A stretch of DNA of 64,000 bases from a virus (lineage: Duplodnaviria; Heunggongvirae; Uroviricota; Caudoviricetes). Where the stretch lies: positions 9,557 through 73,556 of IMG/VR virus record IMGVR_UViG_2579778873_000001; one strand, 5' to 3'. Position numbers and translations under genes: made by a program. Under the pieces are notes generated by a model. It did not search any database. It was not told where the DNA came from and worked only from the letters and a program-made list of their open reading frames with translations. Within the stretch, counting starts at the first letter, position 1, and every line of letters begins with the position of its first letter. This document shows positions 1-64,000 of this stretch, in pieces.

Positions 1-26
1 CACCATTTGAAGGATCACACAGGGTT

Positions 27-782
27 ATGAACAGAGCGGAATTAACAGCAAAAGCCGTCAGCCTGATTGAGTCAGCGACACCTATTAGTCGTAGTCTGGC
101 ACAAGCCAATGAGATCACGGAGGCTGCTTATCACCTGACTCGCGACCAAAAGCGACTGTTGTTTATTGTGGTGGGAAGACTTCGCTATGCTTCTAAGGAT
201 GGCGTTCTTGGTTCAGGTGCCTGTGAGTTGACGGTCAACGAATATGCAGAGATGTATAATTTGCCCTCTGCTGAAGCCAGCAAGGATATTCGTAAGGCCA
301 TTTCAGGTCTTAGCGAGAAGAAAGTTACGATATATAACCCTGATGAATCGACCGAATCAGAAGACAGTTATGAGTCTTATCCCTGGATGATTAAGGATGC
401 CTATTCACCACGGCGCGGGACTTACATTATTCATCTTAATCCATATCTCATGCCGTTTTTTACTCTGCTTGATAAGAGATTCACAAGGCTGAATTTTACC
501 GAAGTATCTCGCCTTACAAATCCTTATTCTATGCGGCTTTATGAGTCCTTATGCCAGTACAGGAAGGATGATGGAAGCGGCTTTGCCATACTTGGCGTCG
601 AATGGATGCGGGAGCGTTATGGGTTACCAAAAAGTTATCAGCGGTATGCCGAATTTAAGAGAAGTTTTTTAACGAAGGCTGTAGCAGAGATTGAAAAAAA
701 TACAAAAATGAAAATAGTCTTCTCAGAGGTGACGGAAGGCGGCAAAGTTACCAGGATAAAATTTACCTATCAGCAGTCTTAA
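27..782 (+). CDS. Plasmid replication initiator, Rep_3 (RepE/RepFIB-like) family
   Basis: 251-aa ORF sharing conserved blocks with F-plasmid RepE (ITEAAY..TRDQKR; NPYSMRLYESLCQYRKDDGSG); iteron array immediately downstream. Confidence 0.85.
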   Translation: MNRAELTAKAVSLIESATPISRSLAQANEITEAAYHLTRDQKRLLFIVVGRLRYASKDGVLGSGACELTVNEYAEMYNLPSAEASKDIRKAISGLSEKKVTIYNPDESTESEDSYESYPWMIKDAYSPRRGTYIIHLNPYLMPFFTLLDKRFTRLNFTEVSRLTNPYSMRLYESLCQYRKDDGSGFAILGVEWMRERYGLPKSYQRYAEFKRSFLTKAVAEIEKNTKMKIVFSEVTEGGKVTRIKFTYQQS

Positions 783-1080
783 GGGCAATTTTTACACCCC
801 TCTCAAGGTGTAGAATTTGCCCTTAACGATCGGCAATTGAGGGCAATTTTTACATCTTAATTGCATGTATCTCGTTATTAGCAAGTTGTGTTTTTATATA
901 ACATATTGATATGTAAGGATTATGTAAAAATCGCCCTCAACCAATATCGTGCGTATCGTGCATTCTTATTGCGCTTTTTTATTATCATTCACTGTGTTAA
1001 CTGATTGATATTATTGAAATATGTAAAGAATGCCTTCATTGCTGATGGATTGATGATGTAAAAAATGCCCTCAACATTGC
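780..1080. repeat. Iteron array (incC-like copy-control repeats) downstream of rep
   Basis: At least 6 copies of a ~16-bp GAGGGCAATTTTTACA-like repeat in both orientations (about 782, 839, and reverse-complement copies near 809, 924, 1021, 1058), separated by AT-rich DNA. Confidence 0.6.
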
Positions 1081-1163
1081 GCTACCTTCCCTACCCGCTA
1101 TCGTTGAGGTCGTGGGTGCTGACGGGAAATGAGCAACCCTCCAGCACACATAATTAAAGCTAT

Positions 1164-1871
1164 TCAGAATTTGATCACTCCACTCACAGCCCCCTTTAAC
1201 GCACTTGTAGCCATGCCAGCGGCACCGTTGACCAAAGCAGAAACACCTGAGCCTGCGGATGTGTATTTCTGGAAAGTGATTGGGTATGACAAGAACTCTG
1301 ACACCTGATCACGTGAGCGAGTGATTTCCCCAAGTTGAGTAGGAAATACGCGCATTTCTTCTTCCAGTTCTTTTCCGCCGTCCTGAGTTACCCGGTAGAC
1401 ACGGATTTTCATCAGATATTCCGGAGGAAGGTTTATTGTTCCATCAGGATTTGTTACACGAGAACGACGCTCTTTGAACCAGTCCATGATCTTGCCATCT
1501 TCGGTATCCCTCACGGTCATAGTGACCGGTCCGGCGCTAACATAGGTTGGCTTGCTGAATTCTACGCTGCCGATCACCTTGCTTTCTGTCTCGATGTTCC
1601 CACTGCTGTAGGTGATATCCTTCACGAACATATCGAAGCCGTTCAGACCATCCACTTCAACGGTCCACTGCCACCCCTGGGCGTAACGGATACGCATAGC
1701 GGCAGCAACAATATTTTTCCCGTAGGCAATATCGCTACTGTAATTCCCGCTTACCCCGCCGCCTGATATGGCTTTATCAAGAATGTCGCTAATGAGGTTG
1801 CTGGTGAATGATTTCGTGTTAAATGACAATGCGGTGGTCAACGTTCTACCAACGCTGCTGAAAATACTCAC
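1164..1871 (-). CDS. Phage virion morphogenesis protein (tail-associated candidate), role unassigned
   Basis: 235-aa ORF, last gene of a tightly packed minus-strand operon of structural genes; no motif recognised. Confidence 0.45.
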   Translation of the reverse strand: MSIFSSVGRTLTTALSFNTKSFTSNLISDILDKAISGGGVSGNYSSDIAYGKNIVAAAMRIRYAQGWQWTVEVDGLNGFDMFVKDITYSSGNIETESKVIGSVEFSKPTYVSAGPVTMTVRDTEDGKIMDWFKERRSRVTNPDGTINLPPEYLMKIRVYRVTQDGGKELEEEMRVFPTQLGEITRSRDQVSEFLSYPITFQKYTSAGSGVSALVNGAAGMATSALKGAVSGVIKF

Positions 1872-1886
1872 TCTGCGCCTCCAGCG

Positions 1887-2438
1887 TTAAAAAATGGTAG
1901 CCCCCGGAATAATGGCCCGGTTTGAGGACATTTTTTCCTCAATCTCCTGCACGCGGGCATATAGCGTGGCTTCATCGGGCAGATCGGAGTAGTCAAATTT
2001 CCCGTCGATGGACGCTCTACGCTGCCGGGCGACATTTCTTACATTGATAAGCGCCTCCAGATATTCCTCCAGCATTCCAATGATTGCAGGAGGCACTTGC
2101 CATTCATCCAGCTTTCTGTCGCGTAGATTAACCAGATACAGCATTCGAAAAGGCCAGCGTTCTGAACCTGTTAGCTCTAATTCAATAAATCCGGATAATT
2201 CATCCGAATAGACCAACAAGCCATTGTTGTCGGTAACATGAACCAGAGAGAGATAATCTTCTGGCAACGGGATTGCAGTACCACCAGCTTTTTCAAGTTT
2301 TAACGTTTTCACTACCCCTGCCCTGTCCTGATACGTGGTCAGAGCTTTGATCAGGAAGGCTTTCAGCGTTTCTTCTTCACGCACAAGCAGTGGATTAAAT
2401 CGTGCTTTAACGCTTTCTAATAATTCGGTTGGTGTCAT
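1887..2438 (-). CDS. Phage morphogenesis protein, unassigned
   Basis: 183-aa ORF in the same minus-strand structural operon. Confidence 0.45.
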   Translation of the reverse strand: MTPTELLESVKARFNPLLVREEETLKAFLIKALTTYQDRAGVVKTLKLEKAGGTAIPLPEDYLSLVHVTDNNGLLVYSDELSGFIELELTGSERWPFRMLYLVNLRDRKLDEWQVPPAIIGMLEEYLEALINVRNVARQRRASIDGKFDYSDLPDEATLYARVQEIEEKMSSNRAIIPGATIF

Positions 2439-2490
2439 CGTACCTACAACTCAAATACAAGGAATTCCCGCCACAAGGGCGGGAAAAAGA

Positions 2491-2982
2491 TCACTCTACC
2501 CAGTTGTAAACAATACGCAGGGAAGGCTTAACGACCGCTGTTACGTCTTCGGATGAGAAGTCCACGGCGTCGGAATACACTTTGCAATGAGAATATGTGC
2601 GGATCAGACCTTTATGGTTACCGCTATTCGATTCCGCCGCCGCCTGTAAGGTAATTTCCAGATATTCTTTTCCGTATACCATCTGTTTTACAGCGGCGAG
2701 AACTGCGCCTTCGATAGTTTCCGCGCATGTGACCTGAAATTCACCAGAGTTGCGTAATGGTCCGTGCTGGTTGAATTTCATGCCGCCAGGGGCGTAATCC
2801 TCCACATCTTCGCGTGTCATTTCTGGTAACTGAGTGGAACGAACAAGTACAGACAGATGTTCGTAACCCTTAATGGTCATCCAATATTCAGAACCAATAA
2901 GTTTTTCGCCTGCAGCCAGGTTTTTATTAAACCGGGATTTTAGAAAGGCCATATCGGCTTTTGTATTTGCAAAACCGGACAT
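2491..2982 (-). CDS. Phage morphogenesis protein, unassigned
   Basis: 163-aa ORF in the structural operon. Confidence 0.45.
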   Translation of the reverse strand: MSGFANTKADMAFLKSRFNKNLAAGEKLIGSEYWMTIKGYEHLSVLVRSTQLPEMTREDVEDYAPGGMKFNQHGPLRNSGEFQVTCAETIEGAVLAAVKQMVYGKEYLEITLQAAAESNSGNHKGLIRTYSHCKVYSDAVDFSSEDVTAVVKPSLRIVYNWVE

Positions 2983-2990
2983 AAATACTC

Positions 2991-3581
2991 CTACACAAAA
3001 ACAGATGAGATATTGCTACGGTTGATCGATGTATTACCGCTGCATTGCAGGGTTACCGTGTTATGAGTGAAATAGCCTTCTGGTGTGCGCGGGGCGTCCA
3101 GTTGGTAACTCACGCTTTTGATAACAACGTCGGTAAGGGCTATGTTCCTACCTATGTTTAACGTTACTGTCTCCGGGCGACGACCGAATGGCGCTACATT
3201 GTTCAGTTCCGGCGATTCCATCTTCAGCAATGCTGTAATGGCTGCGTTCACTTCAAGTTGCGCGTTCGTTGTCGCCATGAAATCAATTACCAGATTAAAT
3301 TCAGGCGGTTGCTGACCTTCCCAAACAAGCATTGAGTTGAAGAGGGTTTTTGTTGTTACGCCGGTTGCGGTCTGAAGCGTATCTGCAAGAGAGCCAGCCG
3401 CAGCGCTAATACCACCAAGCAAACCTCCTACTGACTGGTTTTCAAATGGTGATTGCCACATTGATGATAGCTCTGCGGTAGATCCTTCACCGATATAACC
3501 GACGACCATATCCTCTGAAGAGAGGATATAAACCTTCATTAACGGACTTATTCCGTCAGGCATTATCGCGCCGCAAATCAA
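2991..3581 (-). CDS. Phage morphogenesis protein, unassigned
   Basis: 196-aa ORF in the structural operon. Confidence 0.45.
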   Translation of the reverse strand: MICGAIMPDGISPLMKVYILSSEDMVVGYIGEGSTAELSSMWQSPFENQSVGGLLGGISAAAGSLADTLQTATGVTTKTLFNSMLVWEGQQPPEFNLVIDFMATTNAQLEVNAAITALLKMESPELNNVAPFGRRPETVTLNIGRNIALTDVVIKSVSYQLDAPRTPEGYFTHNTVTLQCSGNTSINRSNISSVFV

Positions 3582-3630
3582 ACGCTATTTCTCCCAGGTA
3601 GAGGCCACCTTTGCAGGCGGCCTATGTCAC

Positions 3631-4371
3631 TTACAAACCGCGTTTTTTGCGAATGCGCATTGATTTTTTGCGGTTGATATTCGCTACGGATGTATGCGCT
3701 TTGCGGCGTGCTTTTTTCAGCGCCTGTTTTTGCAATGACGTCATGCGGCGAGGACGCGGGCGTTTACGGATGATGGTAACCTTGCCATCACGAACCACTT
3801 TTTTACGTACCGCTTCCAGCATTGCGCTATCACCACCAGCAACGGTGTAAATGGCAATAGCTGTTTCCATCATGTCGGTGTCGCTTTCGGAAAGAGCGTC
3901 AAAAACACGTTCGGCAGCTGAGTCATCTTCATCGTCGATCATTTCGGTTACATCGTCCTGATCAGCGCCAAGCGCAACAGCTGCATCAGCAAGAGCTGCG
4001 AGAGCATCGTTATAAGCATCGATTTGTTCATCGGTGAAATCGGTGCCTTCATCGATATCAGCCAGGCCAGCCATAGTGATTGCTAATGCATCAAATGAGT
4101 CAGCCTCCGGATCACCATCTTCAACCCAACCAGCAAGCATGGACGCTGCCAGGCTGCGCATATCACCTTGTGCACGGGATTCAACCGCTTCCATCATCGC
4201 GGTTTCAATGTCGTCTTTGGGCTTTGGTTGAGTGTCCTTTCCTTTCTGTCCTGCGCTTTCCAGCATGGCGTTATCATTATTGTCCTGAGTGGATTTATCA
4301 CCGCTTTCAAAGCAGCCAGAACCGAAAATCGCACGCATAAAAGGATCAGCAGTATAATTTTTCATATTCAA
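3631..4371 (-). CDS. Acidic protein with strongly basic C-terminal tail; scaffold or internal virion protein candidate
   Basis: 246 aa; D/E-rich body followed by an Arg/Lys-rich tail (RKRPRPRR...RIRKKRGL); composition typical of scaffolding or DNA-associated internal proteins. Confidence 0.45.
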   Translation of the reverse strand: MNMKNYTADPFMRAIFGSGCFESGDKSTQDNNDNAMLESAGQKGKDTQPKPKDDIETAMMEAVESRAQGDMRSLAASMLAGWVEDGDPEADSFDALAITMAGLADIDEGTDFTDEQIDAYNDALAALADAAVALGADQDDVTEMIDDEDDSAAERVFDALSESDTDMMETAIAIYTVAGGDSAMLEAVRKKVVRDGKVTIIRKRPRPRRMTSLQKQALKKARRKAHTSVANINRKKSMRIRKKRGL

Positions 4372-4408
4372 ACCTCTCTCCCCCGCATCATTTAGCGGGG
4401 GTTATAAA

Positions 4409-6067
4409 TCAGCGCATCAGAATTGGCTTACCGACGATTCGGCGAGCTGTACCGGTCGGACAAACAGACCAGGCCACTTCCCACAGATCGATGTCCTTTT
4501 GGGCAACCTGAACAACATATGGATCTTCACCCTGGGACTTGTCACGTGGAGTAACCAGCGCACCGGCTGCAACGTAACGGTCAAGCAATTCAGTCATTGC
4601 TTTCATTAGCGCTTCTTTGGTAATGCCATCCGGTTCGTGCTTAATCGCCTGAGCTACTTCATAGAAATCTCTGGCGATGGCGTTCATCAAGGAAGACACA
4701 TGCTGGAATCGCAGATAGTTGTTTTTGCTGTAAGTTGTTAAAGAGTCGTCAATGTAAACGGACCCGTCAGCAGCAACTGAAACTGGATTAATGCGCGCAA
4801 GAACGAACGCTTCACGATCAACTGCACCGATATTTGGAATTCGGGCAATGTTCTGTCGATCAATAATCGCGCGTGATATACCTGCCGGTGCGTAATGCCA
4901 ACCACCAACATCCGGTACCAGCGCCACTCCTTTTGCCTTCGCTACGAATGCGTCGCAGCTAATGCCATAGACGACATTCATTCCAGTGAAAGTATCTCGG
5001 CAGGAGAGCGGGAAGTAGTAACGGCTTGGTTGATGTGAGCCGCCAAAATTATGGCTTTTCGCTTCTGAAATAGCGTTTTCAGGTGTCTGGTTGCCCTTCA
5101 GGTCATAGAACATGTCTACGCGAACATCTTCAGCCAGCTTTTTGATTGCGGCTAAGGCGGATGCGTCATAACAACCCAATGACAGCAATGCGGTGTAATT
5201 AACCTCTGAAGCTTCGAGAACCTTTAATGCTTCCAGATAGTCTGCAGCGCCAATTTCGGACAGATTTCCATCAGTACCACCTTCAAAAGCTACATCCTCA
5301 AAAATGAGTTGAGCAGCGGATGCTTCTGCATTATCTGCCAGTACGGCACCAATGCGAGTGGACTGGCTTTCAAGCAGTGTCGGAATCCATGCTGGTTGGC
5401 CCATGTCGTTAGTGCCTTCTGGATTGAAAGACACCTGGTGGCTTTCCAGCACCTCAATGGACCCATCGGTTTGTTTTTCTTTCAGCGTCAGCGTAAAGAG
5501 TTCGCTTTCTTCATCATCGCGAGTTAGTGATAACGTGCGATTTTGAGATGCATCACCATCTTTGATGAAGAATAATGCCTTCTCTTCACCTTTAATCTGG
5601 GGCGTCTCTTTGGGTGTGAAGGTCACTGATTGAGTCGTTGCAGTTGAAGCAACACCAACGCTTAATGTGACACCTGGATTTACTGTGGTTTCAGTTGGTT
5701 CAACGGAAAGTTCTTTACTCGCCTTTGCCGCTTTTACTTTGCCCACAACGGAAACAGAAATACCCGGCACCTTCATGTCTTTAGCGCAAACTCGAACGAC
5801 ATATCCAGAGCCGCCTTTTACTGCACGCTCCACGTGGCGATATGGTTCAAAAGCCGCGCCCAGGCGAGGGTGAATCGGTGAACCTAATACGCTTTGATAA
5901 GTCGTATCGTCAACTTTCAGTACCTTACCCGGTGCGCCACGACGCGATATTACAAGCCCAGCAAAGACGGATGCGCCACCGCTGGTATTGGTGAGGTTAG
6001 CGTCAGCATTTACTGACATTACAGCAACGCCAGCTGCCTGCCCTACCGAAAAACTAATCTTATTCAT
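4409..6067 (-). CDS. Major virion structural protein (tail sheath candidate)
   Basis: 552-aa ORF in the late operon; size and position next to the head gene as in P1 genes 22/23; assignment by size and synteny only. Confidence 0.45.
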   Translation of the reverse strand: MNKISFSVGQAAGVAVMSVNADANLTNTSGGASVFAGLVISRRGAPGKVLKVDDTTYQSVLGSPIHPRLGAAFEPYRHVERAVKGGSGYVVRVCAKDMKVPGISVSVVGKVKAAKASKELSVEPTETTVNPGVTLSVGVASTATTQSVTFTPKETPQIKGEEKALFFIKDGDASQNRTLSLTRDDEESELFTLTLKEKQTDGSIEVLESHQVSFNPEGTNDMGQPAWIPTLLESQSTRIGAVLADNAEASAAQLIFEDVAFEGGTDGNLSEIGAADYLEALKVLEASEVNYTALLSLGCYDASALAAIKKLAEDVRVDMFYDLKGNQTPENAISEAKSHNFGGSHQPSRYYFPLSCRDTFTGMNVVYGISCDAFVAKAKGVALVPDVGGWHYAPAGISRAIIDRQNIARIPNIGAVDREAFVLARINPVSVAADGSVYIDDSLTTYSKNNYLRFQHVSSLMNAIARDFYEVAQAIKHEPDGITKEALMKAMTELLDRYVAAGALVTPRDKSQGEDPYVVQVAQKDIDLWEVAWSVCPTGTARRIVGKPILMR

Positions 6068-6134
6068 GCTGGTTCTTATCCTCTAAAGCGAGAGAACGAG
6101 GCAAGGCTACCCACGGTTAATGGGCAGCCTCTGA

Positions 6135-6413
6135 TCAGGATTCGCTTACCGTGAAGTTATCGCCTACGGTTACTTCTTTCGTAGTTGGTTCAACACTGAC
6201 GGCGCTTACGCTTTTATGTGCCTCCCTAACAGTGACTGTGCACTGTGCGGTTTTATTGCCGTCATTTGTTTTGATTGTCAGCACTGCCTGCCCGGCCTTA
6301 AGAGCGGTACATGTAGTGCCATCAACCTGGACAATATCAGGGTGATCTGACTCAACAGTGAAAGATTTGTCTGTTGCGTCAGATGGCGTGATAGTTACTT
6401 GAATGTTTGCCAT
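6135..6413 (-). CDS. Ig-like (Big_2-type) domain protein, virion decoration candidate
   Basis: 92 aa, T/V-rich beta-sandwich-like sequence typical of phage Ig-like domains. Confidence 0.5.
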   Translation of the reverse strand: MANIQVTITPSDATDKSFTVESDHPDIVQVDGTTCTALKAGQAVLTIKTNDGNKTAQCTVTVREAHKSVSAVSVEPTTKEVTVGDNFTVSES

Positions 6414-6560
6414 TTTTTTCTCCTGAACGCCCCTTAATCAGGGGCGTGTTTTTGCCTTACTTCTGCTTTGTTTTTTTCTGTGCCTTTGAAGTGTTCGCGG
6501 CGATAGTTTCACCTTCATCTACGTCAAGTGATGTTGGTGATACCGACACGTTCGCCACCA

Positions 6561-8258
6561 TCACTTTTTTTCGTTAACCTTGCCTGTCAGCATGTCGATA
6601 GCACCTTCTTTGGCACGAGTCAGACGCAGGCGGGTGAAGTAGTTTTCACCGTTGCGAGGATGTACTTCGTTGATGGCACTGCCCCAGAGAGTGGTACGGT
6701 TAACGAGAGACGGATTGGTTTCGTGAACGTAAGGGATTGCTGGGACTGCATCACCAGCAATCAGCCCGGCTTTACCGATGCCTTCGCCACGCCCATAGAA
6801 GAAGATGTCATCCAGCCCGAAGTCATATCCCTGTGCCTTGAATTGCTCACAGACAGGTTGCGGCACTTCGTAAATACGAATCGTGCCAAACAGGGTGCCG
6901 ATGTACTGTACATACGGCGACTGAACGTAACCTGGTGCGATCTGGAAGTGCTGTGGAGGCAAAGAGCGCAGGAAGTTCGCGGCGTCACTACCAGCAAAGC
7001 CGCCACGAATACCCGTTGTCAGGGTACGATTTGCCATTTCTTGAGACAGAGCGTTTACTACGTGACGCAGGAGGCCGACCCAGGACTCATAGTTTTGAGC
7101 TTCCGGCAGAGCCACATCAAATTCACGACCATAAACGGTATGGAATACCAGGGTGCGCAGACGCATGATGTCGGTTTCATGGGAGATCCAGTTACGCATC
7201 GCGGAGAACTGAAGTGCCGCTAATTCAAGGCCGTGCTCACGGCTTAAATCGGATGCGGACATTACCGTGTGTTCGGAAGCAAGTACGTACTGGGACGGAC
7301 GAACTTCGTACTTACGCATAGCCTGGTTGATCACCGGAATCAGGCTTGGATTGCGCTCGATGTTAATTTCGACCTGAACAGCAATTTCAGTACCTTCTGG
7401 CGGAGCCTGGGTAAATGTAATGTCAATGACACCAGTGTCATAAGCAACTTTGGCAGTCGCTGAGAAAGCATTACCTTTGCTGTCTTTAGCATTGAAATAA
7501 AGGTTGCCATCGCCGTCGTCAACTTTGGACGGTTTGCGGTTGATCAGCAGTTTGTTATAACCAGCGCGAAGCGGGCAGGATTGCCCCTCAAAATTTTGGA
7601 TGTTGAACTGGAAGGTTTTGGTGCTGCCATCCCCTTTAGTGGTAAGGGTATACAGGCGCTTCATTTGAGAATAAACACCAGCTGACTGCATATTCAGTTC
7701 GTCACCTTGGTTGAAGGTGCCGAATTTTGTGCCTGCTACGTTGACCAGTTCATAAATATTTGACTCGTCACGATCACAAGGAACAAAAGTACAGGCATCA
7801 CTGGTAGCAGCGCCCAGAGAAGCAGGCAGAATTAGAGCAGCATATTGAGCAACTTTCATTACGCCGTCAGAGCTACGCATTGATTGCGCGACAGACTCAA
7901 ACATTGCCTTACCCGTGCCTTCATGGGTATCACTGGCACATTCAGTCATCAGGCGTTCAAGAGCCATGTGTGCGTTCGCCAGGATGTCACTTGCCGGGTA
8001 ATGACCATGTTGACGTTTATACTCATGCAGAGACATAGCCCACCCACCAGTGATCTGACGAGCGACCTCTGGATTTACGCCTTCAAACATAGGCACTTTC
8101 TGGATTGCTTTATCCAGGTTTTCCATCATTACTGCCTGGTCAGCAATCATGTTGCCTGCTGCATCGGTGGTCGGATCGACGGTCATAGCCATGACGCTTG
8201 CCGCCCGATTCATAATCTCGCGCTCGCGATCACGAGCTGGCTGAATGTTTTTATTCAC
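6561..8258 (-). CDS. Large virion structural protein (major head or portal candidate)
   Basis: 565-aa ORF, first gene of the minus-strand late operon; promoter region carries an operator motif. Confidence 0.5.
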   Translation of the reverse strand: MNKNIQPARDREREIMNRAASVMAMTVDPTTDAAGNMIADQAVMMENLDKAIQKVPMFEGVNPEVARQITGGWAMSLHEYKRQHGHYPASDILANAHMALERLMTECASDTHEGTGKAMFESVAQSMRSSDGVMKVAQYAALILPASLGAATSDACTFVPCDRDESNIYELVNVAGTKFGTFNQGDELNMQSAGVYSQMKRLYTLTTKGDGSTKTFQFNIQNFEGQSCPLRAGYNKLLINRKPSKVDDGDGNLYFNAKDSKGNAFSATAKVAYDTGVIDITFTQAPPEGTEIAVQVEINIERNPSLIPVINQAMRKYEVRPSQYVLASEHTVMSASDLSREHGLELAALQFSAMRNWISHETDIMRLRTLVFHTVYGREFDVALPEAQNYESWVGLLRHVVNALSQEMANRTLTTGIRGGFAGSDAANFLRSLPPQHFQIAPGYVQSPYVQYIGTLFGTIRIYEVPQPVCEQFKAQGYDFGLDDIFFYGRGEGIGKAGLIAGDAVPAIPYVHETNPSLVNRTTLWGSAINEVHPRNGENYFTRLRLTRAKEGAIDMLTGKVNEKK

Positions 8259-8390
8259 GGTTAAGCCCTAAATTCGGGCGCGGCGTGAAGGTTCTTTTGA
8301 CGGGCTAACAATACCTACTTTGTGATTTAGTCAATAGTTTTAGTAAAATAAAATCTATTAACAGTCATGTTGTTATGTGTTTTAATTTTA

Positions 8391-8406
8391 ATTTTCTAAC
8401 ACAAAA
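8391..8406. promoter_or_regulatory. C1-type operator motif (ATTTTCTAACACAAAA)
   Basis: Member of a dispersed motif family; sits between divergent operons, 11 bp upstream of the 8417 start. Confidence 0.5.
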
Positions 8407-8416
8407 CATTAGAGTT

Positions 8417-8809
8417 ATGGCGTATCGAATCTTTGTTTCATATAAAAATGGCGCTAAGAGCCACTCTCTGAACACAACAAGTCGCTTTCTTGTTGAGGCG
8501 CAGTTGGCATCAATTCTTGCCGAAAGTGAGATACTCTCGCTCGCTGAACGGATCGTTATCCAGTTTTCTGGTAGAGATATACTCAATGTCCCCACCCTCA
8601 CCCCGGCATCCGAAGTTATGGAATCAATTAAATGGCCTGTATGCGGATGTCCTGCCAGGGTTGAAGAGCCGGTAACTGCAACGCTCTACATGCCGAAAGC
8701 TGTAAGAGATTGGCTTGCTATGGTTGGCAATGGGAAAGTCAGTGCTGGACTTCGCAAGTTAATTGAAATGGCAGATATTCCTGAGTTAAAAAATGCATGG
8801 CGACAATGA
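8417..8809 (+). CDS. Hypothetical protein, operator-controlled
   Basis: ORF-track entry 8375..8809; start moved to Met at 8417 because the upstream part overlaps the operator. Confidence 0.45.
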   Translation: MAYRIFVSYKNGAKSHSLNTTSRFLVEAQLASILAESEILSLAERIVIQFSGRDILNVPTLTPASEVMESIKWPVCGCPARVEEPVTATLYMPKAVRDWLAMVGNGKVSAGLRKLIEMADIPELKNAWRQ

Positions 8810-8825
8810 GTAAACAAGGGACAAA

Positions 8826-9284
8826 ATGAGTCACGTTAACCCCTCAAAAACACAATATCGCTTAATGCTGGCGATCGCGTCAGCTATACCAACCAGCCTG
8901 AATCCCCCGACAGGCTATCCCGCTGTTGTTGATGATTGTTTTCAGTATTACGGAGAAGACATCCTGAGCCAGTCAAAAGCGCTCAAGCAGTTATGTAAGG
9001 CAGGTATTCTTCACTGTATCGGAGAACCGGACGATTTTGTTGTTATGCTGGCGGATCGTGACTCTTTTCTACTGTCCTGGAAAGCTGGTGCGCGCGAAGC
9101 ACGTTTGGGGAATGGTATTGGTTACATAGACTATAGCGATTGTCCGCTGGCATTTGCTGGTGGATATATGCATTGGCATGAGCGAAATAGGGGCCGTCAG
9201 CGTCAGTATCGTTTGAGTGACTTTAACGTCTGTCACGGTTTCGAAGAAGCTGACAGCCAGGACATCTGGCTTCAGGAGCCTTGA
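8826..9284 (+). CDS. Hypothetical protein
   Basis: 152-aa ORF 17 bp downstream of the previous gene; no recognised motif. Confidence 0.45.
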   Translation: MSHVNPSKTQYRLMLAIASAIPTSLNPPTGYPAVVDDCFQYYGEDILSQSKALKQLCKAGILHCIGEPDDFVVMLADRDSFLLSWKAGAREARLGNGIGYIDYSDCPLAFAGGYMHWHERNRGRQRQYRLSDFNVCHGFEEADSQDIWLQEP

Positions 9285-9583
9285 TCCCCCTTCCCTTCCC
9301 AAATCTCCCTGTTTTTTTGGTTATTCAGTGCGTTTCGTTGGTTGCATTCGTCGATCGTGCTGAATAACTGTTCAGCGTATGTCGGATACTTGTTTAACAG
9401 CACTGGCGTGTCTTCTGGCACTAAACAAGGGGAGTAGTCAATCAGATTTGCCTGCGGCCTGCTGGTGGCTTCTACGGTAATTTTCACTGGCACGCTGGTT
9501 GATGGCTTTTGCCCGTTCCCGCTGCATCCTGATAACGTCATCAGGCACACGTACATCGTTAATCCCAGCACGGCGTAACGCAT
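9272..9583 (-). CDS. o-spanin (Rz1-like outer-membrane lipoprotein)
   Basis: Lipobox LSGC after a hydrophobic signal (internal Met MRYAVLG...); starts inside the i-spanin gene in another frame and extends past it (overlapped architecture); periplasmic Cys residues. Confidence 0.55.
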   Translation of the reverse strand: MRYAVLGLTMYVCLMTLSGCSGNGQKPSTSVPVKITVEATSRPQANLIDYSPCLVPEDTPVLLNKYPTYAEQLFSTIDECNQRNALNNQKNREIWEGKGDQGS

Positions 9584-9896
9584 TTTCAAGACGAGTGATT
9601 TCATTCTGGCTTTCCTCCCGTTGTTTGATTAGGTTGGCATTCAGTTCTGCTGTTTTGCGTTGGTACTCCTTTTCCAGTGCTTTAATTCTTTCGTTTTCGG
9701 TCAGCATGGCTGAGCGAGCGTTCTCACTTAACTGTAATGCGGTAGAAAGCGTGTTGTTCGTGCTTTCCAGTTGTGATTTTGAGTCTTCAAGCGATCGGAC
9801 ATACCTGATGTGTTCGATAACTGCCGTCGTTGTTCGGTAAATTCCAGAAATGGCTAAAAGAGCAATTACAATCAAAATTATCTTTTTCAAAACCAT
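9438..9896 (-). CDS. i-spanin (Rz-like inner-membrane spanin)
   Basis: N-terminal transmembrane helix (KKIILIVIALLAISGIY) followed by a long coiled-coil; overlapping lipoprotein gene. Confidence 0.65.
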   Translation of the reverse strand: MVLKKIILIVIALLAISGIYRTTTAVIEHIRYVRSLEDSKSQLESTNNTLSTALQLSENARSAMLTENERIKALEKEYQRKTAELNANLIKQREESQNEITRLENALRRAGINDVRVPDDVIRMQRERAKAINQRASENYRRSHQQAAGKSD

Positions 9897-9966
9897 CCTC
9901 TTCAGGTTTACTATTGGTGTTAAACATGTACCAATTTACATCCTTTTGTGTTCCTAAGTGGTGTTG

Positions 9967-10770
9967 CTATTGTTCCTTTTTGGTGTTCTTTTGGAGCGCA
10001 TCGATAACGCCTTGTGGCATGATTAAACTGATTGCCGGACTCATTACTGCATCATCCAGTAGAGAACCAGTTAACGTGATGGCGACAGCGTTCTCTAAAC
10101 CTTTGGTTGCCTGAGTGGTTGACGTTTTAATGCGACCTGTAAGGGCTACGACACTCTCACTTGCTGAGTTAATTTCGGAGAGTAAAACTTCGGCGGCTGT
10201 CACTGCTTCCCGTAGAGCATCAATTTCATCCTGAGTAATGACTGGAGCCTGAGCGCCCCCAGCACCACCCTGTCCACCATTGCTATCACCACCAGCACTT
10301 CCAGCAGCTTCTATTTTTGCGTTAATGGCGTTCATGGCGGTTTTCAGAGCATCAAGTTTTAGCGCCGTCAATGCGTCCGTTAGAGATTGCGGAATGGAAA
10401 CATTCCCCATCCCCTCAACAAGGGCGAAAGCAGGTATGGGGGTCAGCTCGTTACCTTTTACGTAGCATTCCCAGCCAATCTTCATCTGTAACAGCTCTGA
10501 TGGCTTGGTGTATGGGGAAAGAGAATCAGCCAGTAATGAAGACGCTTTGCTGGCCTCATTGAGCTGTTCAGAAAAGCCAAGCAATTGAGTAGTCCAGGCC
10601 GAAACAGAATCAGGATAGGTTTTATCGGCGTGAACTATTCCCTGTATGGCGCTGGCGAGTGATGAGGCTTTTACAGACGCTGCCCGGCTTATGGTTATAG
10701 ATTCTGGTGTAGAGATACCGGCATCTGACAGAATTTTGAAGGCTTTAACTTCACCTATTGAATCAAGCAT
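9967..10770 (-). CDS. Tail-associated protein, function unknown
   Basis: Start taken at internal Met (MLDSIGEV) that overlaps the PAAR gene stop in a TAATG junction; the 33-aa upstream extension is rejected. Confidence 0.45.
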   Translation of the reverse strand: MLDSIGEVKAFKILSDAGISTPESITISRAASVKASSLASAIQGIVHADKTYPDSVSAWTTQLLGFSEQLNEASKASSLLADSLSPYTKPSELLQMKIGWECYVKGNELTPIPAFALVEGMGNVSIPQSLTDALTALKLDALKTAMNAINAKIEAAGSAGGDSNGGQGGAGGAQAPVITQDEIDALREAVTAAEVLLSEINSASESVVALTGRIKTSTTQATKGLENAVAITLTGSLLDDAVMSPAISLIMPQGVIDALQKNTKKEQ

Positions 10771-11054
10771 TATGCAACCTGAAAAATATCCTCGCCGTTG
10801 GCGATAACAGAACCACAAGAAAGCGGATCGCCTACACAGACAACTCCCTTTCCACCTATCGAAAACCATACTCGCGTCGATACAGCTGCCCCTGGATGTG
10901 CACTGTTACCGTCAGTGTGACTGGGAAACATGGCACCATCTACAACAATTGGCTTACCGTTAACGGTGAACCAGGGAACAGTTTCAGCTACCAGTCGCGG
11001 CGGAAATCCTCCGTGACCAGAACAAAGGGTGTCGCTGGTGGCTATTGCGCTCAT
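10770..11054 (-). CDS. PAAR-like tail spike tip protein
   Basis: 94 aa with Gly/Cys/His spacing (CSGHGG, HPGAA, GDPLSCGS) typical of PAAR-repeat proteins that cap phage spikes. Confidence 0.55.
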   Translation of the reverse strand: MSAIATSDTLCSGHGGFPPRLVAETVPWFTVNGKPIVVDGAMFPSHTDGNSAHPGAAVSTRVWFSIGGKGVVCVGDPLSCGSVIANGEDIFQVA

Positions 11055-11119
11055 TCTTCACCTCCGGGTTATCCTCCTATTGTCATCACTTTGTTATTTC
11101 ATCATTCAAACTGAGAGTT

Positions 11120-11300
11120 AAATTTCGGAATATTTCTGTATTCTCACTTCATTCTCAAATAAATCTCACTGTCAGACCATAATTCATTGGGTGATTAAGG
11201 TATTCTCAAAATGAACTCAATAATCACTCTTTTTTTATCTCTTTTGGTGTGGATTTTTGGGGGCTTCTCTTTTAAAATTGCATTATGATTCTCAAATGTG
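11120..11300. promoter_or_regulatory. parC-like centromere/promoter repeats upstream of parM
   Basis: Repeated ATTCTCA(A/C) units (about 11133, 11143, 11200, 11284) in an AT-rich leader. Confidence 0.5.
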
Positions 11301-11321
11301 TCTCAGAAGTGGAGCAAGAAG

Positions 11322-12278
11322 ATGCGCATTTTTATCGATGATGGTTCAACCAATATCAAAATGCTGTGGGAGCACGACGGGGAAACTCGCACTCACATCA
11401 GCCCTAACAGCTTTAAGCGCGGATGGTCAGCAACATTTGGTGCGGGCAAGCCGTTTAACTATGTCATTGACGACGAAAAGTATTCGTATGATTTGATCTC
11501 GCCAGATGTTCTGCCGACGAATAACGTGGAATGGCAATACAGCCCGCTTAACGTCCTGGCTGTTCACCATGCCCTGCTGACAAGTGGCATTGAGCCGCAG
11601 GAAGTAGAAATTGTGGTCACGCTGCCTCTGGCGGAGTTTTACGACGACGACGCGCAATACAATCTCGATAACATCGAGCGCAAGAAAGCCAGTCTTATGC
11701 GCCCCGTCACGCTGAATAAAGGCAATGTGTTCACGATTAAGAAAGTTACGGTACGACCGGAGTCTATTCCGGCAGGAATTGGCCTGTGCGACAATCTGAA
11801 CCCTGCCCATTCTGTTCTTATCGTCGATTTGGGTGGAACTACCCTTGATGTTTCAATGGTCGCCGGGCAAATGACGGCAGTTTCCCGTGTTTTTGGCGAT
11901 TCGAATCTTGGTGTATCACTGGTCACCAGGGAAGTAAGGCAAGCACTTGCAAGGGCCAATACCGAAACGTCAAATTACAATGTCGATCAGCTCATTATTA
12001 ACCGCCACGATGAAGATTATCTGAACGACAATATCAATGACCCATCAGCGATTGGTGATGTGAAAAAGGCCATTGCCGCAAGCATTGACCGTCTGCGTAC
12101 CCGCGTTCTTGATGTGATTGGCGACTTTAAAGGATATACGCATGTCATGGTGATCGGTGGTGGCGCACCGCTGGTGGCAGATGCAATTCGCGAGCAAGTT
12201 AATATTCGTGATGACCGTTTCTTCGTGGCGGATGACCCGCAACTTGCTCTTGTTCATGGCCTGAAAGCAATCGGTTAA
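11322..12278 (+). CDS. parM: Actin-like plasmid segregation ATPase ParM (StbA)
   Basis: Clear similarity to R1 ParM along its length (MRIFIDDGSTNIK..., HISPNSFKR, NVLAVHHALLTSG, DLGGTTLD, YTHVMVIGGGA); start set at Met 11322 with GGAG 9 nt upstream. Confidence 0.85.
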   Translation: MRIFIDDGSTNIKMLWEHDGETRTHISPNSFKRGWSATFGAGKPFNYVIDDEKYSYDLISPDVLPTNNVEWQYSPLNVLAVHHALLTSGIEPQEVEIVVTLPLAEFYDDDAQYNLDNIERKKASLMRPVTLNKGNVFTIKKVTVRPESIPAGIGLCDNLNPAHSVLIVDLGGTTLDVSMVAGQMTAVSRVFGDSNLGVSLVTREVRQALARANTETSNYNVDQLIINRHDEDYLNDNINDPSAIGDVKKAIAASIDRLRTRVLDVIGDFKGYTHVMVIGGGAPLVADAIREQVNIRDDRFFVADDPQLALVHGLKAIG

Positions 12279-12285
12279 CGAGGTA

Positions 12286-12630
12286 ATGTCCATGTCTCAG
12301 GAACGTAAGAAAGTGATGATTTATCTTCGCCCAGAGGCTTATGCCAATGAAAAGGCGGCGAGCGAGAAGATAAAAAAACATAGCGATATGGCAAGAACCG
12401 CATTGTTGGCAGGGCTTGCGCTGGGAGAAGTCGATAGCAGGCTTCCAGGATTACTGGCTTCCCTGCTGACCGAAGATAATAATCCGGAGCTGATCCGAAA
12501 AATGCTGGCATCCTTCCTGGAACTACCAGCTGCGGTTGAGGAGCGCCCTGCCTCCATTGAGCCAGTGAAGGAGCAAGTTGTTGCCAAAAGCGCGTCGGCG
12601 CGCAATCTGGCTGACTCTCTACCTGATTGA
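12286..12630 (+). CDS. parR: ParR-like centromere-binding adaptor
   Basis: Small ORF immediately downstream of parM; size, position and a conserved LTAGLALG-like segment match ParR. Confidence 0.6.
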   Translation: MSMSQERKKVMIYLRPEAYANEKAASEKIKKHSDMARTALLAGLALGEVDSRLPGLLASLLTEDNNPELIRKMLASFLELPAAVEERPASIEPVKEQVVAKSASARNLADSLPD

Positions 12631-12639
12631 CAGAAGATG

Positions 12640-12915
12640 TGCTGGTTTAAGGCTGCAAATTGCAGCCTTTTTTATGCCTTAATGGTGCCTAATTGGTGTT
12701 AATCTGGCACCGGTTAGGTGCTGTTATGGTGCAGTTTTGTATCTGGTTCCAATTTAGGGCTGATTTCGTGTTAAACAGGATGCAACAGAGGGCAAATTTA
12801 GAATGATTAGTGTTATACTTTTGCAAAGCATAATGACTCCACTATAGAGCCAAAACTGCATCAATAAGGCTTCTGTTTGGAACCAGTTTGATACCAAAAT
12901 AACACCGAGGAACGG
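12640..12915. promoter_or_regulatory. Repeat-rich leader upstream of parA (centromere/operator candidate)
   Basis: Recurrent GGTGC(A/C) and GGAACCA/TGGTTCC units (e.g. ggtgcctaattggtg, tggcaccggttaggtgc, tggttccaattt). Confidence 0.4.
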
Positions 12916-12917
12916 AT

Positions 12918-13559
12918 ATGATTATATTGGTAGTCAGCCAAAAAGGTGGCTGTGGAAAATCAACCACAAGCGTAAACATCTGTGCGGAGCTTGCCCGCGA
13001 AAATAAGGATGTAGTGTTACTAGATGCAGACAAGCAAGGAACAGCTGCCCGCTGGGCCGCTGACCGTAACACGGCAGAGGTTTCTCCTGTAATTCATTGT
13101 GTCCAGAAGTTTGGTAATATTCGAGAAACACTTCTCGATCTGGATAAGCGTTATGAATTTGTAGTTGTTGATACAGCCGGGCGCGATAGCAAAGAGATGC
13201 GTACAGGCATAACCGCTGCAGATATTGTGTTGGTCCCATTCAGACCATCTCAACCAGATTTAGACACGCTGGCACACTTTGTTGAAGTGTTTGAAGAGGC
13301 TTTGGACCTGATGCCTAATCCTAGCATTAAGGCGTTCGCAGTCTTAACAATGGCCCCATCCAATCCGGTTGTGAATGAAACCAATGAGGCCAAAGAGTAC
13401 CTGGCTGAATATCCGCAACTGAAGTTGCTGAAAACCATCATTCGTGATCGTAAGGTTTACCGCGATTGCATGGCTGAAGGGAAGGGCGTTGTTGAGATGG
13501 ACAACGGGAAAGCTAAAGGTGAAATCCAGATGTTGGTTAAGGAGTTATTAAGTGATTAA
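12918..13559 (+). CDS. parA: Small ParA-type (type Ib) partition ATPase
   Basis: Deviant Walker A KGGCGKST at the N-terminus; 213 aa, the size class of pB171/TP228-type ParA. Confidence 0.85.
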   Translation: MIILVVSQKGGCGKSTTSVNICAELARENKDVVLLDADKQGTAARWAADRNTAEVSPVIHCVQKFGNIRETLLDLDKRYEFVVVDTAGRDSKEMRTGITAADIVLVPFRPSQPDLDTLAHFVEVFEEALDLMPNPSIKAFAVLTMAPSNPVVNETNEAKEYLAEYPQLKLLKTIIRDRKVYRDCMAEGKGVVEMDNGKAKGEIQMLVKELLSD

Positions 13560-13839
13560 ACCTCGTAAATCGGTAAAAGCCCCCGAAGTAAAAGACCCCG
13601 ATCTTGAACGCCGAATTGAGGATTTTGCAAGTAAGGCTGATTTGGTGCCGGGTGAGCAACCAGAAGACAACAAAGTGCTCGATAAGGACGCTCCACGTGA
13701 TTTTAAATCTATTCGTGTTGGTTTCAATGAATACGAGTACCAGGTACTTGATGCGTTAAGTAAAAAGCATAATCGCAGCAAATTGAATATGATCCGCCAT
13801 GCTATCCTCATGTTAGCGGAGTCTGAGGAAGCAAAATAA
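13552..13839 (+). CDS. Small centromere-binding partner of ParA (ParG/ParB-like)
   Basis: 95-aa ORF overlapping the parA stop by 8 nt; basic N-terminus; partner role inferred from position. Confidence 0.5.
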   Translation: MIKPRKSVKAPEVKDPDLERRIEDFASKADLVPGEQPEDNKVLDKDAPRDFKSIRVGFNEYEYQVLDALSKKHNRSKLNMIRHAILMLAESEEAK

Positions 13840-13960
13840 AGTCTTTCAGGGTGGTTTTAGAACTTAAAAAATCTTGAACCAAAGATGCACCAATACACCA
13901 CTAATTTGGTGCACCTTTACATCCTTTTTGGTTCCAATTGTGTACCATTTGTCATTAATT
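13840..13960. promoter_or_regulatory. Downstream repeat block (second centromere-like site)
   Basis: Same unit family as upstream (cttgaaccaaag, ttggttccaattg) plus an imperfect palindrome tgcaccaa...ttggtgca. Confidence 0.4.
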
Positions 13961-14107
13961 TACTTATGCGCAAAAGTGGGCTTCATGAAAAAGCTCATTA
14001 TTGAAATAACGATAGAAAGCAATTTCTAATCAACTAGTGGTTGTCAGCCTATTCGGCTTATAAGATCATACGCTGTTATACGTTTTTTACGCTTTGAGGA
14101 ATCCACA

Positions 14108-15769
14108 ATGAGTGAGGCAGAAGCCCGCCCGACTAACTTTATTCGTCAGATCATCGATGAAGATCTGGCAAGTGGTAAGCACACCACAGTACATACCCGT
14201 TTCCCGCCGGAACCGAATGGCTATCTGCATATTGGTCATGCGAAATCTATCTGCCTGAACTTCGGGATCGCCCAGGACTATAAAGGCCAGTGCAACCTGC
14301 GTTTCGACGACACTAACCCGGTAAAAGAAGATATCGAGTACGTCGAGTCGATTAAAAACGACGTTGAATGGTTAGGTTTTCACTGGTCTGGTAACGTCCG
14401 TTACTCCTCCGATTATTTTGATCAGCTCCACGCCTATGCTGTTGAACTGATCAACAAAGGCCTGGCGTATGTTGACGAACTGACGCCGGAACAGATCCGC
14501 GAATACCGCGGCACCCTGACGCAGCCGGGTAAAAACAGCCCGTACCGCGATCGCAGCGTTGAAGAGAACCTGGCGCTGTTCGAAAAAATGCGTGCCGGTG
14601 GTTTTGAAGAAGGTAAAGCCTGCCTGCGTGCGAAAATCGACATGGCGTCGCCGTTTATCGTGATGCGCGATCCGGTGCTGTACCGCATTAAGTTTGCTGA
14701 ACACCACCAGACTGGCAACAAGTGGTGCATCTACCCGATGTACGACTTCACCCACTGCATCAGCGATGCGCTGGAAGGTATTACGCACTCTCTGTGTACG
14801 CTTGAGTTCCAGGACAACCGTCGCCTGTACGACTGGGTGCTGGACAACATCACCATTCCTGTTCACCCGCGCCAGTACGAATTCTCGCGCCTGAATCTGG
14901 AATACACTGTGATGTCCAAGCGTAAGCTGAACCTGCTGGTGACCGACAAGCACGTTGAAGGCTGGGATGACCCGCGTATGCCGACCATTTCCGGTCTGCG
15001 TCGTCGTGGTTACACTGCGGCTTCTATTCGTGAGTTCTGCAAACGCATCGGCGTGACCAAGCAGGACAACACCATTGAGATGGCGTCGCTGGAATCCTGC
15101 ATCCGTGAAGATCTCAACGAAAATGCGCCGCGCGCAATGGCGGTTATCGATCCGGTGAAACTGGTTATCGAAAACTACCAGGGCGAAGGCGAAATGGTCA
15201 CCATGCCGAACCATCCGAACAAACCGGAAATGGGTAGCCGTCAGGTGCCGTTTAGCGGTGAGATTTGGATCGACCGCGCCGATTTCCGCGAAGAAGCTAA
15301 CAAGCAGTACAAACGTCTGGTGCTGGGTAAAGAAGTGCGTCTGCGTAATGCTTACGTCATTAAGGCTGAACGCGTGGAGAAAGATGCCGAAGGCAATATC
15401 ACCACCATCTTCTGTACCTACGATGCCGATACTTTAAGCAAAGATCCGGCAGATGGTCGTAAAGTGAAAGGCGTTATCCACTGGGTAAGCGCGGCCCATG
15501 CGCTGCCGGTTGAAATTCGCCTGTACGACCGTCTGTTCAGTGTACCGAACCCAGGTGCTGCGGATGATTTTCTGTCGGTGATTAACCCGGAATCGCTGGT
15601 GATCAAACAGGGCTTTGCTGAACCGTCGCTGAAAGAAGCGGTAGCTGGTAAAGCATTCCAGTTTGAGCGTGAAGGTTATTTCTGCCTCGACAGCCGCCAT
15701 TCTACGGCGGAAAAACCGGTATTTAACCGCACCGTTGGGCTGCGTGATACCTGGGCGAAGTTAGGTTAA
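14108..15769 (+). CDS. glnS: Glutaminyl-tRNA synthetase
   Basis: 553-aa ORF matching E. coli GlnS essentially end to end as recalled (HIGH motif region [17 protein letters not shown] motif); own leader and terminator. Confidence 0.95.
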
Positions 15770-15794
15770 TAGGTATTTCGCCACATAAAAAAGT

Positions 15795-15820
15795 AAACGC
15801 CGCTACTGCGGCGTTTTTTA
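15795..15820 (+). terminator. Rho-independent terminator of glnS
   Basis: GC hairpin aaacgccgc-tact-gcggcgttt followed by a T-run; the dmt stop codon on the other strand overlaps the T-tract. Confidence 0.7.
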
Positions 15821-18112
15821 CTTCATTATTGCAATTATATCGTTAGCAACTACACGTGTTGACGCCTTGCAGGAAACCGACCGTCTGGCTGCCATATGAT
15901 GTACTTTAAACCCGTTTCCTTCATATAGTTCACGGATGTTTGGCGCACCACTATTTGTAATCACTACCTTAGCGCCGCGCTGGTGGGCTTCCACCAATAG
16001 AGATACCAGCCGTTTCTGTTCGTCGAAACGGAAGCTATTTCCTGAATAACTGGTAAACCCTTCTGTATCCGGCAGCGGTTCATACGGCGGATCGCAAAAA
16101 ATCACATCGCCTTCACCAGCCGCCTCGATGACGCCAGCAAAGTCACCTGATACAAAGGACGTGTTTTTGAGTACGTCATCAGCCAAAAATGCCTCCATCT
16201 CTGCATGTGGGAAGTAGGGCGCTTTGTATTTGCCATACCCCACGTTGAACTCGCCATTTTGGTTGTACCGCGTTACGCCATTAAAACAGTGCCGATTAAG
16301 GTACAAAAAGGCGGCAGCATGATGTAGCTGGTCATACTTTCCTCTGTTAAATGCCTCACGCACTTCGAGGTAAGCGTCAGCGTTGTTGTAATTTTGGAAA
16401 AAACTATATGACAGCGTGACGAGCGAATGTCCTTCTCGCTGCAATGTCTGATAGAAGTTAATCAGGTCACCGTTAATATCATTAAGCAGGTTGTGGCGAA
16501 ATCCTGCATTCGTAAATACGGAACCGCCACCAACGAATGGTTCTATTAACCGCTTGCCGTGTGGTAGATGCTCAAGCACTGTAGGTAACTCTGAGAATTT
16601 ACCTCCTACCCATTTGAAGATCGGACGCTCATATTCATCCGGAGTCCGGAGTATTCTTGTGTAGGTAATGGTATTTATTGTTTTTGGCTGTTTAGCTTCC
16701 ACAGTCGCAAGAATGCAACACCCAATCCATTGCATAACAGGAACTGCCATGCTGTTGCCAATCGCTTTGTAACGCGGCCCGTCAGCAGCGAGCATCGCGG
16801 CCTCTTCTTCGCTTAAATCTGGATAGTGATTGCGAAGGTATGCCAGTTCATCTGAGGAAATTGTTTTACGCTTTTCCGTAGGGATCAACGTATGCCCATC
16901 AGGAAAACCTTGCAGCCTTTCACATTCGACAGGGGTAAGACGGCGAACAGCTACTTTTGCGTTTCTTGCTTCATAGCAAACGGCTGTTGGATTTTGAGCC
17001 ATTAGAGATGGTGAAGTATTCTTAGTTGCAGCATGTTGTGTACCGCTCATATGCTCAGGAAAAGCTAATGTAACAAGATGCTCATGGCTTTCTTGCTCAC
17101 GCGCCCGCAATGTACCATGCCCCTCTGACCAAAAACCTGCTCCTGTGCTGCTAAAAACGGCAAGGTCAGTGGCATCTTTAAAGTCTCTTGCCTTTACTGT
17201 CGATGCGGTTTCATCGTCAATATATTCCCCAAATGCCGCCATCCTGAAAGCGTTTACGGCTTTCGTCGATTTCATACCGGGGGGCATGTCAGCGTGTAGG
17301 CATGGATTTAGACTTTCGCCACTGATTGCAGCGCCATTTGCAATAATGGCGGAAGCGATTTCCTTCTTTTTTCGGCTCGGCGCAATATTCCGGCGCACGC
17401 CTTCGAACTCAAAAAGTATCGTTGCGGGATCGAGGTCTGTTCGAGCACTTGCGACAACAAACACGCGTCGGCGTCGTTGTGCCACTCCGAAGTATTGGGC
17501 ATCAAGGATTCTCCAGGCCACTTTTCGCTGCGGTCCATAAATACAACCACACTGCGGCCACTTTGGAGCATGGCAACTGGTTTTGACATCCCACCGCCAG
17601 AACGCGTTACTTTTTCGTGATTCAGGTCGAGCACCTGGTTCGAATGGCGCATCTTCTCCAGCCAATCCGGCAAGGAAACATCCGAAGGCGTTATCTGCCG
17701 ATGACAAGACTCCTGGGACATTTTCCCAGACGATAACGGCTGGTTTGAGAAATGACTCAGCCCGTTTGTCGTCAATTGCATTTGCAAGCTCCACATACTT
17801 TAAAGTTAGCGCGCCACGCTCATCATCAAGCCCACCACGTAATCCCGCGATACTGAATGCCTGACAAGGTGTTCCCCCGACGAGCACATCAGGGGATTCG
17901 ATTTCCCCAGCCAGGACTTTTTTGGCAAGTTTTGTCATATCGCCAAGGTTGGCGACATGGGGCCAGCGGTGCGCAAGAACGGCAGATGGAAAAGGCTCGA
18001 TTTCAGCAAACCACGCCGGACGCATACCCAACGGTTCCCAGGCAATGCTCGCTGCTTCAATTCCACTGCAAACAGAACCATATCTAAGGTTAACGTTCTG
18101 CTTCACCACCAA
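15818..18112 (-). CDS. dmt: Bifunctional DNA methyltransferase (N-terminal C5-cytosine, C-terminal Dam-like N6-adenine), Dmt-like
   Basis: C5-MTase motifs ([24 protein letters not shown]) in the N-terminal half; Dam-like FKWVGGK and DPPY in the C-terminal half; no restriction endonuclease gene nearby. Confidence 0.8.
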
Positions 18113-18995
18113 CGGCCTCCACTAGCGAAGTGAACATGGCTGATAATTCAGCAGTAAACAGGATAAAGTCAGCGTCAAATCGTTGCGCTACATCCTCTCG
18201 ATCAATATCGTCGTTTTGGTCGTACAATTCGTCGCTGAACGACAAAGCCTTGATACTCATATCGTCATTCAGTCTGAAAAATGCACGGTCTTGCCAGTTA
18301 ACCGCAACTGTGGTTGCAACCTTACCAGCTTCTATATGACTCATGATCTCGTCGGATAGCAGGTCCACTTTTTTGCAGCGGACCGCGCCGCCATCATCAA
18401 GCAATGCTTTTAAAGTCGCTTCCTCACCAGCACGGAAACCGTTCGGGAAGCCATCTTTAATCCAGCCAGTGATGGTCAGTTCTAATGGGTCTTTCGGAGA
18501 GAAGGGGACAACGGGCAAGCTGCCAAGCGATTTCCGTAACAAAGCCAGCTGATCCTCTGCTTTTTTAGCACTGCTGGCCTCGACAAAAACCAGATGATTG
18601 CTTCGGTCTATCAGGATTTTAGCGACTGATTTTCTCGTGAAAGCGCGAGGAAGAAGAGAGTGAAGCACTTCATCCTTCAGCGAATCTTTTTCGGTCTTCT
18701 TCAGCTTTCTGTCTTGCTCTTCTTCAAGTTTCAGGATTTTTTTCTGTAACTCTTCTTTGAGTACTTGAGAAGGCAGGATTTTTTCCTCTCGTTTATGCTG
18801 CATCAGAAGAAAACCCTGGTATTCATGGGTGAGGTTGTCGCCAAGAATTGGGGTCCAACCAGCTTTAGCCATATCCTGAGAACCGCATGGGGTAAACACA
18901 AACTTGCTAAGGGCTGCATTTACTTCTGCGGTATCCCAGTTAACTTCGCGTGAAAGACGATAGATGAAGATATTTTTGAAAGCGACTGATCTCAT
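18090..18995 (-). CDS. rdgC: Recombination-associated protein RdgC homolog
   Basis: 301 aa with long near-identical blocks to E. coli RdgC as recalled ([46 protein letters not shown], [18 protein letters not shown]) but divergent elsewhere. Confidence 0.85.
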
Positions 18996-19007
18996 TTCTC
19001 ACCATTT

Positions 19008-19044
19008 ATGTTAGAAAATACGCGTTAATTATCTAACACAAATG
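19008..19044. promoter_or_regulatory. Pair of C1-type operator motifs
   Basis: atgttagaaaata (19008-19020) and aattatctaacacaaatg (19027-19044) in opposite orientation, directly upstream of the rdgC start. Confidence 0.5.
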
Positions 19045-19054
19045 GGTGCATTTT

Positions 19055-19708
19055 CTATCCTTTCTTGAAATCGAAGTTGCCAGCAGTGGCCTGAAAGGTT
19101 CCCCCTGCCTTGAAAGCTATGTCCCCGTTAGCGGTGACAGCAATATTTTCCCCATTAACATTGATGTTGTTGGCTGATTTGACGTTAACACTCCCTCCTG
19201 CATTCACGATTACATCAGCCGGACCAATGATATATATCTGCCCGGACTCATTCATGCCAATCCTTGAACCTGCTGCCGTATTGGCTATTTCATATCCACC
19301 GCCAGCCGTTCGCACTTCTAGCACATTATTGCGGTGAATAACGAAATCTTTTGTCGCCGAAAATTGCGGGCGGGGAGGCGCTCCGTCTACTTCAGGCGGC
19401 GTCCAGCCGCTACCATTGCCTGACGCCTCCGGCGCGACGTTTGGAACTCCGCCTGGCGCATCCTGAGCGGCACCAACTATCATTGGGCGTCTGGTGTCTA
19501 TTCGACCGTTAACATCTAAATAAGGAAACTCTACCCAGACCAGGTCACCTTTGACTGTAGGTACAAAAGCGTTCCCGATGGGTAACTGGTATTCCGCCCA
19601 GGGTAGATCGTCATCAGGAACGCCATTCCAGTCAGGTAAAACACGGACTTGAGCACGCATAAGCCCTGCCGGGTGCACAGTTCCAACAATTTGCGCTCTA
19701 CGCTTCAT
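19055..19708 (-). CDS. Baseplate central spike protein (gpV/Mu gp45-like)
   Basis: N-terminal OB-fold-like block followed by a Gly/Asn/Val-rich beta-helix-like C-terminus. Confidence 0.5.
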   Translation of the reverse strand: MKRRAQIVGTVHPAGLMRAQVRVLPDWNGVPDDDLPWAEYQLPIGNAFVPTVKGDLVWVEFPYLDVNGRIDTRRPMIVGAAQDAPGGVPNVAPEASGNGSGWTPPEVDGAPPRPQFSATKDFVIHRNNVLEVRTAGGGYEIANTAAGSRIGMNESGQIYIIGPADVIVNAGGSVNVKSANNINVNGENIAVTANGDIAFKAGGTFQATAGNFDFKKG

Positions 19709-20685
19709 TTGTTAGGCACTCCCAATATCATTCGTGTTGTGTAGCCTACGCGGTCCTCAAAGTGCGCAACATTTTTTACTATCAGCTTACGGGGCATTGA
19801 TTCATCAATGCGGTTTTCCTGGTCATAGCGGTATACGATAATCTCTATTACCATCCCCGGTTTTATATCAGGATTGCCTGCGACTTCTATATCCATTTTG
19901 GGGACGAGAGACAGCTGCATATTGCGAAGAGTTTCCATATCAGAGTCGGATATATAACGCACTGGGAGTGAGCTATCGCCATATTCGACGTAGCCATCGG
20001 TCATGGAATACCCAACAAAACGATATTGATTCTTTGCTGTTGTCGCATGTTCCTGTTGGAGTAGGCGCATTTTGGACAAAGTGTATTCTGCTTTAGGGTT
20101 ATTCCCCTCGTAGGTAAATGATGGCGTTTGCTTCATCAGATCAGCCAGGGTGTAAAAGTTAAATTCCCCCCGACATACCCAACACAATGCACCTTTGTCT
20201 CGCGCTATCTCCGAAAGCATTTTTGACGGTTTGTCACCAGCATTCAGATGATATGTAACTGCGCGTTTTAGCACGCTGCTGGTAATTTTAAGTTTGCCGG
20301 AATATGCCTTGAATATAGCGTCTGGTGTTTTGTTGGTATGTAAATTTGTGCGCGGGGAGGGGATCTTAAACCTGCGCACGTCTTCACTGACAGCAATAAC
20401 GGTAACAACATCACCAGCCAGCATTGCAGACGTAACAAAGAAATCTGTTTTAAAAGTGCCTGCATTACCGTTTGGATCGCCCATTTCAGCCACCAGCGAT
20501 GCACCGTATTTGGCTTTCCAGTCATCAATTACGGTGCCGGTAGCGTCATGAATTTCCAGTTTTAGCAAAGGGGCTTTGAGGCTGGTTTTTTCTACATATA
20601 CTGCGGTAAAAATCCAGTCTCGTGGCACTTTGTTATCGTTAATGAGCACTGACTGTAGAAAATATTGTTGTAACTCCTGGGCCAC
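19705..20685 (-). CDS. Tail/baseplate protein, unassigned
   Basis: 326-aa ORF overlapping the spike gene start by 4 nt. Confidence 0.45.
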   Translation of the reverse strand: MAQELQQYFLQSVLINDNKVPRDWIFTAVYVEKTSLKAPLLKLEIHDATGTVIDDWKAKYGASLVAEMGDPNGNAGTFKTDFFVTSAMLAGDVVTVIAVSEDVRRFKIPSPRTNLHTNKTPDAIFKAYSGKLKITSSVLKRAVTYHLNAGDKPSKMLSEIARDKGALCWVCRGEFNFYTLADLMKQTPSFTYEGNNPKAEYTLSKMRLLQQEHATTAKNQYRFVGYSMTDGYVEYGDSSLPVRYISDSDMETLRNMQLSLVPKMDIEVAGNPDIKPGMVIEIIVYRYDQENRIDESMPRKLIVKNVAHFEDRVGYTTRMILGVPNK

Positions 20686-20688
20686 TTA

Positions 20689-21456
20689 TCACCCCATAGA
20701 TATCGAGGTTTCGGTAATAATACGTTTTGCGTCCAACTCCCATGCTGTGATCACGTCTGCAATCACACTTATCGGCGCTTGTGTGGCATAAATACGCTCT
20801 TCTCCAATTGGTGCTGAAACATCCGTAAAGCCGACTTCTTTGGCATCCTGTATCGAGCAAATCAGCGGGACCGGGACACGAACAAGGTGAGTGGTTGCTT
20901 CAAATTGTGTACCTGTCATCAGGCGAAGCCGTGCGCCCAGCGAATTACACATCAGACTCATGGTCGCTTTATCAGTTGCCATTAACGTAACGTCATACGT
21001 CAGAATGGCCTGGGTGTATTCCAGTTCTGCTAAAGGCATTCCGGTATCTGGTTCGCAAAAACTGGCTACTTTTTTGCGGTCAATCTGCTGATCATCGTTG
21101 ATATAATTGATATCCATAGTGCGTGAGATATTGACCAGGGGGAGAGCATCCCGGTTAATGTTCTGGTTTTCAGGTTTTCTCCCTTGCCCGGCATTTGCGC
21201 GACGAACTGCTTTAAGAAACTCGATCGCATTGTCGAAACGGGCCACATAGACACGCTCTGCTGGTGGACGATTCAGGAATGACGCAAAGCGTTTTTCTTC
21301 CGGCGCGGGGGCCACCAGTAAGATATCAGAAAAAATGTTGCTGATTAGCGTCGCAAACGCGTTATCCACGTTTTCAAAGCCCGTGGTCTGGAATTTTCCT
21401 GTGCGTGAGGTTTGCCATTCACCTGTTCGCGCCAGGAGGGTTTTATTTGAAGTCAT
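20689..21456 (-). CDS. Phage protein, unassigned
   Basis: 255-aa ORF in the same operon. Confidence 0.45.
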   Translation of the reverse strand: MTSNKTLLARTGEWQTSRTGKFQTTGFENVDNAFATLISNIFSDILLVAPAPEEKRFASFLNRPPAERVYVARFDNAIEFLKAVRRANAGQGRKPENQNINRDALPLVNISRTMDINYINDDQQIDRKKVASFCEPDTGMPLAELEYTQAILTYDVTLMATDKATMSLMCNSLGARLRLMTGTQFEATTHLVRVPVPLICSIQDAKEVGFTDVSAPIGEERIYATQAPISVIADVITAWELDAKRIITETSISMG

Positions 21457-22256
21457 TCGATCACTCCGTTTTGAGTCGTATCAAAATTCCTGGCAGGTAT
21501 GCAGTAGTAAAGCGAACCAACATGCTGTGTGCCGTAGCTAAAAATACGGTGCACGTACCACCAGCGGCGGGCTACGCCGTTTACCATCTCTTCATTCCAT
21601 TCAAGAATTGAGCCGACGGGGACGTTATTTGCTGCAATACGCAGAATCAGAACATCATCGGTTAAGCCATCCTGCTCACCGTCTGCGTCAATCGCATGGA
21701 AAGAGTCACGTCCGTCAGGGTTATCCAGCACATAAACGATTTCAGGTTCCTGGTAAGTCAGTTCGCGTTGGTTGTTATCCAGTTCAGTGAATGACTCTTC
21801 TCCTGTTTCGTCGCTGACTACCCCATATGTGCCAACATCTGGTCGATATAAGAGAGCCTGAAACGCGTCTGGGCTGGATTCAATAATCAGCATCCAGTCT
21901 GCGCGGATTTGGTCGTTAAAGGCTTTATGCCCGTTATAGCGTGCTTTTAGCTGTGGAGTTGGTTCTCTGCCAGCCAGGGAAGGTGGAAGTATGGCTATAT
22001 CTGATTCGCCAGCATCCGGAGTAAGGCCACCGTTGCTATCAGCAAAATTATCATGGCTATCAGCTTTGGCGGCGGGTTGCTCTTCCAGAATGCTGAATGA
22101 ATCCGAACCGGTATTGCCATGTTCCGGCGCGCCTCCTGCATTCGCTTCAATCGGCGCTGGCGTTTCTCTCTGCGTGCTGTCATGTTCTGACTCCTTACTT
22201 GCCAGGTTTGCATCGTCAGCAAACCATTCGTCAAAACGGCCCATAAGCATCCTCAA
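21453..22256 (-). CDS. Phage protein, acidic, unassigned
   Basis: 267-aa ORF, first gene of this minus-strand operon. Confidence 0.45.
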   Translation of the reverse strand: MRMLMGRFDEWFADDANLASKESEHDSTQRETPAPIEANAGGAPEHGNTGSDSFSILEEQPAAKADSHDNFADSNGGLTPDAGESDIAILPPSLAGREPTPQLKARYNGHKAFNDQIRADWMLIIESSPDAFQALLYRPDVGTYGVVSDETGEESFTELDNNQRELTYQEPEIVYVLDNPDGRDSFHAIDADGEQDGLTDDVLILRIAANNVPVGSILEWNEEMVNGVARRWWYVHRIFSYGTQHVGSLYYCIPARNFDTTQNGVIE

Positions 22257-22406
22257 AGGTCGATCTGTCAGGTATCGAAAGGAAGATTTTCGGGAGATTG
22301 TGATTTTGGATGAAGGAGGGGGAATTCATAAAATGCACTTGCGCACAGTGCAACGGTGCGCTATAGTTATGGCATTCGGTAATCATCACGGAGGATCAAA
22401 TGACTA

Positions 22407-22709
22407 ATGACCAAAAAAATTAACATAAAGGATTTCAGGGATGCGTGGCTTGATGATTTTTTTGAATTTTCAACACCACATAGAAAGATACCTCCTGATA
22501 TTCATATGACATTGTCACGGAAGTTGGACATTATCAATGCCGCAACTACCTGTAAGGATTTAAGATCACCACCAGGTAATCGGTATGAGGAACTGTCAGG
22601 GAAGCTAAATGGCTATTCATCAGTAAGGGTGAATAAGCAATATAGGTTAATTTTTAAGTGGGTTAACGGAAAGGCCGAGGACTTGTATCTCGACCCTCAC
22701 AAATACTAA
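22407..22709 (+). CDS. higB: Type II toxin HigB (RelE/ParE superfamily)
   Basis: 100 aa; C-terminal signature PPGNRYEEL...VRVNKQYRLIFKW..DLYLDPHKY; toxin precedes antitoxin as in higBA. Confidence 0.8.
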   Translation: MTKKINIKDFRDAWLDDFFEFSTPHRKIPPDIHMTLSRKLDIINAATTCKDLRSPPGNRYEELSGKLNGYSSVRVNKQYRLIFKWVNGKAEDLYLDPHKY

Positions 22710-22780
22710 AACAGATACCCGGTTACGGACCGGGTTCTGACCAGAGTCCACTTAATACGCACGCTAGTAAGGGCAAAAAA

Positions 22781-23119
22781 ATGAAACAGGCAACCAGAAA
22801 ACCGACGACCGTAGGTGATATCCTGCTGTACGAATACCTGGAGCCGTTAGAGCTGAAGATCAACGAGTTAGCAGAAATACTTCATGTTCATCGTAACACC
22901 GTAAGTGCTCTTGTTAATAATAATCGTAAGCTAACGATGGATATGGCATATCGCCTGGCAAAAGCATTCGATACTTCTGTAGATTTTTGGATTAATCTTC
23001 AGACCGCAGTAGATCTGTGGGAAGTCGAAAATGATATGCGCGTTCAGGAAGAGTTAAGTCGTATCAATACTGCTGAAAAATTTATTTCTCAGCGGAACAT
23101 GAATAAAAAAGCAGCCTGA
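22781..23119 (+). CDS. higA: Antitoxin HigA (XRE-family HTH)
   Basis: 112 aa with N-terminal helix-turn-helix (LAEILHVHRNTVSALVNNNRKLTMDMAYRLAKAF). Confidence 0.8.
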   Translation: MKQATRKPTTVGDILLYEYLEPLELKINELAEILHVHRNTVSALVNNNRKLTMDMAYRLAKAFDTSVDFWINLQTAVDLWEVENDMRVQEELSRINTAEKFISQRNMNKKAA

Positions 23120-23138
23120 TATAGTAAAACACATACAA

Positions 23139-23169
23139 AAAGCCCACTTAGCAAGTGGGCTTTCCTTTG
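23139..23169 (+). terminator. Rho-independent terminator after higA
   Basis: Hairpin aaagcccact-tagca-agtgggcttt followed by a T-rich run. Confidence 0.5.
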
Positions 23170-23175
23170 TAATTA

Positions 23176-23376
23176 ATGAACATTAAACCTATCCGTACAG
23201 AACAAGATTATGAGGCCGCACTGCGTGCGGTCGAACCGATGTTCGATAACGAACCGGAAATGAATACTCCGGAAGGTGATTTCTTTGAGGTTATGAGTCT
23301 TCTCATTGAGGAGTACGAGAAGAAACATTACCCAATTCAGCCACCATCACCTGTTGAATCTTTTAACTATCCATAA
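23176..23376 (+). pseudogene. Truncated antitoxin remnant: N-terminal domain of a YgjM-type HigA lacking the HTH
   Basis: 66 aa (TEQDYEAALRAVEPMFDNEPE..PEGDFFEVMSLLIEEYEKKHYPIQPPSPVE) matches the N-terminal half of HigA-type antitoxins, then ends where the HTH should start; no Shine-Dalgarno; AT-rich gene follows. Confidence 0.4.
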
Positions 23377-23397
23377 TAAAAGTAATCAGGATAAGCT

Positions 23398-24126
23398 ATG
23401 ATGTCAGAAAAAGTTAAAGATAATCCGTCTATAAATGAAACAGAACTAAAATCATTTTCTGAAATAATAAAAGATAAAATATTTAACAAGGTTTTTGCAT
23501 ATGTTGTCATTTCTTTTCTAATCCTTAACTGGAAGGATATTTTAATTATATTAAAGTCAAAGGACGACATCCTATATACATTATCTATTGTTTTTGTTGG
23601 TGGTAATGTACCGTTCTTTGATAATTGGATTGTACCCCCGTGGGTTTGTCACGTTGTAATCCCATTTATTTATGGAGTATTTGCATCTGTATTAGCTCCT
23701 ATTCTCACACTGACGATATCTAAGCTAACAAGTAAATTATACACTGAAATAAGATATTTAGATGAAGTTGCTGATTATGATAAAAGAATAGAATTGCAAA
23801 GAAAGAAAACAAAGTTAAATCAAGCAACCAATGACGCTAAATATTCAAAACAAATATTAGATGAAAATGAAAATAAACTTAATGACCTAGCTACGAAACA
23901 GCGAGAAATTTGTGGTGCGATAAAACTATTGCATACTGATGTTGGCAGTATTATTGAACTATATAAAAATAAGGGTGTTAGCATTGAATCTCCGCAAGAT
24001 TTATGTGATTTTATAGTCGCTATAAAAAGCACATCATTCTATAATGATGACAAGCATTTTAATAAATTGGTGTCTGATATTTCCAGTTTATTTGATAATA
24101 CTGGAATTGATCTTTCAAAAAAATGA
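23398..24126 (+). CDS. AT-rich acquired gene: membrane protein with three predicted TM helices and a C-terminal coiled-coil; abortive-infection or exclusion effector candidate
   Basis: 242 aa; sharp drop in GC versus flanks (by eye); hydrophobic segments FAYVVISFLILNW, LYTLSIVFVGGNVPFF, VVIPFIYGVFASVLAPILTLTI; AGGA 8 nt upstream. Confidence 0.6.
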   Translation: MMSEKVKDNPSINETELKSFSEIIKDKIFNKVFAYVVISFLILNWKDILIILKSKDDILYTLSIVFVGGNVPFFDNWIVPPWVCHVVIPFIYGVFASVLAPILTLTISKLTSKLYTEIRYLDEVADYDKRIELQRKKTKLNQATNDAKYSKQILDENENKLNDLATKQREICGAIKLLHTDVGSIIELYKNKGVSIESPQDLCDFIVAIKSTSFYNDDKHFNKLVSDISSLFDNTGIDLSKK

Positions 24127-24137
24127 AAGCCCAGCAT

Positions 24138-24171
24138 AAACTACTAGGCTATGTGTGGTTTATGCTTTTTT
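24138..24171 (+). terminator. Terminator-like hairpin after the AT-rich gene
   Basis: gcataaac...gtttatgc hairpin followed by TTTTTT. Confidence 0.45.
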
Positions 24172-25353
24172 CACGTACTCTATAAACATTTTTTCAGCTT
24201 GCTCAGGTGACGTTCCTGCCATGACAAGCGCATCAATGAACGCCTGCTTCTTCAGTGCGAACTGATCGGCAAGGCGTTGCTGAAGCTCCTTGTTTTTCTG
24301 CTTCTCTCGTTGCAAGGCCGCTTCTTTTGCAGCCGCCCGTTTTTTCTGTGCGTCTGACAACTTTCTGGCCCTGGTCAATTGGTCACGTAGCTTGTCGATC
24401 TTGCCGTTGTCCTTTGCCAGTTTTGAACTTAAAGCTGCCTGGCGCTTCTGATAGAGTCTCCATTCGCGTTTGGCGGCTTCAACGTTCGTTTTACTGCTAC
24501 GATTGCGATTAAACTCCTTCTCGTCTTCTTTTGAGAAGTGTTTGGTTGTACGGCGGCGATCGTCACCAAATGCAATTTGCGTTGCAGCCTTTTGTAGCGC
24601 ACGAGCAATACTCATTTGCCAACTGGCGGACTGTAACCGCGTCATTGAGTGGATCACGTGTTTACAGGCGACGCCTTGCAGGTTCGGGTTGCGAACTTTT
24701 GGATAGGCGTATTCTTTTGGCGGTGCCAGGGCAAAGTTACCCGCAGTGGCGATGTAACGATACCAGTATTGATGACGACCACAGTCACAATCGAAAGACA
24801 CTCGCCCGGCGCACAGTGATTTAGTGATTTTGAGAGCTGATTTATCGTCTTCTGCGATGTCATCAACCATCTGATCCCATTCTTCAAAGCGTATCCGGAC
24901 GATATGGTGCTGGTGGACGGATATATCCGATGCTTCTACGCGGATATTAATCACATTGTGGCGAAGAGATACGGGGGTAGCTCTTTTGATACCAGATCCG
25001 TCATCCACGGCGTTATTTGCACGCTTAATATCGATTGCCTGGCTGGATGCCACCAGCTGGGCGTATGTGATGCCAGCCGTCTTGCTGTCATATTTTTCGC
25101 GCGTTTTACTCCGTAGCTTTTCGAAACCTTTCAGGTCGTCTCGCGTGAAGAACGTGCCGCCTTTTTTCTTCCCTAACTTGAGAATATCTTCGGCGGATTT
25201 GTTCCTCAGTCTACCTGGCGTCAGCGTCCGGTGAGCTTGTCGGCGCTTACGGGTTTGTTCTTTCCTGATAATCTCGAATAAACGCGTGAAGTCCTTAGAG
25301 GACAGGCCGTCAGTGATATAGCGCCCGTCCTGTTTTTTCAGGAAATCAGGCAT
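24160..25353 (-). CDS. SWIM-type zinc-finger protein with basic coiled-coil C-terminus
   Basis: 397 aa; CxC...CxH pattern (FDCDCGRHQYWYRY...CKHVIH); Lys/Arg-rich coiled-coil tail. Confidence 0.5.
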   Translation of the reverse strand: MPDFLKKQDGRYITDGLSSKDFTRLFEIIRKEQTRKRRQAHRTLTPGRLRNKSAEDILKLGKKKGGTFFTRDDLKGFEKLRSKTREKYDSKTAGITYAQLVASSQAIDIKRANNAVDDGSGIKRATPVSLRHNVINIRVEASDISVHQHHIVRIRFEEWDQMVDDIAEDDKSALKITKSLCAGRVSFDCDCGRHQYWYRYIATAGNFALAPPKEYAYPKVRNPNLQGVACKHVIHSMTRLQSASWQMSIARALQKAATQIAFGDDRRRTTKHFSKEDEKEFNRNRSSKTNVEAAKREWRLYQKRQAALSSKLAKDNGKIDKLRDQLTRARKLSDAQKKRAAAKEAALQREKQKNKELQQRLADQFALKKQAFIDALVMAGTSPEQAEKMFIEYVKKA

Positions 25354-25675
25354 TTTCTATCTCCGGTTCCGCGCTCGCGTAATCACGGATCTTGTTCCTC
25401 AGCCATGCCACATCAGGAAGAGTTAACGTGGTCCCGGCGGGCATTTCTTCCATTTCTGACTCATGGCCCACCAGCACCCGGAATACCCAGCGCAAATCTG
25501 CATTGCCATACGCCCTGTAGGCTGCAAGGTCTGAACGATATACTTCATCAATCTTTATCGTGTACTGGAAATTATCAGAGTGATACTCCGATACCCGCTT
25601 AATCATTTCCTGGTGAAACAGCGCACGAAAAATATCGTCTTCAATGTACCTATCGTCGAGTCTGCTATAGCCCAT
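25346..25675 (-). CDS. Hypothetical protein
   Basis: 109-aa ORF overlapping the next gene by 8 nt. Confidence 0.4.
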   Translation of the reverse strand: MGYSRLDDRYIEDDIFRALFHQEMIKRVSEYHSDNFQYTIKIDEVYRSDLAAYRAYGNADLRWVFRVLVGHESEMEEMPAGTTLTLPDVAWLRNKIRDYASAEPEIENA

Positions 25676-25868
25676 AACAAAGCCTCTCAGTCATAACCTG
25701 GGGGAAACTGTATGCAGGGTGTGAAATGCGAGAAACAGACAGGACACCAGTTCAGGGGGATGTGGTTCATAAATCCCCTCACTGGTGACAAGTGACTTTC
25801 ATTAATCTTTATGCGGGGGCCAGCTTCATTTGCTGGCATTAGATTAAAAATTAAACGGAGTGAATGAC

Positions 25869-26003
25869 ATGGATGTTATCTTCGAATTATTAATGCTAAT
25901 TGATCTGTTTATGAACGCTTCATTGACCACGCAAATACTGGCGTCAATATTTTTGTTACTCTTCTACCTGGTATTGAGGGAGTTAACAAAGCTACTAATG
26001 TGA
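25869..26003 (+). CDS. Unannotated 44-aa hydrophobic peptide (type I toxin-like or small membrane protein)
   Basis: Not in ORF track (under 60 aa). ATG at 25869 with GGAG 8-11 nt upstream; MDVIFELLMLIDLFMNASLTTQILASIFLLLFYLVLRELTKLLM; AT-rich; abuts the stop of the convergent minus-strand gene. Confidence 0.3.
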   Translation: MDVIFELLMLIDLFMNASLTTQILASIFLLLFYLVLRELTKLLM

Positions 26004-26657
26004 TCAAAGTATCACGGTATCTTCATCAACTTCTTTCCCAGTCAGTGCCTTTGGCTGGGAGGTGCCTGCTTTAACTTTTTCATGCCCAATAATGGACAGG
26101 AACGAAGCGAGTATGCCTGTTTTTTGCTCTTTCTCGACTGTACCGGTCATCTGCTCTACGTAATCCGCACTGGCTACATTGTGGTATACGGTCGCGTAGC
26201 AACACAGGATCATCAAAATATGCTCCGGCCTGATATCCTGCCAGTTCACCCGGTAGACTTCTTCTCCGTTACCGTTGTATTCGGTGTCAACGATGGAGTC
26301 AGGGATTTCGAAAGCACCTTTGTTATTTTGCGGCAGGGATAATAGCTTCTGGAGTTTTAACTCTCTGTATCTTTCCATCCCGACGATGATTGCTGCTCTG
26401 CCATCGGCATGACGGGTCTTGAGAGTCACCTGGCTTGCTCCGGTGCCAGCGGAGATCGTTGGCGTAATTTCGTCTACCAGTACCTTAAATTTGCTTTTCC
26501 GCAGGGCTGCTATAGCTGGAGGAATTTTTTGCTTTTGCTCCAATGCTGACGCGGGAAGGGGTTTTACTTCGTTAATAATGAGAGCACCGTCTTTCAGTAT
26601 TGCAGTGAGCATTTGAGGCTTGCTGGTGGTCAGGCTGAATATTGCGATCTTTTCCAT
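26004..26657 (-). CDS. Hypothetical phage protein
   Basis: ORF-track entry 26004..26699; start placed at internal Met (MEKIAIFSL). Confidence 0.45.
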   Translation of the reverse strand: MEKIAIFSLTTSKPQMLTAILKDGALIINEVKPLPASALEQKQKIPPAIAALRKSKFKVLVDEITPTISAGTGASQVTLKTRHADGRAAIIVGMERYRELKLQKLLSLPQNNKGAFEIPDSIVDTEYNGNGEEVYRVNWQDIRPEHILMILCCYATVYHNVASADYVEQMTGTVEKEQKTGILASFLSIIGHEKVKAGTSQPKALTGKEVDEDTVIL

Positions 26658-26680
26658 TGTCCTTCCTCCACGGATGACGG

Positions 26681-26709
26681 ATACAAAAAAAGGCCGCACA
26701 TGGCGGCCT
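26681..26709 (-). terminator. Terminator-like hairpin (minus-strand sense), function unclear
   Basis: aggccgc-acatg-gcggcct with a T-run on the minus strand; lies upstream of the 26657 start, so it may be an attenuator or the end of an unannotated transcript. Confidence 0.3.
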
Positions 26710-26925
26710 GCTTTGGCGTTATGACTCCCTACCGCGCTTCGGCTGAAAGTTAATCGTCAAAAGAACCTTCAACGGGAGCCGTTAGCGCGATGGATTATGT
26801 GCAGTTTGTGATTTCCAAAATAGTGTCAACCACTTTTGGTGGATTTTATTTTTTAACCGAAATTTGGCCTAAATCATGTTTATGTAGTTAATTGTTTTTA
26901 TAACATAAAACTTCATTTTGTTTGC

Positions 26926-27549
26926 ATGAAGGATGGTGTAGTGAAGTTAAGGGCTTTAGGGGCCGCGCTCGCGGCTATGTTGGGATGCGTATCTGCTAAT
27001 ACTGCCAATGCAACTGCGTTACCTGCACAATTCAGGGCAGGGCAGCAGGTTATGAATAACGCTGGTGGAGTTCATTCACAAGCGGCCATTATGGACTTTT
27101 GCAAGAGGGAGGGCATTCCATTACGGCCTGTTGGAACTCAGTTTATTGGTAAAACTGACTTTTGCGTTTTTGCATATACAGCATATCTGACGGACAAAGC
27201 TATAACAAAAACAGGTTATTCAACCAAAGATACTCTTTCCAGATTAAGTCAGGGATGGCAGCAATTCGAAGTGTATCGCCAGCAAGGATTAGGTGAGTTA
27301 TTGCAACCTCTTTTTATGCTTGCGTTGGTGCCAGAGGGGCAGCAATTTTTGGTTAAAAAGGGAATGCTTCGCCAAAGTGATATTGCCGGGTTCGATAGCA
27401 TGATGGCTTATGAGCGCAAACTAACCGAGCAGCGAAATAAAAAACCATCTGCTTCATGTGTGCAAAGTAAAACAGCAGAATACAGTGCAGTAGCCGGGCC
27501 TTTAGCCAAACAAATGGCAGAGCAATGGTGTAAAAAATACGGGCAATAA
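26926..27549 (+). CDS. Predicted lipoprotein, function unknown (cargo)
   Basis: Signal peptide with lipobox LGCVSA; 207 aa. Confidence 0.55.
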   Translation: MKDGVVKLRALGAALAAMLGCVSANTANATALPAQFRAGQQVMNNAGGVHSQAAIMDFCKREGIPLRPVGTQFIGKTDFCVFAYTAYLTDKAITKTGYSTKDTLSRLSQGWQQFEVYRQQGLGELLQPLFMLALVPEGQQFLVKKGMLRQSDIAGFDSMMAYERKLTEQRNKKPSASCVQSKTAEYSAVAGPLAKQMAEQWCKKYGQ

Positions 27550-27569
27550 GTTACGCAGCGGAGGCAGAA

Positions 27570-27962
27570 TTGAAAAGATTGGCTATTGCTTTACTGGCGT
27601 CTTTCCCTTTGATCGCGAGCGCCGGAGATTTACAAGTTAAGTGCGGTCGGTTTGATATAAAAATCTATCCAGATGCCATATTTCTGAATGGGAATAAGGT
27701 TGATAACGCACACCGAAAAACTGAATCTGACGTAATGAGCTATGTGTTCCAGGAGTATGCGGAGATGGGGGGAACTTACACGCTGTACTCGCTGGATGTT
27801 CCTTCTCGCGGTGATATGACATTATCCCATCAATGGCAGAACGCCGACGGCGAAGCTCTGCGCGAGGTTAAAACAGAAAAATGTGGCACTTTCCATTCTT
27901 TTAAAGGGAAAGCGCCAAATGTTAAATCTGTGCTTGAAAAACAGCGCGCAGGTGAGCTTTAA
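27570..27962 (+). CDS. Predicted secreted/periplasmic protein, function unknown (cargo)
   Basis: Sec-type signal peptide MKRLAIALLASFPLIASAGD; 130 aa; 20 bp after the lipoprotein gene. Confidence 0.55.
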   Translation: MKRLAIALLASFPLIASAGDLQVKCGRFDIKIYPDAIFLNGNKVDNAHRKTESDVMSYVFQEYAEMGGTYTLYSLDVPSRGDMTLSHQWQNADGEALREVKTEKCGTFHSFKGKAPNVKSVLEKQRAGEL

Positions 27963-28349
27963 ACACCTTTAACCACGGAGATGCCGTTCCCTGCACGATA
28001 GCGGCGGGGAACGGAATTCTCCATCAGGTCACGAATTACTCCCGCCTCATGTAGTTCCACTGTTTCCCAGTATCTGTTTATCACCAATTACGCCCCGTTC
28101 CGCCAGGGGAAGGTATGAACGAGCTTCTGCTTCGGTTGCAGCCATGACGCAGATATACAGGTGTTTTTGGCAGGAATAGAAACGCCAGATAAATTCAGAA
28201 TGAGTTGGGGTGGGGATAGTAGCGATATTGGCAGCCTCCTTTGACTAAGTTAAGGAGCTACCGCGTGAGGTTCCAATCCCGGCACCCGTTTTTCTAAGGT
28301 GCCGTAGAAATATACCCCACGATAATGCCAGGGCGCAAAAGTCAGTATT

Positions 28350-28517
28350 TTATGCTTTGGCGGATTTCTTCCGGGCTTGCTTGCAGGCGTAGGCCATTGC
28401 TTTAGCTTTCACTTCATCCAGCTTCCCGGTGATCACTTCTTTTCCGAGAGTGACAAACCAGTCATAGCAACCGCCAGTGATGTTCTGGATTTGAAAGTTG
28501 AGGTAGCGAACGGTCAT
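28350..28517 (-). CDS. Unannotated 55-aa ORF with strong RBS
   Basis: Not in ORF track. ATG preceded by GGGGGTG at -8; MTVRYLNFQIQNITGGCYDWFVTLGKEVITGKLDEVKAKAMAYACKQARKKSAKA; followed by two hairpins. Confidence 0.3.
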   Translation of the reverse strand: MTVRYLNFQIQNITGGCYDWFVTLGKEVITGKLDEVKAKAMAYACKQARKKSAKA

Positions 28518-28836
28518 TTTGACACCCCCAGCGCGAGTAAAGAATGCAGATTATCGCGTGAGTGGCGGACAACGAGTGACGGGAAAAGACAGTAGCTGTT
28601 CATAGTGTAGTGACTCCTTGCTTTCGGAGCCGCCATCGACTGTTCCACGGTCTGGTGGCGGCGCAATAAAGGCTGGAACACCGTGAGTCAACGGGGGCTT
28701 TTCAGCCACCTATATTGCACCGCCATAGGTATGGCGGCGGCAATAATACGAAAAACTATACAGTTTGTCTCAAAAAGTTGACCGGTGTGCCAATCGGTAG
28801 TGAATGTACATCGGAGAAATTTATAATTCAACTTAA

Positions 28837-28853
28837 AATGTTAGAAAACTAAT
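28837..28853. promoter_or_regulatory. C1-type operator motif (AAATGTTAGAAAACTAA)
   Basis: Overlaps the 3' end of the ref-like gene; oriented toward the structured region and small ORF to its left. Confidence 0.45.
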
Positions 28854-29466
28854 TCGTCAATTCAATCGCCATCTGATACAACGTCATTTCATCAGCATTG
28901 TGCCGCCTGAAATCTGCTTTACCGCCTATTTTTCCATCAGCATGAACAGGAACCAACCAGGGGTATTGCTCGCGGATCTCTGCTGGCGCTGCGTGTTGAT
29001 GGTGCCATTTACACAAAGGGAGGACGTATTTATGCGCGTTCTCTGCTGTTCTTCCGAAGATGTGGTGCAGGGATACCACAGGGCTATGCTGTCCGTGCAT
29101 ATGGCAGGCAATGCAGGGGAGAGCACCGATGGCAGTTTGTATCCGGCGCTCATCTGCTGTGAGTGTTCTGCCTTTCAGGCCGCGTGACGCGCGAGTTTTT
29201 TTGACAGGAGCAGAAGCGGCCTTCTCTTTTCTTCGCTGTTCATATTGCTTCGCTTTTTCAATTTTCTTTTGCCGATATTCAGGCGATGCGGCTTTTTCTC
29301 GCGCACGCTGCTGCTGGCGTTGAGCTTGCTGAAGACGCTTTGCCCTTTGTTCCTCCCGCCATTTCGGATCAGCCAGTTTTTGCAGGGCTTTTTGTGTCTG
29401 TTTCTCCCAATAGCTTTGCTTCATAGAAATACCCGGTTTGTCTACATAGCCGCTATGGTTGATCAA
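28849..29466 (-). CDS. HNH endonuclease, Ref-like (P1 recombination enhancement function family)
   Basis: 205 aa; basic N-terminal coiled region then HNH core (LPCIACHMHGQHSPVVSLHHIFGRTAENAHKYVLPLCKWHHQHAAPAEIREQYPWLVPVHADG); operator pair directly upstream. Confidence 0.5.
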   Translation of the reverse strand: MINHSGYVDKPGISMKQSYWEKQTQKALQKLADPKWREEQRAKRLQQAQRQQQRAREKAASPEYRQKKIEKAKQYEQRRKEKAASAPVKKTRASRGLKGRTLTADERRIQTAIGALPCIACHMHGQHSPVVSLHHIFGRTAENAHKYVLPLCKWHHQHAAPAEIREQYPWLVPVHADGKIGGKADFRRHNADEMTLYQMAIELTN

Positions 29467-29467
29467 A

Positions 29468-29506
29468 CATGTTAGAAAATCAAAATTGATTTTCTAACAC
29501 AAAATG
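29468..29506. promoter_or_regulatory. Palindromic double operator at a divergent promoter
   Basis: catgttagaaaatc / gattttctaacacaaaatg: two motifs as inverted repeats with a 6-bp spacer, between the ref-like gene and the rightward early operon. Confidence 0.55.
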
Positions 29507-29695
29507 AAGATACTTTTTTCAGACGCTATATCAGGAGGTCATGATGCTTGTCGCAATTAGTGCAATCCACCAGCAATCCGATACAGAAATTGGGTTGCTA
29601 TATGTCCTGTTTTTCACTGTCCTGGCGTTGTTTGAGCTGGGCATTGAACTCTTTGCTCTCATCAACTTTTGCGTAACGTTCCTGGGGAAACTTTG

Positions 29696-30307
29696 ATGTC
29701 AAAACGCATTATGAAAATTTACATCGCGGGTCCGATGACTGGTTATCCCGACTACAACCGCACAGCGTTTTTTTCGAAAGCAAAAGAGCTGATGGAGGTA
29801 GGGCATATTGTTATGAATCCGGCGCTGTTACCTGCTGGCCTCTGCCAGAGCGAATACATGGATATTTGCCTTGCAATGGTGCGTTCGGCTAATGCGGTCT
29901 ATTTGCTCAAGGGGTGGGAGGAATCAGTTGGCGCTCGTGCAGAGCACGAGCTGGCTAAAAAGCTGGGGCTGAATGTAATTTATGAGTCACCAACCAACAT
30001 TGAATGCCAGGTTGCTCCGCATATTTACCGGGAACTGGTCAATGCACTGCGTGATATCGCTGCTGTATATCACGGCACAGAACAGCTTCGTGAGCGTTTA
30101 GCCCATACCATTTCCTATTACCTGTCTTTATCTCATGAGCACAAGCTCCGCCAGAAGGTAATGATCAAATTTATCATGAGGTTATCGAAATCCCTGGCAA
30201 ACGCCGATCCAAAGAATCCATTACCGAAAGAGGCAATGAATTACCTGAAGTCCTGCAACGTTGTTTCTGAAGATGGCGTTCTTTTGGTTAGAAGGAGTTC
30301 TGTGTGA
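29696..30307 (+). CDS. DUF4406-like protein (nucleoside 2-deoxyribosyltransferase-like fold) with C-terminal extension
   Basis: Start at Met MSKRIMKIYIAGPMTGYPDYNR; the C-terminal segment PHIYRELVNALRD...QLRERLAHT is shared with the 39448..40386 protein. Confidence 0.5.
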   Translation: MSKRIMKIYIAGPMTGYPDYNRTAFFSKAKELMEVGHIVMNPALLPAGLCQSEYMDICLAMVRSANAVYLLKGWEESVGARAEHELAKKLGLNVIYESPTNIECQVAPHIYRELVNALRDIAAVYHGTEQLRERLAHTISYYLSLSHEHKLRQKVMIKFIMRLSKSLANADPKNPLPKEAMNYLKSCNVVSEDGVLLVRRSSV

Positions 30308-30621
30308 GCTGGCGGGGATGGGGAAGGGCAGAAATCATGATACTCCGCCAGTGCGCCGGGACTATGACAGTCGAGAGTATTGGGAGGCTGATCGGGCGTA
30401 CCGGTAGTGCTGTCAGAACCAAAGCGCGGCAACTGCGGATCTGCATGATTCTGAAAGGAGACTTTCACCCGTCAGCCAAATACCGGCAGGGCGATATAGA
30501 ACTGGCACGGCAGCTTCATCGGTGTGGTGTTCCCCGCCGTGAGATCGCAGAAAAACTCGAAATGCCCCTGGGCATGATTAATCAGTACGTTTATTTCGAA
30601 AGGAGAGTGTATGAAGTCTGA
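30304..30621 (+). CDS. Small hypothetical protein (possible DNA-binding)
   Basis: 105-aa ORF overlapping neighbours by 4 and 11 nt. Confidence 0.45.
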   Translation: MSWRGWGRAEIMILRQCAGTMTVESIGRLIGRTGSAVRTKARQLRICMILKGDFHPSAKYRQGDIELARQLHRCGVPRREIAEKLEMPLGMINQYVYFERRVYEV

Positions 30622-31120
30622 AGGTTTAACGCCCGCACAACTGGCAGAGCGTAACGCTGAGTATGTAACGGAAATTTCCCGACTTGAGAAAGAGCGCGCG
30701 GCGCTGGCTGCGGAGAATGCGAGACTGAAGGCGATATGTGAGGATCGCCGCACGTTCATTATGAATGGCGTGCAGCTTGGTTTTATCAAGGTGCCAACAG
30801 TGGAAATAGATCCAGCTCTTGAAACAATTCGTATCGCCCTATCACCACAAAAAACTACTCCTGCGACCGACACTTTCCTGGATGAAGTGAAGACTGAAGC
30901 ACGCAAGGAGGGCGCTTACTTTGTGGCGAACAGAATGCTGGCTGCCTGGGTAGCTGGTTTTATTGATGATACTGCGAAGAACGCCGCGGATATTGCCCGG
31001 ATGATTCTTACCTCTACTGAGTTTATGGCTAATGCGCCGGAAGGCGATTTTGACCGCTCATTCTCTGATGGCGTTCTCGAAGATATCGCCGAACAGCTTC
31101 GTAAAGGAGTCATCCAATGA
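30611..31120 (+). CDS. Hypothetical protein, paralog of 31924..32856
   Basis: Coiled-coil [14 protein letters not shown] and C-terminal domain both recur in the downstream paralog. Confidence 0.45.
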   Translation: MKSEGLTPAQLAERNAEYVTEISRLEKERAALAAENARLKAICEDRRTFIMNGVQLGFIKVPTVEIDPALETIRIALSPQKTTPATDTFLDEVKTEARKEGAYFVANRMLAAWVAGFIDDTAKNAADIARMILTSTEFMANAPEGDFDRSFSDGVLEDIAEQLRKGVIQ

Positions 31121-31602
31121 GCAAGATTGATTATCAGGCACTGCGTGAGGCGGCGGAACGTGCAATTCCAGCAATGGAACGCCTGTTAATGTTGCCAGCT
31201 GATGATGATTTGTTAAGTGAACAGGAACTTAAAGATTACGGTGTGGATATTGATGCGCTCAACGCCTTCAAATTTCTGGCCGGACCAGAAACCGTGCTGG
31301 CACTACTGGATGAACGGGAAAGAAACCAGCAGTACATCAAACGCCGCGACCAGGAGAACGAGGATATTGCGCTAACGGTAGGGAAGTTGCGCGTTGAGCT
31401 TGAGGCAGAAAAACAGCGGGCAAAGGATCTGTTTATGGAAAATGCTCGGCTTAAGTCAGGTATAGCCGGTCTGATACACCTCGGTATTCGATATGCAGAT
31501 GTTGATGTCATGAAAATTGCTGGAGATGCCCAGCTTTCTACCCCATGCACTGACAGCATCATAAACAGCATTGCAACAGGCATTCGCATCAAAGGAGAGT
31601 GA
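31117..31602 (+). CDS. Ead/Ea22-like protein
   Basis: N-terminal YQALREAAE signature and coiled-coil; ends in GIRIKGE encoded by a conserved junction sequence. Confidence 0.5.
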
Positions 31603-31603
31603 G

Positions 31604-31927
31604 ATGACCACATCGCATTATGCAATCACCCAGGAAAAAGTATTTCGCTTGCTCGAACGTCTGGAGGCGCTCGCCACGGAGGAGGGTATATCCCCGGAGA
31701 TGCTGGTTGAGTGCAGCCGTGTGATATTGCGTCGCAAGAACGACATCGCGCGGCTGACATCTGGCGCACCATCCGTATCAGCCAGTCCAACGCTTTATTG
31801 CAGCTTCTGCAACAAATCCCAGCACACCGTTAAAAAGTTAATTGCTGGGGACAACGCTTTCATCTGCAACGAGTGCGTGAAAGATTGCAACAACATTATC
31901 CAGGAAGATCAAAGGGAATCAGCATGA
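31604..31927 (+). CDS. ClpX-type C4 zinc-finger domain protein
   Basis: Start at Met after the junction RBS; C-terminal [37 protein letters not shown] matches the ClpX N-terminal zinc-binding domain. Confidence 0.55.
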
Positions 31928-32856
31928 AATTTTCCAAATTTTCTGAGTTGGTGAATCGTATTTTGTCCAACAACCACAGCCATCGTCGCGATATGGATGT
32001 AACGATCGTTGTTCATTCGCCTGGCAGCATTGGTTCAACACCTTCAGTTGAGGTTCAGTCAATTCACGCTGGTTTTGATTGGGATTCCGGGAAAGTGCTG
32101 ATTTTCCCAGCACAGCCACTGACCACGCTAACACCAGAACAGATTACTGATATTACTGATAGTGTGCGCAAAGGTCAGTCCTGGCACGCATATCAGGAAT
32201 ACAAGAAGCATAAAGAGCAGTTGGAAAAATTATCGATTGAACTTGATGCCGCAAAACAGCGCATTGCAGAGCTGGAGGGTAATTGCGCGGCGCTGGCGGC
32301 GGAGAATGCGGGGCTGAAGGCGGGACATTCATATTTCTCATATGGCTCTGAGCATAATTTCGAATGGCACAAAACTGCTGAGGAAGCTATCGAATCGGCT
32401 GAGGCTGCAATCGACGACTATCGCGGTGATGCTTGCGATGGATGGAGCGAAGAGGTCGATAGTATTTGCTGGGGAATCATCATGCAATCGTCAACGAAGG
32501 TTGGCGAACGACCACGCAACGAGGATGACTGTTGTGATCCTGCGATCGATACGATTTGCGATTATGCGCTTCTGCCTAATATCGACACCCCAGCAACCGA
32601 CGCTTTCCTGGCTGAAGTACGTGCGGAGGCACGCAACGAGGGGATTAACTACACCGCAAGCCGTCTTGCTGCTGCGTTCAATCACGGATTTATCAATAAG
32701 TCTTTGCGTGAAGTTTTCGACGTTACACGCATGATTTTGTCAGCGAAAGAAGAGTTGGCTAATGAACCGCATCCGCTTGATGGCCTGTCCGGTGAATATG
32801 CGGAGAAATCCCTTGAAGAATGGGCGGAACAGATTCGCAACGGAAGCAGCCAGTGA
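31924..32856 (+). CDS. Hypothetical protein, paralog of 30611..31120
   Basis: ATGA overlap with the upstream stop; shares the [12 protein letters not shown] block and C-terminal domain with its paralog. Confidence 0.5.
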
Positions 32857-33128
32857 ATATCGACACGACAATAACGATCGATACGCTCCTGAATACCGGT
32901 CTGGCACTTCTCGGTTGGTTTTTCATCATGTCCCGTACATGGCGATGGCTGGGTTCCATTTTCCTGAAACAGTGGAAAAAACGGCGCAAACAGGAACTAC
33001 GCCAGAAGGCATTAGAAGCGTTCTATGACGCATTTGAACTTGGCAGCATTGAACCAGGCACAACAGCGAGGATAGCGACAAAAGGCGACCTGATGATAGT
33101 GATGTTCAGACAGGAGAAAACAAAATGA
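32820..33128 (+). CDS. Small membrane protein, start uncertain
   Basis: One hydrophobic helix (LLNTGLALLGWFFIM); C-terminal tail EPGTTARIATKGDLMIVMFRQEKTK recurs as a 28-aa mini-ORF at 35454..35540. Confidence 0.35.
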   Translation: MGGTDSQRKQPVNIDTTITIDTLLNTGLALLGWFFIMSRTWRWLGSIFLKQWKKRRKQELRQKALEAFYDAFELGSIEPGTTARIATKGDLMIVMFRQEKTK

Positions 33129-33349
33129 CAGAACAAACGATGACAAATCGCGAACTTGTTGATGCCGCGATTGAACTTGCTGGCGATTTTTATTCCATGA
33201 TGGGTTACGAGCATCGACCTGGTTTTAAGTATTGGGAGTCACCGCATCCGCAAGAACAACAGGTGTTTGAAATGGCTTGCCGTGCTTTTGAGTTTATTCG
33301 CGGTTCTGATGTGATGGAGGCCGTTGCCGACTTGGAGGATGAAGAGTGA
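33125..33349 (+). CDS. Small hypothetical protein
   Basis: 74-aa ORF, ATGA-coupled to neighbours. Confidence 0.4.
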   Translation: MTEQTMTNRELVDAAIELAGDFYSMMGYEHRPGFKYWESPHPQEQQVFEMACRAFEFIRGSDVMEAVADLEDEE

Positions 33350-33657
33350 GCACAATTAAAGAAATGCCGGTAGAACGTGATGAATATGGCTGCTGGACAC
33401 ATCCGGAGTATGAAAAGTTTTGCGCAGGCCGTGAATATATTTCCACTGAGGAATTTGACGCCTGGATGAAGGAAAATAATCTTCAGTGGACTATTCGCAG
33501 TATGGATGAAGATGATTTTGATCTGGACGCAGCTGGTCCCGATATTGCCGCCTGGGAACCGGAGCGACCAGAGGGTGAAGGCTGGTTTGTTGGCTCTATT
33601 CATGACACTGAAGATGGTCCGGTTTGTATCTGGCTGCGTGAGAAGGTTGCCGCATGA
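33346..33657 (+). CDS. Small hypothetical protein
   Basis: 103-aa ORF, translationally coupled. Confidence 0.4.
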
Positions 33658-34346
33658 CCCAGGCTCTGCATGAAGTGAATTTATATAGCCGTATTGATGG
33701 TTCTGGCTATAGAAACATATGGGTTGTTGGTGATCTGCATGGTTGCTACACCAGACTGATGTCCGAACTCCATCGTGTGGATTTTGACCCGGCGCAGGAT
33801 TTACTGATATCGGTTGGCGACCTTATCGATCGCGGTACTGAAAATGTCGAATGTCTGGAACTATTGCAGATGCCCTGGTTCAGGGCAGTAATGGGGAACC
33901 ATGAGCGGTTGATGCTTGATGCGTTAAGTCCTGATGGCAACGTGAATAACTGGCTAATGAATGGCGGACAATGGTTCTTCATGCTGGACACTGATCAGGA
34001 AATATTAGCCTGGGCGCTGGTGGAGCTGGTAAAGCGTCTGCCCTATATCATTGAGCTGAACACCGGGCATGAAACTATCGTTATAGCCCATGCCGACTAT
34101 CCAGGTGGAGAGTACCAGTTCGGTAAGGATGTGTCGCTTTTTGATGTTGTCTGGTCGCGCAGTCGCGTCGGTGATTCGATAGATGGCATTGGTGGAGAAA
34201 TCACAGGCGCAGATCGCTTTATCTTTGGGCACACACCGGTACGAAGACCAAAAGCATACTGGAATCAGCACTACATAGACACGGGCGCGGTTTTTTGCGG
34301 AAATCTGACGCTAATGCAGGTGAAGGGAGGGCAGCTTAAAGTCTGA
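33654..34346 (+). CDS. ppp: Ser/Thr protein phosphatase, lambda-phosphatase (calcineurin-like) family
   Basis: Metallophosphatase motifs GDLHG, GDLIDRG, GNHE in canonical order; 230 aa. Confidence 0.8.
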
Positions 34347-34373
34347 TCAAATCATTTACGCACTCAAAATTAC

Positions 34374-34407
34374 GTTAGAACGTTGATTTTAGTTTTCTAA
34401 CATATTA
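34374..34407. promoter_or_regulatory. Operator motif pair upstream of 34445
   Basis: agttttctaacatatt (34392-34407) plus weaker half cgttagaacg (34374-34383). Confidence 0.45.
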
Positions 34408-34444
34408 TTTTACCGCTCGGAACAAAACAGAGTCGGTATACATT

Positions 34445-35440
34445 ATGAGTGCAATAATCACACCTCATTTCGTAAACGGAGCTGGTGTGGCTGTCTTTCC
34501 GGTAGACAAGCCCACCAGTAACTACATTGGCGCAGGTCGCCGTTTCATTATCTCCCCACTTCCGCGTGAACAGGCTGAAAACACTCCAGATGGCGTAGTG
34601 GATCTGAATTATTCGCTGGTTGCCAACCAGTCTCTGAAACCGTTTTTTCAAAGCGAGCGCGTATTTAACGCGTTGGGCGGTGAAGATTCGCTTGTTCATT
34701 GGGTAAGTTCCAATATCCACGATTGCCAGGCGCACGATAAGCGCGATTGCAGCCACCAGCTAACCACTCATTTCTATAACGGCTCTGCCGTTCGCCTGTG
34801 CTGGAAGCATGATGCGGAATACATGATGAAGGGGTACAGCAAGCTGGACGACCAGTTATCCCTGAATCGTGCCAACTGGGTTATGAACTGGGCTGCGAGC
34901 GAGTTAAAACTACCGCCAGAACGCGATCTGAGTATGGTTGAACTCACTTTTTGGGCCATTCGCCGGAATCTGAAAGATGAGCTGCCAGATGAAGCCGGTC
35001 GCATTGCATTTTGTCAGCCAAAAACTGAAATCCCTACCGGTACGCTGAAAGAATCAGATATCACCTGGGAGCACAGTACCCGCGAGCTGGTGGACATAAC
35101 CGCAGAGCAGATCGTCAACCTGTCTGTAGATGAGGATTCCGGCCTGCTTTATATGCGCCGACCAAAAGCGGTCCTCGGTAAAAGCCCGGCTTATCTCCGG
35201 TTTGTGGTTTCTCGTCCGTGCATCGGATGCGGTGGCAAAGTTAACCACCCGTTCATGTACCGCGCCCGCTCGTTAAACGAACACGACCGCTGGGCTGTTC
35301 CTCTTTGCGATGACTGCGCCAGAAGCGCAGAAAACGATGTCCGGGCATGGGAAAAAGCACATGGCATACGCCTTTACGTAGCCGCTAACCAGCTTTTTGA
35401 CTTCGCCATCGAGCGCGGAGTAATCACGTTTAATAACTGA
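34445..35440 (+). CDS. Hypothetical protein with C-terminal Cys cluster (zinc-ribbon-like)
   Basis: 331 aa; CIGCGG...CDDC near the C-terminus. Confidence 0.45.
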   Translation: MSAIITPHFVNGAGVAVFPVDKPTSNYIGAGRRFIISPLPREQAENTPDGVVDLNYSLVANQSLKPFFQSERVFNALGGEDSLVHWVSSNIHDCQAHDKRDCSHQLTTHFYNGSAVRLCWKHDAEYMMKGYSKLDDQLSLNRANWVMNWAASELKLPPERDLSMVELTFWAIRRNLKDELPDEAGRIAFCQPKTEIPTGTLKESDITWEHSTRELVDITAEQIVNLSVDEDSGLLYMRRPKAVLGKSPAYLRFVVSRPCIGCGGKVNHPFMYRARSLNEHDRWAVPLCDDCARSAENDVRAWEKAHGIRLYVAANQLFDFAIERGVITFNN

Positions 35441-35536
35441 TTGGGATAAAGGCATGAGCATGGAGCCAGGCAGCACCATCCGCATTACTACAAAGGGAGG
35501 TCTGGCAATCATGATGTATCGGAAGGAGGAAGCCAA

Positions 35537-35731
35537 ATGAATAAAGCCTCACCAGCAGAGTTAAGAGCAAGTCTAGAGATGGCGCATAGCCTTGCTCAAA
35601 TTGGAGTCAGGTTTGTACCAATTCCAGTTGAAACAGATGAAGAATTTCAAATGTTAGCGGCATCAGCAGCACAAAAGCTGGAAATCATGGCGGATAAAGC
35701 AGAGAAAGCGGAAGGAGCAGATAGTGAGTGA
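35537..35731 (+). CDS. Small acidic hypothetical protein
   Basis: 64-aa ORF with RBS supplied by the upstream mini-ORF tail. Confidence 0.35.
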   Translation: MNKASPAELRASLEMAHSLAQIGVRFVPIPVETDEEFQMLAASAAQKLEIMADKAEKAEGADSE

Positions 35732-36626
35732 AACTAACTATCAGGAGTTGCGCGAGGCAGCGGAGCAGGCAACGCAAGATGAATGGGTAGCATATATTTT
35801 GCCGGGACATAACGGCATTTATCCTGCGCGCACGTCTGAGGGTAGGCATTGCGGATACTTTATTGACTGGCCTGGCATTGATGGACAGAGGAACGCTAGT
35901 GCCAATGCCCGTTATATCGCGGCTATCCCACCAAAAGTTGCACTGGCACTACTGGATGAGATCAACGCATTAGAGGAAACGCGTATCAACGATGTTTGCC
36001 GTATTGTGGAACTAACAAAACAACTGGAGTCGGCAAAATCAAAACTCAACGAGCAGCGCGAGCATTACGAGGGAGTAATCGCGGATGGAGGTAAGCGCAT
36101 AGCAGAACTGGAAAAACAATGCGCTGAATCGGAGCGAAAAGCATTAAGCAACTTTGAAGAGTGTGCTGCGATGGCTGAACGTATCGAAGAGTTGCAGACA
36201 AAATCTGCACCAGATTCGTTTGGCATCATCGGTGAAAATATTCGAACACAGGATAATCGAATAACGTCAGACCCTATGTTTTGTGTGTATCAAAAGCGCG
36301 AAATCGTTGTTGATGCTGATTATGACTATGACCGGATTGTCTGGGTTGATGAAGATGGCAATGAAGCCAATAAACGCCAAAGTCGTCGTCTCGAACTACT
36401 TCACGAAAACTTTCGAGAGCCACCAGAAAAATGGCGGCGCGTTGCTGTGAAAGATATTGATGAATTCGTTACCTGCTGTTTCACCGAACAGGGTTGTAAA
36501 GACTACCTGGCAGCCAATGGTCACAATCTTCGCTTGCCATTTATATATGTAAAAAGCGGTTTCAGGAATGCTGAATATATCGGCATAAGAAACTGGCTTG
36601 CTGGTATTCGCATCAAAGGAGAGTGA
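35724..36626 (+). CDS. Ead/Ea22-like protein (long form)
   Basis: N-terminal YQELREAAE and coiled-coil; C-terminus GIRIKGE from the conserved junction. Confidence 0.5.
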   Translation: MSETNYQELREAAEQATQDEWVAYILPGHNGIYPARTSEGRHCGYFIDWPGIDGQRNASANARYIAAIPPKVALALLDEINALEETRINDVCRIVELTKQLESAKSKLNEQREHYEGVIADGGKRIAELEKQCAESERKALSNFEECAAMAERIEELQTKSAPDSFGIIGENIRTQDNRITSDPMFCVYQKREIVVDADYDYDRIVWVDEDGNEANKRQSRRLELLHENFREPPEKWRRVAVKDIDEFVTCCFTEQGCKDYLAANGHNLRLPFIYVKSGFRNAEYIGIRNWLAGIRIKGE

Positions 36627-36627
36627 T

Positions 36628-36885
36628 ATGGACGAATCAAGAAAGCAGTTTTTGGAGTTCGCGAAAAAGCAAAATTTAAGCCTTGTATATGGTGATTGCG
36701 GGTATGTTTATTCATCCACGGAAATGGCATGGAGGGCATGGCAGGCATCTCGCGCAGCTATCGAGATAAAACTCGATGACAAAGTGATGGCTGAGGATGA
36801 TTTCGGCAAAGGACACAACTGCGCTATCGATTATTGCGCTGACGCCATCCGCGCCGCTGGCATTCGCATTAAAGGAGGTGAGTAA
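36628..36885 (+). CDS. Small hypothetical protein
   Basis: Start at Met after the junction RBS; ends AGIRIKGGE. Confidence 0.4.
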   Translation: MDESRKQFLEFAKKQNLSLVYGDCGYVYSSTEMAWRAWQASRAAIEIKLDDKVMAEDDFGKGHNCAIDYCADAIRAAGIRIKGGE

Positions 36886-37248
36886 TGCGTGTGGCATGTA
36901 TCGGCTTGTTACCGTACCCGACTCGTTTTTGGGCTTCTGCGCTAATTGCAAAGCCACATGTCCTGATGGCTGACAACATCATCCCGGCACCAAAGCGCCG
37001 CCATACCGGTATTGCAGCGGCACGACGAGCAGCAAAGAGACGCAGGAGAGCAAAGCGATGAAAAACCGTAAAGCAAAGATTCTGTTAGTTCGTAGAAACG
37101 CTCCTGGCGTCTGGCAGTGGGTGAGACTCAGCAACCGACGGATGGGGTTGATGAAATATTACGGGATGATGGATTGTGGTTTTTGCAAAAAGCCCAGCGC
37201 GGCGCAAAACCGCTGGAAAAAACCATTTGCGCACTAAAGGAGAGTGAT

Positions 37249-37458
37249 ATGGCTATTGCCGCAAGTTACACCATGCATCTCTATTGTGACTGCCTCCAGT
37301 GTACAGATGGCAAATATAAGTCGCCAGACTTCGGTGAGTATATAGGTACGTCATGGGCTGGCTGTGCAAAAGAGGCGCGCAAGGATGGCTGGCGAATAAG
37401 CAAAGACAAAACGCGTGCTTTTGCGCCCGGGCATAAAGTTTTGAGGATTAACAAATGA
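37249..37458 (+). CDS. Small Cys-containing hypothetical protein
   Basis: Start at Met after the fourth junction copy; CDCLQC motif; ORF-track N-terminal extension rejected. Confidence 0.4.
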   Translation: MAIAASYTMHLYCDCLQCTDGKYKSPDFGEYIGTSWAGCAKEARKDGWRISKDKTRAFAPGHKVLRINK

Positions 37459-38297
37459 CCACTATTACCAAAGAGCGACTGCTGACAATCAAGCAGTGGC
37501 GCGAAACATACGGACCTGGTAGCAACGTTGTACTGCCAGCAGAAGAAGCGGAAGAACTGGCACGAATTGCTCTGGCATCGCTGGAAGCAGAACCAGTTGC
37601 TTATATTTTCAAACATCCGGCTGGAAAATTATTCTGGGCTTTAACGGATGAAAGCAATAAAGAGCAATCGGACGTTATTCCTGTTTATGCCGCCCCGCCA
37701 GTACCGGTAGTACCTGCTGCATTACCTGAGAACGACGATGAGGACGGGCATGACATTGATTATCTTGAGCCATCTGAAGTTTACGCGCTTGGGCGAACAT
37801 CTGGCTGGAACGCCTGCCGAGCTGCCATGCTTCATAGTGCCGAACCTGTAAGCCAGGCTTACAAGTTGAACGCGCTGGCTGGCAACTCTCCGGTAATTCC
37901 GGATGGTTCAGCGGACATGCTTCGGCGCTGGCTGGCATTTGGCCACGGCATGCAAAATGCAGGATGCCAACTACCTCACAACCTGATTGCGGAAACCGAG
38001 GCCATGCTCGCAGCCGCGCCGCAACTACCCGGCAGTGAACCCGCTACCGTGCCGGGTAAATGGATTCCGGTAAGCGAGCGGATGCCGGAAATGGGTGAAA
38101 AGCAGCGCTATGTATTAGCTGCTGATTTCAAAAATAACTATTGGCCCAACATACCAAACACTCAGGTTGGCGTATATGGCGACTGGTTTGATGATGGCAA
38201 TCCAACGTGGGATGACGGCGACGGCGAAGACCTGCATCTCAAAGAGGTAACCCACTGGATGCCGCTACCAGAACCGCCGCAGGAGGTGAATCAATGA
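37455..38297 (+). CDS. DUF551-domain protein
   Basis: C-terminal WIPVSERMPE...THWMPLPEPP block characteristic of DUF551. Confidence 0.6.
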   Translation: MTTITKERLLTIKQWRETYGPGSNVVLPAEEAEELARIALASLEAEPVAYIFKHPAGKLFWALTDESNKEQSDVIPVYAAPPVPVVPAALPENDDEDGHDIDYLEPSEVYALGRTSGWNACRAAMLHSAEPVSQAYKLNALAGNSPVIPDGSADMLRRWLAFGHGMQNAGCQLPHNLIAETEAMLAAAPQLPGSEPATVPGKWIPVSERMPEMGEKQRYVLAADFKNNYWPNIPNTQVGVYGDWFDDGNPTWDDGDGEDLHLKEVTHWMPLPEPPQEVNQ

Positions 38298-38361
38298 GCT
38301 GGCCTGAAGCATTCACCACGGTAGGAATTGTGATGGCGGCAGCACTGGGTTTGTATTCAAT

Positions 38362-38613
38362 TTGTCGCTGGTGGTAACGATGGGAAAAATAACTTTTGTA
38401 GTCGAATTTGAGGATGGTAAAGAGCCACCTGTTAGCGCCAATCTTGATGTTGCTGGTGGCAGGCTTGTTTCGGTTCTATTTGGTGACTACCGAGATGATT
38501 TCTTCCAACCAGAAGAAGTTGATGTGGTGCGAGAGGCATTAAACGAGTTAAGTGTTGATAACGATGATGCTCATGCGGAAATCATCCAAAAAATGGAACT
38601 GCTAACTCACTAA
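38362..38613 (+). CDS. Small hypothetical protein
   Basis: 83-aa ORF; start may be internal Met (MGKITFVVEF). Confidence 0.4.
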   Translation: MSLVVTMGKITFVVEFEDGKEPPVSANLDVAGGRLVSVLFGDYRDDFFQPEEVDVVREALNELSVDNDDAHAEIIQKMELLTH

Positions 38614-38695
38614 ATTATCAATTATGGTGCTATCACCTACGACACCGAGAGAAAATTTATAATGTCAAAAGTAAATGTTTTGATTTTTTCAGCAA

Positions 38696-39085
38696 TTGTT
38701 GGCTTTGGTTTTACTGCCGGAGTGCAGATTTATATTACGTGGGAAAAAATCATCAACTACGTATGGAGTTGTTTTATTAAGTGAGGTAAGTATGTGGAGA
38801 GGTAATAGTCATGGCAAAAGCCAGATGATACTTACCGAACATCAGCTCGACCACAAAACCAATAAATCACGTTCAGTATATTTGCTTCGCCACAATAGCC
38901 GCGTAAGGAATACCGTACTGGAGCAAAATCTGACCGTTGAAATGGATAATTACGGGGGCTTCAAGCCAACAATATCGCTTGATGATTTTCCTCGTGGTTT
39001 AAGCGAAAGAGAAGCAATGCTGAAATTAGCAGAATGGCTACAAAGATTAAGCATTGCTATTGAAGATAACTGGTCTGAACCTTAA
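38696..39085 (+). CDS. Hypothetical protein in AT-rich patch
   Basis: ORF in visibly AT-rich DNA; start uncertain. Confidence 0.35.
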   Translation: MLALVLLPECRFILRGKKSSTTYGVVLLSEVSMWRGNSHGKSQMILTEHQLDHKTNKSRSVYLLRHNSRVRNTVLEQNLTVEMDNYGGFKPTISLDDFPRGLSEREAMLKLAEWLQRLSIAIEDNWSEP

Positions 39086-39091
39086 ATTAAT

Positions 39092-39466
39092 ATGATGACA
39101 CTAAAACATTTTCTTGACCGCCCATTAGGGGCGGCAGCCGCAGGCTATGACTTTAATTATATGGATTGCATGTCTTATACTGCCAATGCATACGACCATT
39201 CGTTCAGCCTGCTGTTTAATTCTTTAAGAATATTGCCGGAAACAGAAGTTGGAGAGCTTCATTTATGGATATTGGGCTTTATCGCGGCTGTCGTTGGTAT
39301 TGCTGTATGGCCTTTTATTTTCTGGCTGGTGGCTGTTGTAGTGTGGTTTAAGTGCAAGACATACCGGAGAAAGTATTTCTTAGGTGATGGAATGACTGAT
39401 ATTGCCAAAATGAACATTGAAAAATGGACTAAGGAATGTGAAAAGAAATGGCGCAAAAAGAAATGA
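39092..39466 (+). CDS. Small membrane protein (two predicted TM helices) with basic tail
   Basis: LHLWILGFIAAVVGIAVWPFIFWLVAVVVWF then KKWRKKK; AT-rich. Confidence 0.4.
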   Translation: MMTLKHFLDRPLGAAAAGYDFNYMDCMSYTANAYDHSFSLLFNSLRILPETEVGELHLWILGFIAAVVGIAVWPFIFWLVAVVVWFKCKTYRRKYFLGDGMTDIAKMNIEKWTKECEKKWRKKK

Positions 39467-40386
39467 CCAGAATCACTGAAGAGCGTATATCAGAGATTAT
39501 TTCCCGTATCGAAATGTATGGTCACGGTGCTGGATATACGGCAGATGAAGTATTGGCACTTGCCCAAATGGCTTTGGCGGCTTGCAAAGATGATAAAAAA
39601 ATGAAGCTTATCGACTTGTTAGTGAAGGAGCTGCCTAAGTGCGGCGGGTGGCCTGATGGAATGAGTTATTGTTACCTACCCAGTGTCAATTTAATGGCAC
39701 CATGCGCGACTTTTGCTTTTGGCTCAGACCACAAAAAAGACACTTTCTTTGGGCGCAATTTTTGTTGTGAGATTGAGCTTCCAATTGGTGACCTTGATAG
39801 CGATGAATACCAGTCAGTTGTCACTCGCGAACAATACGAATCAGCTCTCATAGCGTCGCAGAAAGTCGAGTTCAATGGTGATGAACTTGAAAGTAAGACT
39901 TACAGGTTGGATTTTGGGCAATGGCTGGAACAGCAACGCGGGAAAATCGATGTGGACTGTGGTTGTGTGTCCACTGAAACATTCATGCACTGGCTGCGGG
40001 TAGCTTACGAGGCTGGCAACTATCCGGATATTCCGGATAGTTCGGTGCCAGCGCCAGGAAAGGGCGTCACCGGTGAACGTATCCGAATTAAGCCGCATGT
40101 TTATCGCGAACTGGTTAACCGTCTCCACGATACAGCGATCAAGTGTGCTGGCACCCAGCAATTACGAGAAAGAATTAGCCGTGTTTTGGGCGACGTTATT
40201 ACACCAGATCATCATAAACAAGCCGAGAAAAGTGGCCTGGAAAGGTGTCACCTTGAGGCGGCATTAAACATTAAGCCGGGGCATACGCTTGGCATTATTG
40301 ATGCACTATTGGTTCATAAGATGGCCAGGGCTTTATTGCCGCTGGTGGCTGAAAAGCATGAGGCGGGCCATGCCAACGAAAGCTGA
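39448..40386 (+). CDS. Hypothetical protein sharing a C-terminal module with the DUF4406-like protein
   Basis: PHVYRELVNRLHD...QQLRERISR parallels PHIYRELVNALRD...EQLRERLAH of 29696..30307. Confidence 0.45.
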   Translation: MAQKEMTRITEERISEIISRIEMYGHGAGYTADEVLALAQMALAACKDDKKMKLIDLLVKELPKCGGWPDGMSYCYLPSVNLMAPCATFAFGSDHKKDTFFGRNFCCEIELPIGDLDSDEYQSVVTREQYESALIASQKVEFNGDELESKTYRLDFGQWLEQQRGKIDVDCGCVSTETFMHWLRVAYEAGNYPDIPDSSVPAPGKGVTGERIRIKPHVYRELVNRLHDTAIKCAGTQQLRERISRVLGDVITPDHHKQAEKSGLERCHLEAALNIKPGHTLGIIDALLVHKMARALLPLVAEKHEAGHANES

Positions 40387-40654
40387 ATTACAGGTGCGCG
40401 TAGATGAGCTTGAAAAAGAGAACGCGAGCCTCAAAAAAATGCTGTCGCGGGCGGAAAGGGAATTATCAGGCAAATTATTGCCAGAAGAACTGCCACCAGC
40501 AGATATACCTGATCGAGTGTCCTGGTGGATGAAGTATTTCCGTGCACCGTGGGAGGCGTTTTGGTGCTACGACCATCGCAGATGGTGTGATGAACTTGAT
40601 AGCAGTTTTCCCTACTTTGCGGAAGGGAACACCTGCCCTCAATGCAGGGGATAG
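40358..40654 (+). CDS. Small hypothetical protein with coiled-coil and Cys/Trp-rich tail
   Basis: Start uncertain (Met at 40358 or 40370); ends NTCPQCRG. Confidence 0.35.
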   Translation: MRRAMPTKAELQVRVDELEKENASLKKMLSRAERELSGKLLPEELPPADIPDRVSWWMKYFRAPWEAFWCYDHRRWCDELDSSFPYFAEGNTCPQCRG

Positions 40655-40989
40655 CATTTGACGAAATCGATCACCCTATCCTGAACTTCAGAAAGAAGGT
40701 CTTTTTCACGCGCCAGGACGTCAGGATATTGACGTTCTGGCCTTACCAGATGCCGGAGCTTCTCATTAAGCAGAATGGCCTCAGAAAATACTTTTACGCT
40801 GTGCTTTATCCCCTCTGTTTCACTTTTCAGCGTCAAAATAAAGCGCAATTGCTTATTAGCCTGATTCAGATTCAATACACGAATTTGCAGTTCGTCTATG
40901 CTGTTTCGCAATGGGATTGATGCCACCACACTGGTGCAGTCTCTGATTGTCTGAATTGAACGGCTAACATTGAGAACGTTGTTGTGCAT
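40639..40989 (-). CDS. Hypothetical protein
   Basis: 116-aa ORF, the only minus-strand gene inside the rightward operon block. Confidence 0.4.
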   Translation of the reverse strand: MHNNVLNVSRSIQTIRDCTSVVASIPLRNSIDELQIRVLNLNQANKQLRFILTLKSETEGIKHSVKVFSEAILLNEKLRHLVRPERQYPDVLAREKDLLSEVQDRVIDFVKCYPLH

Positions 40990-41021
40990 GTGCCTGATCC
41001 ACTAACTCCTGGAGGTTTCTT

Positions 41022-41273
41022 GTGTCAGATCGAAATATAGCAGCTAAAAGCCAGGAAGAGCGAGACAAGGTGAACGTAGACCTTGCCGCCAGCGGCGTTG
41101 CTTACAAAGAACGGCTGAATATACCTGTGATTGCAGAGCAGGTGGCCCGTGAGCAACCGGAAAACCTGCGCGCCTATTTCATGGAACGGCTACGGCACTA
41201 CCGGCAGTTAAGCCTCCAGTTGCCAAAAGGGAGCGATCCGGTGTATCAGAAAGAAGATATAGCCAAAAAATAA
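41022..41273 (+). CDS. Small hypothetical protein
   Basis: 83-aa ORF divergent from 40639..40989. Confidence 0.4.
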
Positions 41274-41333
41274 CGCACCACCAGGCGAGCGCAAAGCATC
41301 GCGCTATTGCACACTTCAAGCATCTTTAATGTA

Positions 41334-41353
41334 TACTGTATGAATAAACAGTA
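41334..41353. promoter_or_regulatory. LexA (SOS) box upstream of humD
   Basis: TACTGTATGAATAAACAGTA matches the CTGT-N8-ACAG consensus and overlaps a TATACT -10-like hexamer. Confidence 0.6.
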
Positions 41354-41371
41354 TCATTGAGGTAAAACGCT

Positions 41372-41761
41372 ATGGGCTTCCCTTCTCCTGCGGCGGATTA
41401 TGTTGAAAGCCGAATTTCTCTTGATCAGCAACTAATCAGGCATCCATCAGCAACCTACTTCATGCGGGCAGCTGATAGCCATCACCGTGAGGGAATATTG
41501 CAGGGTGCTTTGCTGGTGGTTGATTCCTCGCTTACTCCGGTTGATGGTTCTCTGCTTGTGTGCGCTATGGAGGGTGAATATCGCATAAAGAGATACAGGA
41601 AGTATCCGCGCCAGCACCTGGAGGATTTAAGCACCGGGAGGAAAGAGGCGTTACCAGTGGATGACGATGGATGCACGGGGAGTAATGCTGTTTTTGGTGT
41701 GATCACTCATGTCATCAATGATGTCCGAAGTGGGGAATTTGACGATTGTCCGGTGATTTAA
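41372..41761 (+). CDS. humD: UmuD'-like protein (HumD)
   Basis: 129 aa corresponding to processed UmuD (GFPSPAADYVE..., HPSATYF, S24 peptidase fold) with no N-terminal cleavage segment. Confidence 0.85.
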   Translation: MGFPSPAADYVESRISLDQQLIRHPSATYFMRAADSHHREGILQGALLVVDSSLTPVDGSLLVCAMEGEYRIKRYRKYPRQHLEDLSTGRKEALPVDDDGCTGSNAVFGVITHVINDVRSGEFDDCPVI

Positions 41762-41833
41762 GCTGCAAAGTGCTGGTGCTTTATACCTGTGAAGTTTATA
41801 GTTGTGTACACATAACGAGTACATGAGGTGTTT

Positions 41834-42055
41834 ATGCAATCCATTAACTTCCGTACCGCGCGCGGCAACCTTTCTGAAGTGCTCAACAATGTTGAAGCCG
41901 GGGAAGAGGTTGAAATCACCCGCAGAGGCCGAGAGCCAGCAGTAATTGTCAGCAAGGCTACTTTTGAAGCCTACAAAAAAGCGGCGCTGGATGCTGAATT
42001 TGCATCCCTGTTTGACACCCTGGACTCCACCAACAAGGAACTGGTTAACCGATAA
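41834..42055 (+). CDS. phd: Antitoxin Phd
   Basis: 73 aa from Met [23 protein letters not shown]..., matching P1 Phd as recalled; preceded by GTGTACAC-type palindromes. Confidence 0.9.
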
Positions 42056-42435
42056 TGAGGCATATATCACCGGAAGAACTTATTGCGCTTCATGATGCGA
42101 ATATAAGCCGCTACGGCGGCCTGCCGGGAATGTCAGATCCGGGTAGGGCAGAGGCCATTATCGGTAGAGTTCAGGCCAGAGTTGCCTACGAAGAGATCAC
42201 CGACCTTTTCGAAGTCTCCGCCACCTACCTGGTAGCTACGGCGAGAGGGCATATATTCAATGATGCCAATAAGCGTACCGCGCTAAACAGTGCGCTGCTA
42301 TTTCTACGCCGTAACGGCATACAGGTATATGATTCTCCCGTGCTGGTGGAACTAGCGGTGGGGGCCGCAACTGGTGAAATCCCCGTATCTTCAGTAGCGG
42401 AAAAACTACGTGAATTATTTGGTCCCAATATTTGA
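42055..42435 (+). CDS. doc: Toxin Doc (Fic-fold kinase)
   Basis: 126 aa, [25 protein letters not shown]...[11 protein letters not shown], close to P1 Doc; ATGA-coupled to phd. Confidence 0.9.
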
Positions 42436-42464
42436 AAAGAAGCCCGCTCAACCAGGCGGGCTTC
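42431..42464 (-). terminator. Terminator hairpin between convergent operons
   Basis: gaagcccgc-tcaaccag-gcgggcttc with a T-run on the minus strand. Confidence 0.45.
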
Positions 42465-42518
42465 CTACTATCACTCAATGATTTTTTCTGCTGTCAGCCA
42501 GCTAATTCGGTGATGTTT

Positions 42519-43319
42519 TTAGGCGTCAGCATCCTCCGCTACCTCTGCTTCAACATCAGCCACGGCTTCATCGGACGGTTCTTCTTTGGCCTGCTCTGCA
42601 ATCGCCGCACGGCATTTGGCCCTTGCTGTGGCGATTGCTTCAGCACGTACATCATCAGGAATCGTTGACGTGATATACATATCCAGTTCTTCGGCGCGGA
42701 ACACTGTTTGGTCCAGATATTCGCGTAGCATCCAGGTAAATTCGAAATCACACGCGATAATCTCTGCGCTACCTTCTGCACCATTTGGGAAATGAATAAA
42801 AGCCTGTTTAGCCAAACCGATAACACGACATGCGGTTGCCAAAACAGCGGCAACCAGGTTTACATTTTCACACGCTACGGGCTGATTAACGCCGGAGATT
42901 ACTCCATTTAACTGTCGGTTATATGGAAGGTAGTTTGAGATGCGTTCTACGCGCCATGTGCCAGTCAGGCTGCCATTCTTAAAGATAATTGGTGTAACGG
43001 ATAGCCCAAGCTCGCGTATAAGTCGTTGCGCTATAGCAGGATCATTAAACATGTCTAATGCTACACATTCGAAAGACTGTGCAAGGGTAAACAGTTCTTC
43101 CAGAGAGTAGTCTTTGCCCCTGGCGGTGATGTAACGATGAACGCCGCTTCCTGCATCACTCCATATAGCTACGCCATGCTCTTCATTCAGCTCTTCATTA
43201 AAGCCGAGATACGTCATGATAGTACGTTCAATCGTGTCAAACGGCAGTGACATGTCGGCGTTAACAGCCACCAGCAGGCCATTACGCAAGCGGTATTGAA
43301 TTGCTTTAGTATTTTCCAC
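42519..43319 (-). CDS. Hypothetical protein with acidic C-terminal tail
   Basis: 266-aa ORF. Confidence 0.45.
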   Translation of the reverse strand: MENTKAIQYRLRNGLLVAVNADMSLPFDTIERTIMTYLGFNEELNEEHGVAIWSDAGSGVHRYITARGKDYSLEELFTLAQSFECVALDMFNDPAIAQRLIRELGLSVTPIIFKNGSLTGTWRVERISNYLPYNRQLNGVISGVNQPVACENVNLVAAVLATACRVIGLAKQAFIHFPNGAEGSAEIIACDFEFTWMLREYLDQTVFRAEELDMYITSTIPDDVRAEAIATARAKCRAAIAEQAKEEPSDEAVADVEAEVAEDADA

Positions 43320-43325
43320 GTTAAA

Positions 43326-44027
43326 TCACTCCACTACAAACCAGTCACATGCCAGTAAGTCGCCTACAGAAGGCACCCACGGAACAACTACACCTTGTGC
43401 ATTTTTCAAAGCGAAATGCGTACCATAAGGAGCAAGAGGAGAGTCGAAATTGATTTCAAGCTCTCCATTGATGGCATGTTTTATAGGGGTTAGTCTTGAA
43501 GCGCCGTGTTTGTCTGGAACCAGCCAGCAGAATTGGTTTTCGCCGTTCCACCCGCGCCGGGCAACTTTCTTGCCATCCTTCAGCCACATCAGCGCGTCAG
43601 AAAAGTCGGCTGCTTCAAGGTCGATTTCTTCTTGCTGGGTGGTGATGCCACCAGCAGAAATAGTTACGCTCCCGGTAAGATTAATCATCTCGCCGTTGTC
43701 ATCCGTAATGATGACCGTGGTTCCATTTTTGGAGACGTCGTTAACCAGGCCATAGCGTTCCTCAAATGGTTTCTCCGGGGCATAGAACAGATAACCGTTT
43801 TCATAAACGATCAGATACCCGCCAGTTTTTGGTCGGTGTTTTTGTAAAAACATTGCGTCAACACAAACTGTTGCCCCTTTTGGTTCAACGAGTTCGATGC
43901 TGCCCCAAAGTGGGGCATCAGTTACTCCGAAAATAACAACATTTTTGATTTTCGATGCACTAACGTTTTTGTGAGCTTTGTATTTGGGAAGGAACTTAAA
44001 AAGCTCTTTCGTTGCCATGTTATTCAT
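43326..44027 (-). CDS. Two-domain protein with C-terminal DUF2829 (Tad2-like) domain
   Basis: C-terminal half carries ALMWLKDGKKVARRGWNGENQF ... VVPWVPSVGDLLACDWFVVE, the DUF2829 signature; N-terminal ~135 aa unassigned. Confidence 0.5.
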   Translation of the reverse strand: MNNMATKELFKFLPKYKAHKNVSASKIKNVVIFGVTDAPLWGSIELVEPKGATVCVDAMFLQKHRPKTGGYLIVYENGYLFYAPEKPFEERYGLVNDVSKNGTTVIITDDNGEMINLTGSVTISAGGITTQQEEIDLEAADFSDALMWLKDGKKVARRGWNGENQFCWLVPDKHGASRLTPIKHAINGELEINFDSPLAPYGTHFALKNAQGVVVPWVPSVGDLLACDWFVVE

Positions 44028-44041
44028 AGTCTTTTCTCTGC

Positions 44042-44536
44042 TTATAACTTTTCGTACTGAAGCGGTGAACGCTTAATTTCAAAGTGGCCTTCCGATGTGC
44101 TACCAAAGCCACCAGCACCACGTTCCGTTTCGTTGAGTTCCTCAACCTCGACTAGTGAGACTTGTTCAACACGTTCAAAAATTCCTTGCATGACAGCCAT
44201 TCCAGGCTTGAGACAAACGCCTTCCCCGCCGGGATCAGTAATCAGTTTTGCCATGATTTCGCCGCGATAATCGGAGTCGATAATTCCTACGCAGTTAGCC
44301 AGGCGAGTATGTTTTTTGCAGCCCAATCCGGATCGCGGATAGAGTTTCAGACACCAGCCGGGCGGGATCTCCATAGCCAGTCCGGTATACACCCACCAGC
44401 TTGAGGAAATTGCACCATTGCTATCGACGCATGGTTTTATTTCAACAGCCTCAAAATCCATCGCCGCCGATCCGGAGGTGGCATAAGCTGGAAGTTTTGC
44501 TGCCGGATGTAGGCGTTTCACTTTTACGTAAATCAT
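44042..44536 (-). CDS. dut: dUTP diphosphatase (trimeric dUTPase)
   Basis: Motifs GIIDSDYRGEI and RGAGGFGSTSE. Confidence 0.85.
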   Translation of the reverse strand: MIYVKVKRLHPAAKLPAYATSGSAAMDFEAVEIKPCVDSNGAISSSWWVYTGLAMEIPPGWCLKLYPRSGLGCKKHTRLANCVGIIDSDYRGEIMAKLITDPGGEGVCLKPGMAVMQGIFERVEQVSLVEVEELNETERGAGGFGSTSEGHFEIKRSPLQYEKL

Positions 44537-45009
44537 TGTTTTTTAGCTCTCTGCGTGAAGGTGTAAACCCGACGTTTGATATGTGGAACGGTAGGAACAG
44601 GAAGACAGGAACTTTCAATAACTCCTTGCTCCTCCAGCGATCGCACCGCCCGCAAGAACTGCGACGTGTCGCCGCCAAACTGGCGGGCATAGGTGCTGCC
44701 GTTATGAAGTATTTGAGCTATTACCCGAGCTTTTGTCTGGCTGTCACGATATGCGAATAGCCGCACAGCCTCTTCTGGCGCAATCGCTAACTGATAGCCT
44801 TTCGCGGCACGGTGTCGAATGAATCCATGCGCCAGTAGGTTTTTGAGTTCGTTACGAGTGCGAACAGATCCGTAATCCAGGAAGTGTGGATTGATAACGA
44901 CTGGCTTAAACCATTCCGTAGGTGCTTTAGCTAATAGAGCTAACAGCTTCCCGGATAATTCTGGATAGGAAGACGGGTAACAATTCAGAGATGTGTAATA
45001 AGTTTTCAC
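44533..45009 (-). CDS. Hypothetical protein
   Basis: 158-aa ORF coupled to dut. Confidence 0.4.
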   Translation of the reverse strand: MKTYYTSLNCYPSSYPELSGKLLALLAKAPTEWFKPVVINPHFLDYGSVRTRNELKNLLAHGFIRHRAAKGYQLAIAPEEAVRLFAYRDSQTKARVIAQILHNGSTYARQFGGDTSQFLRAVRSLEEQGVIESSCLPVPTVPHIKRRVYTFTQRAKKQ

Positions 45010-45350
45010 CGACGCCCCCTTGCAGGATAGCGACCTGCATTAGTATCCGGTGCAATAAAGCCGGTAGTGGGGCGAGTGAAAGCGAGATTAATCTTCTCGA
45101 CCATAGTGCGATAATTTTCCTGATAGTGGGCCAGGAGTTTTTCGGCGGCAATGATGGTTACTTTCCGGACGTAGCTTTCTGCTTCCTCCAGATTTCGCCA
45201 GTTTTTTTCGAGGGTAAACACAGGGACGGCCTCAAGCCCGGTCATGATGCCGAACACAACGACAGCATGACTGTTCTTAACACCAGCAGCGAAGGTTACG
45301 GTGTAACCATCCACCTTGAAGCGTCTTGATTCCGTGATTTGACTCTGCAA
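45006..45350 (-). CDS. Hypothetical protein, first gene of an operator-controlled operon
   Basis: 114-aa ORF with an operator about 55 bp upstream. Confidence 0.4.
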   Translation of the reverse strand: MQSQITESRRFKVDGYTVTFAAGVKNSHAVVVFGIMTGLEAVPVFTLEKNWRNLEEAESYVRKVTIIAAEKLLAHYQENYRTMVEKINLAFTRPTTGFIAPDTNAGRYPARGRR

Positions 45351-45404
45351 AGCACCCTCCTAAATAGGCGAGGGTACTTTACATCAAAGGCGTTAATCTA
45401 AAAA

Positions 45405-45422
45405 GATGTGTTAGAAATTTAA
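45405..45422. promoter_or_regulatory. C1-type operator motif (GATGTGTTAGAAATTTAA)
   Basis: Between the recombinase gene end and the 45350 start. Confidence 0.45.
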
Positions 45423-45423
45423 T

Positions 45424-46452
45424 TTACGAATCCATCAGGCGGCTATTAGCCCCCACAGACACACCGCCACGGCGCAGATACCGCATAAGTGTTTCCGGTT
45501 TCTTCCAGGTTCCTTCCTGCATGATCTCCACCATAGACACCTGCTTTTCAGCCATATCAATAGCGGCCCCGACGCGTGCACTATGCCCGGTCCACGTCCG
45601 GTATCTCCCTTTGTTTGGCGTAGCATCTCTTTTATTCAGCAACACCCAGGCGTCGCTGAATATTTTCTCCATTGCAGGTGCAGTAAGGGGCGTTGTCGTG
45701 ATCCTGGCCTTATTGCTACGGTGTATCGGCGGGAACAGCACTGCGTCACGATGTTCGCGAAGCCCGGAAACATCCAGCCAGTCATTCAGCACAGCGGTAG
45801 TGCGACGGGAAAGCACCTTATCAAGCCCGGCGGCGGTCGTTATTGTCTTCGTGTGTGAAATATGTAGCGTGACAGTGTCACCTGTTTGGTCCAGATCTCC
45901 TACACGAATACGCGAGATTTCCGACATACGCATCAGCGTATTGTATGCAACAAAGAGAAAAGCCCGGTTGCGCAGGTCCACCAGCCGTTCTGACCTGGAC
46001 AACAGGACGTCGAGCAGTTTCAGATCGTCCCACCGCAGCGGTATAGCCTGGCCTGTTCGTTCGCCTTTTTCAGTTGCCGCTTCGCGCCGGATGCGCCGCA
46101 TAGCCAGAGAAACACTTTTATCATCCGAAAGTGGCGGAAGGCCACAATGCGAAAGCAGCATGTTCAGCATGGCGTAGTGCTTATCAATGGTGGTCGAAGC
46201 CAGATCGGCATCATGCAGCTGAAGAAAATACTCGCGGGCCATTTCTGGTGAGATCGGGAACCAGGCGAGCTGGCGAGCGTGACACCAGCGCGCCCAGGAA
46301 TGAAACACCAACCGGAGGTCGCGCAGAGTATTCGGCGCATAAGCCCCCTGGTCATTCATGAACCGCATAAAGTTTTCTGCGGCTTCCTGGTACTCTTTGC
46401 CAATGTTGCGCAGAAAACCACCGGAACTGCCAGAGATAATTAATTCTCCCAT
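45424..46452 (-). CDS. Cre-family tyrosine recombinase (Dre-like)
   Basis: 342 aa colinear with P1 Cre (WFPISPE, LNMLLSHCGLPPLSD, AFLFVAYNTLMRMSEISRIRVGDL, WTGHSARVGAAIDMA, LMRYLR); rox-like site 150 bp upstream. Confidence 0.85.
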   Translation of the reverse strand: MGELIISGSSGGFLRNIGKEYQEAAENFMRFMNDQGAYAPNTLRDLRLVFHSWARWCHARQLAWFPISPEMAREYFLQLHDADLASTTIDKHYAMLNMLLSHCGLPPLSDDKSVSLAMRRIRREAATEKGERTGQAIPLRWDDLKLLDVLLSRSERLVDLRNRAFLFVAYNTLMRMSEISRIRVGDLDQTGDTVTLHISHTKTITTAAGLDKVLSRRTTAVLNDWLDVSGLREHRDAVLFPPIHRSNKARITTTPLTAPAMEKIFSDAWVLLNKRDATPNKGRYRTWTGHSARVGAAIDMAEKQVSMVEIMQEGTWKKPETLMRYLRRGGVSVGANSRLMDS

Positions 46453-46604
46453 GAAACTATTTCGCCTCTATATACATATGACGCTACGCGAAAAATATAA
46501 AAATGACAGGGTAGCTATAAGTTAATTTTCAAAATACAAGCCTTTGATTCGAGGCACGTATTTTCAGTGATGTCAATACTGTTCATCTACACATGATTAT
46601 AGCC

Positions 46605-46636
46605 TAACTTTAAATAATCCCCATTATTTAAAGTTA
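46605..46636. other. rox-like recombination target site (14-bp inverted arms, 4-bp spacer)
   Basis: TAACTTTAAATAAT-CCCC-ATTATTTAAAGTTA: perfect 14-bp inverted repeats; arms match the D6 rox arms as recalled, spacer CCCC. Confidence 0.65.
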
Positions 46637-46816
46637 TAAAATGCCGATTTTTTTTGTAATCCATCATAGATTGATGATGGACAGTAACACGTTGCCTTCA
46701 TGGTCTTTAATTTGCGAAGTGTGGTTTCAACGGTTGGTTTTCTAAAGTTGATGACAAAAAAATCATAGTTCGATCCTTTACTCACTCTGTTATTCGACAT
46801 AGATTTGTCATAGGGA

Positions 46817-46836
46817 TTTTATGTTAGAAAACTAAA
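46817..46836. promoter_or_regulatory. C1-type operator motif upstream of the candidate repressor gene
   Basis: ttttatgttagaaaactaaa, 14 bp upstream of the 46850 start. Confidence 0.5.
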
Positions 46837-46849
46837 TCGAGTAGGAATA

Positions 46850-47887
46850 ATGAGTAAGAAGTCGATCGAGAAAGAGTACAAACGGTTCCTGCAAACCGCT
46901 GAACGGTGGAAAGAGCTGGTGGTCGCAAACTCTGTTTTCCATGATACCAGTTATGCTGGCGAGGAATTCCGCCACGTTGCACTAACACACGACCAAAATG
47001 TACTAGAAGAAGCTGAAAAGTGCCTCGCAGAATGGAAAGCCTTTGTTGACTTGTGCCGTAATGCTGACGGCAAAGCGTCTAACATTGTTGAGTCTGTATA
47101 TTCTCCGATCCCATTCATCATTGAGGACACCAATCAAAGCACGCATGTTGTTGTGCAAAGCGCTACAACAACACGTACATTTACACGTGAACAATTGCTC
47201 AAAAAATACGACAAAATCATAAAGAAAAGCCTGAAAAATAGGGTTTTTTCTCAAATCGTAGGTGCTCTTGAAGAAGAACAGCGCTTCTTTGAAGCTGAGC
47301 CTGAAGGCGAGGTCTACCGGGCGCGTAAAGAGGCATATACAGATGTTGTGCTGACAACAAACATCGAAGGCAGCAATGCCCTTTCTCGCTTTAGAGTTGG
47401 CGCACATGGCGCATTCGTTTTCGCAAAACTACCGAAGACAACGATCCCCGTTGTCAATAATGTTGGTGAACGCCGTAGCATTACAATTTATTCTGGCGTC
47501 GAATCGGTGCCTTGCAGCCTTCTCGGCGACTTTAGCTTATATCGTGTTCGTGACCTGGAAAAACATCAGCCAAGCTACGTTGCGAAGTCGTATATCTTAA
47601 GGAACATCGATATCCGCAACGAAAACCTTAAGCAGAAATCAGCTAAGATGCTGGAGGATGCCGATCCGGCTATTCGCCATATCATTGAACGTAAGATTCG
47701 TACATCGCGTGAAGCAATGGCAAGGCTGGATAAAATGGATCTGGAATTGTTAGACGTAATGATGGCCTCTGGAGACGACCTGACCGGCATCAAACTGAAT
47801 GAAGCGCGTAAAAAATACGGCAAAGCAATCGAAGAACGTTACGGATACACATTCCCCCAAACGCAGCGCGCCGCAAAGCTCTGGTAA
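46850..47887 (+). CDS. Hypothetical protein; positional candidate for the C1-type master repressor
   Basis: 345-aa ORF in the position the c1 operon holds in P1 (divergent from the recombinase across the lox-like site, convergent with pacB) with an operator in its promoter; no sequence-level confirmation. Confidence 0.4.
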   Translation: MSKKSIEKEYKRFLQTAERWKELVVANSVFHDTSYAGEEFRHVALTHDQNVLEEAEKCLAEWKAFVDLCRNADGKASNIVESVYSPIPFIIEDTNQSTHVVVQSATTTRTFTREQLLKKYDKIIKKSLKNRVFSQIVGALEEEQRFFEAEPEGEVYRARKEAYTDVVLTTNIEGSNALSRFRVGAHGAFVFAKLPKTTIPVVNNVGERRSITIYSGVESVPCSLLGDFSLYRVRDLEKHQPSYVAKSYILRNIDIRNENLKQKSAKMLEDADPAIRHIIERKIRTSREAMARLDKMDLELLDVMMASGDDLTGIKLNEARKKYGKAIEERYGYTFPQTQRAAKLW

Positions 47888-47915
47888 TCACCACCGGCCC
47901 CGCACTGCGGGGCTT

Positions 47916-49424
47916 TTATATATCCAGATCCGGCATTTCGATATCCGCCAGAACCTGATCTCGGAAAGTTGCCATTTCGGCACCAATATCTTCATTAGCA
48001 GGCACATAGTCCACCAGCATAGTGAAGCAGTAGGTATCCCATCGGTCAGGCGATTTGATGTTTAGCTTTTGCCGCATGTGCTCTTTGCGCATCATCGCCA
48101 TTTTCCCTTCTTCATTCAGTAAAAAGGGGATTTTTGACGCTTGCTCTGCCGTTTTAGAGTCACTGTCTATCCGCATACGCCCTGACTTTATGGCATCACG
48201 CGCCATAATATTTGCGTAGGCTCGCTGATTAACAAATCGCTCCCTGTCTTTGTTCGCAAACATGGGTTTTCCCCACCGAATACGTACCGGGTTCGCACCA
48301 CGACGCACCAACTGCGCACACGTATCAGAACCAAAACCATCAGCATCAACCGCGATTGTTATATTCGGGTATTTTTCCGGCGTACATTCGTTATATATGA
48401 AGTCAGCAAAGGCCAATGGGTCCATAGTGCCAGGCATCTCCATTACCTTAAAGTTAACAACGCGCCGCTTATCCCTGTGACCTGATACCTTGCAGATGTT
48501 GAGGACCGACTTATCTCGCCCATTACCAACGTCAGCCGTTGCCACCCATCCCCAGTTTTTCTCCAACAACACCTTGCGGCGAGCAGCGCGATCGCATTCA
48601 TCACGACCAAGCAAATAGCCGTTAATTTCTCGTGGGAACTGACCAAGCACCTTGACCATGTACTCAATAGAATCGCGCCCGCCATATTCCAGAAGCTTCT
48701 CCTTGATGAATTGTGGTGTGACGAACGGTGATTCTTCCGAGTTAAGAACAATTGCTGTCCAGATCCCTTTCGGGTTGTCTGGGGTTTTTGCTCGAGAATG
48801 GTGCGAATCGTAGAAATAACCACTTGGCCTTGTTGGCTGGGATAGCATCAACATCCGGTTATCTTCTTCAGTAAGAGCACCGGTCATTACGCCGATCGCC
48901 TTATCAGATATACCAGATGCTTCATCCAGAATTAGAAGCAAATGTGCCGCGTGTTCCCCCGCCAGCGCTTCTTCGTTGCCGAGTCGATAACCTTTGCAGA
49001 GAACTTCCCAAATCCCCTTACGGGAGCGCTCATAAAACATGGTGTCAGAGAGGACAAAATAGGTCTGCAACCACCCATGACGCTTAACTGCATTCGCCCA
49101 ATACTGTTTAACGTATTTGAATACGCCTGTTTTTACCTGGCCTATCTTGTTAGCAACAATGATGACACGGGCATCGGGGAACAGGATCATAAAAATCAAC
49201 AGCAACATCGCGGTAAGGGACGACTTCCCCGTTCCGTGTCCGGACGTGACGGTAGTCCTACTCCCCGTTTCCTGTACGGACTGAATGATCTGCTGCTGCT
49301 GGTGGGAGGGGAACATCCCAAAAATATCGACAACAGCCTGGGTAAAGTTGTAGCGGTATTTGATTACCATATCGCGCCAGCGTGGATCTCTGGTGACGCA
49401 TTTAACCTTGCGCCTGCCAGCCAT
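47916..49424 (-). CDS. pacB: Terminase large subunit (PacB-like)
   Basis: 502 aa with Walker A TSGHGTGKSS and downstream acidic nuclease-type residues; coupled to the upstream small subunit. Confidence 0.7.
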   Translation of the reverse strand: MAGRRKVKCVTRDPRWRDMVIKYRYNFTQAVVDIFGMFPSHQQQQIIQSVQETGSRTTVTSGHGTGKSSLTAMLLLIFMILFPDARVIIVANKIGQVKTGVFKYVKQYWANAVKRHGWLQTYFVLSDTMFYERSRKGIWEVLCKGYRLGNEEALAGEHAAHLLLILDEASGISDKAIGVMTGALTEEDNRMLMLSQPTRPSGYFYDSHHSRAKTPDNPKGIWTAIVLNSEESPFVTPQFIKEKLLEYGGRDSIEYMVKVLGQFPREINGYLLGRDECDRAARRKVLLEKNWGWVATADVGNGRDKSVLNICKVSGHRDKRRVVNFKVMEMPGTMDPLAFADFIYNECTPEKYPNITIAVDADGFGSDTCAQLVRRGANPVRIRWGKPMFANKDRERFVNQRAYANIMARDAIKSGRMRIDSDSKTAEQASKIPFLLNEEGKMAMMRKEHMRQKLNIKSPDRWDTYCFTMLVDYVPANEDIGAEMATFRDQVLADIEMPDLDI

Positions 49425-50788
49425 TAATCATCCTCCGGCGGTTCTATCGCGATATCATCATCTCCGGCGTCATACCCTGCATCAGATGCATCATAATCAC
49501 CGTAAATTTCAGCCGTTGCCGAAGGGTCAATATCCAGCTCTTCGTCGTTGGCCTCGAATTCTCCAGCTTTACGCTCGCCATTGCGGTCGTAATCTCCGCA
49601 CCCCAATTCTTCAACAATGGTTGCCACATCCGCCCGGCGCTCTGCCAGCCATTGCGGATGGTTAGCCTGAAGCGTTGCAAACTCCCTTGCCTCTTTGTCC
49701 AGCTGTTCATCATCAACATCATTGACGTCAGAAACAGGTGGTTCGAGAAGAGTGATAGCTTTCGCCGCGCGCGCCGCGAGGATAGCCGGGACGCTGACAC
49801 CCTGGCGCTCGATGTATTCAGCAACACCGATATCATCCAGTTCCTCGCGCTCACGCATACGTATAGCGGCGGCGATAACTCTGGCTGCGCGTGCGTCAGC
49901 GCCAATGCGATATTCAATCTCTTTGCCACGCTGTTCGGCCTGTAGGCGTGCTAATTCGAGTTTTTCTCTGGCCTCAGCCTCTTTGAATGCTTGCTGGCGA
50001 GCGCTCTGACGAAGCTTTTCATCCCCCTGTCGCAGCTTTTGTTCGGACTGATAAATAGCTGCCAACCTACTGATAAAATCATTCATGTAGTAGGCCGCGT
50101 CACTGATTAGACCGAGAAGGCGCTGCCCAGGGTGCATTCCTTCTGGCTCTTTATCGCCCAGGGTGTCTATTTCCGCCTGTAGACGTTCGGCCTCCTGATC
50201 AACAATGCTTTGATACTGAAGTGCGCGCTCTTGCGCCATTTGAATTGCTAACCGCAGGTGTTCTTCTGCGCCGTTCTTCATCATATCGCGAGCTACATTC
50301 GTAGTTGGCAATGTGGCACGCTGCACAGCACCGTCAGGGATCATTGCAGAAGATCCCTCAATTTTTGGGGCGCTTTTATCTTCTTCGGGGATCATTTTCG
50401 CCATTTTTTCGCGTAATGATCTCCTGACGGATTCTTTTATCTCATTGTTATTATTTGAATTATTTTCATGATCCGAAGTTTTCTTTCTCGGCATACTTCG
50501 GAAAGAACCTGCGCCCTGCGAATTGTCAATTTCTGTAAATTTTGTTTTTCCTGCACCCTCTTCCTGCTTTTTTGTTGCTCTTCCTGCCCGTTTTTTTTCA
50601 GGTGATTTGGTGCTTTTTTTTGTTGTCTTTACCTGCGACCGCACCTCATTTTTTTTCATATTGAGATGCTTTCTGGCTGTATTGAAGCTAAGGCCATGCT
50701 CCTCACAGTATTCCTTTACAGTGATCCCTTTTTCTTCACGCAACGCTATAAAGCGGGCGCGGTGCTCCTCCCAATTAACCAGACTCAT
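49424..50788 (-). CDS. pacA: Terminase small subunit (PacA-like)
   Basis: N-terminal HTH-like segment, charged coiled-coil middle, acidic C-terminus; position directly upstream of the large subunit. Confidence 0.55.
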   Translation of the reverse strand: MSLVNWEEHRARFIALREEKGITVKEYCEEHGLSFNTARKHLNMKKNEVRSQVKTTKKSTKSPEKKRAGRATKKQEEGAGKTKFTEIDNSQGAGSFRSMPRKKTSDHENNSNNNNEIKESVRRSLREKMAKMIPEEDKSAPKIEGSSAMIPDGAVQRATLPTTNVARDMMKNGAEEHLRLAIQMAQERALQYQSIVDQEAERLQAEIDTLGDKEPEGMHPGQRLLGLISDAAYYMNDFISRLAAIYQSEQKLRQGDEKLRQSARQQAFKEAEAREKLELARLQAEQRGKEIEYRIGADARAARVIAAAIRMREREELDDIGVAEYIERQGVSVPAILAARAAKAITLLEPPVSDVNDVDDEQLDKEAREFATLQANHPQWLAERRADVATIVEELGCGDYDRNGERKAGEFEANDEELDIDPSATAEIYGDYDASDAGYDAGDDDIAIEPPEDD

Positions 50789-51177
50789 AAAGCAACACCA
50801 CGCTTTTTAACGGCGGCATTCCACAGCTTATTCGCCATGTCCACCAGCTCTCGTTGCTCTTTTCGCGCCTGTTCGACTGATTTCCTGCTACAGTTTTTAA
50901 CCAGTAAACTGCCGTATTCAGGGGTTCGCCCACGCACCTTGAACTGATATCCGTTCAGGCCATGCAACCAGTATTTTCGTGGGTAAACGCGATCATCAAG
51001 CTCACAGATTGCCCTGCTTGAACGAACAAAATGACGAATGATGTTAGTTACACTTACCCGTGAAACATGGAGATGAGGGTATTTTTCTTTGGCGAGAATG
51101 GTAATTTCAGTGACTGTCAGATAGCAGTCAGCCCTAATCATGATATCCGCAATTTCTGCGCTGCTGATTTGTTCCAT
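50785..51177 (-). CDS. Late-promoter activator candidate (Lpa-like), by synteny
   Basis: 130-aa ORF at the head of the lpa-pacA-pacB-like operon with an operator 75 bp upstream; named by position only. Confidence 0.4.
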   Translation of the reverse strand: MEQISSAEIADIMIRADCYLTVTEITILAKEKYPHLHVSRVSVTNIIRHFVRSSRAICELDDRVYPRKYWLHGLNGYQFKVRGRTPEYGSLLVKNCSRKSVEQARKEQRELVDMANKLWNAAVKKRGVAL

Positions 51178-51250
51178 TAATCCCCCGGGCAGGAAATGAC
51201 CGAGGGGATGATAATGAGAATGTTAAAACTGTATAGACTGGCAAAAAGAT

Positions 51251-51270
51251 GATTGTATTAGAAAATTAAT
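51251..51270. promoter_or_regulatory. C1-type operator motif upstream of the packaging operon
   Basis: gattgtattagaaaattaat. Confidence 0.5.
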
Positions 51271-51285
51271 ACTAAATATCTAATG

Positions 51286-51678
51286 CTACCAGCGAGACAA
51301 ACGAACAACATGTTTCACTTTTGCGATCCACTGTCCGCGATAACTATTGATTACGGCCTGTGCCAGCTTCAAATTGGCTTCAAAATCAGCCTTACTACCA
51401 TCAGACTCCACCAGCATTCCGCCATCTATTTCTGGTAAACATAGATAATCCTGCTCAACCTGCAGCGGCATTGATGGCTCTCTGAATGGCGTTACTTGCT
51501 CTGCTTTCCAGCGAAATCTAACCCTCATCCCCCTGGTGGTCATTACCAGATAGCCTGTTATAGTGCTTTTATGGCCCACATCAGTACGCGTGGCATTGCA
51601 TGACACGATCTTACAGTTAGCGATAGACCACTCCATATTGGTGGCCTGTTGAGTGCTTAATTTGGTAGTCCCGTACAT
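51286..51678 (-). CDS. Hypothetical protein
   Basis: 130-aa ORF, ATGA-coupled to the upstream gene. Confidence 0.4.
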   Translation of the reverse strand: MYGTTKLSTQQATNMEWSIANCKIVSCNATRTDVGHKSTITGYLVMTTRGMRVRFRWKAEQVTPFREPSMPLQVEQDYLCLPEIDGGMLVESDGSKADFEANLKLAQAVINSYRGQWIAKVKHVVRLSRW

Positions 51679-52253
51679 CAGAAAGCCTCCCAGTCAGTCG
51701 CGATAATATCCACACCAGTTGCAAACCAGTCTGTCTGCGCCTGTAAATCACCATTCATCATTACCAGGCGAGGCATCACCATCACATCGCACCCTTCCAC
51801 AATATCGAATGCCTCTTCCGGCAAGAATTCGAAGAGCTTTTCTTTGCTGCCAATGCTGCCACGGAACATCGATATATAGCTCCCTTTAGGCCATGATGTC
51901 CGCCTGGCATCAAGCCCTTTCATCATCCAGTAAAAAGCCGAGGAAAAAGGGATATTCTTTTTGCCAATGATTACATTATTCGCTTCTGTGTACTTCAGGA
52001 ACTTAACTAACCTTACCATTGACTCGGATAACGCAACGTATGGCTCATGATTGATTGCTGACACGCTTACACCGTGCAATCCAACGCTTACCACTGTCAT
52101 ATCGCCGCTCTGTGCGGTTTCGATATTGACGCCTTTGCGAACTAATGAGGCGTAAAGTTCCTCTCGCTTTTGGGTCCAGCGTTCCTGCTTCCCTATGAAG
52201 TCACTCAAAATGAGATCTTCTTCTGCATATGCGTTATCGTTCGCCATTAACAT
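51678..52253 (-). CDS. Protein with C-terminal DUF2829-like domain (second copy in window)
   Basis: FYWMMKGLDARRTSWPKGSYISMF ... DWFATGVDIIATDWEAF parallels the DUF2829 start and end motifs; weaker than 43326..44027. Confidence 0.4.
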   Translation of the reverse strand: MLMANDNAYAEEDLILSDFIGKQERWTQKREELYASLVRKGVNIETAQSGDMTVVSVGLHGVSVSAINHEPYVALSESMVRLVKFLKYTEANNVIIGKKNIPFSSAFYWMMKGLDARRTSWPKGSYISMFRGSIGSKEKLFEFLPEEAFDIVEGCDVMVMPRLVMMNGDLQAQTDWFATGVDIIATDWEAF

Positions 52254-52707
52254 AACGTCTCCTTTTTACACGCGCGACCATCTCTCGGTTAAACCGATAG
52301 AGATGTCGAAACTTCGTATTAATTAAGGGTTACAGCCTGAGCGGCTATATGATGAATTGAAAGGAGTTGTGGCGGTGGTGCCTCCACCTGCCAGGTCAGC
52401 CACGCCCGGCGACGACACTTATCAGAACCTCAATGAATGAAAATGGCTTCGCCACGAGCGCATAGCCGCAATTACCACAACGGAAACGGCGCTCGCGTTA
52501 ATTAAACGCCTTTTCCTGTTGTGCGCCGTACTCTTCCGGCTGTCACACCGAATCGCCAGGATGGTGAGTCCTCGGTCCGACGATATGAACGGGGCTTGCA
52601 CATTCCGGCTACCTGGTTTGTTGCCTGAGCTAGGGGAAAAGATAACCCCTTTAACGTCACCAGACCGCTAACGACGCATGTGCCATACGCCGTGTTACAA
52701 CCAAATA

Positions 52708-52783
52708 TGGTGGCCCCTACCGGACTTGAACCGGTGACCGTGCGATTATGAGTCGCCAGCTCTAACCACTGAGCTAAAGGGCC
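52708..52783 (-). tRNA. tRNA with CAU anticodon (ileX-like tRNA-Ile2, or Met)
   Basis: 76-nt cloverleaf read by hand: acceptor GGCCCTT/AGGGGCC, anticodon loop CTCATAA, T-loop TTCAAGT, encoded CCA; close to E. coli ileX as recalled. Confidence 0.8.
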
Positions 52784-52937
52784 AGATTACTGTTAATTCC
52801 GCTTACGCTTTTTGCCAGGACCGCGTAAGGCTTTTGCTGCTTGCTCGACCCCATATGCAACCACCAGCAGAAATAAAAATGTCCACCAAGGGTTCTTGTC
52901 GGCAAACGTCCAAAATTCCATCATGTTCTCTATTTGG

Positions 52938-53765
52938 TTATTTCACCGGAACAAACGGAACAGCGGTATTACTGGTCATATACTGCGGTAGCGTTCCGTT
53001 CCATTTGTTGATCGCTTCCAACTCCATAACGCCGGGGTTCTGGCGCAGAGCCTCACCGCGTAAACGAATGGCATCAGCTTCAGCCTGGGCTTTTGTGCGA
53101 ATGGCATCGGCCTGTCCGGCAGCTTCTGCGCGCAGCATGTTGGCTTCTGCTTCGCGTTGCTTGACTTCCTGCTCGCGTTGCAGAGTTTTCTGGTTCGCCG
53201 TGACTTTGGCATTAATGCTGTCGATAACGGTTGGCGGGTACTCCGGCTTGCCCACATATGAGAGGCTCATTACCTGAATACCGATGGGCGTCATTTCTTC
53301 CTGGATGTCTTTAAGAGCTGCATCCAGCAGTTCAGACTTGCCACCGTCGATAAATTTGTCGGTGGTCATTTTGCTGGCCAGTCGGTTAAGTGCGTCGGCA
53401 ATCTTCTGGCGCAGGTCGGTGTCGGTAATGTCATCCACGCCTTTGCGGTAGGTCTGAAATACAGTTGTGACTTTTGCCGGATCAACCTTGTAAGCTACAC
53501 CAATGTGGTAACCAATTGTTGTCCCGTCGCTCATTTGGAAGCTGAACGGATCATCATAGGTCTTCATTTGCTTAAAGGTCGGGAAGATATAAACTTCTGT
53601 GTTCCAGCCTGTCCAGTAGCGACCAACGCCAACTACTTCGCCGACACCTTTATCATCCCCCAGCTTATTTACTTTGATCCCTACATTGCCTGGTTCTACC
53701 CGGTCGCATCCGGTCAGACATAAAGAACCAAAAATAATCGCTGCACTAATCAACGTTTTTTTCAT
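52938..53765 (-). CDS. SPFH/band-7 family lipoprotein (Plp-like)
   Basis: Lipobox LTGC after a signal peptide; C-terminal Ala/Glu/Arg-rich coiled-coil typical of SPFH proteins. Confidence 0.6.
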   Translation of the reverse strand: MKKTLISAAIIFGSLCLTGCDRVEPGNVGIKVNKLGDDKGVGEVVGVGRYWTGWNTEVYIFPTFKQMKTYDDPFSFQMSDGTTIGYHIGVAYKVDPAKVTTVFQTYRKGVDDITDTDLRQKIADALNRLASKMTTDKFIDGGKSELLDAALKDIQEEMTPIGIQVMSLSYVGKPEYPPTVIDSINAKVTANQKTLQREQEVKQREAEANMLRAEAAGQADAIRTKAQAEADAIRLRGEALRQNPGVMELEAINKWNGTLPQYMTSNTAVPFVPVK

Positions 53766-53983
53766 TAATCAATTTCCTGGATTTTTTTGCGAAAAAAGAC
53801 TACTGCAAAAGCCGGGTAAATGAGCGCGAGAAGGACTCCCAACAATACAAGTATTGTGCTGTCAGATGAGATCATATTTGGCAAAAGCCAAACATACAGA
53901 ACCAGTGACACAATCAAACAGAGGACGACATAAATATATAGCCGCACCCATAGCGTTCGACATTTGTTCGGATTGTTCTGCAT
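53765..53983 (-). CDS. Small integral membrane protein (Upl-like)
   Basis: 72 aa with two hydrophobic helices; coupled to the lipoprotein gene. Confidence 0.45.
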   Translation of the reverse strand: MQNNPNKCRTLWVRLYIYVVLCLIVSLVLYVWLLPNMISSDSTILVLLGVLLALIYPAFAVVFFRKKIQEID

Positions 53984-54246
53984 CCTCTCACTCCATTATT
54001 TAACGAATAAAAAAGCTGCGGTGCCTGGTGCCTCCAGGTGACGTTAACCAGTTAACAATTAACGCCGGGATGTTTGATTTAACCACTAATAAGGATTGTT
54101 TTAACTGTTCCGCGTGCGCTTAGCCGCATTCACCGCAATGGTAAGAGCACTTGGCTGGCTGGGCGGCGATGACGCCTGTACGCATTTGGTGATCCGGTTC
54201 TGCTTCCGGCATTCGCTTAATTAGCCAAATACTCTTAACGTTGCGC

Positions 54247-54332
54247 TGGCGGAGAGTAATGGAATCGAACCATCATCGCTTGCGCAATGGGACGGTTTTC
54301 AAGACCGCTTGAGCACCATGCTCCCTACTCTC
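54247..54332 (-). tRNA. tRNA-like element with Ser-type anticodon loop (UGA); non-canonical, possibly degenerate
   Basis: Acceptor GGAGAGT/ACTCTCC plus G and CCA, anticodon arm CGGT-CTTGAAA-ACCG, long variable hairpin with GCAA loop, T-loop TTCGATT; but 5-nt D-loop and A at position 8. Confidence 0.3.
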
Positions 54333-54474
54333 CGGCCGTTGTGGTGGCCGGTACTGAATCTCCGGCATACGGTGCAGCCAATTAGGACTACGGACGATCA
54401 CCGCTCGCGAAAGGGAAGATTTGCGGCCGCATTTCCCTAACATCCAAGAAAGCTATCGCATCAGTCTGCGAATC

Positions 54475-54574
54475 CACCACAACGTTGAGAACACTGGTTG
54501 TCACGCTGCCTCGCGACATTTATTCATAGATTGGGATATGATCCCGTTACGCCAATGTTCTCAACGTTGTGGTG
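54475..54574. repeat. 19-bp perfect inverted repeat flanking a 62-nt loop
   Basis: caccacaacgttgagaaca (54475-54493) and its reverse complement (54556-54574); right arm runs into a 12-nt copy of the tRNA-Thr 3' end. Confidence 0.5.
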
Positions 54575-54798
54575 CCGGTTACGGTTCCGGCCAGGCCTCT
54601 TCCTCAACGGGGTGTTCTCCATACGGACTACCGTTTATTGGTCGTTCCTGCGGTTTATGTTGTGAAGCCAGATGCTTATCTTCTGGTTGCTTCAAAGAGC
54701 TGCACTTCATCACAACGGTAAGGGTACTTCGTAGGGATTCGAACCCTCTGCCAAGCACGGCGATCTCCGACGTCGCAAAATACCCTTACCTGTTGTGT

Positions 54799-54874
54799 TG
54801 GTGCCGGTTAACGGACTCGAACCGCTGACATCCTGCTTACAAGGCAGGCGCTCTACCAACTGAGCTAAACCGGC
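54799..54874 (-). tRNA. tRNA-Thr (UGU)
   Basis: 76-nt cloverleaf: acceptor GCCGGTT/AACCGGC, anticodon loop CTTGTAA, T-loop TTCGAGT, CCA encoded. Confidence 0.85.
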
Positions 54875-54876
54875 AT

Positions 54877-54952
54877 TGGCGATGGTGGATGGATTTGAAC
54901 CATCGACCCGTTGATTAACAGTCAACCGCTCTAACCGCTGAGCTACACCATC
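54877..54952 (-). tRNA. tRNA-Asn (GUU)
   Basis: 76-nt cloverleaf: acceptor GATGGTG/CACCATC, anticodon loop CTGTTAA, T-loop TTCAAAT, CCA encoded; 2 nt from tRNA-Thr. Confidence 0.85.
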
Positions 54953-55456
54953 ACTTGCCGGGTACGTCTCCGGCGAGGGCTTCCACCTCCGTATGCTTTT
55001 CGGCGCACCGCGCCCTGGCTGCAATTCAGTAACAGGGGATGCATAACCCTGGCTTCCAGCGTGATTAGCGCCTTCAGCATGACGGGATATACCCGTAACC
55101 AACAAACTTTCCCATATACCATCAAGCAATGGCTGTTACGCGGGAGGGACGTAACAGGTAAGGGCGCTGACCAGAAAGACCTGACCCTTCTCATTCATCT
55201 GGTTAATCACACCAGCGCCCTTGCCTGTTATGCCTCCCCGTTCCCTAATACACAGACGGGGACACTCTGCGGTCGATTTTTTGACGGGGGACGACTCATA
55301 CCCCGTGGCGTCAGGCTTCTTAGGCCGCTACCATCATCAGATCATCGTTTGCATTTACTTTAATGGTCGGGTTCTAAACCGCCGCAAAGTCGCTAACCAT
55401 GACGAAAACCCTAAAAAAGCCCACCCGAAGATGGGCAAATACGCTACATCTCACAC

Positions 55457-55533
55457 AAGAAAGAAGCCGACTGCCTGAACTGGATTCACTTTCAAATGCC
55501 CGCTGAAAGGGATCACAAGTCGGCTTCTTTCTT
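55457..55533. repeat. 16-bp perfect inverted repeat (long hairpin) in a gene-free region
   Basis: aagaaagaagccgact / agtcggcttctttctt around a 45-nt loop; no flanking T-run. Confidence 0.5.
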
Positions 55534-56171
55534 GATGCGGCACTCTCTCCGCCCGTCACCGCTCTGTCTCGGTTGTCGCGTTTGCCACGCCAGCCATAAC
55601 GAGGTTTAAAGTCTTTGCACGTTCCCATCACTCGACTGCCGTCTGTGGCTGTTCGTTGCAGCGGGGGTGCCTCCCCCTGGGGATGTCCCCGGCCTTACCC
55701 CATTCTTTCAAGACACAATGCAAGGCCACATCCGCATAGGTGCATTACCGCAACATTAAGGAGACTCAGGGCAAAAGGTAACCGCCACAAAAATCCCTAT
55801 GCCTCCTTAATGTTGAAGATGTGCATTGATGATTAGATGCAGCATGTACCGTTACTCTCTGCCGGACCATCATCAATGAACACCTTAAAAAGACCTTCCG
55901 TGGCTCAACATGTACTGTCGTTTACTCCGCAAAGTGCTCTCTCTGAAACCACTTTCCGCACTAAACCTGCTGAACTTTGGCCTGCACGGTGCCAAAGCGT
56001 GCTCTTGCGTTACTATACTTTTCTAACGCTTTAATTTGTTAAATGCTGGTGGGCGAACAATAACCAATAAGTGACTATCAAGCCCAGCAAGCGAAACGTG
56101 GGTGCCGCCCACCAGCAAGGAAAATTCTATGTTAAGTTACCTTCACAATCAATACATTCGAATCGTAATTT

Positions 56172-56190
56172 TAGATTTCTAACACATTAT
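56172..56190. promoter_or_regulatory. C1-type operator motif (TAGATTTCTAACACATTAT)
   Basis: Overlaps the stop of 56187..57410; oriented toward the gene-free region and tRNA cluster. Confidence 0.45.
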
Positions 56191-57410
56191 TTCCCGTAAA
56201 GATCTTCTACACCCCCATTCTTCTTATCCCATTCGTTCGCCCATACCCGGCAAGCGTCAATGATTTCCTGACGACGATCTCCTTGCATGAACGGAATGCT
56301 TTCATGGAAACAGCTTGGAATGCAGGCCACACTGAATACAGTATCAAACTCCGTCTGCTTGATTGCCTCCAGCGTCTCCGGACGCATTTTTAATTCATCG
56401 ATTGGCGCATCCTTAGAGTCCATAATCCGGCGATATAAGCGCGGAAAATCCGTCTCCAGGTACGCCATAATTTTATCTGCGAGACATTCGTCTATGTCGG
56501 TATTCCAGTCCTTTTCGAAGCCCGGCAGGCGATAGTAAAGCGGCGTTCCCCACACCGATGGGATCACATCCATCGTTAACAGGCGATTGGTTCTGATTTG
56601 TTGATGGTAATTAGCCGTCAGCAGTGCTTCGCCACGCTGCCCAGTTTCCGCAACCAGGCCGTGCGGATACTCATGGATGTAGGCAATGGCATCCCGCCCA
56701 TCATACATAAGTGGAAATGTCTCTGGTCTTTGTCCCATGCCACAAGCACGGTTCAGATCGTGACCAAGCTGTGAGCACTCTCGCTTTAATGTTTCGATAA
56801 TGCTCTGCGCTGTAGCCAACTTTTTACGCAGTGTGACGCCTTCGCCTTGATAATCAATGCATTGCTGATTGAGCCTGGTTAAACGCTCTTTTAGTTCCCG
56901 GCGCTCTCTTTTCAGCGTGCGGTTATCCTTCTCCGCAACATCCAGCCGCTTTGTCAGGCTGGGCGGATAGTCTTTTTTGTAACGGTTCAAATCGGCTTCG
57001 GCAGATTTACGCAGTGTATTTGCCTGTTCAAGACGCGCTTCCAGATTGCCGATCTCATTACGCATATTCGCGGCAAATTGATTAACTGCATCACCCAGGC
57101 TTTCAACTGTCGCTGATACGCCTGTGACTTGCGAAAAACGGCTCAAGCCATCATTAACGGCTTGTTGGTATTCCTCAAACTGATCCACCAGCTTATTGTA
57201 ATCAACTGCCCCATCATCAAGCAGCTTGTTGATTTCCGCCACCAGGTTATCTGTAGTGGCAATGACACTCTCGTGCAGTCGCTTTGACAGGTCATCACCC
57301 GGATTCCGTTTCTGTATAAGAGCGATTTGTGTGCGCAGCGTTTCAATTGCTGTCGAGATAATTTCCAGATTAGAAGTATCAGTGTGTTGACTCATTGCTG
57401 TTCCCGTCAC
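56187..57410 (-). CDS. Coiled-coil protein with C-terminal globular domain, operator-controlled
   Basis: 407 aa; long N-terminal coiled-coil; operator 10 bp upstream. Confidence 0.45.
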   Translation of the reverse strand: MTGTAMSQHTDTSNLEIISTAIETLRTQIALIQKRNPGDDLSKRLHESVIATTDNLVAEINKLLDDGAVDYNKLVDQFEEYQQAVNDGLSRFSQVTGVSATVESLGDAVNQFAANMRNEIGNLEARLEQANTLRKSAEADLNRYKKDYPPSLTKRLDVAEKDNRTLKRERRELKERLTRLNQQCIDYQGEGVTLRKKLATAQSIIETLKRECSQLGHDLNRACGMGQRPETFPLMYDGRDAIAYIHEYPHGLVAETGQRGEALLTANYHQQIRTNRLLTMDVIPSVWGTPLYYRLPGFEKDWNTDIDECLADKIMAYLETDFPRLYRRIMDSKDAPIDELKMRPETLEAIKQTEFDTVFSVACIPSCFHESIPFMQGDRRQEIIDACRVWANEWDKKNGGVEDLYGK

Positions 57411-57420
57411 TTTGCTAAAT

Positions 57421-57440
57421 TAGTTTTCTAACATATTTTA
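57421..57440. promoter_or_regulatory. C1-type operator motif
   Basis: tagttttctaacatatttta. Confidence 0.5.
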
Positions 57441-57508
57441 TTAGTTTGATGACGGTATCGGAAGATGCAGTAAACAAAAAACCCGCTAATTGGCGGGTTT
57501 TTATGCAA

Positions 57509-57823
57509 TTACTGTGTTGCAACCTCATAAATAAGATACGCGATAAATACAGGTACGATGGCCCATTGCAGCAATGAAAGTAGCCTCATTACTGTTATTG
57601 GGGTAACTCCATCCACGTATTGTTTCTCTGACATTTTCCCTAACCAACTAACCGACAACAGTGCCGAGTTTTCACCCAATTCCAGCTCTCTGAGAGCTTC
57701 ACGGATTAACGGCGCTGTCACAGCCTTAACCGGTGTGCTCAACGTGATACTCCGCGTCCTCCCCGCATCGTCAGCGAACGCCAGACTCACATAATATTTT
57801 TTGCTCAATGTACAAACTCCCAA
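57509..57823 (-). CDS. Small protein with C-terminal TM helix
   Basis: 104 aa; LLSLLQWAIVPVFIAYLIY at the C-terminus. Confidence 0.4.
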   Translation of the reverse strand: MGVCTLSKKYYVSLAFADDAGRTRSITLSTPVKAVTAPLIREALRELELGENSALLSVSWLGKMSEKQYVDGVTPITVMRLLSLLQWAIVPVFIAYLIYEVATQ

Positions 57824-58005
57824 TCATCAGCGCTTGCACTTTCCGGGGTTATGTGAACCTTATCGCCAGTAACAATATTGCGAGCTTCAAAACTTCCATT
57901 GATACGTTTCGAGATCTCAATACATAGAGCCTGCTGCCATGAGCGACGCCGAGCGATAGCATTAGTTCCTGCAGGGATAAGTTCAGCCACGTTAAGTAAA
58001 CGCAA
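57805..58005 (-). CDS. Small hypothetical protein
   Basis: 66-aa ORF between the nuclease and TM-protein genes. Confidence 0.35.
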   Translation of the reverse strand: MRLLNVAELIPAGTNAIARRRSWQQALCIEISKRINGSFEARNIVTGDKVHITPESASADDWEFVH

Positions 58006-58019
58006 AACGATTTCTCCGT

Positions 58020-58466
58020 TTAATCAAGATTTACATATTCCGTGATAGCTTTTATGGCTTCATCGGCACTGCGCGCCTCAAAGCAGTAATAGCCTGCTTC
58101 CGTGAGGCGAGTCATCCAGACGAGCTGTTCGGGAGTCAGACGGTTTCTCCCGTGCTTCATCTCAATGCGCATTCCGTGATACCCACCACGAGCAAGGTCA
58201 ATAGAAAGGTCCGGATAGCCCTTCTTCTGACCTTCTGCCACCATCTTAATGGCTGTCCTTTTGCCTCTCAGGCCGCCGTTCGGTGTTGAGTGTGTGTGCT
58301 CATACACGTATCGCATGTTGCGATACAGCCAATCCAGAACGCGAACCTGTTCGTAATGTTCGTAATTCCGTTTTAATAAGTCAGGATTTCTTTCTAACTC
58401 TCTCAGTGCAGCAGCGTGCGGGGATATTTCAGAATACGCACTATGATGCCTGCGTCTTCGCATCAA
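58020..58466 (-). CDS. VRR-NUC domain nuclease (PD-(D/E)xK superfamily)
   Basis: 148 aa with GYPDLSIDL ... RIEMKHGRN arrangement typical of VRR-NUC; operator overlaps its start. Confidence 0.55.
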   Translation of the reverse strand: MMRRRRHHSAYSEISPHAAALRELERNPDLLKRNYEHYEQVRVLDWLYRNMRYVYEHTHSTPNGGLRGKRTAIKMVAEGQKKGYPDLSIDLARGGYHGMRIEMKHGRNRLTPEQLVWMTRLTEAGYYCFEARSADEAIKAITEYVNLD

Positions 58467-58482
58467 TTTTCTAACACAAAAT
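58465..58482. promoter_or_regulatory. C1-type operator motif overlapping the nuclease start codon
   Basis: caattttctaacacaaaa. Confidence 0.5.
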
Positions 58483-58634
58483 TCCTTAAATCATGAACAC
58501 GATAATAACAAGATCGTTAGCTTTATCAAAATCGAGGGGAATACTACTAAAGAGATAGGCGAATGCAACAGGTCGGACTTGTTTTTAGAATAAATGGTGA
58601 TGCGGGTCAACAAGCCGGGTAAATTGTATGTCAT

Positions 58635-61600
58635 TTAACTATTCTGTGTCGGGGTCATTATTGAAATTATTGTCCCACCGGCCCCACCGCCAGCACCGAA
58701 AAACGTCTCGCTGTTCGAGTATGCCTTGCAGCCGCCCCCTCCGCCACCGCCGCCCGTTATTGTGACCCTGATCCGTTTTGTTCCTGGGGTTGGGGTATAC
58801 GTACCTGATGAAGTGAAAACCTGGGTATTCACCAAACGCCCAACATATCCGCTTGAATCGCTCAGGCCAAGGTTAGCAGCAGTTAAAGTAATATTTGCAG
58901 AACCATCAAACTTAACACCGTTGATAGTGCGTGCAGTCTGTAGTTTCGTTGCGGTTGCGGCATTACCGGTAGTGCTCTGATTACCTGCTTTATTCACGCC
59001 CGGCAGGTCGATATTGGCACTACCATCGAATGACACTCCGCCTATTGTGCGTGCTGTTTGCAGTTTTGTTGCAGTTGCAGCATTGCCGGTAGTGCTCTGA
59101 TTACCTGCTTTATTCACGCCCGGCAGGTCGATATTGGCACTACCATCGAACGACACGCCGCCGATTGTGCGTGCAGTCTGTAGTTTCGTTGCGGTTGCGG
59201 CATTACCGGTAGTGCTCTGATTACCTGCTTTATTCACGCCCGGCAGGTCGATATTGGCACTACCATCGAATGACACTCCGCCGATTGTGCGTGCTGTTTG
59301 CAGTTTTGTTGCAGTTGCAGCATTACCGTTCAAACTACCATTGATGCCGCCAGTAACATTGAGTCCATTACCGATCGTAACAGTACCATTGGCGTTGTTA
59401 ATAATAAGCGGCCTTAAATTATTATAGGTTCCCAGGCTGTTACCCGAATCGGTCAACATGAAAAATGTGTGTGAACCATCGTTTCGGATAAAGAATCCGT
59501 AGTTTCCGTAGGCAATGCGCTGACCATTCGCCGATTTTGAAATGATCTCACCAGTAGCCGTTAAACCGCCTTTGAGATTTCCTCCGGTTATTGGGAATGC
59601 GCCGACATCCGTGGCGGTCGGTTTAATGTGCGAACTGTAAATGACATATACAGTTCCATCTGTCAGGCCTGTTGGTTTATCCGCTGTATAAGATGGTGAT
59701 GTATGAATCGTTACGCTGGCGTTCCTGGTATAATCCCACTGGATATTTACACCCGTGGCGTAATTACCTATTTCAACATAAACATCATAGGTATCACCGG
59801 ATGTATTCACCCATGCAAAATTAGTAAATCCAACCGATGTCCGTCGCCATAACGCACCGGTAAGACCTTTTGGATTCCCATTTCCCGCACGAAGAACAAG
59901 TTCAGATATACCAGCCTGCATAGGGGAGTTAACATTATATCCAGCACCACCAATCAGGCTTATGTAAACCATAGAACTGGCCTGTGGCATGGTTACAGTT
60001 GCCAGCTTGAACCATCCAGCACCACCACTAAAAGACATTGTTGTTGAGTTGATCGTGCCTATAGACCTTGGAGTTAGCTCAATGTTTTTAGAACCGTCAA
60101 ACGACACCCCATTTATAGTTCTCGCGGTTTGTAACTTGGTCGCTGTAGCCGCGTTACCGGATGTATTCTGATTACCCGCAACGTTAACACCAGGTAAATT
60201 AATATTCGCAGTACCATCAAAGCTAACTCCGCCGATAGTTCTTGCCGTCTGTAGTTTTGTAGCAGTTGCTGCATTGCCAGTTGTATTCTGATTGCCAGTG
60301 GCATTCACACCAGGAATGGAGTCCCTTGATGTATATACCTGCGCCCACGCTGACCATGCCGCATCAGCGTAATCTCTTCGGGAGCGAATGAAAACCGGCG
60401 CATGTGCACCGCTCGTACCACTCCAGCCAATAAGCAACTCGCCCTCACCAGCAGCACTCGCACCTTTCATGTGCAATACGTTGCCATACGCGGTCGGGTA
60501 GCTATTGTTGTACGCCTCATACATCTGCAATCCAGTAGCAGCACCTTGTGTTGTATCGGTGAGCGCAGTAACACGCCCTCTGGACGTGATTGTTGGTATC
60601 GAAATGTTCGCAGAACCATCAAACTTAACACCGTTGATTGTGCGGGCTGTTTGCAGTTTTGTAGCGGTTGCAGCATTACCGGTAGTGCTCTGATTACCTG
60701 CTTTATTCACGCCCGGCAGGTCGATATTGGCACTACCATCGAATGACACTCCACCTATTGTGCGTGCTGTTTGCAGTTTCGTAGCGGTTGCAGCATTGCC
60801 GGTAGTGCTCTGATTACCTGCTTTATTCACGCCCGGCAGGTCGATATTGGCACTACCATCGAACGACACTCCGCCGATTGTGCGTGCTGTTTGCAGTTTT
60901 GTGGCGGTGGATGCATTACCTGTCAAAGATCCACTAAGAGCCACGGCACGAAGAGACTTAACACTTACATCCTGACCCCATCCGGAAACAACAACCTGAC
61001 TCCACGCTGCCCAGCTTCCATTAACAACAAAGCGAACGTATATACGTTTTGTGTCGTTGCTGATCAGCGTTTGCATGTTCGCATAATCCGAAGCAGAAAC
61101 TTTGCGAGTCGACTCTACACGGAGCAAAAAGTTACCGGTTACACCGTCAGGCTTGTTGGTGATATTTGCACCACCTCCAAAGGTTGGACAACAATAATAT
61201 TTAATTGCCCCGACATCTGAGATGATGGTCAGGTTGTTAAGATCAACCGTCTGGCCGCCAATGTCTTCCGGATCGATGGCTCCTGCTATCCCGGCACTGA
61301 ATGTAGCAGCGGCTGAAAACGCTGTCTTACCTTTGAAAGTCTGTTGAGAACTCCAGGTATTAGCTGTGCTCAACAGGGGGATCTTTTCGCCGCTGGTTCC
61401 GATTTCTCTTAAACCAAGGTATTGGATAACAGCCAGTGTGCTTGTTTTAGCCAGGATATCGCGACCGACTGACGTTAAATCAGTCTGGGAAACAGTGTCT
61501 GTACCGGTAAAGTACGGCAATTTATTTGCGCCTGTCGCAAGCCCAGCAAGCGCGGTTAAAGTTGCATCAAGTGGCTGTTTGCCTGCCAGCGCATTTGTCA

Positions 61601-63080
61601 TTGTTGTCGCAAAGTTCGGGTCATTGCCCAGTGCTGCTGCAAGCTCATTCAGGGTATCAAGAGCTTCAGGTGATGAGCCGACCAATGCAGAGATAGCAGC
61701 TCTTACATAAGCGGTCGTAGCAATCTGCGTGTTATTCGTACCCTGTGCAGCGGTAGGCGCAGTAGGTATTCCCGTTAATGCAGGACTTGCTAAAGGAGCT
61801 TTAAGAGCCAGAGCATTGTTGATAGTTTTGCTGAAATTCGGGTCGTTATTGATCGCAGCCGCTATTTCTTTAAGCGTATCCAGTGTGCCAGGTGCACCGT
61901 TGATAAGTGCCGTTATAGCTGCCTTAACAAAGGCTGTATTTGCAATCTGCGTGCTATTTGTGCCTTGTGAGGCCGTAGGCACTGTCGGCGTACCGGTGAA
62001 CGCCGGGCTTGCCAAAGGAGCTTTAAGAGCCAGAGCATTGTTGATAGTTGTGCTGAAATTCGGGTCGTTATTGATCGCAGCCGCTATTTCTTTAAGCGTA
62101 TCCAGTGTGCCAGGTGCACCGTTGATAAGTGCCGTTATAGCTGCCTTAACAAAGGCTGTATTTGCAATCTGCGTGCTATTTGTGCCTTGTGAGGCCGTAG
62201 GCACTGTCGGCGTACCGGTGAACGCCGGGCTTGCCAAAGGAGCTTTAAGAGCCAGAGCATTGTTGATAGTTGTGCTGAAATTCGGGTCGTTATTGATCGC
62301 AGCCGCTATTTCTTTAAGCGTATCCAGTGTGCCAGGTGCACCGTTGATAAGTGCCGTTATAGCTGCCTTAACAAAGGCTGTATTTGCGATCTGCGTGCTA
62401 TTTGTGCCTTGTGAGGCCGTAGGCACTGTCGGCGTACCTGACAGATGCGGACTATTGAGCGGAGCTTTTGTATCAACCAAATCATGAAGAGTTTTGACAG
62501 CCAGAGGTGTAGCCGCTTTTCTTTCTTCTGTACTGCTTATTTCATTAGAGAATTCGACACCAACAGCACGGTTAACTCGGTATTTAAGCACAATCATTTC
62601 TTTAGTCACAGCCGTTGCGCCGCTAGGCACGATAACTCGACATAATTCAATTTGATTCTGCCCAATAGTATTGTCCCTACGCGCGTAAATTCTTGCAGCA
62701 CTGACAGAAGATGCGCTCTCTACCTGTGTCGTTTTTACACCATGTTCAAAATTGGCTTCCAGCACAATAATGTTGGTAGCCCCAGCCTTTACCGAGACAG
62801 TCACATCTTCTATTTGCTGAATGGATATCTGAACATTATTTACATCTACTGAAGCAGCCCCTTTACCTTCTGAGTTTTCAGAAGTTATACGGACGCTCAA
62901 CCCTGTGCCGGGAACTGGTTCAAATCCACAGTAAAAGCCCGGCAAAACAATATTTTTAAGTTTTCTGTTAAGAGCAGAACTACTATAGAGTTCGAAATAT
63001 TGAACATCAGCAAGCAACGGCTGTGAGACACCAGAGGATAGTGTCATTATGTTGTTCGTTTTATCAGCACCCATAATCAA
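58635..63080 (-). CDS. Tail fiber protein (1481 aa) with modular repeats and Gly-rich C-terminus
   Basis: Three 74-aa repeats near the N-terminus (NTAFVKAAITALINGAPGTLDTLKEIAAAINNDPNF...), many 40-aa repeats (TARTIGGVSFDGSANIDLPGVNKAGNQSTTGNAATATKLQ), tail GGGGGGGGCKAYSNSETFFGAGGGAGG. Confidence 0.8.
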   Translation of the reverse strand: MIMGADKTNNIMTLSSGVSQPLLADVQYFELYSSSALNRKLKNIVLPGFYCGFEPVPGTGLSVRITSENSEGKGAASVDVNNVQISIQQIEDVTVSVKAGATNIIVLEANFEHGVKTTQVESASSVSAARIYARRDNTIGQNQIELCRVIVPSGATAVTKEMIVLKYRVNRAVGVEFSNEISSTEERKAATPLAVKTLHDLVDTKAPLNSPHLSGTPTVPTASQGTNSTQIANTAFVKAAITALINGAPGTLDTLKEIAAAINNDPNFSTTINNALALKAPLASPAFTGTPTVPTASQGTNSTQIANTAFVKAAITALINGAPGTLDTLKEIAAAINNDPNFSTTINNALALKAPLASPAFTGTPTVPTASQGTNSTQIANTAFVKAAITALINGAPGTLDTLKEIAAAINNDPNFSKTINNALALKAPLASPALTGIPTAPTAAQGTNNTQIATTAYVRAAISALVGSSPEALDTLNELAAALGNDPNFATTMTNALAGKQPLDATLTALAGLATGANKLPYFTGTDTVSQTDLTSVGRDILAKTSTLAVIQYLGLREIGTSGEKIPLLSTANTWSSQQTFKGKTAFSAAATFSAGIAGAIDPEDIGGQTVDLNNLTIISDVGAIKYYCCPTFGGGANITNKPDGVTGNFLLRVESTRKVSASDYANMQTLISNDTKRIYVRFVVNGSWAAWSQVVVSGWGQDVSVKSLRAVALSGSLTGNASTATKLQTARTIGGVSFDGSANIDLPGVNKAGNQSTTGNAATATKLQTARTIGGVSFDGSANIDLPGVNKAGNQSTTGNAATATKLQTARTINGVKFDGSANISIPTITSRGRVTALTDTTQGAATGLQMYEAYNNSYPTAYGNVLHMKGASAAGEGELLIGWSGTSGAHAPVFIRSRRDYADAAWSAWAQVYTSRDSIPGVNATGNQNTTGNAATATKLQTARTIGGVSFDGTANINLPGVNVAGNQNTSGNAATATKLQTARTINGVSFDGSKNIELTPRSIGTINSTTMSFSGGAGWFKLATVTMPQASSMVYISLIGGAGYNVNSPMQAGISELVLRAGNGNPKGLTGALWRRTSVGFTNFAWVNTSGDTYDVYVEIGNYATGVNIQWDYTRNASVTIHTSPSYTADKPTGLTDGTVYVIYSSHIKPTATDVGAFPITGGNLKGGLTATGEIISKSANGQRIAYGNYGFFIRNDGSHTFFMLTDSGNSLGTYNNLRPLIINNANGTVTIGNGLNVTGGINGSLNGNAATATKLQTARTIGGVSFDGSANIDLPGVNKAGNQSTTGNAATATKLQTARTIGGVSFDGSANIDLPGVNKAGNQSTTGNAATATKLQTARTIGGVSFDGSANIDLPGVNKAGNQSTTGNAATATKLQTARTINGVKFDGSANITLTAANLGLSDSSGYVGRLVNTQVFTSSGTYTPTPGTKRIRVTITGGGGGGGGCKAYSNSETFFGAGGGAGGTIISIMTPTQNS
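58925..59330. repeat. Near-perfect 120-bp tandem repeats (block 1) inside the tail fiber gene
   Basis: Units start at about 58921, 59041, 59161, 59281, differing at a few positions. Confidence 0.8.
60600..60900. repeat. Near-perfect 120-bp tandem repeats (block 2) inside the tail fiber gene
   Basis: Same unit family as block 1 with diverged copies at 60100-60300; the blocks flank a unique central segment. Confidence 0.8.
61640..62450. repeat. Near-perfect 222-bp tandem repeats in the tail fiber 5' region
   Basis: gccgctatttctttaagcgtatccagtgtgcc recurs at about 61858, 62080, 62302. Confidence 0.8.
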
Positions 63081-63523
63081 CCCTCAACTTGCTCGATTGT
63101 CATGAGAATACTGTAACGTTTACCTTTATAGAGGGTGTCTTGCTGGGTGCAAAGCACAGCAAAAGCCTGTTCCTCAGCATCAACAAGCACAAGCGTGTTA
63201 AAGGCGTAAGGCGTGTTCTCCGGCATTCTTTCTTGAGGGAAGGCTGCATTGATAGTGATAATCCCATCCACACTGGACAATATCAGATCGGACACAGCAA
63301 ACTGTTGAGCGTTACTCAATTTAAAATTGAGTGGAATGTCCGCTATATTCCAGCCTCCTGCACCATTAGCAGTTACCAGACTAGATTTGCACCAATACGC
63401 CTTAGAGATAACAAAACGCGCACCTTTGCCGATCGCCGACTCAGCGCGGCGTGAATAATAGTAGGAAAGCAATTGCGCCTTATACAGGCGGTTACCATCT
63501 CTTACCTTTAAATTTTCAGCCAT
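63077..63523 (-). CDS. Tail protein upstream of tail fiber, unassigned
   Basis: 148-aa ORF whose stop overlaps the tail fiber start (ATGA). Confidence 0.45.
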   Translation of the reverse strand: MAENLKVRDGNRLYKAQLLSYYYSRRAESAIGKGARFVISKAYWCKSSLVTANGAGGWNIADIPLNFKLSNAQQFAVSDLILSSVDGIITINAAFPQERMPENTPYAFNTLVLVDAEEQAFAVLCTQQDTLYKGKRYSILMTIEQVEG

Positions 63524-63617
63524 ACGAACATAGCCCCTTCATAAGCAATGAACCAAAGGAGAGTATGCTCAGTTTGTGATTTCCGTTGTTCTTCCCCCAA
63601 ATGCGGGGGAAGAATTA

Positions 63618-63944
63618 TTAAACAGGTTGAAGGTGGTAATCCAAAGGCCACGCATCGAGTGGGGTTACATCAAGATGTAATTGCTTTTCTGCCGTTCGGT
63701 TCGGTATGGCGTTAAGAGGAATATTGTCTACCTGGCTGGAGGTATCACTATGGGATAGCATATCAGCCATACTCTCAGTAACATAAACACCTTCAATTAC
63801 CGAAATATCCGTAGACAAGCAATTTAGTATTTCTGCCACTTCAGGGAATACTGCACTAAGCCGAAACGAGGCGCCATCAAAAACAATATGCAATGGCAAC
63901 AATGGGGCTATTACTGTTTCGAAGTCAGATAACAATTTCTGCAC
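63618..63944 (-). CDS. Hypothetical tail-module protein
   Basis: 108-aa ORF near the window edge; upstream context not visible. Confidence 0.4.
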   Translation of the reverse strand: MQKLLSDFETVIAPLLPLHIVFDGASFRLSAVFPEVAEILNCLSTDISVIEGVYVTESMADMLSHSDTSSQVDNIPLNAIPNRTAEKQLHLDVTPLDAWPLDYHLQPV

Positions 63945-64000
63945 AGCAGCTTCTCGATCCTGCTCTCCATATGAGCGATATAGCTTGTTCTGATCAACAA

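Follow-up and report, generated by a model that had tools for sequence, protein, structure and literature searches.

A dispersed intergenic motif in a D6-like plasmid prophage is probably the operator of its C1-family repressor

The DNA analyzed here, a 64,000-nucleotide stretch referred to below as the window, belongs to the P1 family of plasmid prophages and is of the phage D6 type. It is ~97% identical to D6, relative to which its structure is mosaic, and it lacks repL and c4-icd-ant, both of which are present in D6. The genes around its presumed repressor lie in the order pacA (49424-50788), pacB (47916-49424), c1 (46850-47887), rox (~46606-46637), and dre (45424-46452), the same arrangement as pacB-c1-lox/cre in P1, where c1 likewise adjoins the pac genes and the recombination module. 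A motif word, TTTTCTAACA, precedes some twelve blocks of early and lysogeny genes in this prophage. The presumed repressor gene is:

46850..47887, plus strand: c1 homolog encoding a 345 aa presumed repressor, 97.4% identical to the D6 "prophage repressor"

Pairwise BLASTP of the window C1 against P1 C1 gave 20% identity over 242 aa (E 5e-8). Both proteins were matched by phrog_1678 (E 1e-167 for the window protein and 3e-140 for P1 C1), and homologs ranging from 97 to 31% identity to the window C1 carry the Pfam family PF27008 (Phage_P7_repressor_C1). Judged by these sequence matches, the window c1 product belongs to the P1/P7 C1 family despite the 20% identity. Against the NCBIfam equivalog NF041318 it scored 25.3 bits, far below the cut-off of 500 that P1 C1 (607) exceeds. 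The window protein is also longer than P1 C1 (345 vs. 283 aa) and has a C-terminal helical extension (helices at ~241-342 in the structure model) that is absent from P1 C1. When we searched with P1 immunity and regulatory proteins by tblastn, the hits were limited to Icd, Lpa, and, in D6, RepL; homologs of Coi, ImcA/B, Lxc, and Ant1/2 were absent from both the window and D6 at E < 0.01.

As a separate observation, the predicted C1 fold had Tus as its only, tentative match among solved structures, at a low TM-score (0.33-0.40), and there was no detectable sequence similarity between the two proteins. Tus is the E. coli replication terminus-binding protein; it binds an asymmetric Ter site, and its role is fork arrest, as opposed to the transcriptional repression presumed for C1. 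Common descent of C1 and Tus would be speculative.

The exact core of the motif, TTCTAACA, was present in 11 copies on the two strands of the window (8394+, 19009-, 28839-, 29470-, 29492+, 34395+, 45409-, 46822-, 56177+, 57426+, and 58469+), compared to 1.88 expected and a maximum of 5 in 100 shuffles. All 11 lay within the ~15% of the window that is free of ORFs of at least 80 aa, with none elsewhere. Enrichment survived when the intergenic stretches alone were dinucleotide-shuffled, with 0.36 copies on average and never more than 3. An unbiased count of intergenic 8-mers was headed by three motif-derived words, TTAGAAAA (13), GTTAGAAA (12), and TGTTAGAA (11); as a positive control, the same count on P1 recovered the known C1 operator.

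We built a 23 bp matrix from the 11 exact-core sites and scanned the window with it, obtaining 14 sites above 14 bits (14.1-33.2), where 0.27 were expected. A fifteenth scored 13.9 bits, and all 15 were intergenic. Four of the sites at or above 13.9 bits were outside the training set: 19022-19044+ (21.3), 51250-51272- (18.9), 26889-26911+ (14.1), and 34367-34389- (13.9). Forty-two non-redundant sites from four genomes gave the full consensus A-N2-TT-R-R-T-T-TTCTAACA-Y-A, with A/T-rich flanks around the motif. A preliminary description of this DNA had proposed a dispersed motif of ~17 bp. The motif is real and its core stands, and every site listed there was recovered within a few bases, the weak half-site at 34374 and the lpa site at 51251 with its degenerate core among them; the conserved part is longer than 17 bp, and candidates at 56012-56034+ (11.7 bits) and, more weakly, at 26842 and 26889 had been overlooked. 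The sites, with their matrix scores, are as follows:

46816..46838, minus strand: putative operator 5' of c1, facing rox/dre; 32.1 bits, core ending 20 nt before the ATG
51250..51285, minus strand: putative operator 5' of lpa; 18.9 bits, core TTCTAATA, not in the training set
29464..29505: putative bivalent palindromic operator between ref (minus) and the orf88-ppp early operon (plus); halves 26.5 and 31.5 bits
28833..28855, minus strand: putative operator across the ref stop codon, ~100 nt 5' of a c4-like antisense RNA and icd remnant; 26.9 bits
19003..19044: putative bivalent operator 5' of hrdC(rdgC)-dmt; halves 19.6 and 21.3 bits, TGTTAGAT-N14-TTCTAACA
34367..34408: putative bivalent operator between ppp and a pdcB-like gene; strong half 33.2 bits, weak half 13.9 bits
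45403..45425, minus strand: putative operator between the dre stop and the orf117-dut operon; 28.8 bits, kept in D6, JS316, pEF-4, and L013
8385..8407, plus strand: putative operator 5' of the orf52-orf53 pair, divergent from capsid gene 23; 30.5 bits, kept in D6, JS316, and pEF-4
56168..56190, plus strand: putative operator just 3' of pmgS and 5' of a minus-strand tRNA/SPFH unit; 31.1 bits
56012..56034, plus strand: weak second site of the pmgS/tRNA region; 11.7 bits, core TTCTAACG in the window
57417..57439, plus strand: putative operator 5' of pmgS; 32.7 bits, kept in D6, JS316, pEF-4, and L013
58460..58482, plus strand: putative operator at the pmgM start, facing a small conserved plus-strand ORF (58563-58625); 28.2 bits
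26842..26911, plus strand: two weak candidates 5' of a simB-like ORF, of uncertain membership; 13.1 and 14.1 bits

At four loci of the window the core occurred as an inverted pair, separated in each case by a gap of exactly 14 nt; when gaps of 8-20 were scanned, all partners with at most one mismatch were at 14. The 29470-29499 pair forms a palindrome whose 14 nt arms are 100% complementary around a 2 nt center, and it lies between the divergent ref and orf88-ppp operons, just as had been reported initially. The arrangement at 34367..34408, CGTTAGAA-N14-TTCTAACA, is kept in D6 and pEF-4. At lpa, a degenerate inverted partner, CATTAGAT, was found 14 nt away, and pEF-4 carries a perfect TGTTAGAA-N14-TTCTAACA pair in the equivalent place.

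Comparison with relatives revealed the motif as a conserved island in the diverged spacers of pEF-4 (C1 70.6% identical) and L013 (C1 52%). The site 5' of c1, presumed to be autoregulatory, is perfectly conserved between the window and pEF-4, although the rest of the dre-c1 spacer has diverged. Just upstream of it are conserved hexamers, TTTACT (46777-46782) and TAGATT (46800-46805), which may be promoter elements. Around the pmgM start, TTTCTAACAC is the sole fully conserved block across the window, D6, JS316, and pEF-4. The equivalent of the weak 56012..56034 site has a canonical core in D6 (17.2 bits), pEF-4 (17.8 bits), and L013, while the D6 equivalents of the simB-like candidates scored 13.1 and 12.4 bits. 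Two further sites, both outside the training set, emerged when D6 was scanned with the window matrix: one of 30.1 bits at its second c4-icd-ant and one of 16.8 bits at repL.

The 20 C1 operators annotated in the P1 record AF234172 (protein_bind features) have the consensus ATTGCTCTAATAAATTT, a 17 bp asymmetric sequence (PMC8546580); the P1 operator quoted in the preliminary description agrees with both sources. Genes preceded by the window motif correspond to genes with P1 operators at c1, lpa, ref, c4-icd, hrdC-dmt, the tRNA operon, and pmgS/pmgM. At lpa, P1 has Olpa in the equivalent position; Oref precedes ref, as does the palindromic pair; Odmt precedes uhr-hrdC-dmt, as 19003..19044 precedes hrdC-dmt; and OpmgRa/b precede pmgR-pmgS, for which 57417..57439 is the counterpart. 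The site at 28833..28855 corresponds in position to Oc4 and Omat, and the unit behind it is immI-like, with a c4-like RNA (Rfam C4, RF01695, 28651-28730 on the minus strand; 40.2 bits, E 5e-6, below the gathering score) and an Icd homolog at 28205-28107. The window tRNAs lie at 52708-54952 on the minus strand and the site of their unit is in the position of P1 Oban; in P1, tRNA-Asn and tRNA-Thr belong to the C1-controlled ban operon behind Obanab. This gene-level agreement, together with a c1 homolog of the C1 family, upholds the analogy that had been drawn with the P1 C1 regulon.

The sequence of the sites is unlike that of P1. The P1-operator matrix had its best match in the window at 13.1 bits, in coding DNA, compared to 21 sites above 14 bits in P1 itself, and the window matrix found nothing above 12 bits in P1. 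Only TCTAA is common to the two motifs, in keeping with the earlier proposal of a shared CTAA-type core with non-P1 specificity. The window motif has the flanks TTTTCTAACAYA and, further 5', an A-N2-TTRRT element, both unlike P1. Since the bases around the core differ (TTT-TCTAA-CA in the window vs. TGC-TCTAA-TA in P1), neither repressor should recognize the other's operators, so that D6-type and P1 elements would be expected to be heteroimmune at the level of C1. These sequence differences suggest that the prophage is a heteroimmune variant of the known P1-type system.

More distant C1 proteins are associated with yet another word. Three plasmids, from Leclercia, Pantoea, and Citrobacter, encode C1 proteins 29-31% identical to the window C1 and 38-49% identical to each other, and their top intergenic word is TTCTAAGG, located at c1, lpa, ref, hrdC, the recombinase gene, and pmgS. 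These third-clade patterns were picked after viewing the data, which makes their shuffle statistics optimistic. Across five lineages the motif class tracks the C1 clade, and TCTAA is common to the D6-type, P1, and TTCTAAGG-type motifs. Because the Leclercia, Pantoea, and Citrobacter plasmids are separate and more distant lineages, this change of motif with C1 clade does not single out C1 from the other proteins they encode.

We propose that the D6-type C1 repressor encoded at 46850-47887 has this motif as its operator, with a probability of about 0.8. The link between motif and protein is by analogy, drawn from site positions homologous to those of P1 and from the P1 precedent. Points in its favor are the enrichment, the strictly intergenic placement at P1-like genes, the site 20 nt 5' of c1, the absence from late operons, the footprint in relatives, the clade-linked change, the lack of cross-recognition, the 14 nt gap, and the repressor family. 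Counting against it are the 20% identity to P1 C1 with an equivalog score far under the cut-off, the lack of clear promoters over the sites in generic sigma-70 scans, and the sites at 56177, 57426, and 58469, which face against the adjacent minus-strand genes.

We weighed whether some protein other than C1, either a host factor or one of the element's own, might be the binder. The element does encode other DNA-binding candidates, such as HigA-type antitoxins and small early-operon proteins, and the tie between C1 and the motif is analogical. We nonetheless consider another binder unlikely, given sites that match the P1 C1 regulon gene for gene, one of them 5' of c1 itself, a motif class that follows the C1 clade in five lineages, and a TCTAA shared with the experimentally defined P1 C1 operator (PMC8546580), which is hard to explain otherwise. 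It is quite unlikely that the motif serves as a promoter element and not as a repressor site, either as an early-promoter consensus or as an extended -10-like TGTTAGAAA on the other strand: although it always lies near gene starts in A/T-rich flanks, and TGnTAGAAA is similar to an extended -10 element, its ten invariant bases are far above what sigma-70 promoters keep, no -35 partner is consistent, its orientation to the downstream gene varies, inverted pairs recur at a fixed 14 nt gap, and the homologous places in P1 are annotated operators. Because operator and promoter hexamers overlap in P1, the motif could serve both functions, which would be compatible with a C1 operator.

The motif could alternatively be the recognition box of the late activator Lpa, as the D6 counterpart of the -22 box of P1 late promoters. 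The window Lpa homolog (PF25716) has diverged to 31% identity with P1 Lpa, the window contains only one good match to a P1 late-promoter matrix, and the bases after the core, YAWWWT, can resemble a -10 hexamer. However, TTCTAACA precedes c1, lpa, ref, c4-icd, hrdC-dmt, and the tRNAs; the regions 5' of 23, 7, 26, mat, R, and pacA were free of it, and relative to genes it is found pointing either way, also as inverted pairs. Late operons instead share a box, AAATCACAAACTG, which is unlike TTCTAACA and is followed at a fixed distance by a -10 hexamer. In the form AAATCACA(A/T/C)ACTG, followed by a TAnnnT-like hexamer, it was found at 23, 7, mat, and R in the window and at lydA, prt, and pmgB in D6. 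The layout resembles that of P1 Lpa-dependent late promoters, in which the -22 box AAGTGACTT is followed after 4 nt by the -10 hexamer. As the late structural operons carry AAATCACAAACTG, TTCTAACA is not the late-promoter box, and we regard an Lpa role for it as very unlikely. Almost no credence is due to an artefact of composition or a small repeat marking mosaic joints. Intergenic DNA is A/T-rich and the window is mosaic, but the mosaic break points relative to D6 do not coincide with the sites, and conservation extends over only 10-20 bp between unrelated flanks; the compositional form was rejected by the shuffle control (mean 0.36 vs. 11 observed).

If the motif is the C1 operator, C1 in the plasmid-prophage state would occupy ~15 sites spread over about 11 loci, of which four are inverted pairs, at or just 3' of the promoters of early, replication, recombination, and immunity units. 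The controlled units would be c1 (perhaps with dre), lpa, c4-icd, ref, orf88-ppp, pdcB, hrdC-dmt, orf117-dut, the tRNA unit, pmgS, pmgM, and orf52, joined in full-length D6 by repL and the second c4-icd-ant. Repression of lpa would indirectly silence the late operons. If P1 C1 is a guide, one molecule may bind each asymmetric ~20 bp site; each of the four inverted pairs would then hold two molecules on the same face of the DNA, its core centers lying 22 bp, or two helical turns, apart. Repression could proceed by promoter occlusion or by a roadblock; generic sigma-70 scans of the sites found no clear promoters over them.

Lambdoid phages (lambda, 434, and P22) offer a likeness in that homologous repressors with diverged operator specificity define immunity groups, but their repressors are helix-turn-helix dimers on symmetric operators clustered at two loci, whereas the window sites are asymmetric and scattered genome-wide. 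Within the P1/P7 C1 immC regulon, the window stands apart from the P1/P7 specificity group in its operator sequence, equivalog score, pair geometry, and accessory proteins: there is one operator at c1 rather than five, the bivalent operators of P1 (Obanab and Oc1ab) are two 17-mers overlapping at an 11 bp offset rather than inverted across a 14 nt gap, and the P1 accessory immunity proteins Coi, ImcA/B, Lxc, and Ant1/2 are without homologs at E < 0.01. It nevertheless has the makings of a C1-type regulon. The likeness extends to the repressor family, the pacB - c1 - lox/rox - recombinase neighborhood, many dispersed intergenic asymmetric sites with a TCTAA core, the pairing of some of these, and the genes presumably controlled, to which D6 adds repL, with placement at P1-like genes and away from the late structural operons.

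The asymmetric word TTCTAACA, counted on both strands, occurs 11 times in the window against 1.88 copies expected, and all 11 copies fall in stretches devoid of ORFs of at least 80 aa, which make up 15% of the window. When only the intergenic stretches were shuffled with preservation of dinucleotides, the mean count was 0.36 and never exceeded three, compared to the 11 observed. A count of 8-mers in intergenic DNA, carried out without a prior pattern, returned pieces of this motif as the top three words. The same count applied to P1 recovered the known C1 operator, indicating that the procedure detects such signals. A 23-bp position matrix built from the 11 exact-core sites (the window matrix) scored 14 sites at more than 14 bits, where Markov-1 resamples give an expectation of 0.27; one further site, the fifteenth, reached 13.9 bits. 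The sites outside the training set (19022+, 51250-, 26889+, and 34367-) include degenerate ones that were listed in the preliminary description, each of whose site coordinates was matched within a few bases by the window matrix. The conserved stretch, derived from 42 non-redundant sites in four genomes, is A-N2-TT-R-R-T-T-TTCTAACA-Y-A. We conclude that the dispersed motif proposed in that description is real.

By megablast, most of the window aligns with Escherichia phage D6 at ~97% identity. Window position 1 corresponds to D6 45815, and position 46623 of the window to D6 position 3, which adjoins rox (the site of the dre recombinase beside c1) where the D6 record begins. That record, of a P1-like plasmid prophage, labels gene after gene "similar to P1 gene ...". 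Several segments are replaced relative to D6, making the window a mosaic variant. One of these replacements is dmt (15818-18112, minus strand), a single 764-aa P1-like methyltransferase gene that is ~96% identical to P1 over 1.4 kb, where D6 has two separate methylase genes. Because pmgM runs directly into the 3' end of the 1481-aa tail-fibre gene S at ~58637 (region ~58482-58640), D6 11533-35300 (~24 kb), which carries darB, c4-icd-ant, repL, pro, prt, darA, lydAB, cin, and U, is absent from the 64 kb. This junction was found in no PLSDB plasmid, and either the element may be defective or the ~24-kb block may lie outside the window. The window also contains 41 Chi sites (GCTGGTGG; 20 plus, 21 minus) against ~2 expected, for example at 9156, 11034, and 56045 on the plus strand and at 2281 and 56109 on the minus strand, and its commonest 8-mer overall is CCACCAGC. 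P1 is likewise rich in Chi.

For comparison with the P1 C1 regulon, assignments were taken from the annotation of the P1 record AF234172, which gives 20 C1 operators (ATTGCTCTAATAAATTT) and 11 late promoters dependent on the late-gene activator Lpa. In the window, TTCTAACA is placed ahead of c1, lpa, ref, a c4-like RNA, hrdC-dmt, early-type operons, and a tRNA unit.

Annotated C1 operators of P1 and motif sites of the window
P1 Oref: ref
P1 Omat: end of ref
P1 Oc4: c4-icd-ant
P1 OrepL: kilA-repL
P1 Odmt: uhr-hrdC-dmt
P1 Obanab: operon with tRNA-Asn, tRNA-Thr, and tci
P1 OpmgRa/b, OpmgT, Oppp, and O26: pmg genes
P1 Olpa: lpa
P1 Oc1a-e: c1/coi
Window 29464-29505: site at ref
Window 28833-28855: site at the ref stop, ~100 nt upstream of a C4-antisense-RNA-like element and an icd remnant
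Window 19003-19044: site at hrdC-dmt
Window 51250-51285: site at lpa
Window 46816-46838: site at c1
Window 56012 and 56168: sites upstream of the minus-strand tRNA unit
Window 57417 and 58460: sites at pmgS and pmgM

A scan of the complete D6 genome with the window matrix recovered the homologous sites plus two additional ones, both located in the 24 kb absent from the window. One lies upstream of c4-icd-ant (30.1 bits), at the position of P1 Oc4, and the other upstream of repL (16.8 bits), at the position of P1 OrepL; both are predictions rather than training data of the matrix. The P1-like dispersed regulon that had been suggested for this element is therefore borne out by sites at genes that carry annotated C1 operators in P1, together with the c4-icd-ant and repL sites of D6.

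The C4-like element (28651-28730, minus strand) matches Rfam RF01695 at 40.2 bits (E 5e-6), under the gathering score of 45, and sits between the operator at 28839 and the icd remnant (28205-28107). Since no antirepressor gene follows it, the region looks like a truncated immI-like unit. At the gathering threshold, Rfam reported only tRNAs in the window, the C4-like RNA appearing only in the E-value search, and no DicF-like match was found upstream of the tRNAs. The tRNA genes (Met-CAT, Ser, Thr, and Asn; 52708-54952, minus strand) were called by ARAGORN and Rfam, which also place the tRNAs of D6 6084-7850 on the minus strand, as in the window; the D6 record annotates three tRNAs on the plus strand and omits tRNA-Met. 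Downstream of the operator at 58460-58482 is a plus-strand ORF of 20 codons (58563-58625) that begins ATGCAACAGGTCGGA. Its start region is conserved in the window, D6, JS316, and pEF-4, and it may encode a short peptide or represent the beginning of a transcript.

Both the P1 C1 operator consensus, ATTGCTCTAATAAATTT, and its asymmetry are documented (PMC8546580), and the consensus had been given correctly in the preliminary description, as the P1 annotation also attests. A matrix of P1 operators found 21 sites above 14 bits in P1, while its best match in the window reached 13.1 bits and lay in coding DNA; the window thus contains no convincing P1-type operator by this matrix. Conversely, the window matrix found nothing above 12 bits in P1. 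Aligned on TCTAA, the P1 operator reads ATTGC-TCTAA-TAAATTT and that of the window RWTTT-TCTAA-CAYAWWW. The proposed P1-unlike specificity thus stands, the core being common and the flanks different, and P1 and D6-type elements would, we infer, be heteroimmune.

We considered whether the motif could instead be a late-promoter box. The annotated Lpa-dependent promoters of P1 consist of AAGTGACTT, 4 nt, and TAnnnT. As the Lpa of the window is only 31% identical to P1 Lpa, the late box was not presumed to be the same as in P1. A matrix of P1 late promoters gave a single good match in the window (25790+) and left the motif sites unexplained; following up this outcome brought to light a separate box, AAATCACA. 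When the upstream regions of late operons were compared (23, 7, 26, mat, and R in the window; lydA, prt, and pmgB in D6), AAATCACA(A/T/C)ACTG followed by a -10-like hexamer was common to most of them, with a one-mismatch variant of the box at D6 lydA and no box upstream of gene 26. Of the nine AAATCACA copies that the window contains, four occupy late-operon positions and are oriented with the operon:

8321-8328, 22299-22306, 26807-26814, and 63575-63582 (all minus strand): late boxes upstream of 23, 7, mat, and R

In D6-type elements the AAATCACA box probably corresponds to the P1 Lpa box, in line with the divergence of the two Lpa proteins. TTCTAACA was not found in these late-operon upstream regions, and its reading as a late-promoter box was rejected. 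The sites were also considered as markers of mosaic joints, an idea that was dropped because the mosaic break points do not fall on them. A 5' TTAG acting as a second half-site at short spacing was likewise abandoned, since true partners occur only at a 14-nt gap. Four loci (hrdC, ref/orf88, pdcB, and lpa) carry such a second, inverted copy, and when gaps of 8-20 nt were scanned in four genomes, all partners with at most one mismatch were at a gap of exactly 14 nt, giving a centre-to-centre spacing of 22 bp between the two 8-bp cores. The pair between the divergent operons at ref, previously described as a palindrome, is a perfect one with arms of 14+14.

The reading of the motif as a set of operators brings us to the candidate repressor, the ORF at 46850-47887, which is 97.4% identical to the D6 "prophage repressor". 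It is in the same PHROG as P1 C1, with 20% identity over 242 residues. Pfam PF27008 (Phage_P7_repressor_C1) is assigned to close homologs of the protein, which itself reaches only 25 of the 500 bits required by the NCBIfam equivalog model for P1 C1. A search of a local copy of Pfam gave no family for either protein, even at E 10. The c1 family is present in 149 PLSDB plasmid records. Homologs of Coi, ImcA/B, Lxc, and Ant1/2 were found in neither the window nor D6.

In Escherichia fergusonii plasmid pEF-4, whose C1 is 70.6% identical to that of the window, the motif is again the leading intergenic 8-mer and occurs at homologous places. Alignments of the dre-c1 spacer, lpa leader, ref spacer, and pmgM leader show it as a conserved island amid diverged flanks, and a metagenome-assembled contig with a 52% identical C1 keeps TTTTCTAACA. 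The plasmids Leclercia pE1_003, Pantoea pPA-MXU-90, and Citrobacter NZ_CP099371 encode C1 proteins 29-31% identical to that of the window and 38-49% to one another. They lack TTCTAACA; instead, (A/T)TTCTAAGG is their most enriched intergenic word or among the most enriched, and it lies upstream of c1, lpa, ref, hrdC, the recombinase gene, and a pmgS-like gene. At these homologous places the plasmids carry a third operator-like motif, (A/T)TTCTAAGGnTTT, a pattern picked after inspection of the data. The classes are thus TGCTCTAATA in P1, TTTTCTAACA in D6-type elements, and WTTCTAAGG in the Leclercia/Citrobacter/Pantoea type, with TCTAA common to all three. Retention of the motif in close C1 relatives and its replacement in the 29-31% relatives argue that motif class follows C1 clade, though these plasmids belong to separate and more distant lineages, in which further proteins may have diverged in parallel.

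An AlphaFold2 model of the window C1 (8-sequence alignment, pLDDT 80.5, pTM 0.49) gave only four PDB matches at E <=1e-3 in Foldseek, all of them Tus; the best had E 4.5e-8 and probability 1.00 over ~305 columns, with TM 0.33-0.40. Searches of PDB sequences with C1 or its profile gave no match, hhalign of the C1 profile against Escherichia coli Tus a probability of 0.2, and a BFVD fold search with the model no significant match. Full-text searches found no literature linking C1 to Tus. Tus acts as a monomer on an asymmetric site, and P1 C1 has been reported as a monomer on an asymmetric 17-bp site. A likeness of the operator to the Ter sequence was judged numerology and dropped. We regard the predicted fold link as a lead, not a result. 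The wider proposal, that C1-type repressors are Tus-fold proteins acting as one molecule per asymmetric ~20-bp site, with at least three operator classes that vary the flanks around a TCTAA core, each class defining a phage-plasmid immunity group, has in our estimate somewhat less than an even chance of being correct. If the fold relation is real, bound operators might be orientation-dependent roadblocks to transcription or replication, like Tus-Ter.

In the prophage state, C1 on the motif sites would keep the early, replication, recombination, and immunity units and lpa off; with lpa off, the late operons would remain off, and C1 would limit its own synthesis via the site in the c1 leader. 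What the sequences show is the motif, where it lies, its conservation, the family to which C1 belongs, and the lack of P1-type sites; we infer C1 binding, with one molecule per site and repression by occlusion or roadblock. No operators are annotated in the D6 GenBank records, and full-text searches, which did not reach Gilcrease & Casjens 2018, Lobocka 2004, or Sauer & McDermott 2004, found none described for D6; it is rather unlikely, but by no means negligibly so, that the motif has already been noted by others. Phage-plasmids of the D6 type occur commonly in E. coli and Salmonella, and the only basis to date for inferring how they are silenced is the label "similar to P1 c1". The operator set offers a testable map of the lysogeny regulon and predicts coexistence or superinfection among P1-like elements via immunity groups, and the repressor/operator pairs are expected not to cross-react with the P1 system of cloning vectors. 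With three TCTAA classes and a Tus-like predicted fold, how a monomeric repressor reads an asymmetric site is now approachable.

The c1 leader contains the conserved hexamers TTTACT (46777-46782) and TAGATT (46800-46805; TAAATT in pEF-4), 17 nt apart, which would put the c1 operator shortly downstream of a transcription start. Generic scans for sigma-70 promoters and terminators around three sites gave nothing informative. The block GATCCTTTACTCA (46772-46784), conserved ahead of c1 in both the window and pEF-4, includes a GATC (Dam) site and shares bases with the putative -35 of the c1 promoter; in P1, the annotation gives Dam sites for several promoters of the c1 region. A single operator is present at c1 in the window, whereas P1 has five. 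In bivalent operators of P1, two 17-mers overlap at an 11-bp offset with their A/T-rich 3' ends face to face, unlike the inverted pairs of the window with their 14-nt gap. The modeled window C1 (345 aa) also has a C-terminal helical extension (helices ~241-342) without counterpart in P1 C1 (283 aa). A P1 specialist would anticipate that a heteroimmune relative has an operator of its own, so the surprise is moderate. This kind of system is familiar from P1, and phage D6 has itself been described before; the element described here would represent a heteroimmune variant of that familiar kind.

Follow-up and report, generated by a model that had tools for sequence, protein, structure and literature searches.

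The orf62 of phage D6 (NC_050154 / MF356679) is annotated as 'glutaminyl-tRNA synthetase, similar to E. coli GlnS', and glnS was reported to be present in all D6-like genomes (PMC6799933), the D6 genome itself being attributed there to Gilcrease & Casjens 2018. A maintenance role has already been raised for the D6 glnS (PMC6799933), and a plasmid-maintenance role was likewise proposed for the cysS of pBT1 in Salmonella Typhimurium ST313 D23580 (PMC6333337, PMC6785131), which, like the D6 glnS, is a complete paralogue of an essential aminoacyl-tRNA synthetase gene on a large low-copy plasmid. However, for pBT1 the essentiality of the plasmid copy, the down-regulation of the chromosomal copy and the altered kinetics were shown by experiment, whereas the D6 glnS is known from sequence. 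The chromosomal E. coli glnS (b0680) lies in the order nagE-glnS-chiP, and Dam repression of its promoter is credited to Plumbridge & Soll 1987, as cited in PMC12369378; the promoter is derepressed by deletion of dam or mutation of the Dam sites, as RNA-seq has re-confirmed (PMC12369378).

The window analysed in this work, a 64,000-nt stretch of a Caudoviricetes virus (IMG/VR record IMGVR_UViG_2579778873_000001, positions 9,557 to 73,556), carries the same gene as D6 orf62 and as D6-like prophages, e.g., pYU39_89, with the same position between orf61 and dmt, the same AKLG* C-terminus, the same spacer and the same terminator, and the neighbours annotated in D6 are those found in the window. 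Since the D6 annotation and PMC6799933 record glnS family-wide, the finding as such is already known: the window glnS is a long-established, published cargo gene of D6 and its plasmid-prophage relatives, and the duplicate was already documented by the D6 genome paper and the ST213 population study. An earlier note on this DNA had called such a gene on a plasmid prophage unusual, which is true in general, but within the D6-like family the gene is published and family-wide. Based on the comparisons in this work, we propose with high confidence that the cassette is a glnS 'moron' (cargo cassette) conserved in the D6 lineage of P1-type phage-plasmids, with the history and role set out below. The features of the locus are collected in Table 1.

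Table 1. Features of the glnS cassette and its neighbours, in window coordinates
Feature	Position	Strand	Description and basis
ParM/ParR module	11298-12630		Left neighbours; ORF list and domain search
ParA-like ATPase	12918-13559	+	Left neighbour
orf61	13552-13839	+	Small left neighbour ORF, overlaps the ParA-like gene
Non-coding stretch	13840-14014		Between orf61 and the cassette
Captured glnS upstream region	14015..14107	+	Sigma-70-like promoter, short 5' UTR and Shine-Dalgarno; homology and promoter scan
-35 TTGTCA	14041-14046	+	Promoter scan; 17-nt spacer to -10
-10 GATCAT	14064-14069	+	Promoter scan
Dam site GATC inside the -10 hexamer	14064-14067	+	Sequence position
Shine-Dalgarno GAGGAA	about 14096-14101	+	Homologous to chromosomal glnS
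glnS CDS, D6-family allele	14108..15769	+	Single 553-aa ORF, glutamine--tRNA ligase; ORF list
Spacer, glnS stop to terminator	15770..15794	+	25 nt; opens with a second in-frame stop, TAG
Bidirectional intrinsic terminator, AAACGCCGC-TACT-GCGGCGTTT and T-run	15795..15819		Hairpin, folding and homology
dmt, 764 aa	15818..18112	-	C5-cytosine methyltransferase and D12 Dam-type N6-adenine methyltransferase domains fused; right neighbour, convergent; marks the right junction

The window GlnS scores 1067.6 bits against TIGR00440, the glnS equivalog model (cutoff 425.8), and the match spans all 524 model positions (1-524); PF00749, PF03950 and PF20974, i.e., the class Ic catalytic domain and both anticodon-binding domains, are all full length, and the HIGH motif at residue 41 and the VMSKR motif at residue 268 are both intact. 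Judged by these models, with the class GlnRS assigned by TIGR00440, the gene is confirmed as a complete, intact glutaminyl-tRNA synthetase gene, and the earlier note had rightly recognised a complete host-type glnS within a phage-plasmid backbone. Clustering of proteins at 90% or 50% places all Escherichia and Salmonella GlnRS in one cluster. The claim that the protein is essentially the chromosomal GlnS holds for most of its length, as 550 of the 553 residues aligned with the crystallised E. coli GlnRS 1o0b are the same (~99.5%), but not for its details: relative to the K-12 GlnS it carries three conservative substitutions, I112V, D510E and V552L, and E554 has become a stop, hence the protein is one residue shorter and ends in ..AKLG* followed by TAG where K-12 ends in ..AKVGE*. 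The similarity to K-12 stops within the last three codons of the gene, and at the DNA level the window glnS is 95.6-97.0% identical to the E. coli chromosomal genes.

No tRNA-Gln gene occurs within the 64-kb window, where the tRNA genes are those for Met, Ser, Thr and Asn only, and the idea of a phage tRNA-Gln partner for glnS was dropped for this reason. Therefore, the plasmid GlnRS, which probably retains aminoacylation of tRNA-Gln as judged from its intact domains, would charge the tRNA-Gln of the host.

The cassette also resembles the chromosomal gene outside the coding region. In alignments, the homology to chromosomal glnS starts at about 14015-14040, ~70-90 bp upstream of the ATG, and the promoter, the Shine-Dalgarno and the CDS are all homologous to it, with the same -35, the same -10, the same GATC within the -10 and the same Shine-Dalgarno as in b0680. 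The promoter would thus probably be active on the plasmid as well. The GC content of the cassette is 51.7%, compared with 46-48% in the flanks. The bounds proposed for the cassette in the earlier note, 13980-15820, are exact at the right end, but the left one lies ~35 nt to the left of the glnS-type homology. The non-coding stretch between orf61 and the cassette contains nested inverted repeats at 13875-13934.

At the 3' side, the terminator has a 9-bp stem with 6 G-C pairs (15795-15816) and a T-run ending at 15819, and the predicted folding energies are -18.9 kcal/mol on the plus strand (z = -4.4) and -19.0 kcal/mol on the minus strand. Because the T-run reaches 15819 and the dmt stop codon is at 15818-15820 (tta on the plus strand), the T-tract at 15814-15819 overlaps the dmt stop, exactly as had been noticed before, and the right end of the cassette coincides with the end of the terminator. 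A first reading placed the right junction within the last three codons and regarded the terminator as non-chromosomal; it was dropped, since the same terminator was found behind many enterobacterial glnS genes. The AAACGCCGC-loop-GCGGCGTTTTTT hairpin also follows the chromosomal glnS of Salmonella, Citrobacter, Enterobacter, Kluyvera, Atlantibacter, Pseudescherichia and others, and in the E. coli K-12 and E. ruysiae chromosomes it lies ~200 bp further downstream, past inserted REP elements. As the identical hairpin trails the chromosomal glnS in so many Enterobacteriaceae, the cassette terminator is, by this homology, the ancestral enterobacterial glnS terminator and belongs to the gene. No REP/BIME elements are found in the 25-nt spacer of the window, whereas the examined chromosomes of E. 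coli and E. ruysiae have them behind glnS. The cassette therefore appears to be a full promoter-gene-terminator unit from a donor lacking those REPs. The earlier description of a gene with its own leader and terminator is thereby borne out, with a promoter of the chromosomal type and a hairpin native to enterobacterial glnS, and so is its location between the partition genes and dmt, with the ParA-like gene and orf61 at the left and the convergent dmt at the right.

Searching related phage-plasmids for the same insertion, as the earlier note had suggested, located it in about 100 PLSDB plasmids and in all of the 17 D6-like IMG/VR contigs, where glnS always lies between orf61 and dmt. The region 13500-16300 is 98.0% identical to Escherichia phage D6 over 2.8 kb, and in the phage collection a high-identity match to it was found in two D6 records only. 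At least 80% of the region is covered in 98 PLSDB plasmids, most of them non-mobilizable replicons of ~90 kb from E. coli, Salmonella and Shigella, among which pIso00270_02 matches best (99.9%); when both flanks were joined for the search, 100 records hold the flanks apart with the gene between them and four hold the flanks adjacent. D6, eight PLSDB plasmids and the 17 IMG/VR contigs agree with the window in gene order and in the sequences at the junctions. Additionally, the 3' end, comprising ..WAKLG*, the TAG second stop and the REP-free 25-nt spacer, is identical in the window, D6, pIso00270, pS143-4, pYU39_89, ptetA and pAPEC2016, with one spacer base different in a Salmonella Blockley plasmid, and the AKLG* C-terminus together with the REP-free spacer was absent from all chromosomes examined. 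An E. fergusonii D6-like plasmid carries a 554-aa glnS allele of 95% identity at the same site and with the same right junction. The phage D6 locus itself differs from the window in allelic detail only, with a nucleotide identity of 97.2% over the CDS and a K-12-like 3' third where the window has a plasmid-private one; in the neighbouring dmt, the single 764-aa fusion ORF of the window corresponds to a pair of annotated CDSs in D6, whose N-terminal part is different.

These data bear on two explanations that the earlier note had left open, namely recent capture, taken here as capture from the present host, and a chimeric assembly, in which chromosomal glnS would have been joined to plasmid contigs. 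Some support for them could be seen in the facts that some allele segments are identical to chromosomal alleles and that glnS is a repeat shared by chromosome and plasmid, in which nine of the 17 D6-like IMG/VR contigs break off; for that repeat and those contig ends, assemblers evidently struggle at this locus. However, the phage D6 genome and about 100 complete plasmids from four genera share both junctions unchanged, and the private C-terminus and spacer are missing from every chromosome examined. Furthermore, when 5,426 complete E. coli genomes were compared through identity bands and listed rows, matches of at least 96.5% to the 5' end and 3' third blocks occurred, among the records listed, only in plasmids. 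For the 3' 540 nt of glnS, the best 60 of 5,500 records are all plasmids (at least 96.5%), with 3,809 records at 90-95%; for the 5' block (nt 73-393 of the gene), 30 records reach 99% and the chromosomes among the 60 rows sampled stay at or below 96.3%. Among the records listed from the 5,426 genomes, chromosomes thus reach at most about 96.5% identity for the 3' block and 96.3% for the 5' block. Taken as one alternative, recent capture from the present host or mis-assembly is hardly credible. A chimeric assembly is refuted, since the identical junctions recur in a phage genome, about 100 independent plasmids and 17 IMG/VR contigs; and recent capture is refuted as well, because the window gene is 3-4.4% divergent from the 5,426 E. 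coli genomes, has plasmid-private blocks, a REP-free spacer and a private C-terminus, and has a 95% E. fergusonii allele at the same site.

Evidence for an insertion moreover comes from relatives in which the site is empty. NZ_CP091837.1, one of the four flank-adjacent records, and NZ_LR890273.1, which falls just under the 80% coverage line, have the same synteny (PAAR, parM, parR, ParA-like, orf61, dmt, rdgC, baseplate) and no glnS; their orf61-dmt gap is 95-135 bp, and another hairpin, AAAAAAGCCCCGATCGGGGCTTTTT or a variant of it, adjoins the dmt stop codon. As their flanks are 84-89% identical to the window, these plasmids are sister lineages. The description of a tight insertion thus stands, with a terminator that abuts dmt and sister plasmids with an empty site. 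Phage morons are autonomous units of promoter, gene and terminator that lie inserted between phage genes. The cassette resembles such a moron in having its own predicted promoter and terminator, a GC content above that of the flanks and a host-type function, as well as in being missing at the same site in sister genomes; it differs in that morons typically provide lysogenic-conversion or defence functions whereas this one is a duplicate of an essential housekeeping enzyme.

Based on these findings, we propose the following history and role for the cassette. First, an ancestor of the D6 lineage would have taken up a 1.8-kb chromosomal fragment with the glnS promoter, CDS and terminator, from an Escherichia-type bacterium whose glnS had no trailing REP elements. 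The donor was probably outside the sampled E. coli; in the donor scan, which used one genome per species, E. ruysiae is among the loci listed, and E. coli, E. albertii, E. fergusonii and E. marmotae are not among them. The fragment would have been inserted between the ParA/orf61 partition module and dmt, with the glnS terminator replacing the hairpin that is present there in the glnS-free relatives, and the cassette would since have passed by vertical descent through the plasmids now found in E. coli, Salmonella, Shigella and E. fergusonii. In the lysogen, the gene would most likely be transcribed from its own Dam-sensitive sigma-70 promoter, and its dosage would rise when the phage replicates. 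Plasmid glnS would then provide a second, fully functional GlnRS supply charging the host tRNA-Gln, and this extra supply is the most likely mechanism; the plasmid glnS may also confer a maintenance advantage. Since the cassette is 95-97% identical to the host gene, plasmid and chromosomal glnS would also swap segments repeatedly by homologous recombination, producing mosaic alleles.

Mosaic structure was found when 17 plasmid or viral alleles were compared with seven chromosomal alleles of E. coli and with that of E. ruysiae, sites being called private relative to the seven chromosomal alleles. The 17 alleles are all distinct, and a haplotype block private to plasmids, at nt 87-369, is common to nearly all of the plasmids. 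The pAPEC2016 allele shows zero differences from the nearest chromosomal allele over the first 750 nt and, over the whole gene, differs from the window at 49 nt but from one chromosomal allele at only 15 nt. Past about nt 1100 the D6 and ptetA alleles resemble K-12, whereas the window has private variants there. Maximum chi-square breakpoints gave permutation fractions of at most 0.001 in four triplets, and neighbour-joining trees of three gene segments conflict: the plasmids branch outside E. coli plus E. ruysiae for nt 1-600, are intermixed with E. coli for nt 601-1100, and for nt 1101-1650 D6 and ptetA group with K-12 (83% bootstrap), the deep nodes of the segment trees having bootstrap values below 60%. 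The simplest reading of these patterns is that the plasmid alleles are mosaics from recurrent homologous exchange with host chromosomal glnS. In a limited literature search, no published account was found of the mosaicism of the D6-family glnS or of its purifying selection; mosaic exchange with the host gene would be a modest addition to knowledge of this family, not a new kind of system.

The reading frames of all 17 sampled alleles are intact, and pairwise dN/dS is 0.01-0.03 in plasmid-plasmid and plasmid-chromosome comparisons alike. Such values indicate that the plasmid glnS is under strong purifying selection, with a signal that is partly inherited: as chromosomal alleles or the donor supplied many of the polymorphisms, the low dN/dS says less about selection at the plasmid level. 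That every sampled frame is intact despite a redundant chromosomal gene argues that the protein is in use. A few PLSDB records (H109, H113, H120) show matches of 1661 or 1663 nt under which no CDS is listed, and these copies may be frameshifted or may reflect long-read sequencing errors. The pSa1423-160k plasmid, a match of 89.8%, was left unused, as it is riddled with frameshifts, has an ORF broken at codon 56 and is most likely a low-accuracy assembly.

Given the many past RecA-type exchanges with chromosomal glnS that the mosaic alleles display, the selected role might alternatively be that of a portable recombination target, the 1.7 kb of homology serving recombination or co-integration at chromosomal glnS with GlnRS activity being irrelevant. 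We regard this as very unlikely, as homology alone needs no intact frame, yet all 17 alleles are intact with dN/dS of 0.01-0.03. Additionally, among the rows sampled no chromosome has the 5' plasmid-type block at 99%, the level that 30 records reach, and no co-integrate was seen.

In place of an additional GlnRS supply, the plasmid glnS might have become the main or only expressed GlnRS, with the chromosomal copy silenced or decaying, so that loss of the plasmid is penalised. Such an essential-gene takeover or addiction was proposed explicitly for the D6 glnS in PMC6799933 and has a precedent in the pBT1 cysS, which is needed for growth while the chromosomal cysS is dispensable and poorly expressed (PMC6785131); the strict conservation of glnS in the D6 family and its location adjoining two partition modules are consistent with it. 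However, unlike pBT1 cysS, the plasmid GlnRS is nearly identical to the chromosomal enzyme (~99.5%), with no sequence hint of altered kinetics, and the chromosomal glnS is kept: it is found in essentially all complete E. coli, at 5,427-5,428 chromosomal places in 5,425 genomes, apart from 77-81 plasmid places, and strain GF4 has, besides a D6-like plasmid glnS, an intact chromosomal glnS of 1,665 nt that encodes the K-12-type protein. The D6-like plasmids, moreover, already have toxin-antitoxin systems (PMC6799933). We therefore consider the takeover improbable, and a version drawn by analogy, in which takeover in lysogens would be accompanied by continual gene conversion that keeps both glnS copies interchangeable, would be improbable to the same degree.

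The duplicate of an essential aminoacyl-tRNA synthetase on a widespread phage-plasmid family is a real biological puzzle, to which this work adds as new minor details the probable mosaic exchange with the host gene and the presumed REP-free ancestral 3' end. The mosaic alleles record gene flow between a phage-plasmid and an essential chromosomal locus, and exchange with the host gene could confound glnS-based typing or phylogeny. For genome assembly, glnS is a chromosome/plasmid repeat that breaks short-read assemblies, and its presence on a circular contig of ~90 kb is a marker of a D6-like prophage-plasmid and not of contamination.

Nine of the 17 D6-like viral contigs in IMG/VR (loci L108 and L115-L122) end inside glnS, as would be expected if short-read assemblies break where plasmid and chromosome share a repeat. 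Further viral contigs (IMG/VR loci L106 and L110-L114), one of them 159 kb long, carry GlnRS relatives of 48-85% amino-acid identity, and no D6-type neighbours were found around these genes; therefore, phages unrelated to D6 may also have GlnRS genes, unless the contigs are misclassified, which may equally be the case. Among the D6-like plasmids in PLSDB, three (matches H109, H113 and H120) match glnS over 1661 or 1663 nt, but no CDS is listed for the matched stretch, and these copies are possibly frameshifted pseudogenes or the product of long-read indel errors.

The Enterobacter ludwigii plasmid NZ_CP116349.1 (locus 4001-5668) carries an independent glnS of 555 aa and 87% nucleotide identity, which has its own terminator, is adjoined by two site-specific integrase genes and dinQ, and sits outside any D6 backbone. 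The Escherichia fergusonii plasmid NZ_CP099330.1 (locus 4001-5720) is instead a divergent D6-like element with a full-length glnS of 554 aa, whose product terminates in ..AKVEG*; the short spacer of this gene, GCAATACATT, is similar to the Citrobacter chromosomal spacer, and the PLSDB gene table lists no dmt CDS beside it.

Features of the window around glnS and elsewhere
Feature	Position	Strand	Description
Nested inverted repeats	13875-13934		AAAGATGCACCAA/TTGGTGCACCTTT and GAACCAAA/TTTGGTTC; immediately 3' of the ParA-like/orf61 gene pair
dmt	15818-18112	-	Single 764-aa ORF that joins a C5-cytosine methyltransferase to a Dam-type N6-adenine methyltransferase
tRNA cluster	52708-54952	-	Four genes: Met-CAT, Ser-TGA, Thr-TGT, Asn-GTT

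Upstream of glnS, the nested inverted repeats probably constitute the centromere or operator of the ParA-like/orf61 module, the second partition module here. In the relatives lacking glnS, the equivalent site is occupied by repeats that differ from these but are of a similar GGTACC/GGTTCC type. On the other side of glnS, dmt is a single fusion ORF in the window, whereas two CDSs are annotated in the D6 reference. The N-terminal half of dmt looks like an exchangeable module, because the C-terminal 304 aa are the sole part matched in many D6-like contigs. No tRNA-Gln occurs among the tRNA genes of the 64-kb window, and the four that cluster there are the same set as reported for the D6-like plasmid prophage pYU39_89 (PMC6799933).

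Follow-up and report, generated by a model that had tools for sequence, protein, structure and literature searches.

Introduction

Transcription from the late promoters of bacteriophage P1 needs the late promoter activator Lpa, together with the host protein SspA, and starts late in infection. Nine such promoters are given in the P1 annotation (LPmat, LPpro, LPlyz, LPdar, LPs, LPsit, LP26, LPpmgL and LPpac), and their common form is [a/g]AC-AAGT(G/T)ACTT-N4-TAnnnT, without a -35 hexamer. At LP26/LPpmgL one palindromic box serves both directions, so that the late promoter upstream of gene 26 also fires away from this gene into a small gene. Escherichia phage D6 is a plasmid prophage of the P1 family, and its records contain a hypothetical protein, orf77 (ASR76398.1 / YP_009914754.1), among flanking genes that resemble P1 gene 25 (orf74), the baseplate gene 26 (orf75) and mat (orf78). 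The public record of orf77 gives no function, promoter or membrane prediction. Genes of comparable placement are known from lambdoid phages as morons, which are independent transcription units between late-operon genes. The present analysis concerns the counterpart of orf77 in a closely related element and resolves this neglected 'hypothetical protein' as a defined unit made up of a predicted promoter, a leader and a predicted membrane protein of 44 amino acids.

Results and Discussion

An inserted segment between mat and gene 26

The window, that is, the whole stretch of 64,000 nucleotides analysed here, represents a D6-like phage-plasmid of the P1 family. Positions 25300-26750 are 98.6% identical to Escherichia phage D6 (99.4% for the DNA around the open reading frame, ORF), and the same interval is matched by 119 PLSDB plasmids from E. 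coli, Salmonella and Shigella. The ORF is located in a 328-bp gap separating two minus-strand genes, with the following features:

26004-26657, minus strand: homologue of mat (maturation control; D6 orf78), convergent with the ORF, stop codon at 26004-26006
25346-25675, minus strand: homologue of gene 26 (baseplate wedge subunit; D6 orf75), divergent from the ORF
25676-26003, no strand assigned: whole inserted segment, from the mat stop to the gene 26 start, AT-rich in its ORF-proximal half
25869-26003, plus strand: ORF of 44 codons plus stop (homologue of D6 orf77, PHROG 38362), ATG at 25869 and TGA at 26001-26003
25857-25860, plus strand: Shine-Dalgarno sequence GGAG, 8 nt upstream of the ATG

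A preliminary description made from the DNA letters had placed the ORF between convergent genes and had regarded it as embedded antisense to a larger operon. The first of these statements fits mat and fails for gene 26, from which the ORF diverges, and the second has to be abandoned, as the ORF lies outside any larger gene in a segment of its own. The same description was accurate with regard to the plus-strand ATG with its GGAG motif, the length of 44 amino acids, the AT-richness of the region (35-38% GC versus approximately 48-53% in the flanks) and the coincidence of the ORF end with the end of the minus-strand gene, the stop codon of the ORF directly abutting that of mat.

In more distant relatives (L073-L100), whose Mat proteins are 35-56% identical, gene 26 begins on the mat stop or a few bases past it. 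The stop of mat and the start of gene 26 overlap (ATGA/GTGA) in L073, L078, L090, L099 and L100, while in L097 the mat stop lies a few bases ahead of the gene 26 start without overlap; neither a gap nor a small ORF was found at the mat/gene 26 junction in these relatives. Because the junction has no gap in the more distant elements, the 328-bp segment is an insertion specific to the D6-like clade. Judged from this comparison, the insertion point is exactly the translationally coupled mat/gene 26 junction, and the right edge of the segment is set by the stop codon of the ORF. In P1 itself, mat adjoins res and gene 26 is located elsewhere.

Two further observations concern the gap as such. It is a hot spot for insertions, since a relE/higA module lies between gene 26 and the ORF cassette in several plasmids. 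In addition, D6 orf76, which corresponds to window positions 25712-25795, was considered as a second gene of the segment and rejected, since a 20-bp deletion disrupts it in L009 and the insertion variants lack it.

A 44-codon gene with three diverged alleles

The translation of the ORF, MDVIFELLMLIDLFMNASLTTQILASIFLLLFYLVLRELTKLLM (44 aa), is identical to the commonest allele of the family, which is also that of D6. It matches phrog_38362 over residues 1-44 of 44 (E=1.2e-30), and D6 orf77 and phrog_38362 represent the same gene in the same place between mat and gene 26 with no sequence difference. The peptide had been introduced as unannotated, which is true of RefSeq/PGAP records, where the ORF is left uncalled, and is not true of the phage D6 records and PHROG.

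Three allele classes, all encoding 44 amino acids, were found among diverged plasmids, namely allele A (MDVIFELLMLIDLFMNASLTTQILASIFLLLFYLVLRELTKLLM), allele B (MNIFNKLIDLLNKFISASLTQQVSTSVFLLLFYLVLRELTKLLM) and allele C (MDIFNKLIDLLNKFISASLAKQVSTLVFLFLIYLVLRELTKLPM). Their leaders and 5' halves have strongly diverged in DNA sequence, while the start codon and the 44 codons are kept. In all three alleles, most leader variants retain a GGA(G) core at an unchanged distance from the start codon, and the Shine-Dalgarno sequence is mutated (AGAG, AGTG or TGAG) in a few A-class variants (L012, L020, L030 and L045). The ratio dN/dS between alleles ranged from 0.08 to 0.38 (Nei-Gojobori), with 9 synonymous and 3 non-synonymous changes between the window and L010 and 13 synonymous and 7 non-synonymous changes between L014 and L017. 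The excess of synonymous changes was significant (binomial p = 2e-4, 4e-5 and 2e-3), and variable sites were distributed over codon positions 1, 2 and 3 in the proportion 21/11/31. Word-index searches, for which alleles A and B served as queries, yielded 29 and 17 protein clusters, nearly all of 44 amino acids and differing by conservative substitutions, and recovered no proteins outside the family.

To counter ascertainment bias, D6-like loci were also gathered by means of their Mat protein (n=26). The upstream promoter element described below was present in all 26 of these loci and an intact 44-aa ORF in 25, the remaining one carrying an insertion sequence (IS) in codon 3. Conservation in related elements, which the preliminary description had proposed as a check on the peptide, thus turned out in its favor, both in the constant length of three diverged alleles and in the near-complete set of intact loci. 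A separate, second IS insertion interrupts codon 31 in plasmid CP125072; the IS-disrupted copies are L018 and L042/L070, CP125072 and IMGVR_UViG_2526164631_000025 being the natural plasmids with such a disruption, and because interrupted copies persist, the gene is dispensable for plasmid maintenance. The assembly of L011 (pSa1423-90k) is error-ridden and was left out, and L041 proved to be a chance match of the 18-mer on an unrelated contig.

These data also bear on another alternative, namely that the ORF arose by chance in an AT-rich spacer and is itself functionless. The ORF is short, has no homologues beyond one lineage, is passed over by PGAP and tolerates two IS insertions, all of which would be expected of such a fortuitous reading frame. 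However, a spacer ORF would not readily account for the low dN/dS values with their significant synonymous excess, for alleles that keep exactly 44 codons in spite of strongly diverged 5' halves, or for its integrity in 25 of 26 independently collected loci, and we therefore regard this explanation as extremely improbable. By the pattern of its substitutions, the 44-codon ORF is a real gene under purifying selection.

As to its distribution, 1.84 billion representative proteins were searched with a profile of the family, giving 8 matches that all belong to it, and searches of Pfam, NCBIfam and PADLOC with the three alleles (E up to 1-5) gave zero matches. The cassette was found in 98 of 5426 complete E. 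coli genomes (approximately 2%), always on a plasmid, and a Mat scan of genome contigs returned a single locus. As far as these database searches reach, the ORF family is confined to D6-like elements.

The predicted peptide

AlphaFold2 predicted two helices, at residues 2-16 and 19-43, with a mean pLDDT of 94. The N-terminal half is amphipathic, with a hydrophobic moment of 0.28-0.56, and this amphipathicity is preserved in spite of approximately 60% amino-acid change in that half. The C-terminal half forms one hydrophobic helix followed by the tail RELTKLLM (8 residues, net charge +1), and the GRAVY of the peptide is 0.9-1.5. Taken as structural predictions, these features indicate that the peptide is probably a small membrane protein in which an amphipathic helix precedes a transmembrane helix; the earlier view of a peptide consisting almost entirely of one membrane helix has to be modified accordingly to an amphipathic segment (residues 2-16) plus a hydrophobic one (residues 19-43).

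Among P1 proteins, the holins LydA, LydC and LydD and the antiholins LydB and LydE are similar to the ORF product in being membrane proteins for which late expression is predicted, and lydC, too, lies behind a late promoter of the 'other', in this case the D6, type. Unlike these Lyd proteins, which have 71-109 amino acids, the peptide has only 44, and there is no homology between them. Moreover, the ORF lies outside the lysis cassette, its neighbors being mat and gene 26, whereas lydA, lydB and the peptidoglycan hydrolase gene of D6 are located elsewhere. P1 PmgL, the product of the small gene opposite gene 26, was rejected as a homologue of the peptide, to which this soluble, cysteine-rich protein of 81 amino acids is unrelated.

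A predicted P1-type late promoter upstream of the ORF

Directly upstream of the ORF, in the same orientation, the following elements were identified:

25787-25808, plus strand: predicted P1-type late (Lpa-dependent) promoter, GAC-AAGTGACTT-TCAT-TAATCT
25819-25837, plus strand: leader stem-loop GCCAGC-ttcattt-GCTGGC, at the 5' end of the predicted leader

The -22 inverted repeat AAGTGACTT occupies positions 25790-25798 and is preceded by GAC, as in P1 LPmat, LPs and LPpac; it is followed by a 4-bp spacer (TCAT) and the -10 hexamer TAATCT at 25803-25808. The end of this -10 hexamer is 60 nt upstream of the ATG, a position that is fixed in all alleles, and from this arrangement we infer a transcription start site at approximately 25814-25816. 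In a position weight matrix (PWM) built on the P1 late sites, most of the genuine P1 sites score 17-23 in a leave-one-out procedure. The site upstream of the ORF scored 19.6, the top value of the window and also of the entire D6 genome (91 kb), whose runner-up reached 12.4; the 95th percentile of the best scores in shuffled D6 genomes was 18.7. The genome-wide chance of an equally good P1-type site is approximately 3-4%, a figure in which position and conservation are not counted.

Box and -10 hexamer are invariant in all D6-like loci checked, except for the fourth base of the -10 hexamer (T, A or C), and the leader just downstream of the box diverges widely between alleles. The invariance of the box in spite of this divergence implies that the box is under selection. 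Similarly, in the relE/higA variants the DNA directly upstream is unrelated and homology starts again at the promoter box. In its sequence, the element preceding the ORF cannot be told apart from the late promoters of P1. A search for a TTGACA-like hexamer at a distance of 16-18 bp found none, nor was a sigma-70 promoter found on the plus strand upstream of the ORF; GTGACA at 25785 was considered as a -35 element and rejected, as it is just 12 bp from the -10 hexamer. The relE/higA variants contain TTGACT 19 bp from the -10 hexamer, a marginal match that is absent from the window. The probable operator of the D6 C1 repressor (ATGTTAGAAAACTAATTT) occurs in 6 copies in the window and in none within the gap.

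The situation resembles that of P1 LP26/LPpmgL, where a late promoter upstream of gene 26 likewise fires away from it into a small gene, and the architecture of box, spacer and -10 hexamer is identical in the two. In contrast to the bidirectional box of P1, the box in the window has no usable -10 hexamer on its minus side, and gene 26 of the window has instead a separate, weak candidate promoter of the D6 type 63 bp away. Furthermore, unlike in the P1 genome, the promoter stands in a genome that otherwise uses another type of late promoter, as discussed below.

Antisense RNA, toxin-antitoxin control and interference with mat as possible alternatives

Small hydrophobic peptides of this kind had been put forward in the preliminary description as typical of type I toxins and of small phage membrane regulators. 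According to the former reading, the peptide would be a membrane toxin whose mRNA is checked by an antisense RNA, the pair stabilizing the plasmid. The peptide does resemble Hok, Ldr, TisB, Ibs and Fst in size, hydrophobicity and the possession of a single membrane-spanning segment, and with 44 amino acids (criterion <~60 aa) on a plasmid prophage it is in the expected range. Minimum-free-energy folds in which the Shine-Dalgarno/ATG region is partly paired were obtained for all three alleles, a minus-strand sigma-70-like match (25915->25886) could yield an RNA antisense to the 5' end, and transcripts reading through from mat would likewise be complementary to the ORF mRNA. However, the z-scores of the folds are merely -1.7 to -2.2, and the minus-strand match is at chance level (2 found, 2.1 expected), with no equivalent in alleles B or C. 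An antisense terminator was not found at the ORF, and an Rfam scan of positions 25000-27000 at a permissive E-value returned chance-level eukaryotic families only. The peptide has no match among the Pfam, NCBIfam and PADLOC families, type I toxin families included, and the exhaustive profile search recovered its own family alone. Instead of a sigma-70 promoter, the peptide gene has as its conserved upstream element a predicted activator-dependent late promoter, which would lead to expression during lytic growth rather than to the constitutive toxin mRNA of an addiction module. Thus the type I reading fails because a conserved antisense RNA gene, a constitutive promoter and membership of a toxin family are all missing, and we consider it clearly unlikely. 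What can be kept of the earlier proposal is that the locus is a small hydrophobic phage peptide gene, for which 'small phage membrane regulator' is still a reasonable designation.

In a further alternative, the promoter would be primary and the peptide secondary, in that plus-strand transcription running head-on into mat would tune mat and genes 26 and 25 through antisense RNA or interference. A terminator 3' of the ORF was not found, so that a plus-strand transcript could continue antisense into mat, and mat and gene 26 ancestrally formed one translationally coupled unit. In addition, all alleles retain the leader stem-loop, in an extended form in B and C, where a U-rich tract follows; for allele B, this hairpin and the U-rich tail together have a terminator-like score and resemble an attenuator. 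The covariation test found the core stem of the leader hairpin to be invariant, with zero compensatory changes. Against this alternative, there is purifying selection on the amino acids, the length of 44 codons, the start codon and mostly the Shine-Dalgarno sequence are kept, and the amphipathic character of the N-terminal half outlasts extensive amino-acid replacement. Since a role at the RNA level does not need selection at the protein level, which it would leave unexplained, an RNA-only role is inadequate, and this alternative appears to us very unlikely.

A proposed moron-like late gene

The explanation that we favor, and hold to be somewhat more probable than not, is that of a moron-like late gene, in which a compact unit of promoter and gene for a small inner-membrane protein came to lie by insertion between mat and gene 26 in the D6-like lineage. 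From promoter sequence and predicted structure we infer late, activator-dependent transcription and membrane insertion of the ORF product. During lytic growth, an Lpa-type activator and host RNA polymerase would start transcription near 25815, giving a 54-nt leader with a stem-loop at its start, and translation from the GGAG/ATG signals would yield the 44-aa protein. Its C-terminal hydrophobic helix (residues ~19-36, then RELTKLLM) would insert into the inner membrane, while the N-terminal amphipathic helix would lie at the membrane surface. The function is the least certain step of this scheme; the protein may act as a late modifier of the cytoplasmic membrane, possibly as an accessory of lysis timing (holin/antiholin-like) or as a late exclusion or abortive factor.

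Similar to the morons of lambdoid phages, the gene is inserted between genes that are adjacent in relatives, has a lower GC content than its surroundings and, by sequence, carries a promoter of its own. It differs from them in that its promoter is of the activator-dependent late type, not constitutive in the lysogen, and in that no terminator follows the gene. With these reservations, it would illustrate clearly how a moron can settle precisely where two genes are translationally coupled. Several observations speak against the moron-like explanation. The resident Lpa is of the D6 type (31% identical to P1 Lpa) and the late operons of D6 use another box; no terminator follows the ORF and the lysis genes are not adjacent; the 44 amino acids fall short of canonical holins; and the leader hairpin shows no compensatory covariation.

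Two types of late promoters in the P1 family

The first of these observations concerns the activator, for which the following features of the window are relevant:

50788-51177, minus strand: Lpa (late promoter activator) gene, the only one in the window
26794-26814, minus strand: D6-type late promoter of mat, AAATCACAAACTG ca CATAAT, contrasting with the P1-type promoter of the ORF
25707-25727, minus strand: candidate weak D6-type late promoter of gene 26, ATTTCACACCCTG ca TACAGT

The Lpa protein of the window is 99% identical to that of D6 and 30.6% identical to that of P1, and a second Lpa copy was not found in the window. The late operons of D6 itself have another box, AAATCACAnACTn-NN-YAnnnT, found at 11 sites, which precedes lydA, R, gene 23, prt, ddrB, pmgB, gene 7, mat, the lysozyme gene, darB and upfC. 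These 11 sites score 18.7-29.2, and the next site of the unshuffled genome reaches 12.4; shuffled genomes contain just 2-6 D6-type sites above the reporting cut-off of 11. Consequently, two types of late promoters can be distinguished in the P1 family, the P1 type (AAGTGACTT-N4-TAnnnT) and the D6 type (AAATCACAnACTn-N2-YAnnnT), although the authors of the D6 genome may have described two late promoter types already. The P1 type is represented in the D6 genome by a single site, the predicted promoter of the ORF. Conversely, P1 contains one D6-type box, AAATCACAAAGTA ca TACCGT, located 32 nt upstream of the holin homologue lydC, so that each phage has one gene under the promoter type of the other.

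This reciprocity raises the question of whether the ORF promoter could serve as a heterotypic sensor, fired by the P1-type Lpa of a co-resident phage. A membrane-damaging peptide made by the D6-like prophage would then abort or curtail P1 development, or would tie the behavior of the resident to that of a P1-type phage. Several of the results given above would suit such a role, including the singular occurrence of a P1-type promoter among 11 late operons of the other type, the low identity between the two Lpa proteins in an element with no second Lpa, the invariant box within a strongly diverging leader, and the position of the reciprocal D6-type box directly upstream of lydC in P1. P1-group and D6-group phage-plasmids also share hosts and at times the same isolate, 11 E. 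coli isolates with both having been reported in a bioRxiv survey (10.1101/2025.09.12.675607). On the other side, D6 Lpa might read both types of boxes, the foreign-type promoter could merely mirror a recombinational origin of the cassette, and the peptide is without a match in the PADLOC defence families. Weighing these points, we regard the sensor role as rather unlikely. The more general proposition, suggested by the box sequences, that D6-like and P1-like phage-plasmids may each have a single gene for a small membrane protein that answers to the other's late activator is in our view doubtful to a similar degree. If it were true, late expression of one phage would trigger the membrane-active product of the other, amounting to a phage-triggered suicide or exclusion cassette that reads the transcription factor of a rival; and a functional cross-wiring of this kind would be a simple means by which plasmid prophages residing together in clinical Enterobacteriaceae could interfere or cooperate with one another.

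The candidate promoter of gene 26 has a PWM score of 10.1, which is within the 17 best of the D6 genome and below significance on score alone. In the window its box starts 52 nt ahead of the gene 26 ATG, and a distance of 51-52 nt is preserved in every variant, also where the relE/higA module is inserted.

Late-promoter types in D6-like elements and P1

The D6-like elements possess a late-promoter consensus of their own, AAATCACAnACTn-NN-YAnnnT, which stands 5' of every recognisable late operon and differs from the P1 late consensus AAGT(G/T)ACTT-N4-TAnnnT. Eleven sites of this D6 type are present in the genome of Escherichia phage D6, and in the window the consensus is matched at five positions:

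63582, minus strand: D6-type late promoter
26814, minus strand: D6-type late promoter
22306, minus strand: D6-type late promoter
11099, minus strand: D6-type late promoter
8328, minus strand: D6-type late promoter

More distant relatives have related variants of this promoter 5' of mat. P1 carries only one D6-type box, located 32 nt 5' of the holin homologue lydC, for which the P1 annotation lists no late promoter; the box is also located in L004, one of the loci compared with the window. The D6-type box of P1 is the counterpart of the P1-type box in D6-like genomes.

NC_005856, approximately 31571-31591, minus strand: D6-type late-promoter box of P1, AAATCACAAAGTA ca TACCGT
L004, 24572-24592: D6-type box as in P1

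A hairpin in the mat leader

The mat leader contains a strong terminator-like hairpin, 3' of its late promoter (26794-26814) and 5' of the mat ATG (26657):

26691-26709, minus strand: AGGCCGCCATGTGCGGCCT, then seven T

All lineages examined, the P1-like loci among them, have a corresponding GC hairpin and U-run directly 5' of mat, and the structure could represent an attenuator or an antitermination target. Since the annotated mat start of P1 (2716) would read through the hairpin, this start may have been placed too far upstream.

The junction between mat and gene 26

The 135-bp ORF in the gap between mat and gene 26 has been broken in two independent events by an IS or transposase insertion, in codon 31 in locus L018 (CP125072) and in codon 3 in L042/L070 (IMGVR_UViG_2526164631_000025), and the interrupted copies are natural knock-outs in otherwise intact elements. 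In Cronobacter phage JK004, mat and gene 26 likewise flank an opposite-strand gene (L008 1962-2363), whose soluble-looking product of 133 aa is unrelated to the 44-aa peptide and which therefore indicates that the junction was invaded independently in another lineage; LP26 of JK004 is of the P1 type (AAGTGACTC agca TACAAT).

Several D6-like plasmids (AP027414, CP058619, CP099081, CP122510 and CP137859; loci L013-L017) harbor a relE/higA toxin-antitoxin module in the gap, between gene 26 and the cassette, and in these loci homology to the window restarts at the late-promoter box. The gap is an insertion hot spot.

The D6 record annotates a further small ORF here, which overlaps the candidate gene 26 promoter:

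25712-25795, plus strand: D6 orf76, 27 aa

This ORF is probably not a gene, as a 20-bp deletion frameshifts the CP117014 copy and the relE/higA variants lack it.

Other regions of the window

The tRNA genes for Ser, Thr and Asn (54247-54952) were all placed on the minus strand by ARAGORN, which Rfam confirmed for Thr and Asn, whereas the D6 record annotates the three on the plus strand. The 1.2-kb stretch upstream of them (54953-56186) yielded no credible ORFs and no Rfam matches, and is preceded by a P1-like box:

56142, minus strand: P1-like late promoter with two mismatches, AGGTAACTT aaca TAGAAT

Collinearity with D6 is incomplete between approximately 57400 and 63600. The gene R late promoter lies at 38135 in D6 and at 63582 in the window, and pmgS at approximately 10300 and 57400, respectively, so that the window seems either to lack approximately 20 kb of D6, from darB as far as the tail-fibre region, or to have it in rearranged form.

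The 18-bp motif ATGTTAGAAAACTAATTT, which resembles the P1 C1 operator, occurs six times in the window at up to three mismatches, compared to 0.03 copies expected:

28838, 29483, 34386, 45408, 46821 and 57417: copies of ATGTTAGAAAACTAATTT

One copy lies 5' of the ref homologue and another 5' of pmgS, and the motif is probably the C1 operator of D6.

Follow-up and report, generated by a model that had tools for sequence, protein, structure and literature searches.

A predicted c4-type antisense RNA unit preceding a conserved 55-aa ORF in D6-like P1-type phage-plasmids

Phage P1 carries a C1-controlled c4-icd-ant operon. C4 is needed for full repression of ant, and icd is involved in ant regulation (PMC8198154). 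The front end of the P1/P7 immI region is equipped with the operator Oc4 (Op51), the promoters P2c4 and P1c4, c4, the a2 and b2 sites, icd, and ant (Citron and Schuster, 1990, cited in PMC8198154; NC_005856 48140-49731). P1 c4 (NC_005856 48343-48419) has a 17-bp outer stem, two hairpins, and a 7-nt junction (CUGUCAA) complementary to the a sites; the loop of hairpin 2 is complementary to the b sites. The c4 design is that of an antisense RNA cut from the transcript of its own target and acting on a short coupling ORF. In the IsrK/orf45/anrP system of Salmonella Gifsy-1, a prophage small RNA controls an antirepressor-type gene via the translation of a short upstream ORF (PMC4825925; RF01394). 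Distinct from the C4 arrangement, IsrK activates translation in trans. Extra c4-like regions in P1-type phage-plasmids are already known. For one such region, termed c4-A here, the present study adds the anatomy of the RNA, its targets, its cargo, and the deletion scar beside it.

The c4-A RNA, its operator and its promoters

The window, i.e., the whole 64,000-nt stretch of DNA analysed, shares 91% identity with Escherichia phage D6, a P1-type plasmid prophage, and 99.4% identity with E. coli plasmids of 89-90 kb, e.g., NZ_CP029365. By its sequence, it is a D6-like P1-type phage-plasmid. The D6 counterparts of the region, all leftward, are ref (orf87), orf86 and orf85 (both 'hypothetical'), orf83 (72 aa, Icd-like), and the antirepressor gene orf82. 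The c4-A/leader/ORF55 unit is complete in the window and was found in all relatives examined (33/33). L041, a diverged relative, keeps the order ref, c4-A, ORF55 (45% identity), isrK, c4-B, and icd. Three further diverged relatives, L025, L029, and L027, have intergenic DNA that is only 75-82% identical to the window. The upstream part of the unit contains the following features.

28849 to 29466, minus strand: ref-like RecA-dependent nuclease gene (Pfam RecA_dep_nuc, E = 2.5e-36; annotated Ref in D6 and the plasmids)
28839 to 28849, plus strand: predicted repressor operator core TGTTAGAAAAC, 7 nt upstream of the distal -35 hexamer and invariant across the relatives
28803 to 28831, minus strand: distal promoter, -35 TTGAAT (28831-28826), 17-nt spacer, -10 TACATT (28808-28803), read from the sequence
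28743 to 28771, minus strand: proximal promoter, -35 GAGACA, 17-nt spacer, -10 TATTAT, from a promoter scan
28651 to 28730, minus strand: c4-A, divergent C4-family antisense RNA, assigned by Rfam C4 match, fold, P1 c4 architecture, and compensatory changes

The stop codon of the ref-like gene abuts the operator, and the gene is the upstream context of the unit. A preliminary description of this DNA, made from the letters alone, had placed a leftward operator at 28837. The core lies at 28839-28849, and the operator itself was borne out by the over-representation of its motif: 14 copies with at most one mismatch in the window vs 2.66 expected, a count reached by 0/100 shuffles. Alignment of the sites lengthens the motif to tgTGTTAGAAAAtTAA. 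The copies include an inverted pair before ref and one before a c1-like repressor gene at 46868-47560, whose product is a P1 C1 homologue (tblastn, E = 1e-7). Among the traits of P1-type immI is a C1-type operator at its promoter, and the unit shares it in the form of this predicted site.

As in P1/P7 immI, where Oc4 is followed by P2c4 and then P1c4, the operator closely precedes a tandem pair of promoters. In L025, L029, and L027, promoter-like hexamers occupy matching positions, equally spaced, for both promoters. The distal promoter, the analogue of P1 P2c4/P51a, was not reported by a consensus promoter scan. Hexamers of its type recur at the same positions as TTGAGT/TACATT in L025 and TTGATC/TAAATT in L027, with different spacers. 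The proximal promoter is the analogue of P1 P1c4/P51b. In L025, L029, and L027, GAGACA and TATTAT/TATGAT/TAATAT are kept at 17-nt spacing and the spacer has diverged. Its transcripts are expected to begin ~12 nt upstream of the c4-A stem. The hairpin at 28795-28780 resembles a terminator; its T-run is absent in L025, so it was not treated as one.

c4-A was found by a permissive scan with the Rfam C4 model (RF01695). It is the sole C4 match within the window, with a score of 40.2 bits (E = 1.1e-5 for the local scan and 3.4e-4 when the whole window is searched) and an alignment that spans model positions 1-87 of 87. The score is below the curated gathering score of 45 bits, by which Rfam defines membership. 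Control scores with the same model were 68.8 bits for P1 c4 and 74-77 bits for c4-B; at 40 vs 69 bits, c4-A differs from P1 c4 on this measure. The orthologous RNAs of D6, L003, L033, and L027 score 38-40 bits, all sub-threshold, and that of L041 scores 48.1 bits and passes the gathering score. The Rfam threshold misses this divergent C4 subgroup, which is annotated as hypothetical ORFs instead. Since the score of c4-A lies under 45 bits, the family-defining features were tested directly.

The C4 architecture, i.e., an outer stem of ~17 bp, two hairpins, and a junction of ~7 nt, is present in c4-A. The outer stem, both hairpins, the 7-nt junction UGUUCCA, and a 3' GCCACC were seen in the minimum-energy and centroid folds. 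The GC content is 0.56-0.58 over 28600-28750 vs 0.31-0.33 over the promoter region (28750-28900). The 96-nt stretch 28740-28645 (minus strand) folds at -39.3 kcal/mol (z = -3.98), and 0/200 shuffles fold as well. These results uphold the GC-rich structured segment of the preliminary description, and the RNA folding that it had proposed as a check yielded a c4-like fold. Its two stems are both real, and both are secondary to the c4 fold. CGCCAT-aggt-ATGGCG forms a hairpin in the 5' leader; in the precursor, this hairpin and the c4 outer stem compete. In GCCGCCA...TGGCGGC, the 3' strand of the c4 stem pairs with a second copy of the 5' strand located downstream, so that the a' target site described below is looped out. 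The minimum-energy fold of a 148-nt precursor is an alternative one that disrupts the c4 outer stem.

Sequence comparison lends further support to the fold. When c4-A, c4-B, P1 c4, and RCS47 were aligned, 11/17 pairs of the outer stem showed compensatory changes; within the c4-A type, the figure was 8/26 pairs. Substitutions in the c4-A stems preserve or improve pairing (U.G>C-G, U.U>C-G), with many full compensations in L041. c4-A shares its long outer stem, its two hairpins, and its 7-nt junction with P1 c4, and its GCCACC lies at the 3' end in the equivalent position. By homology with P1, the mature RNA is predicted at ~28724-28654 (71 nt), and an overall length of 71-80 nt is estimated. 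Excision of P1 c4 is reportedly dependent on RNase P, and processing of c4-A is proposed by analogy. The isrK model gave no match to c4-A; in D6-like relatives, it matches an element between ORF55 and c4-B. On this comparative evidence, c4-A belongs to the C4 antisense RNAs, regulators of a kind already known, as a divergent member that has escaped annotation, and we are highly confident that 28730-28651 is a c4-type RNA gene.

Predicted target sites, leader ORF and ORF55

Downstream of c4-A, the unit contains two short predicted target sites and two small ORFs.

28641 to 28647, minus strand: a' site TGGAACA, the exact complement of the c4-A junction UGUUCCA, 6 nt past the predicted c4-A 3' end
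28611 to 28616, minus strand: b' site GAGTCA, within the leader Shine-Dalgarno (SD) sequence AAGGAGTCA, the complement of the hairpin-2 loop UGACUC
28514 to 28603, minus strand: 29-codon leader ORF MNSYCLFPSLVVRHSRDNLHSLLALGVSK, in the position of icd, its stop overlapping the ORF55 start (ATGA)
28350 to 28517, minus strand: ORF55, conserved 55-aa protein (D6 orf85; phrog_7786, unknown function, E = 1.8e-43), in the position of ant

As is characteristic of C4, the junction and the hairpin-2 loop are complementary to a and b sites on the mRNA, and b lies at the ribosome-binding site of the first ORF. The layout is RNA, ~6 nt, a', 24 nt, b', 7 nt, ATG; that of P1 is RNA, 3 nt, a2, 22 nt, b2, 10 nt, icd ATG (NC_005856 annotation). 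In both, the site complementary to the junction follows the RNA within a few nt, and the one complementary to the loop is part of the SD belonging to the first small ORF. The pairings are short, 7 bp for a' and 6 bp for b'. A scan of the whole RNA for duplexes with the downstream mRNA was uninformative because stem sequences dominate, and it was replaced by loop- and junction-specific matching. The pattern TGGAACA-N(10-40)-GAGTCA occurs once in 64 kb, as TGGAACA-N24-GAGTCA directly after c4-A, with 0.07 occurrences expected.

The a' site is invariant across all relatives while its flanks vary, and a', b', and the SD are together invariant in the 33 relatives, amid varying sequence between and around them. 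In L027, a U>G change in the loop lengthens the b' pairing to 7 bp. The D6-like relatives offered no loop-target covariation for c4-A, since neither a' and b' nor the c4-A loops vary among them. In L041, the interval from c4-A to ORF55 contains no convincing a'/b' pair, and the good a/b-like sites are found upstream of c4-A instead. Upstream a1/b1 candidates for c4-A were also inspected in the window. Two have one mismatch (TGGCACA, GAGACA), and these, together with GGTCAAC, are unconserved in L029 and L027; an upstream target pair is not claimed.

The leader ORF is retained under changing sequence. A deletion of 3 nt and an insertion of 9 nt in L025, L029, and L033 leave the SD, the ATG, the reading frame, and the ATGA junction with ORF55 intact. 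L027 instead has a 60-aa ORF at this position, with a hairpin between it and ORF55; the C-terminal half of the 60-aa product (...TFRIEAETEKEARRLVAPTHVCFFAG...) looks Icd-like on visual inspection. Database proteins of 83-85 aa are in-frame leader-ORF55 fusions. The retention of frame, SD, and ATGA, the Icd-like ORF of L027, and the fusions all suggest that the leader behaves as a translated coupling ORF, and it is probably a worn-down icd. D6 orf86 (40 aa) starts at an upstream ATG that is unconserved, being GTG in L025 and without a start in L027; the ATG at 28603 and its strong SD are kept. The preliminary description did not mention a 29-codon ORF overlapping the start of ORF55.

As in P1, the first ORF overlaps the start of the second. 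Unlike P1, the first is a 29-codon leader rather than the 73-aa Icd, and the second is the 55-aa ORF55 rather than Ant. The 55-aa ORF had been reported at 28517-28350 with a ribosome-binding site, and this is correct: a GGGGGT SD-like run lies 6 nt upstream. Given that ORF55 has this run of its own, its coupling to the leader may be partial. Its reading as the icd equivalent was in error, since ORF55 occupies the place of ant and the 29-codon leader (28603-28514) that of icd. No transmembrane-like hydrophobic stretch, looked for as the sign of a type I toxin-antitoxin system, was found in the leader MNSYCLFPSLVVRHSRDNLHSLLALGVSK or ORF55 by inspection.

By its substitution pattern, ORF55 is a genuine, strongly constrained gene. 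Compared with L027 and L029, there are 12 nucleotide differences and 2 amino-acid changes in 45 codons (dN/dS 0.04-0.06); this value of ~0.05 also answers the question of ORF conservation raised beforehand. ORF55 forms 16 clusters in a large protein collection, almost all on ~90-kb contigs. An exhaustive HMMER profile search returned a handful of unannotated ~50-aa distant relatives along with repetitive or spurious long matches. The distribution suggests that ORF55 is confined to D6-like elements and a few relatives. In Pfam, ORF55 had sub-threshold matches only (DUF3319, 16.7 bits vs a cutoff of 25). The AF2 model (pLDDT 84) shows four short strands and a long basic helix, i.e., a soluble fold with a basic tail. 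Foldseek searches of PDB and BFVD with this model gave nothing at E < 0.8.

The neighbouring c4-B/icd/ant module

The c4-B/icd/ant module of D6 (orf83-orf82) adjoins the c4-A unit on the same strand and has the same architecture and pairing logic. D6 and most relatives keep the isrK-like element, c4-B, icd, and ant. In the window, the a2/b2 sites and the 5' half of icd remain, and c4-B, the icd start codon, and ant are gone. The remnants are listed below.

28281 to 28303, minus strand: hairpin GGCACCUU...GGGUGCC with an 8-bp stem, 5' remnant of the isrK/c4-a1b1-like element found ahead of c4-B in D6
28269 to 28278, minus strand: GATTGGAACC, an a1/a2 hybrid repeat marking a 189-bp deletion of b1, the terminator, and c4-B (D6 and CP125036 alignments)
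28235 to 28245, minus strand: orphan b2 site GTCAAAGG of the lost c4-B, overlapping the icd SD AAGGAGG
28047 to 28226, minus strand: icd remnant with start ATG>ATC (28226-28224); homology ends at ~28107 and foreign sequence follows
27959 to 28087, minus strand: 42-codon 3' fragment of the gene that follows ant in relatives ('transcriptional regulator' in NZ_CP085065; D6 counterpart pmgF-like)

In the alignment with D6, there are 189 extra bases in D6 between window positions 28281 and 28269. This segment carries a textbook C4 RNA, c4-B (76 bits), preceded by an isrK/c4-a1b1-type element (59 bits). c4-B is annotated as 'ash family protein'. The isrK match in the window (28302-28252, 14.5 bits, E = 4.6, vs 59-63 bits in D6, L003, and L033) is insignificant alone and is interpretable only through the D6 alignment. 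Of the isrK/c4-a1b1 element (RF01394, RF03163; a hairpin with a1, then b1, and a terminator), just a 5' remnant of ~30 nt is left. Judged from the hybrid repeat, recombination of a1 with a2 removed c4-B, and the scar illustrates how modules of this type can disappear in nature. The icd remnant matches D6 Icd (E = 6.5e-24) and P1 Icd (E = 8e-12) in tblastn and covers positions 2-41 of 73 of phrog_1426. A further ~1.28 kb, the icd 3' end and ant, has been deleted between ~28107 and ~28086, and icd codon ~40 is fused to the tail of the next gene.

The window and NZ_CP029365 have three lesions in common: the loss of the a1-a2 interval, the icd ATG>ATC change, and the deletion of the icd 3' end and ant. 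Both deletions are shared by 8 of the 263 plasmids with a match. CP125036 and CP125072 carry the ant deletion and keep c4-B and the icd ATG. The occurrence of the ant deletion without c4-B loss fits a course in which ant was lost first. In P1, c4 is reportedly dispensable only if ant is inactive, and the ant-first order agrees with this.

Across 32 IMG/VR loci, D6, and two plasmids, c4-B occurs in four specificity types. Its junction (GUCUC, GUUCC, or AGACC) and loop (CCUUUUGC or CCUUUGAC) covary perfectly with a1/a2 and b1/b2. Such covariation strongly supports, on comparative grounds, the pairing mechanism in this family. Whereas c4-B has target pairs on both sides and no fewer than four specificity types, c4-A has a single, invariant specificity.

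The likeness to the front of P1 immI noted in the preliminary description holds for the C4 match, the P1 architecture, and the a/b sites, and fails for the gene assignments. The c4-A unit is unlike P1 immI in that no kilA or repL follows it and no intact a1/b1 element lies upstream. It does not form a P1-type immI operon (c4, icd, ant1/2, kilA, repL); no Ant or KilA homologue follows in a tblastn search or among the ORFs, and the earlier statement that ant, kilA, and repL do not follow is correct for the window on the same two lines of evidence. The canonical immI lies elsewhere on the plasmid. In NZ_CP029365, it lies ~1.5-3 kb beyond the right end of the window and comprises a bivalent operator, a c4-a1b1 element (53 bits), and a P1-like C4 (69.6 bits). 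Genes for an Icd-like protein and a Rha-family antirepressor also belong to it, adjacent to a repL-like gene.

The choice between a truncated version and a different small unit, as it had been put, resolves into both: c4-A/leader/ORF55 is complete, and the neighbouring c4-B/icd/ant module is deleted. The real icd remnant (28226-28047) and the c4-B scar lie outside the coordinates given in the preliminary description. The two hairpins reported after the ORF fared unequally. The one at 28303-28281 is solid, with its 8-bp stem, and the other is weak. Taken whole, the 76-nt stretch is unexceptional (z = -1.1).

Proposed mechanism and alternative explanations

The observed sequence features, fold, complementarity, conservation, and deletions lead us to favor the following model for 28850-28350 (minus strand), which probably forms a c4-type antisense-RNA switch complete in itself and paralogous to the P1 immI front end. 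Transcription would run leftward from two promoters, the distal one beside the operator for a C1-like repressor and the proximal one probably constitutive. c4-A, tRNA-acceptor-like with its 3' GCCACC, would come first in the transcript and may, by analogy with P1 c4, be excised by RNase P. In free c4-A, the junction UGUUCCA would pair with a' (28647-28641) and the loop UGACUC with b' (28616-28611) on the same mRNA species. Leader translation would be blocked, and the ATGA-coupled ORF55 would be shut off, probably aided by transcriptional polarity. In the plasmid-prophage state, ORF55 would then not be expressed; its synthesis would be limited to infection, while repressor and c4-A have yet to build up, or to derepression. 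We infer the processing of c4-A, its pairing in vivo, the repression, and its timing by analogy with P1. This model, taken as a whole, is favored with somewhat less confidence than the RNA gene itself.

One alternative is that c4-A is an immunity RNA acting mainly in trans, on the a/b sites of the neighbouring icd-ant or of superinfecting relatives, where it would back up or cross-talk with c4-B; the leader and ORF55 would be incidental. The c4-A junction (GUUCCA) and loop (UUGACU) can indeed form 6 bp each with the type-2 a (TTGGAAC) and b (AGTCAAAGG) sites before icd, in the window and in many relatives, and in L041 the best complementary sites are not before ORF55. Nevertheless, the cognate a'/b' sites right after c4-A pair better (7 + 6 bp) and are placed exactly as in P1. 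c4-A is invariant, whereas the c4-B targets switch among four types, some of which c4-A cannot match (GAGAC, GGTCT, GCAAAAGG). Moreover, c4-A is kept in the window despite the dead icd and ant. Action mainly in trans is therefore considered unlikely.

Decay offers another explanation, in which the segment is a non-functional c4 pseudogene left by a duplication of the immI front and ORF55 is simply driven by an operator-controlled promoter. The sub-threshold Rfam score would fit, as would the degenerate, unconserved upstream a1/b1-like sites (one mismatch each) and the visible decay of the neighbouring c4-B/icd/ant module in the window. A pseudogene is hard to reconcile with the conservation of the RNA, the promoter hexamers, a', and b', which far exceeds that of the surrounding non-coding DNA (flanks 75-82%), with stem substitutions that preserve or improve pairing, and with the presence of c4-A in 33/33 relatives and the diverged L041. 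We regard it as improbable, a little more so than action in trans. Least credible of all, to the point of being nearly negligible, is the reading that the GC-rich segment encodes a protein or simply terminates ref. The segment is indeed crossed by open frames (28514-28681, 55 aa with a GTG start; 28551-28709, 52 aa), and D6 annotates orf86 there; however, the orf86 ATG is lost in L025 (GTG) and L027 (no start) while the 28603 ATG is kept, and substitutions follow the paired stems, not codons. The segment lies ~120 nt after the ref stop, as a terminator might, but no T-run follows the structure and two conserved promoters intervene between ref and the segment.

The proposed antisense-RNA switch at c4-A is of modest interest and leaves current understanding in place. 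It would represent redeployment of the P1 c4 design, within a single phage-plasmid family, as a portable cassette that carries different cargo. As for the cargo, it is conceivable, though we would not lean on it, that ORF55 acts, as a small effector not recognised so far, in the lysis-lysogeny decision or in host takeover, with a Coi-like repressor inactivator or an Icd replacement as candidates. ORF55 would then have its own RNA lock, one of three orthogonal c4-type switches in D6-like phage-plasmids (main immI, c4-B/icd/ant, and c4-A/ORF55), and would be the only cargo of the secondary region retained upon icd-ant loss. Regulation of this kind implies that the ORF55 product may be harmful or unwanted in the prophage state, which provides a testable handle on ORF55.

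C4-type modules and their specificities

The plasmid family has its canonical immI outside the window, about 1.5-3 kb past its end on NZ_CP029365 (a near-identical E. coli plasmid). There, a bivalent operator is accompanied by c4-a1b1 (53 bits), a P1-like C4 (69.6 bits), and icd-like and Rha-type antirepressor genes; repL-like and TnpB genes lie alongside. D6-like elements thus hold up to three c4-type modules, each with its own specificity.

Canonical immI and c4-B loci of relatives
NZ_CP029365 34,000-35,400 (= L040 22440-23730): canonical immI
L003 3548-3635: c4-B RNA gene (Rfam C4, 77 bits)
L003 3512-3631 and L043 606-725: CDS annotated as 'ash family protein' (39 aa), also in many plasmid records

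In plasmid records, the 39-aa 'ash family protein' CDS directly overlies the gene for c4-B, the second C4 RNA of the relatives; it is probably an RNA gene wrongly called as a protein. Between ORF55 and icd of D6 (L001) and 30 other loci, three variants of the a site, which pairs with the RNA junction, and two of the b site, which pairs with the hairpin-2 loop, make up four c4-B specificity types, one of them a hybrid. RNA and targets covary perfectly, and the variation looks like modular heteroimmunity switching. The specificity of c4-A, unlike that of c4-B, is constant.

Upstream of the dead icd, the orphan type-2 a and b sites (window 28235-28278) have potential partners in the junction and loop of c4-A (28651-28730). 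Since each can still form 6 bp with this RNA, cross-talk between the c4-A and c4-B/icd modules is possible in type-2 elements.

Leader-ORF55 junction and flanking genes

The G-run/A-run at the leader-ORF55 junction (window 28514-28530; proteins P0001, P0002, and P0004; locus L030) differs in length between relatives. Depending on the variant, the two ORFs overlap (ATGA) or are joined in frame into one protein of 83-85 aa. This could reflect a slippage-prone sequence or sequencing error.

Features flanking the module in the window
26926-27962 (+): two genes of unknown function, converging on the module
~27977-28023: stem-loop separating the convergent units
29470-29499: two operator motifs forming a perfect inverted pair, TGTTAGAAAATcaaaattgATTTTCTAACA, between ref and the rightward operon

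The convergent genes encode a 207-aa product (phrog_12786) and a 130-aa product (phrog_13864) with a signal-like sequence at its N terminus. On the other side, ref is directed leftward and the facing operon, in which a 51-aa ORF and a DUF4406 gene come first, rightward; the interval between them is a putative divergent, repressor-controlled promoter region.

tRNA cluster

Three tRNAs in the cluster scored above threshold; a tRNA-Sec-like and an STnc100-like match fell below the gathering score of 47 (46.6 and 40.4 bits, respectively).

tRNA cluster and sub-threshold matches in the window
52711-54952 (-): tRNA cluster
54017-54137 (-): STnc100-like match
54250-54334 (-): tRNA-Sec-like match
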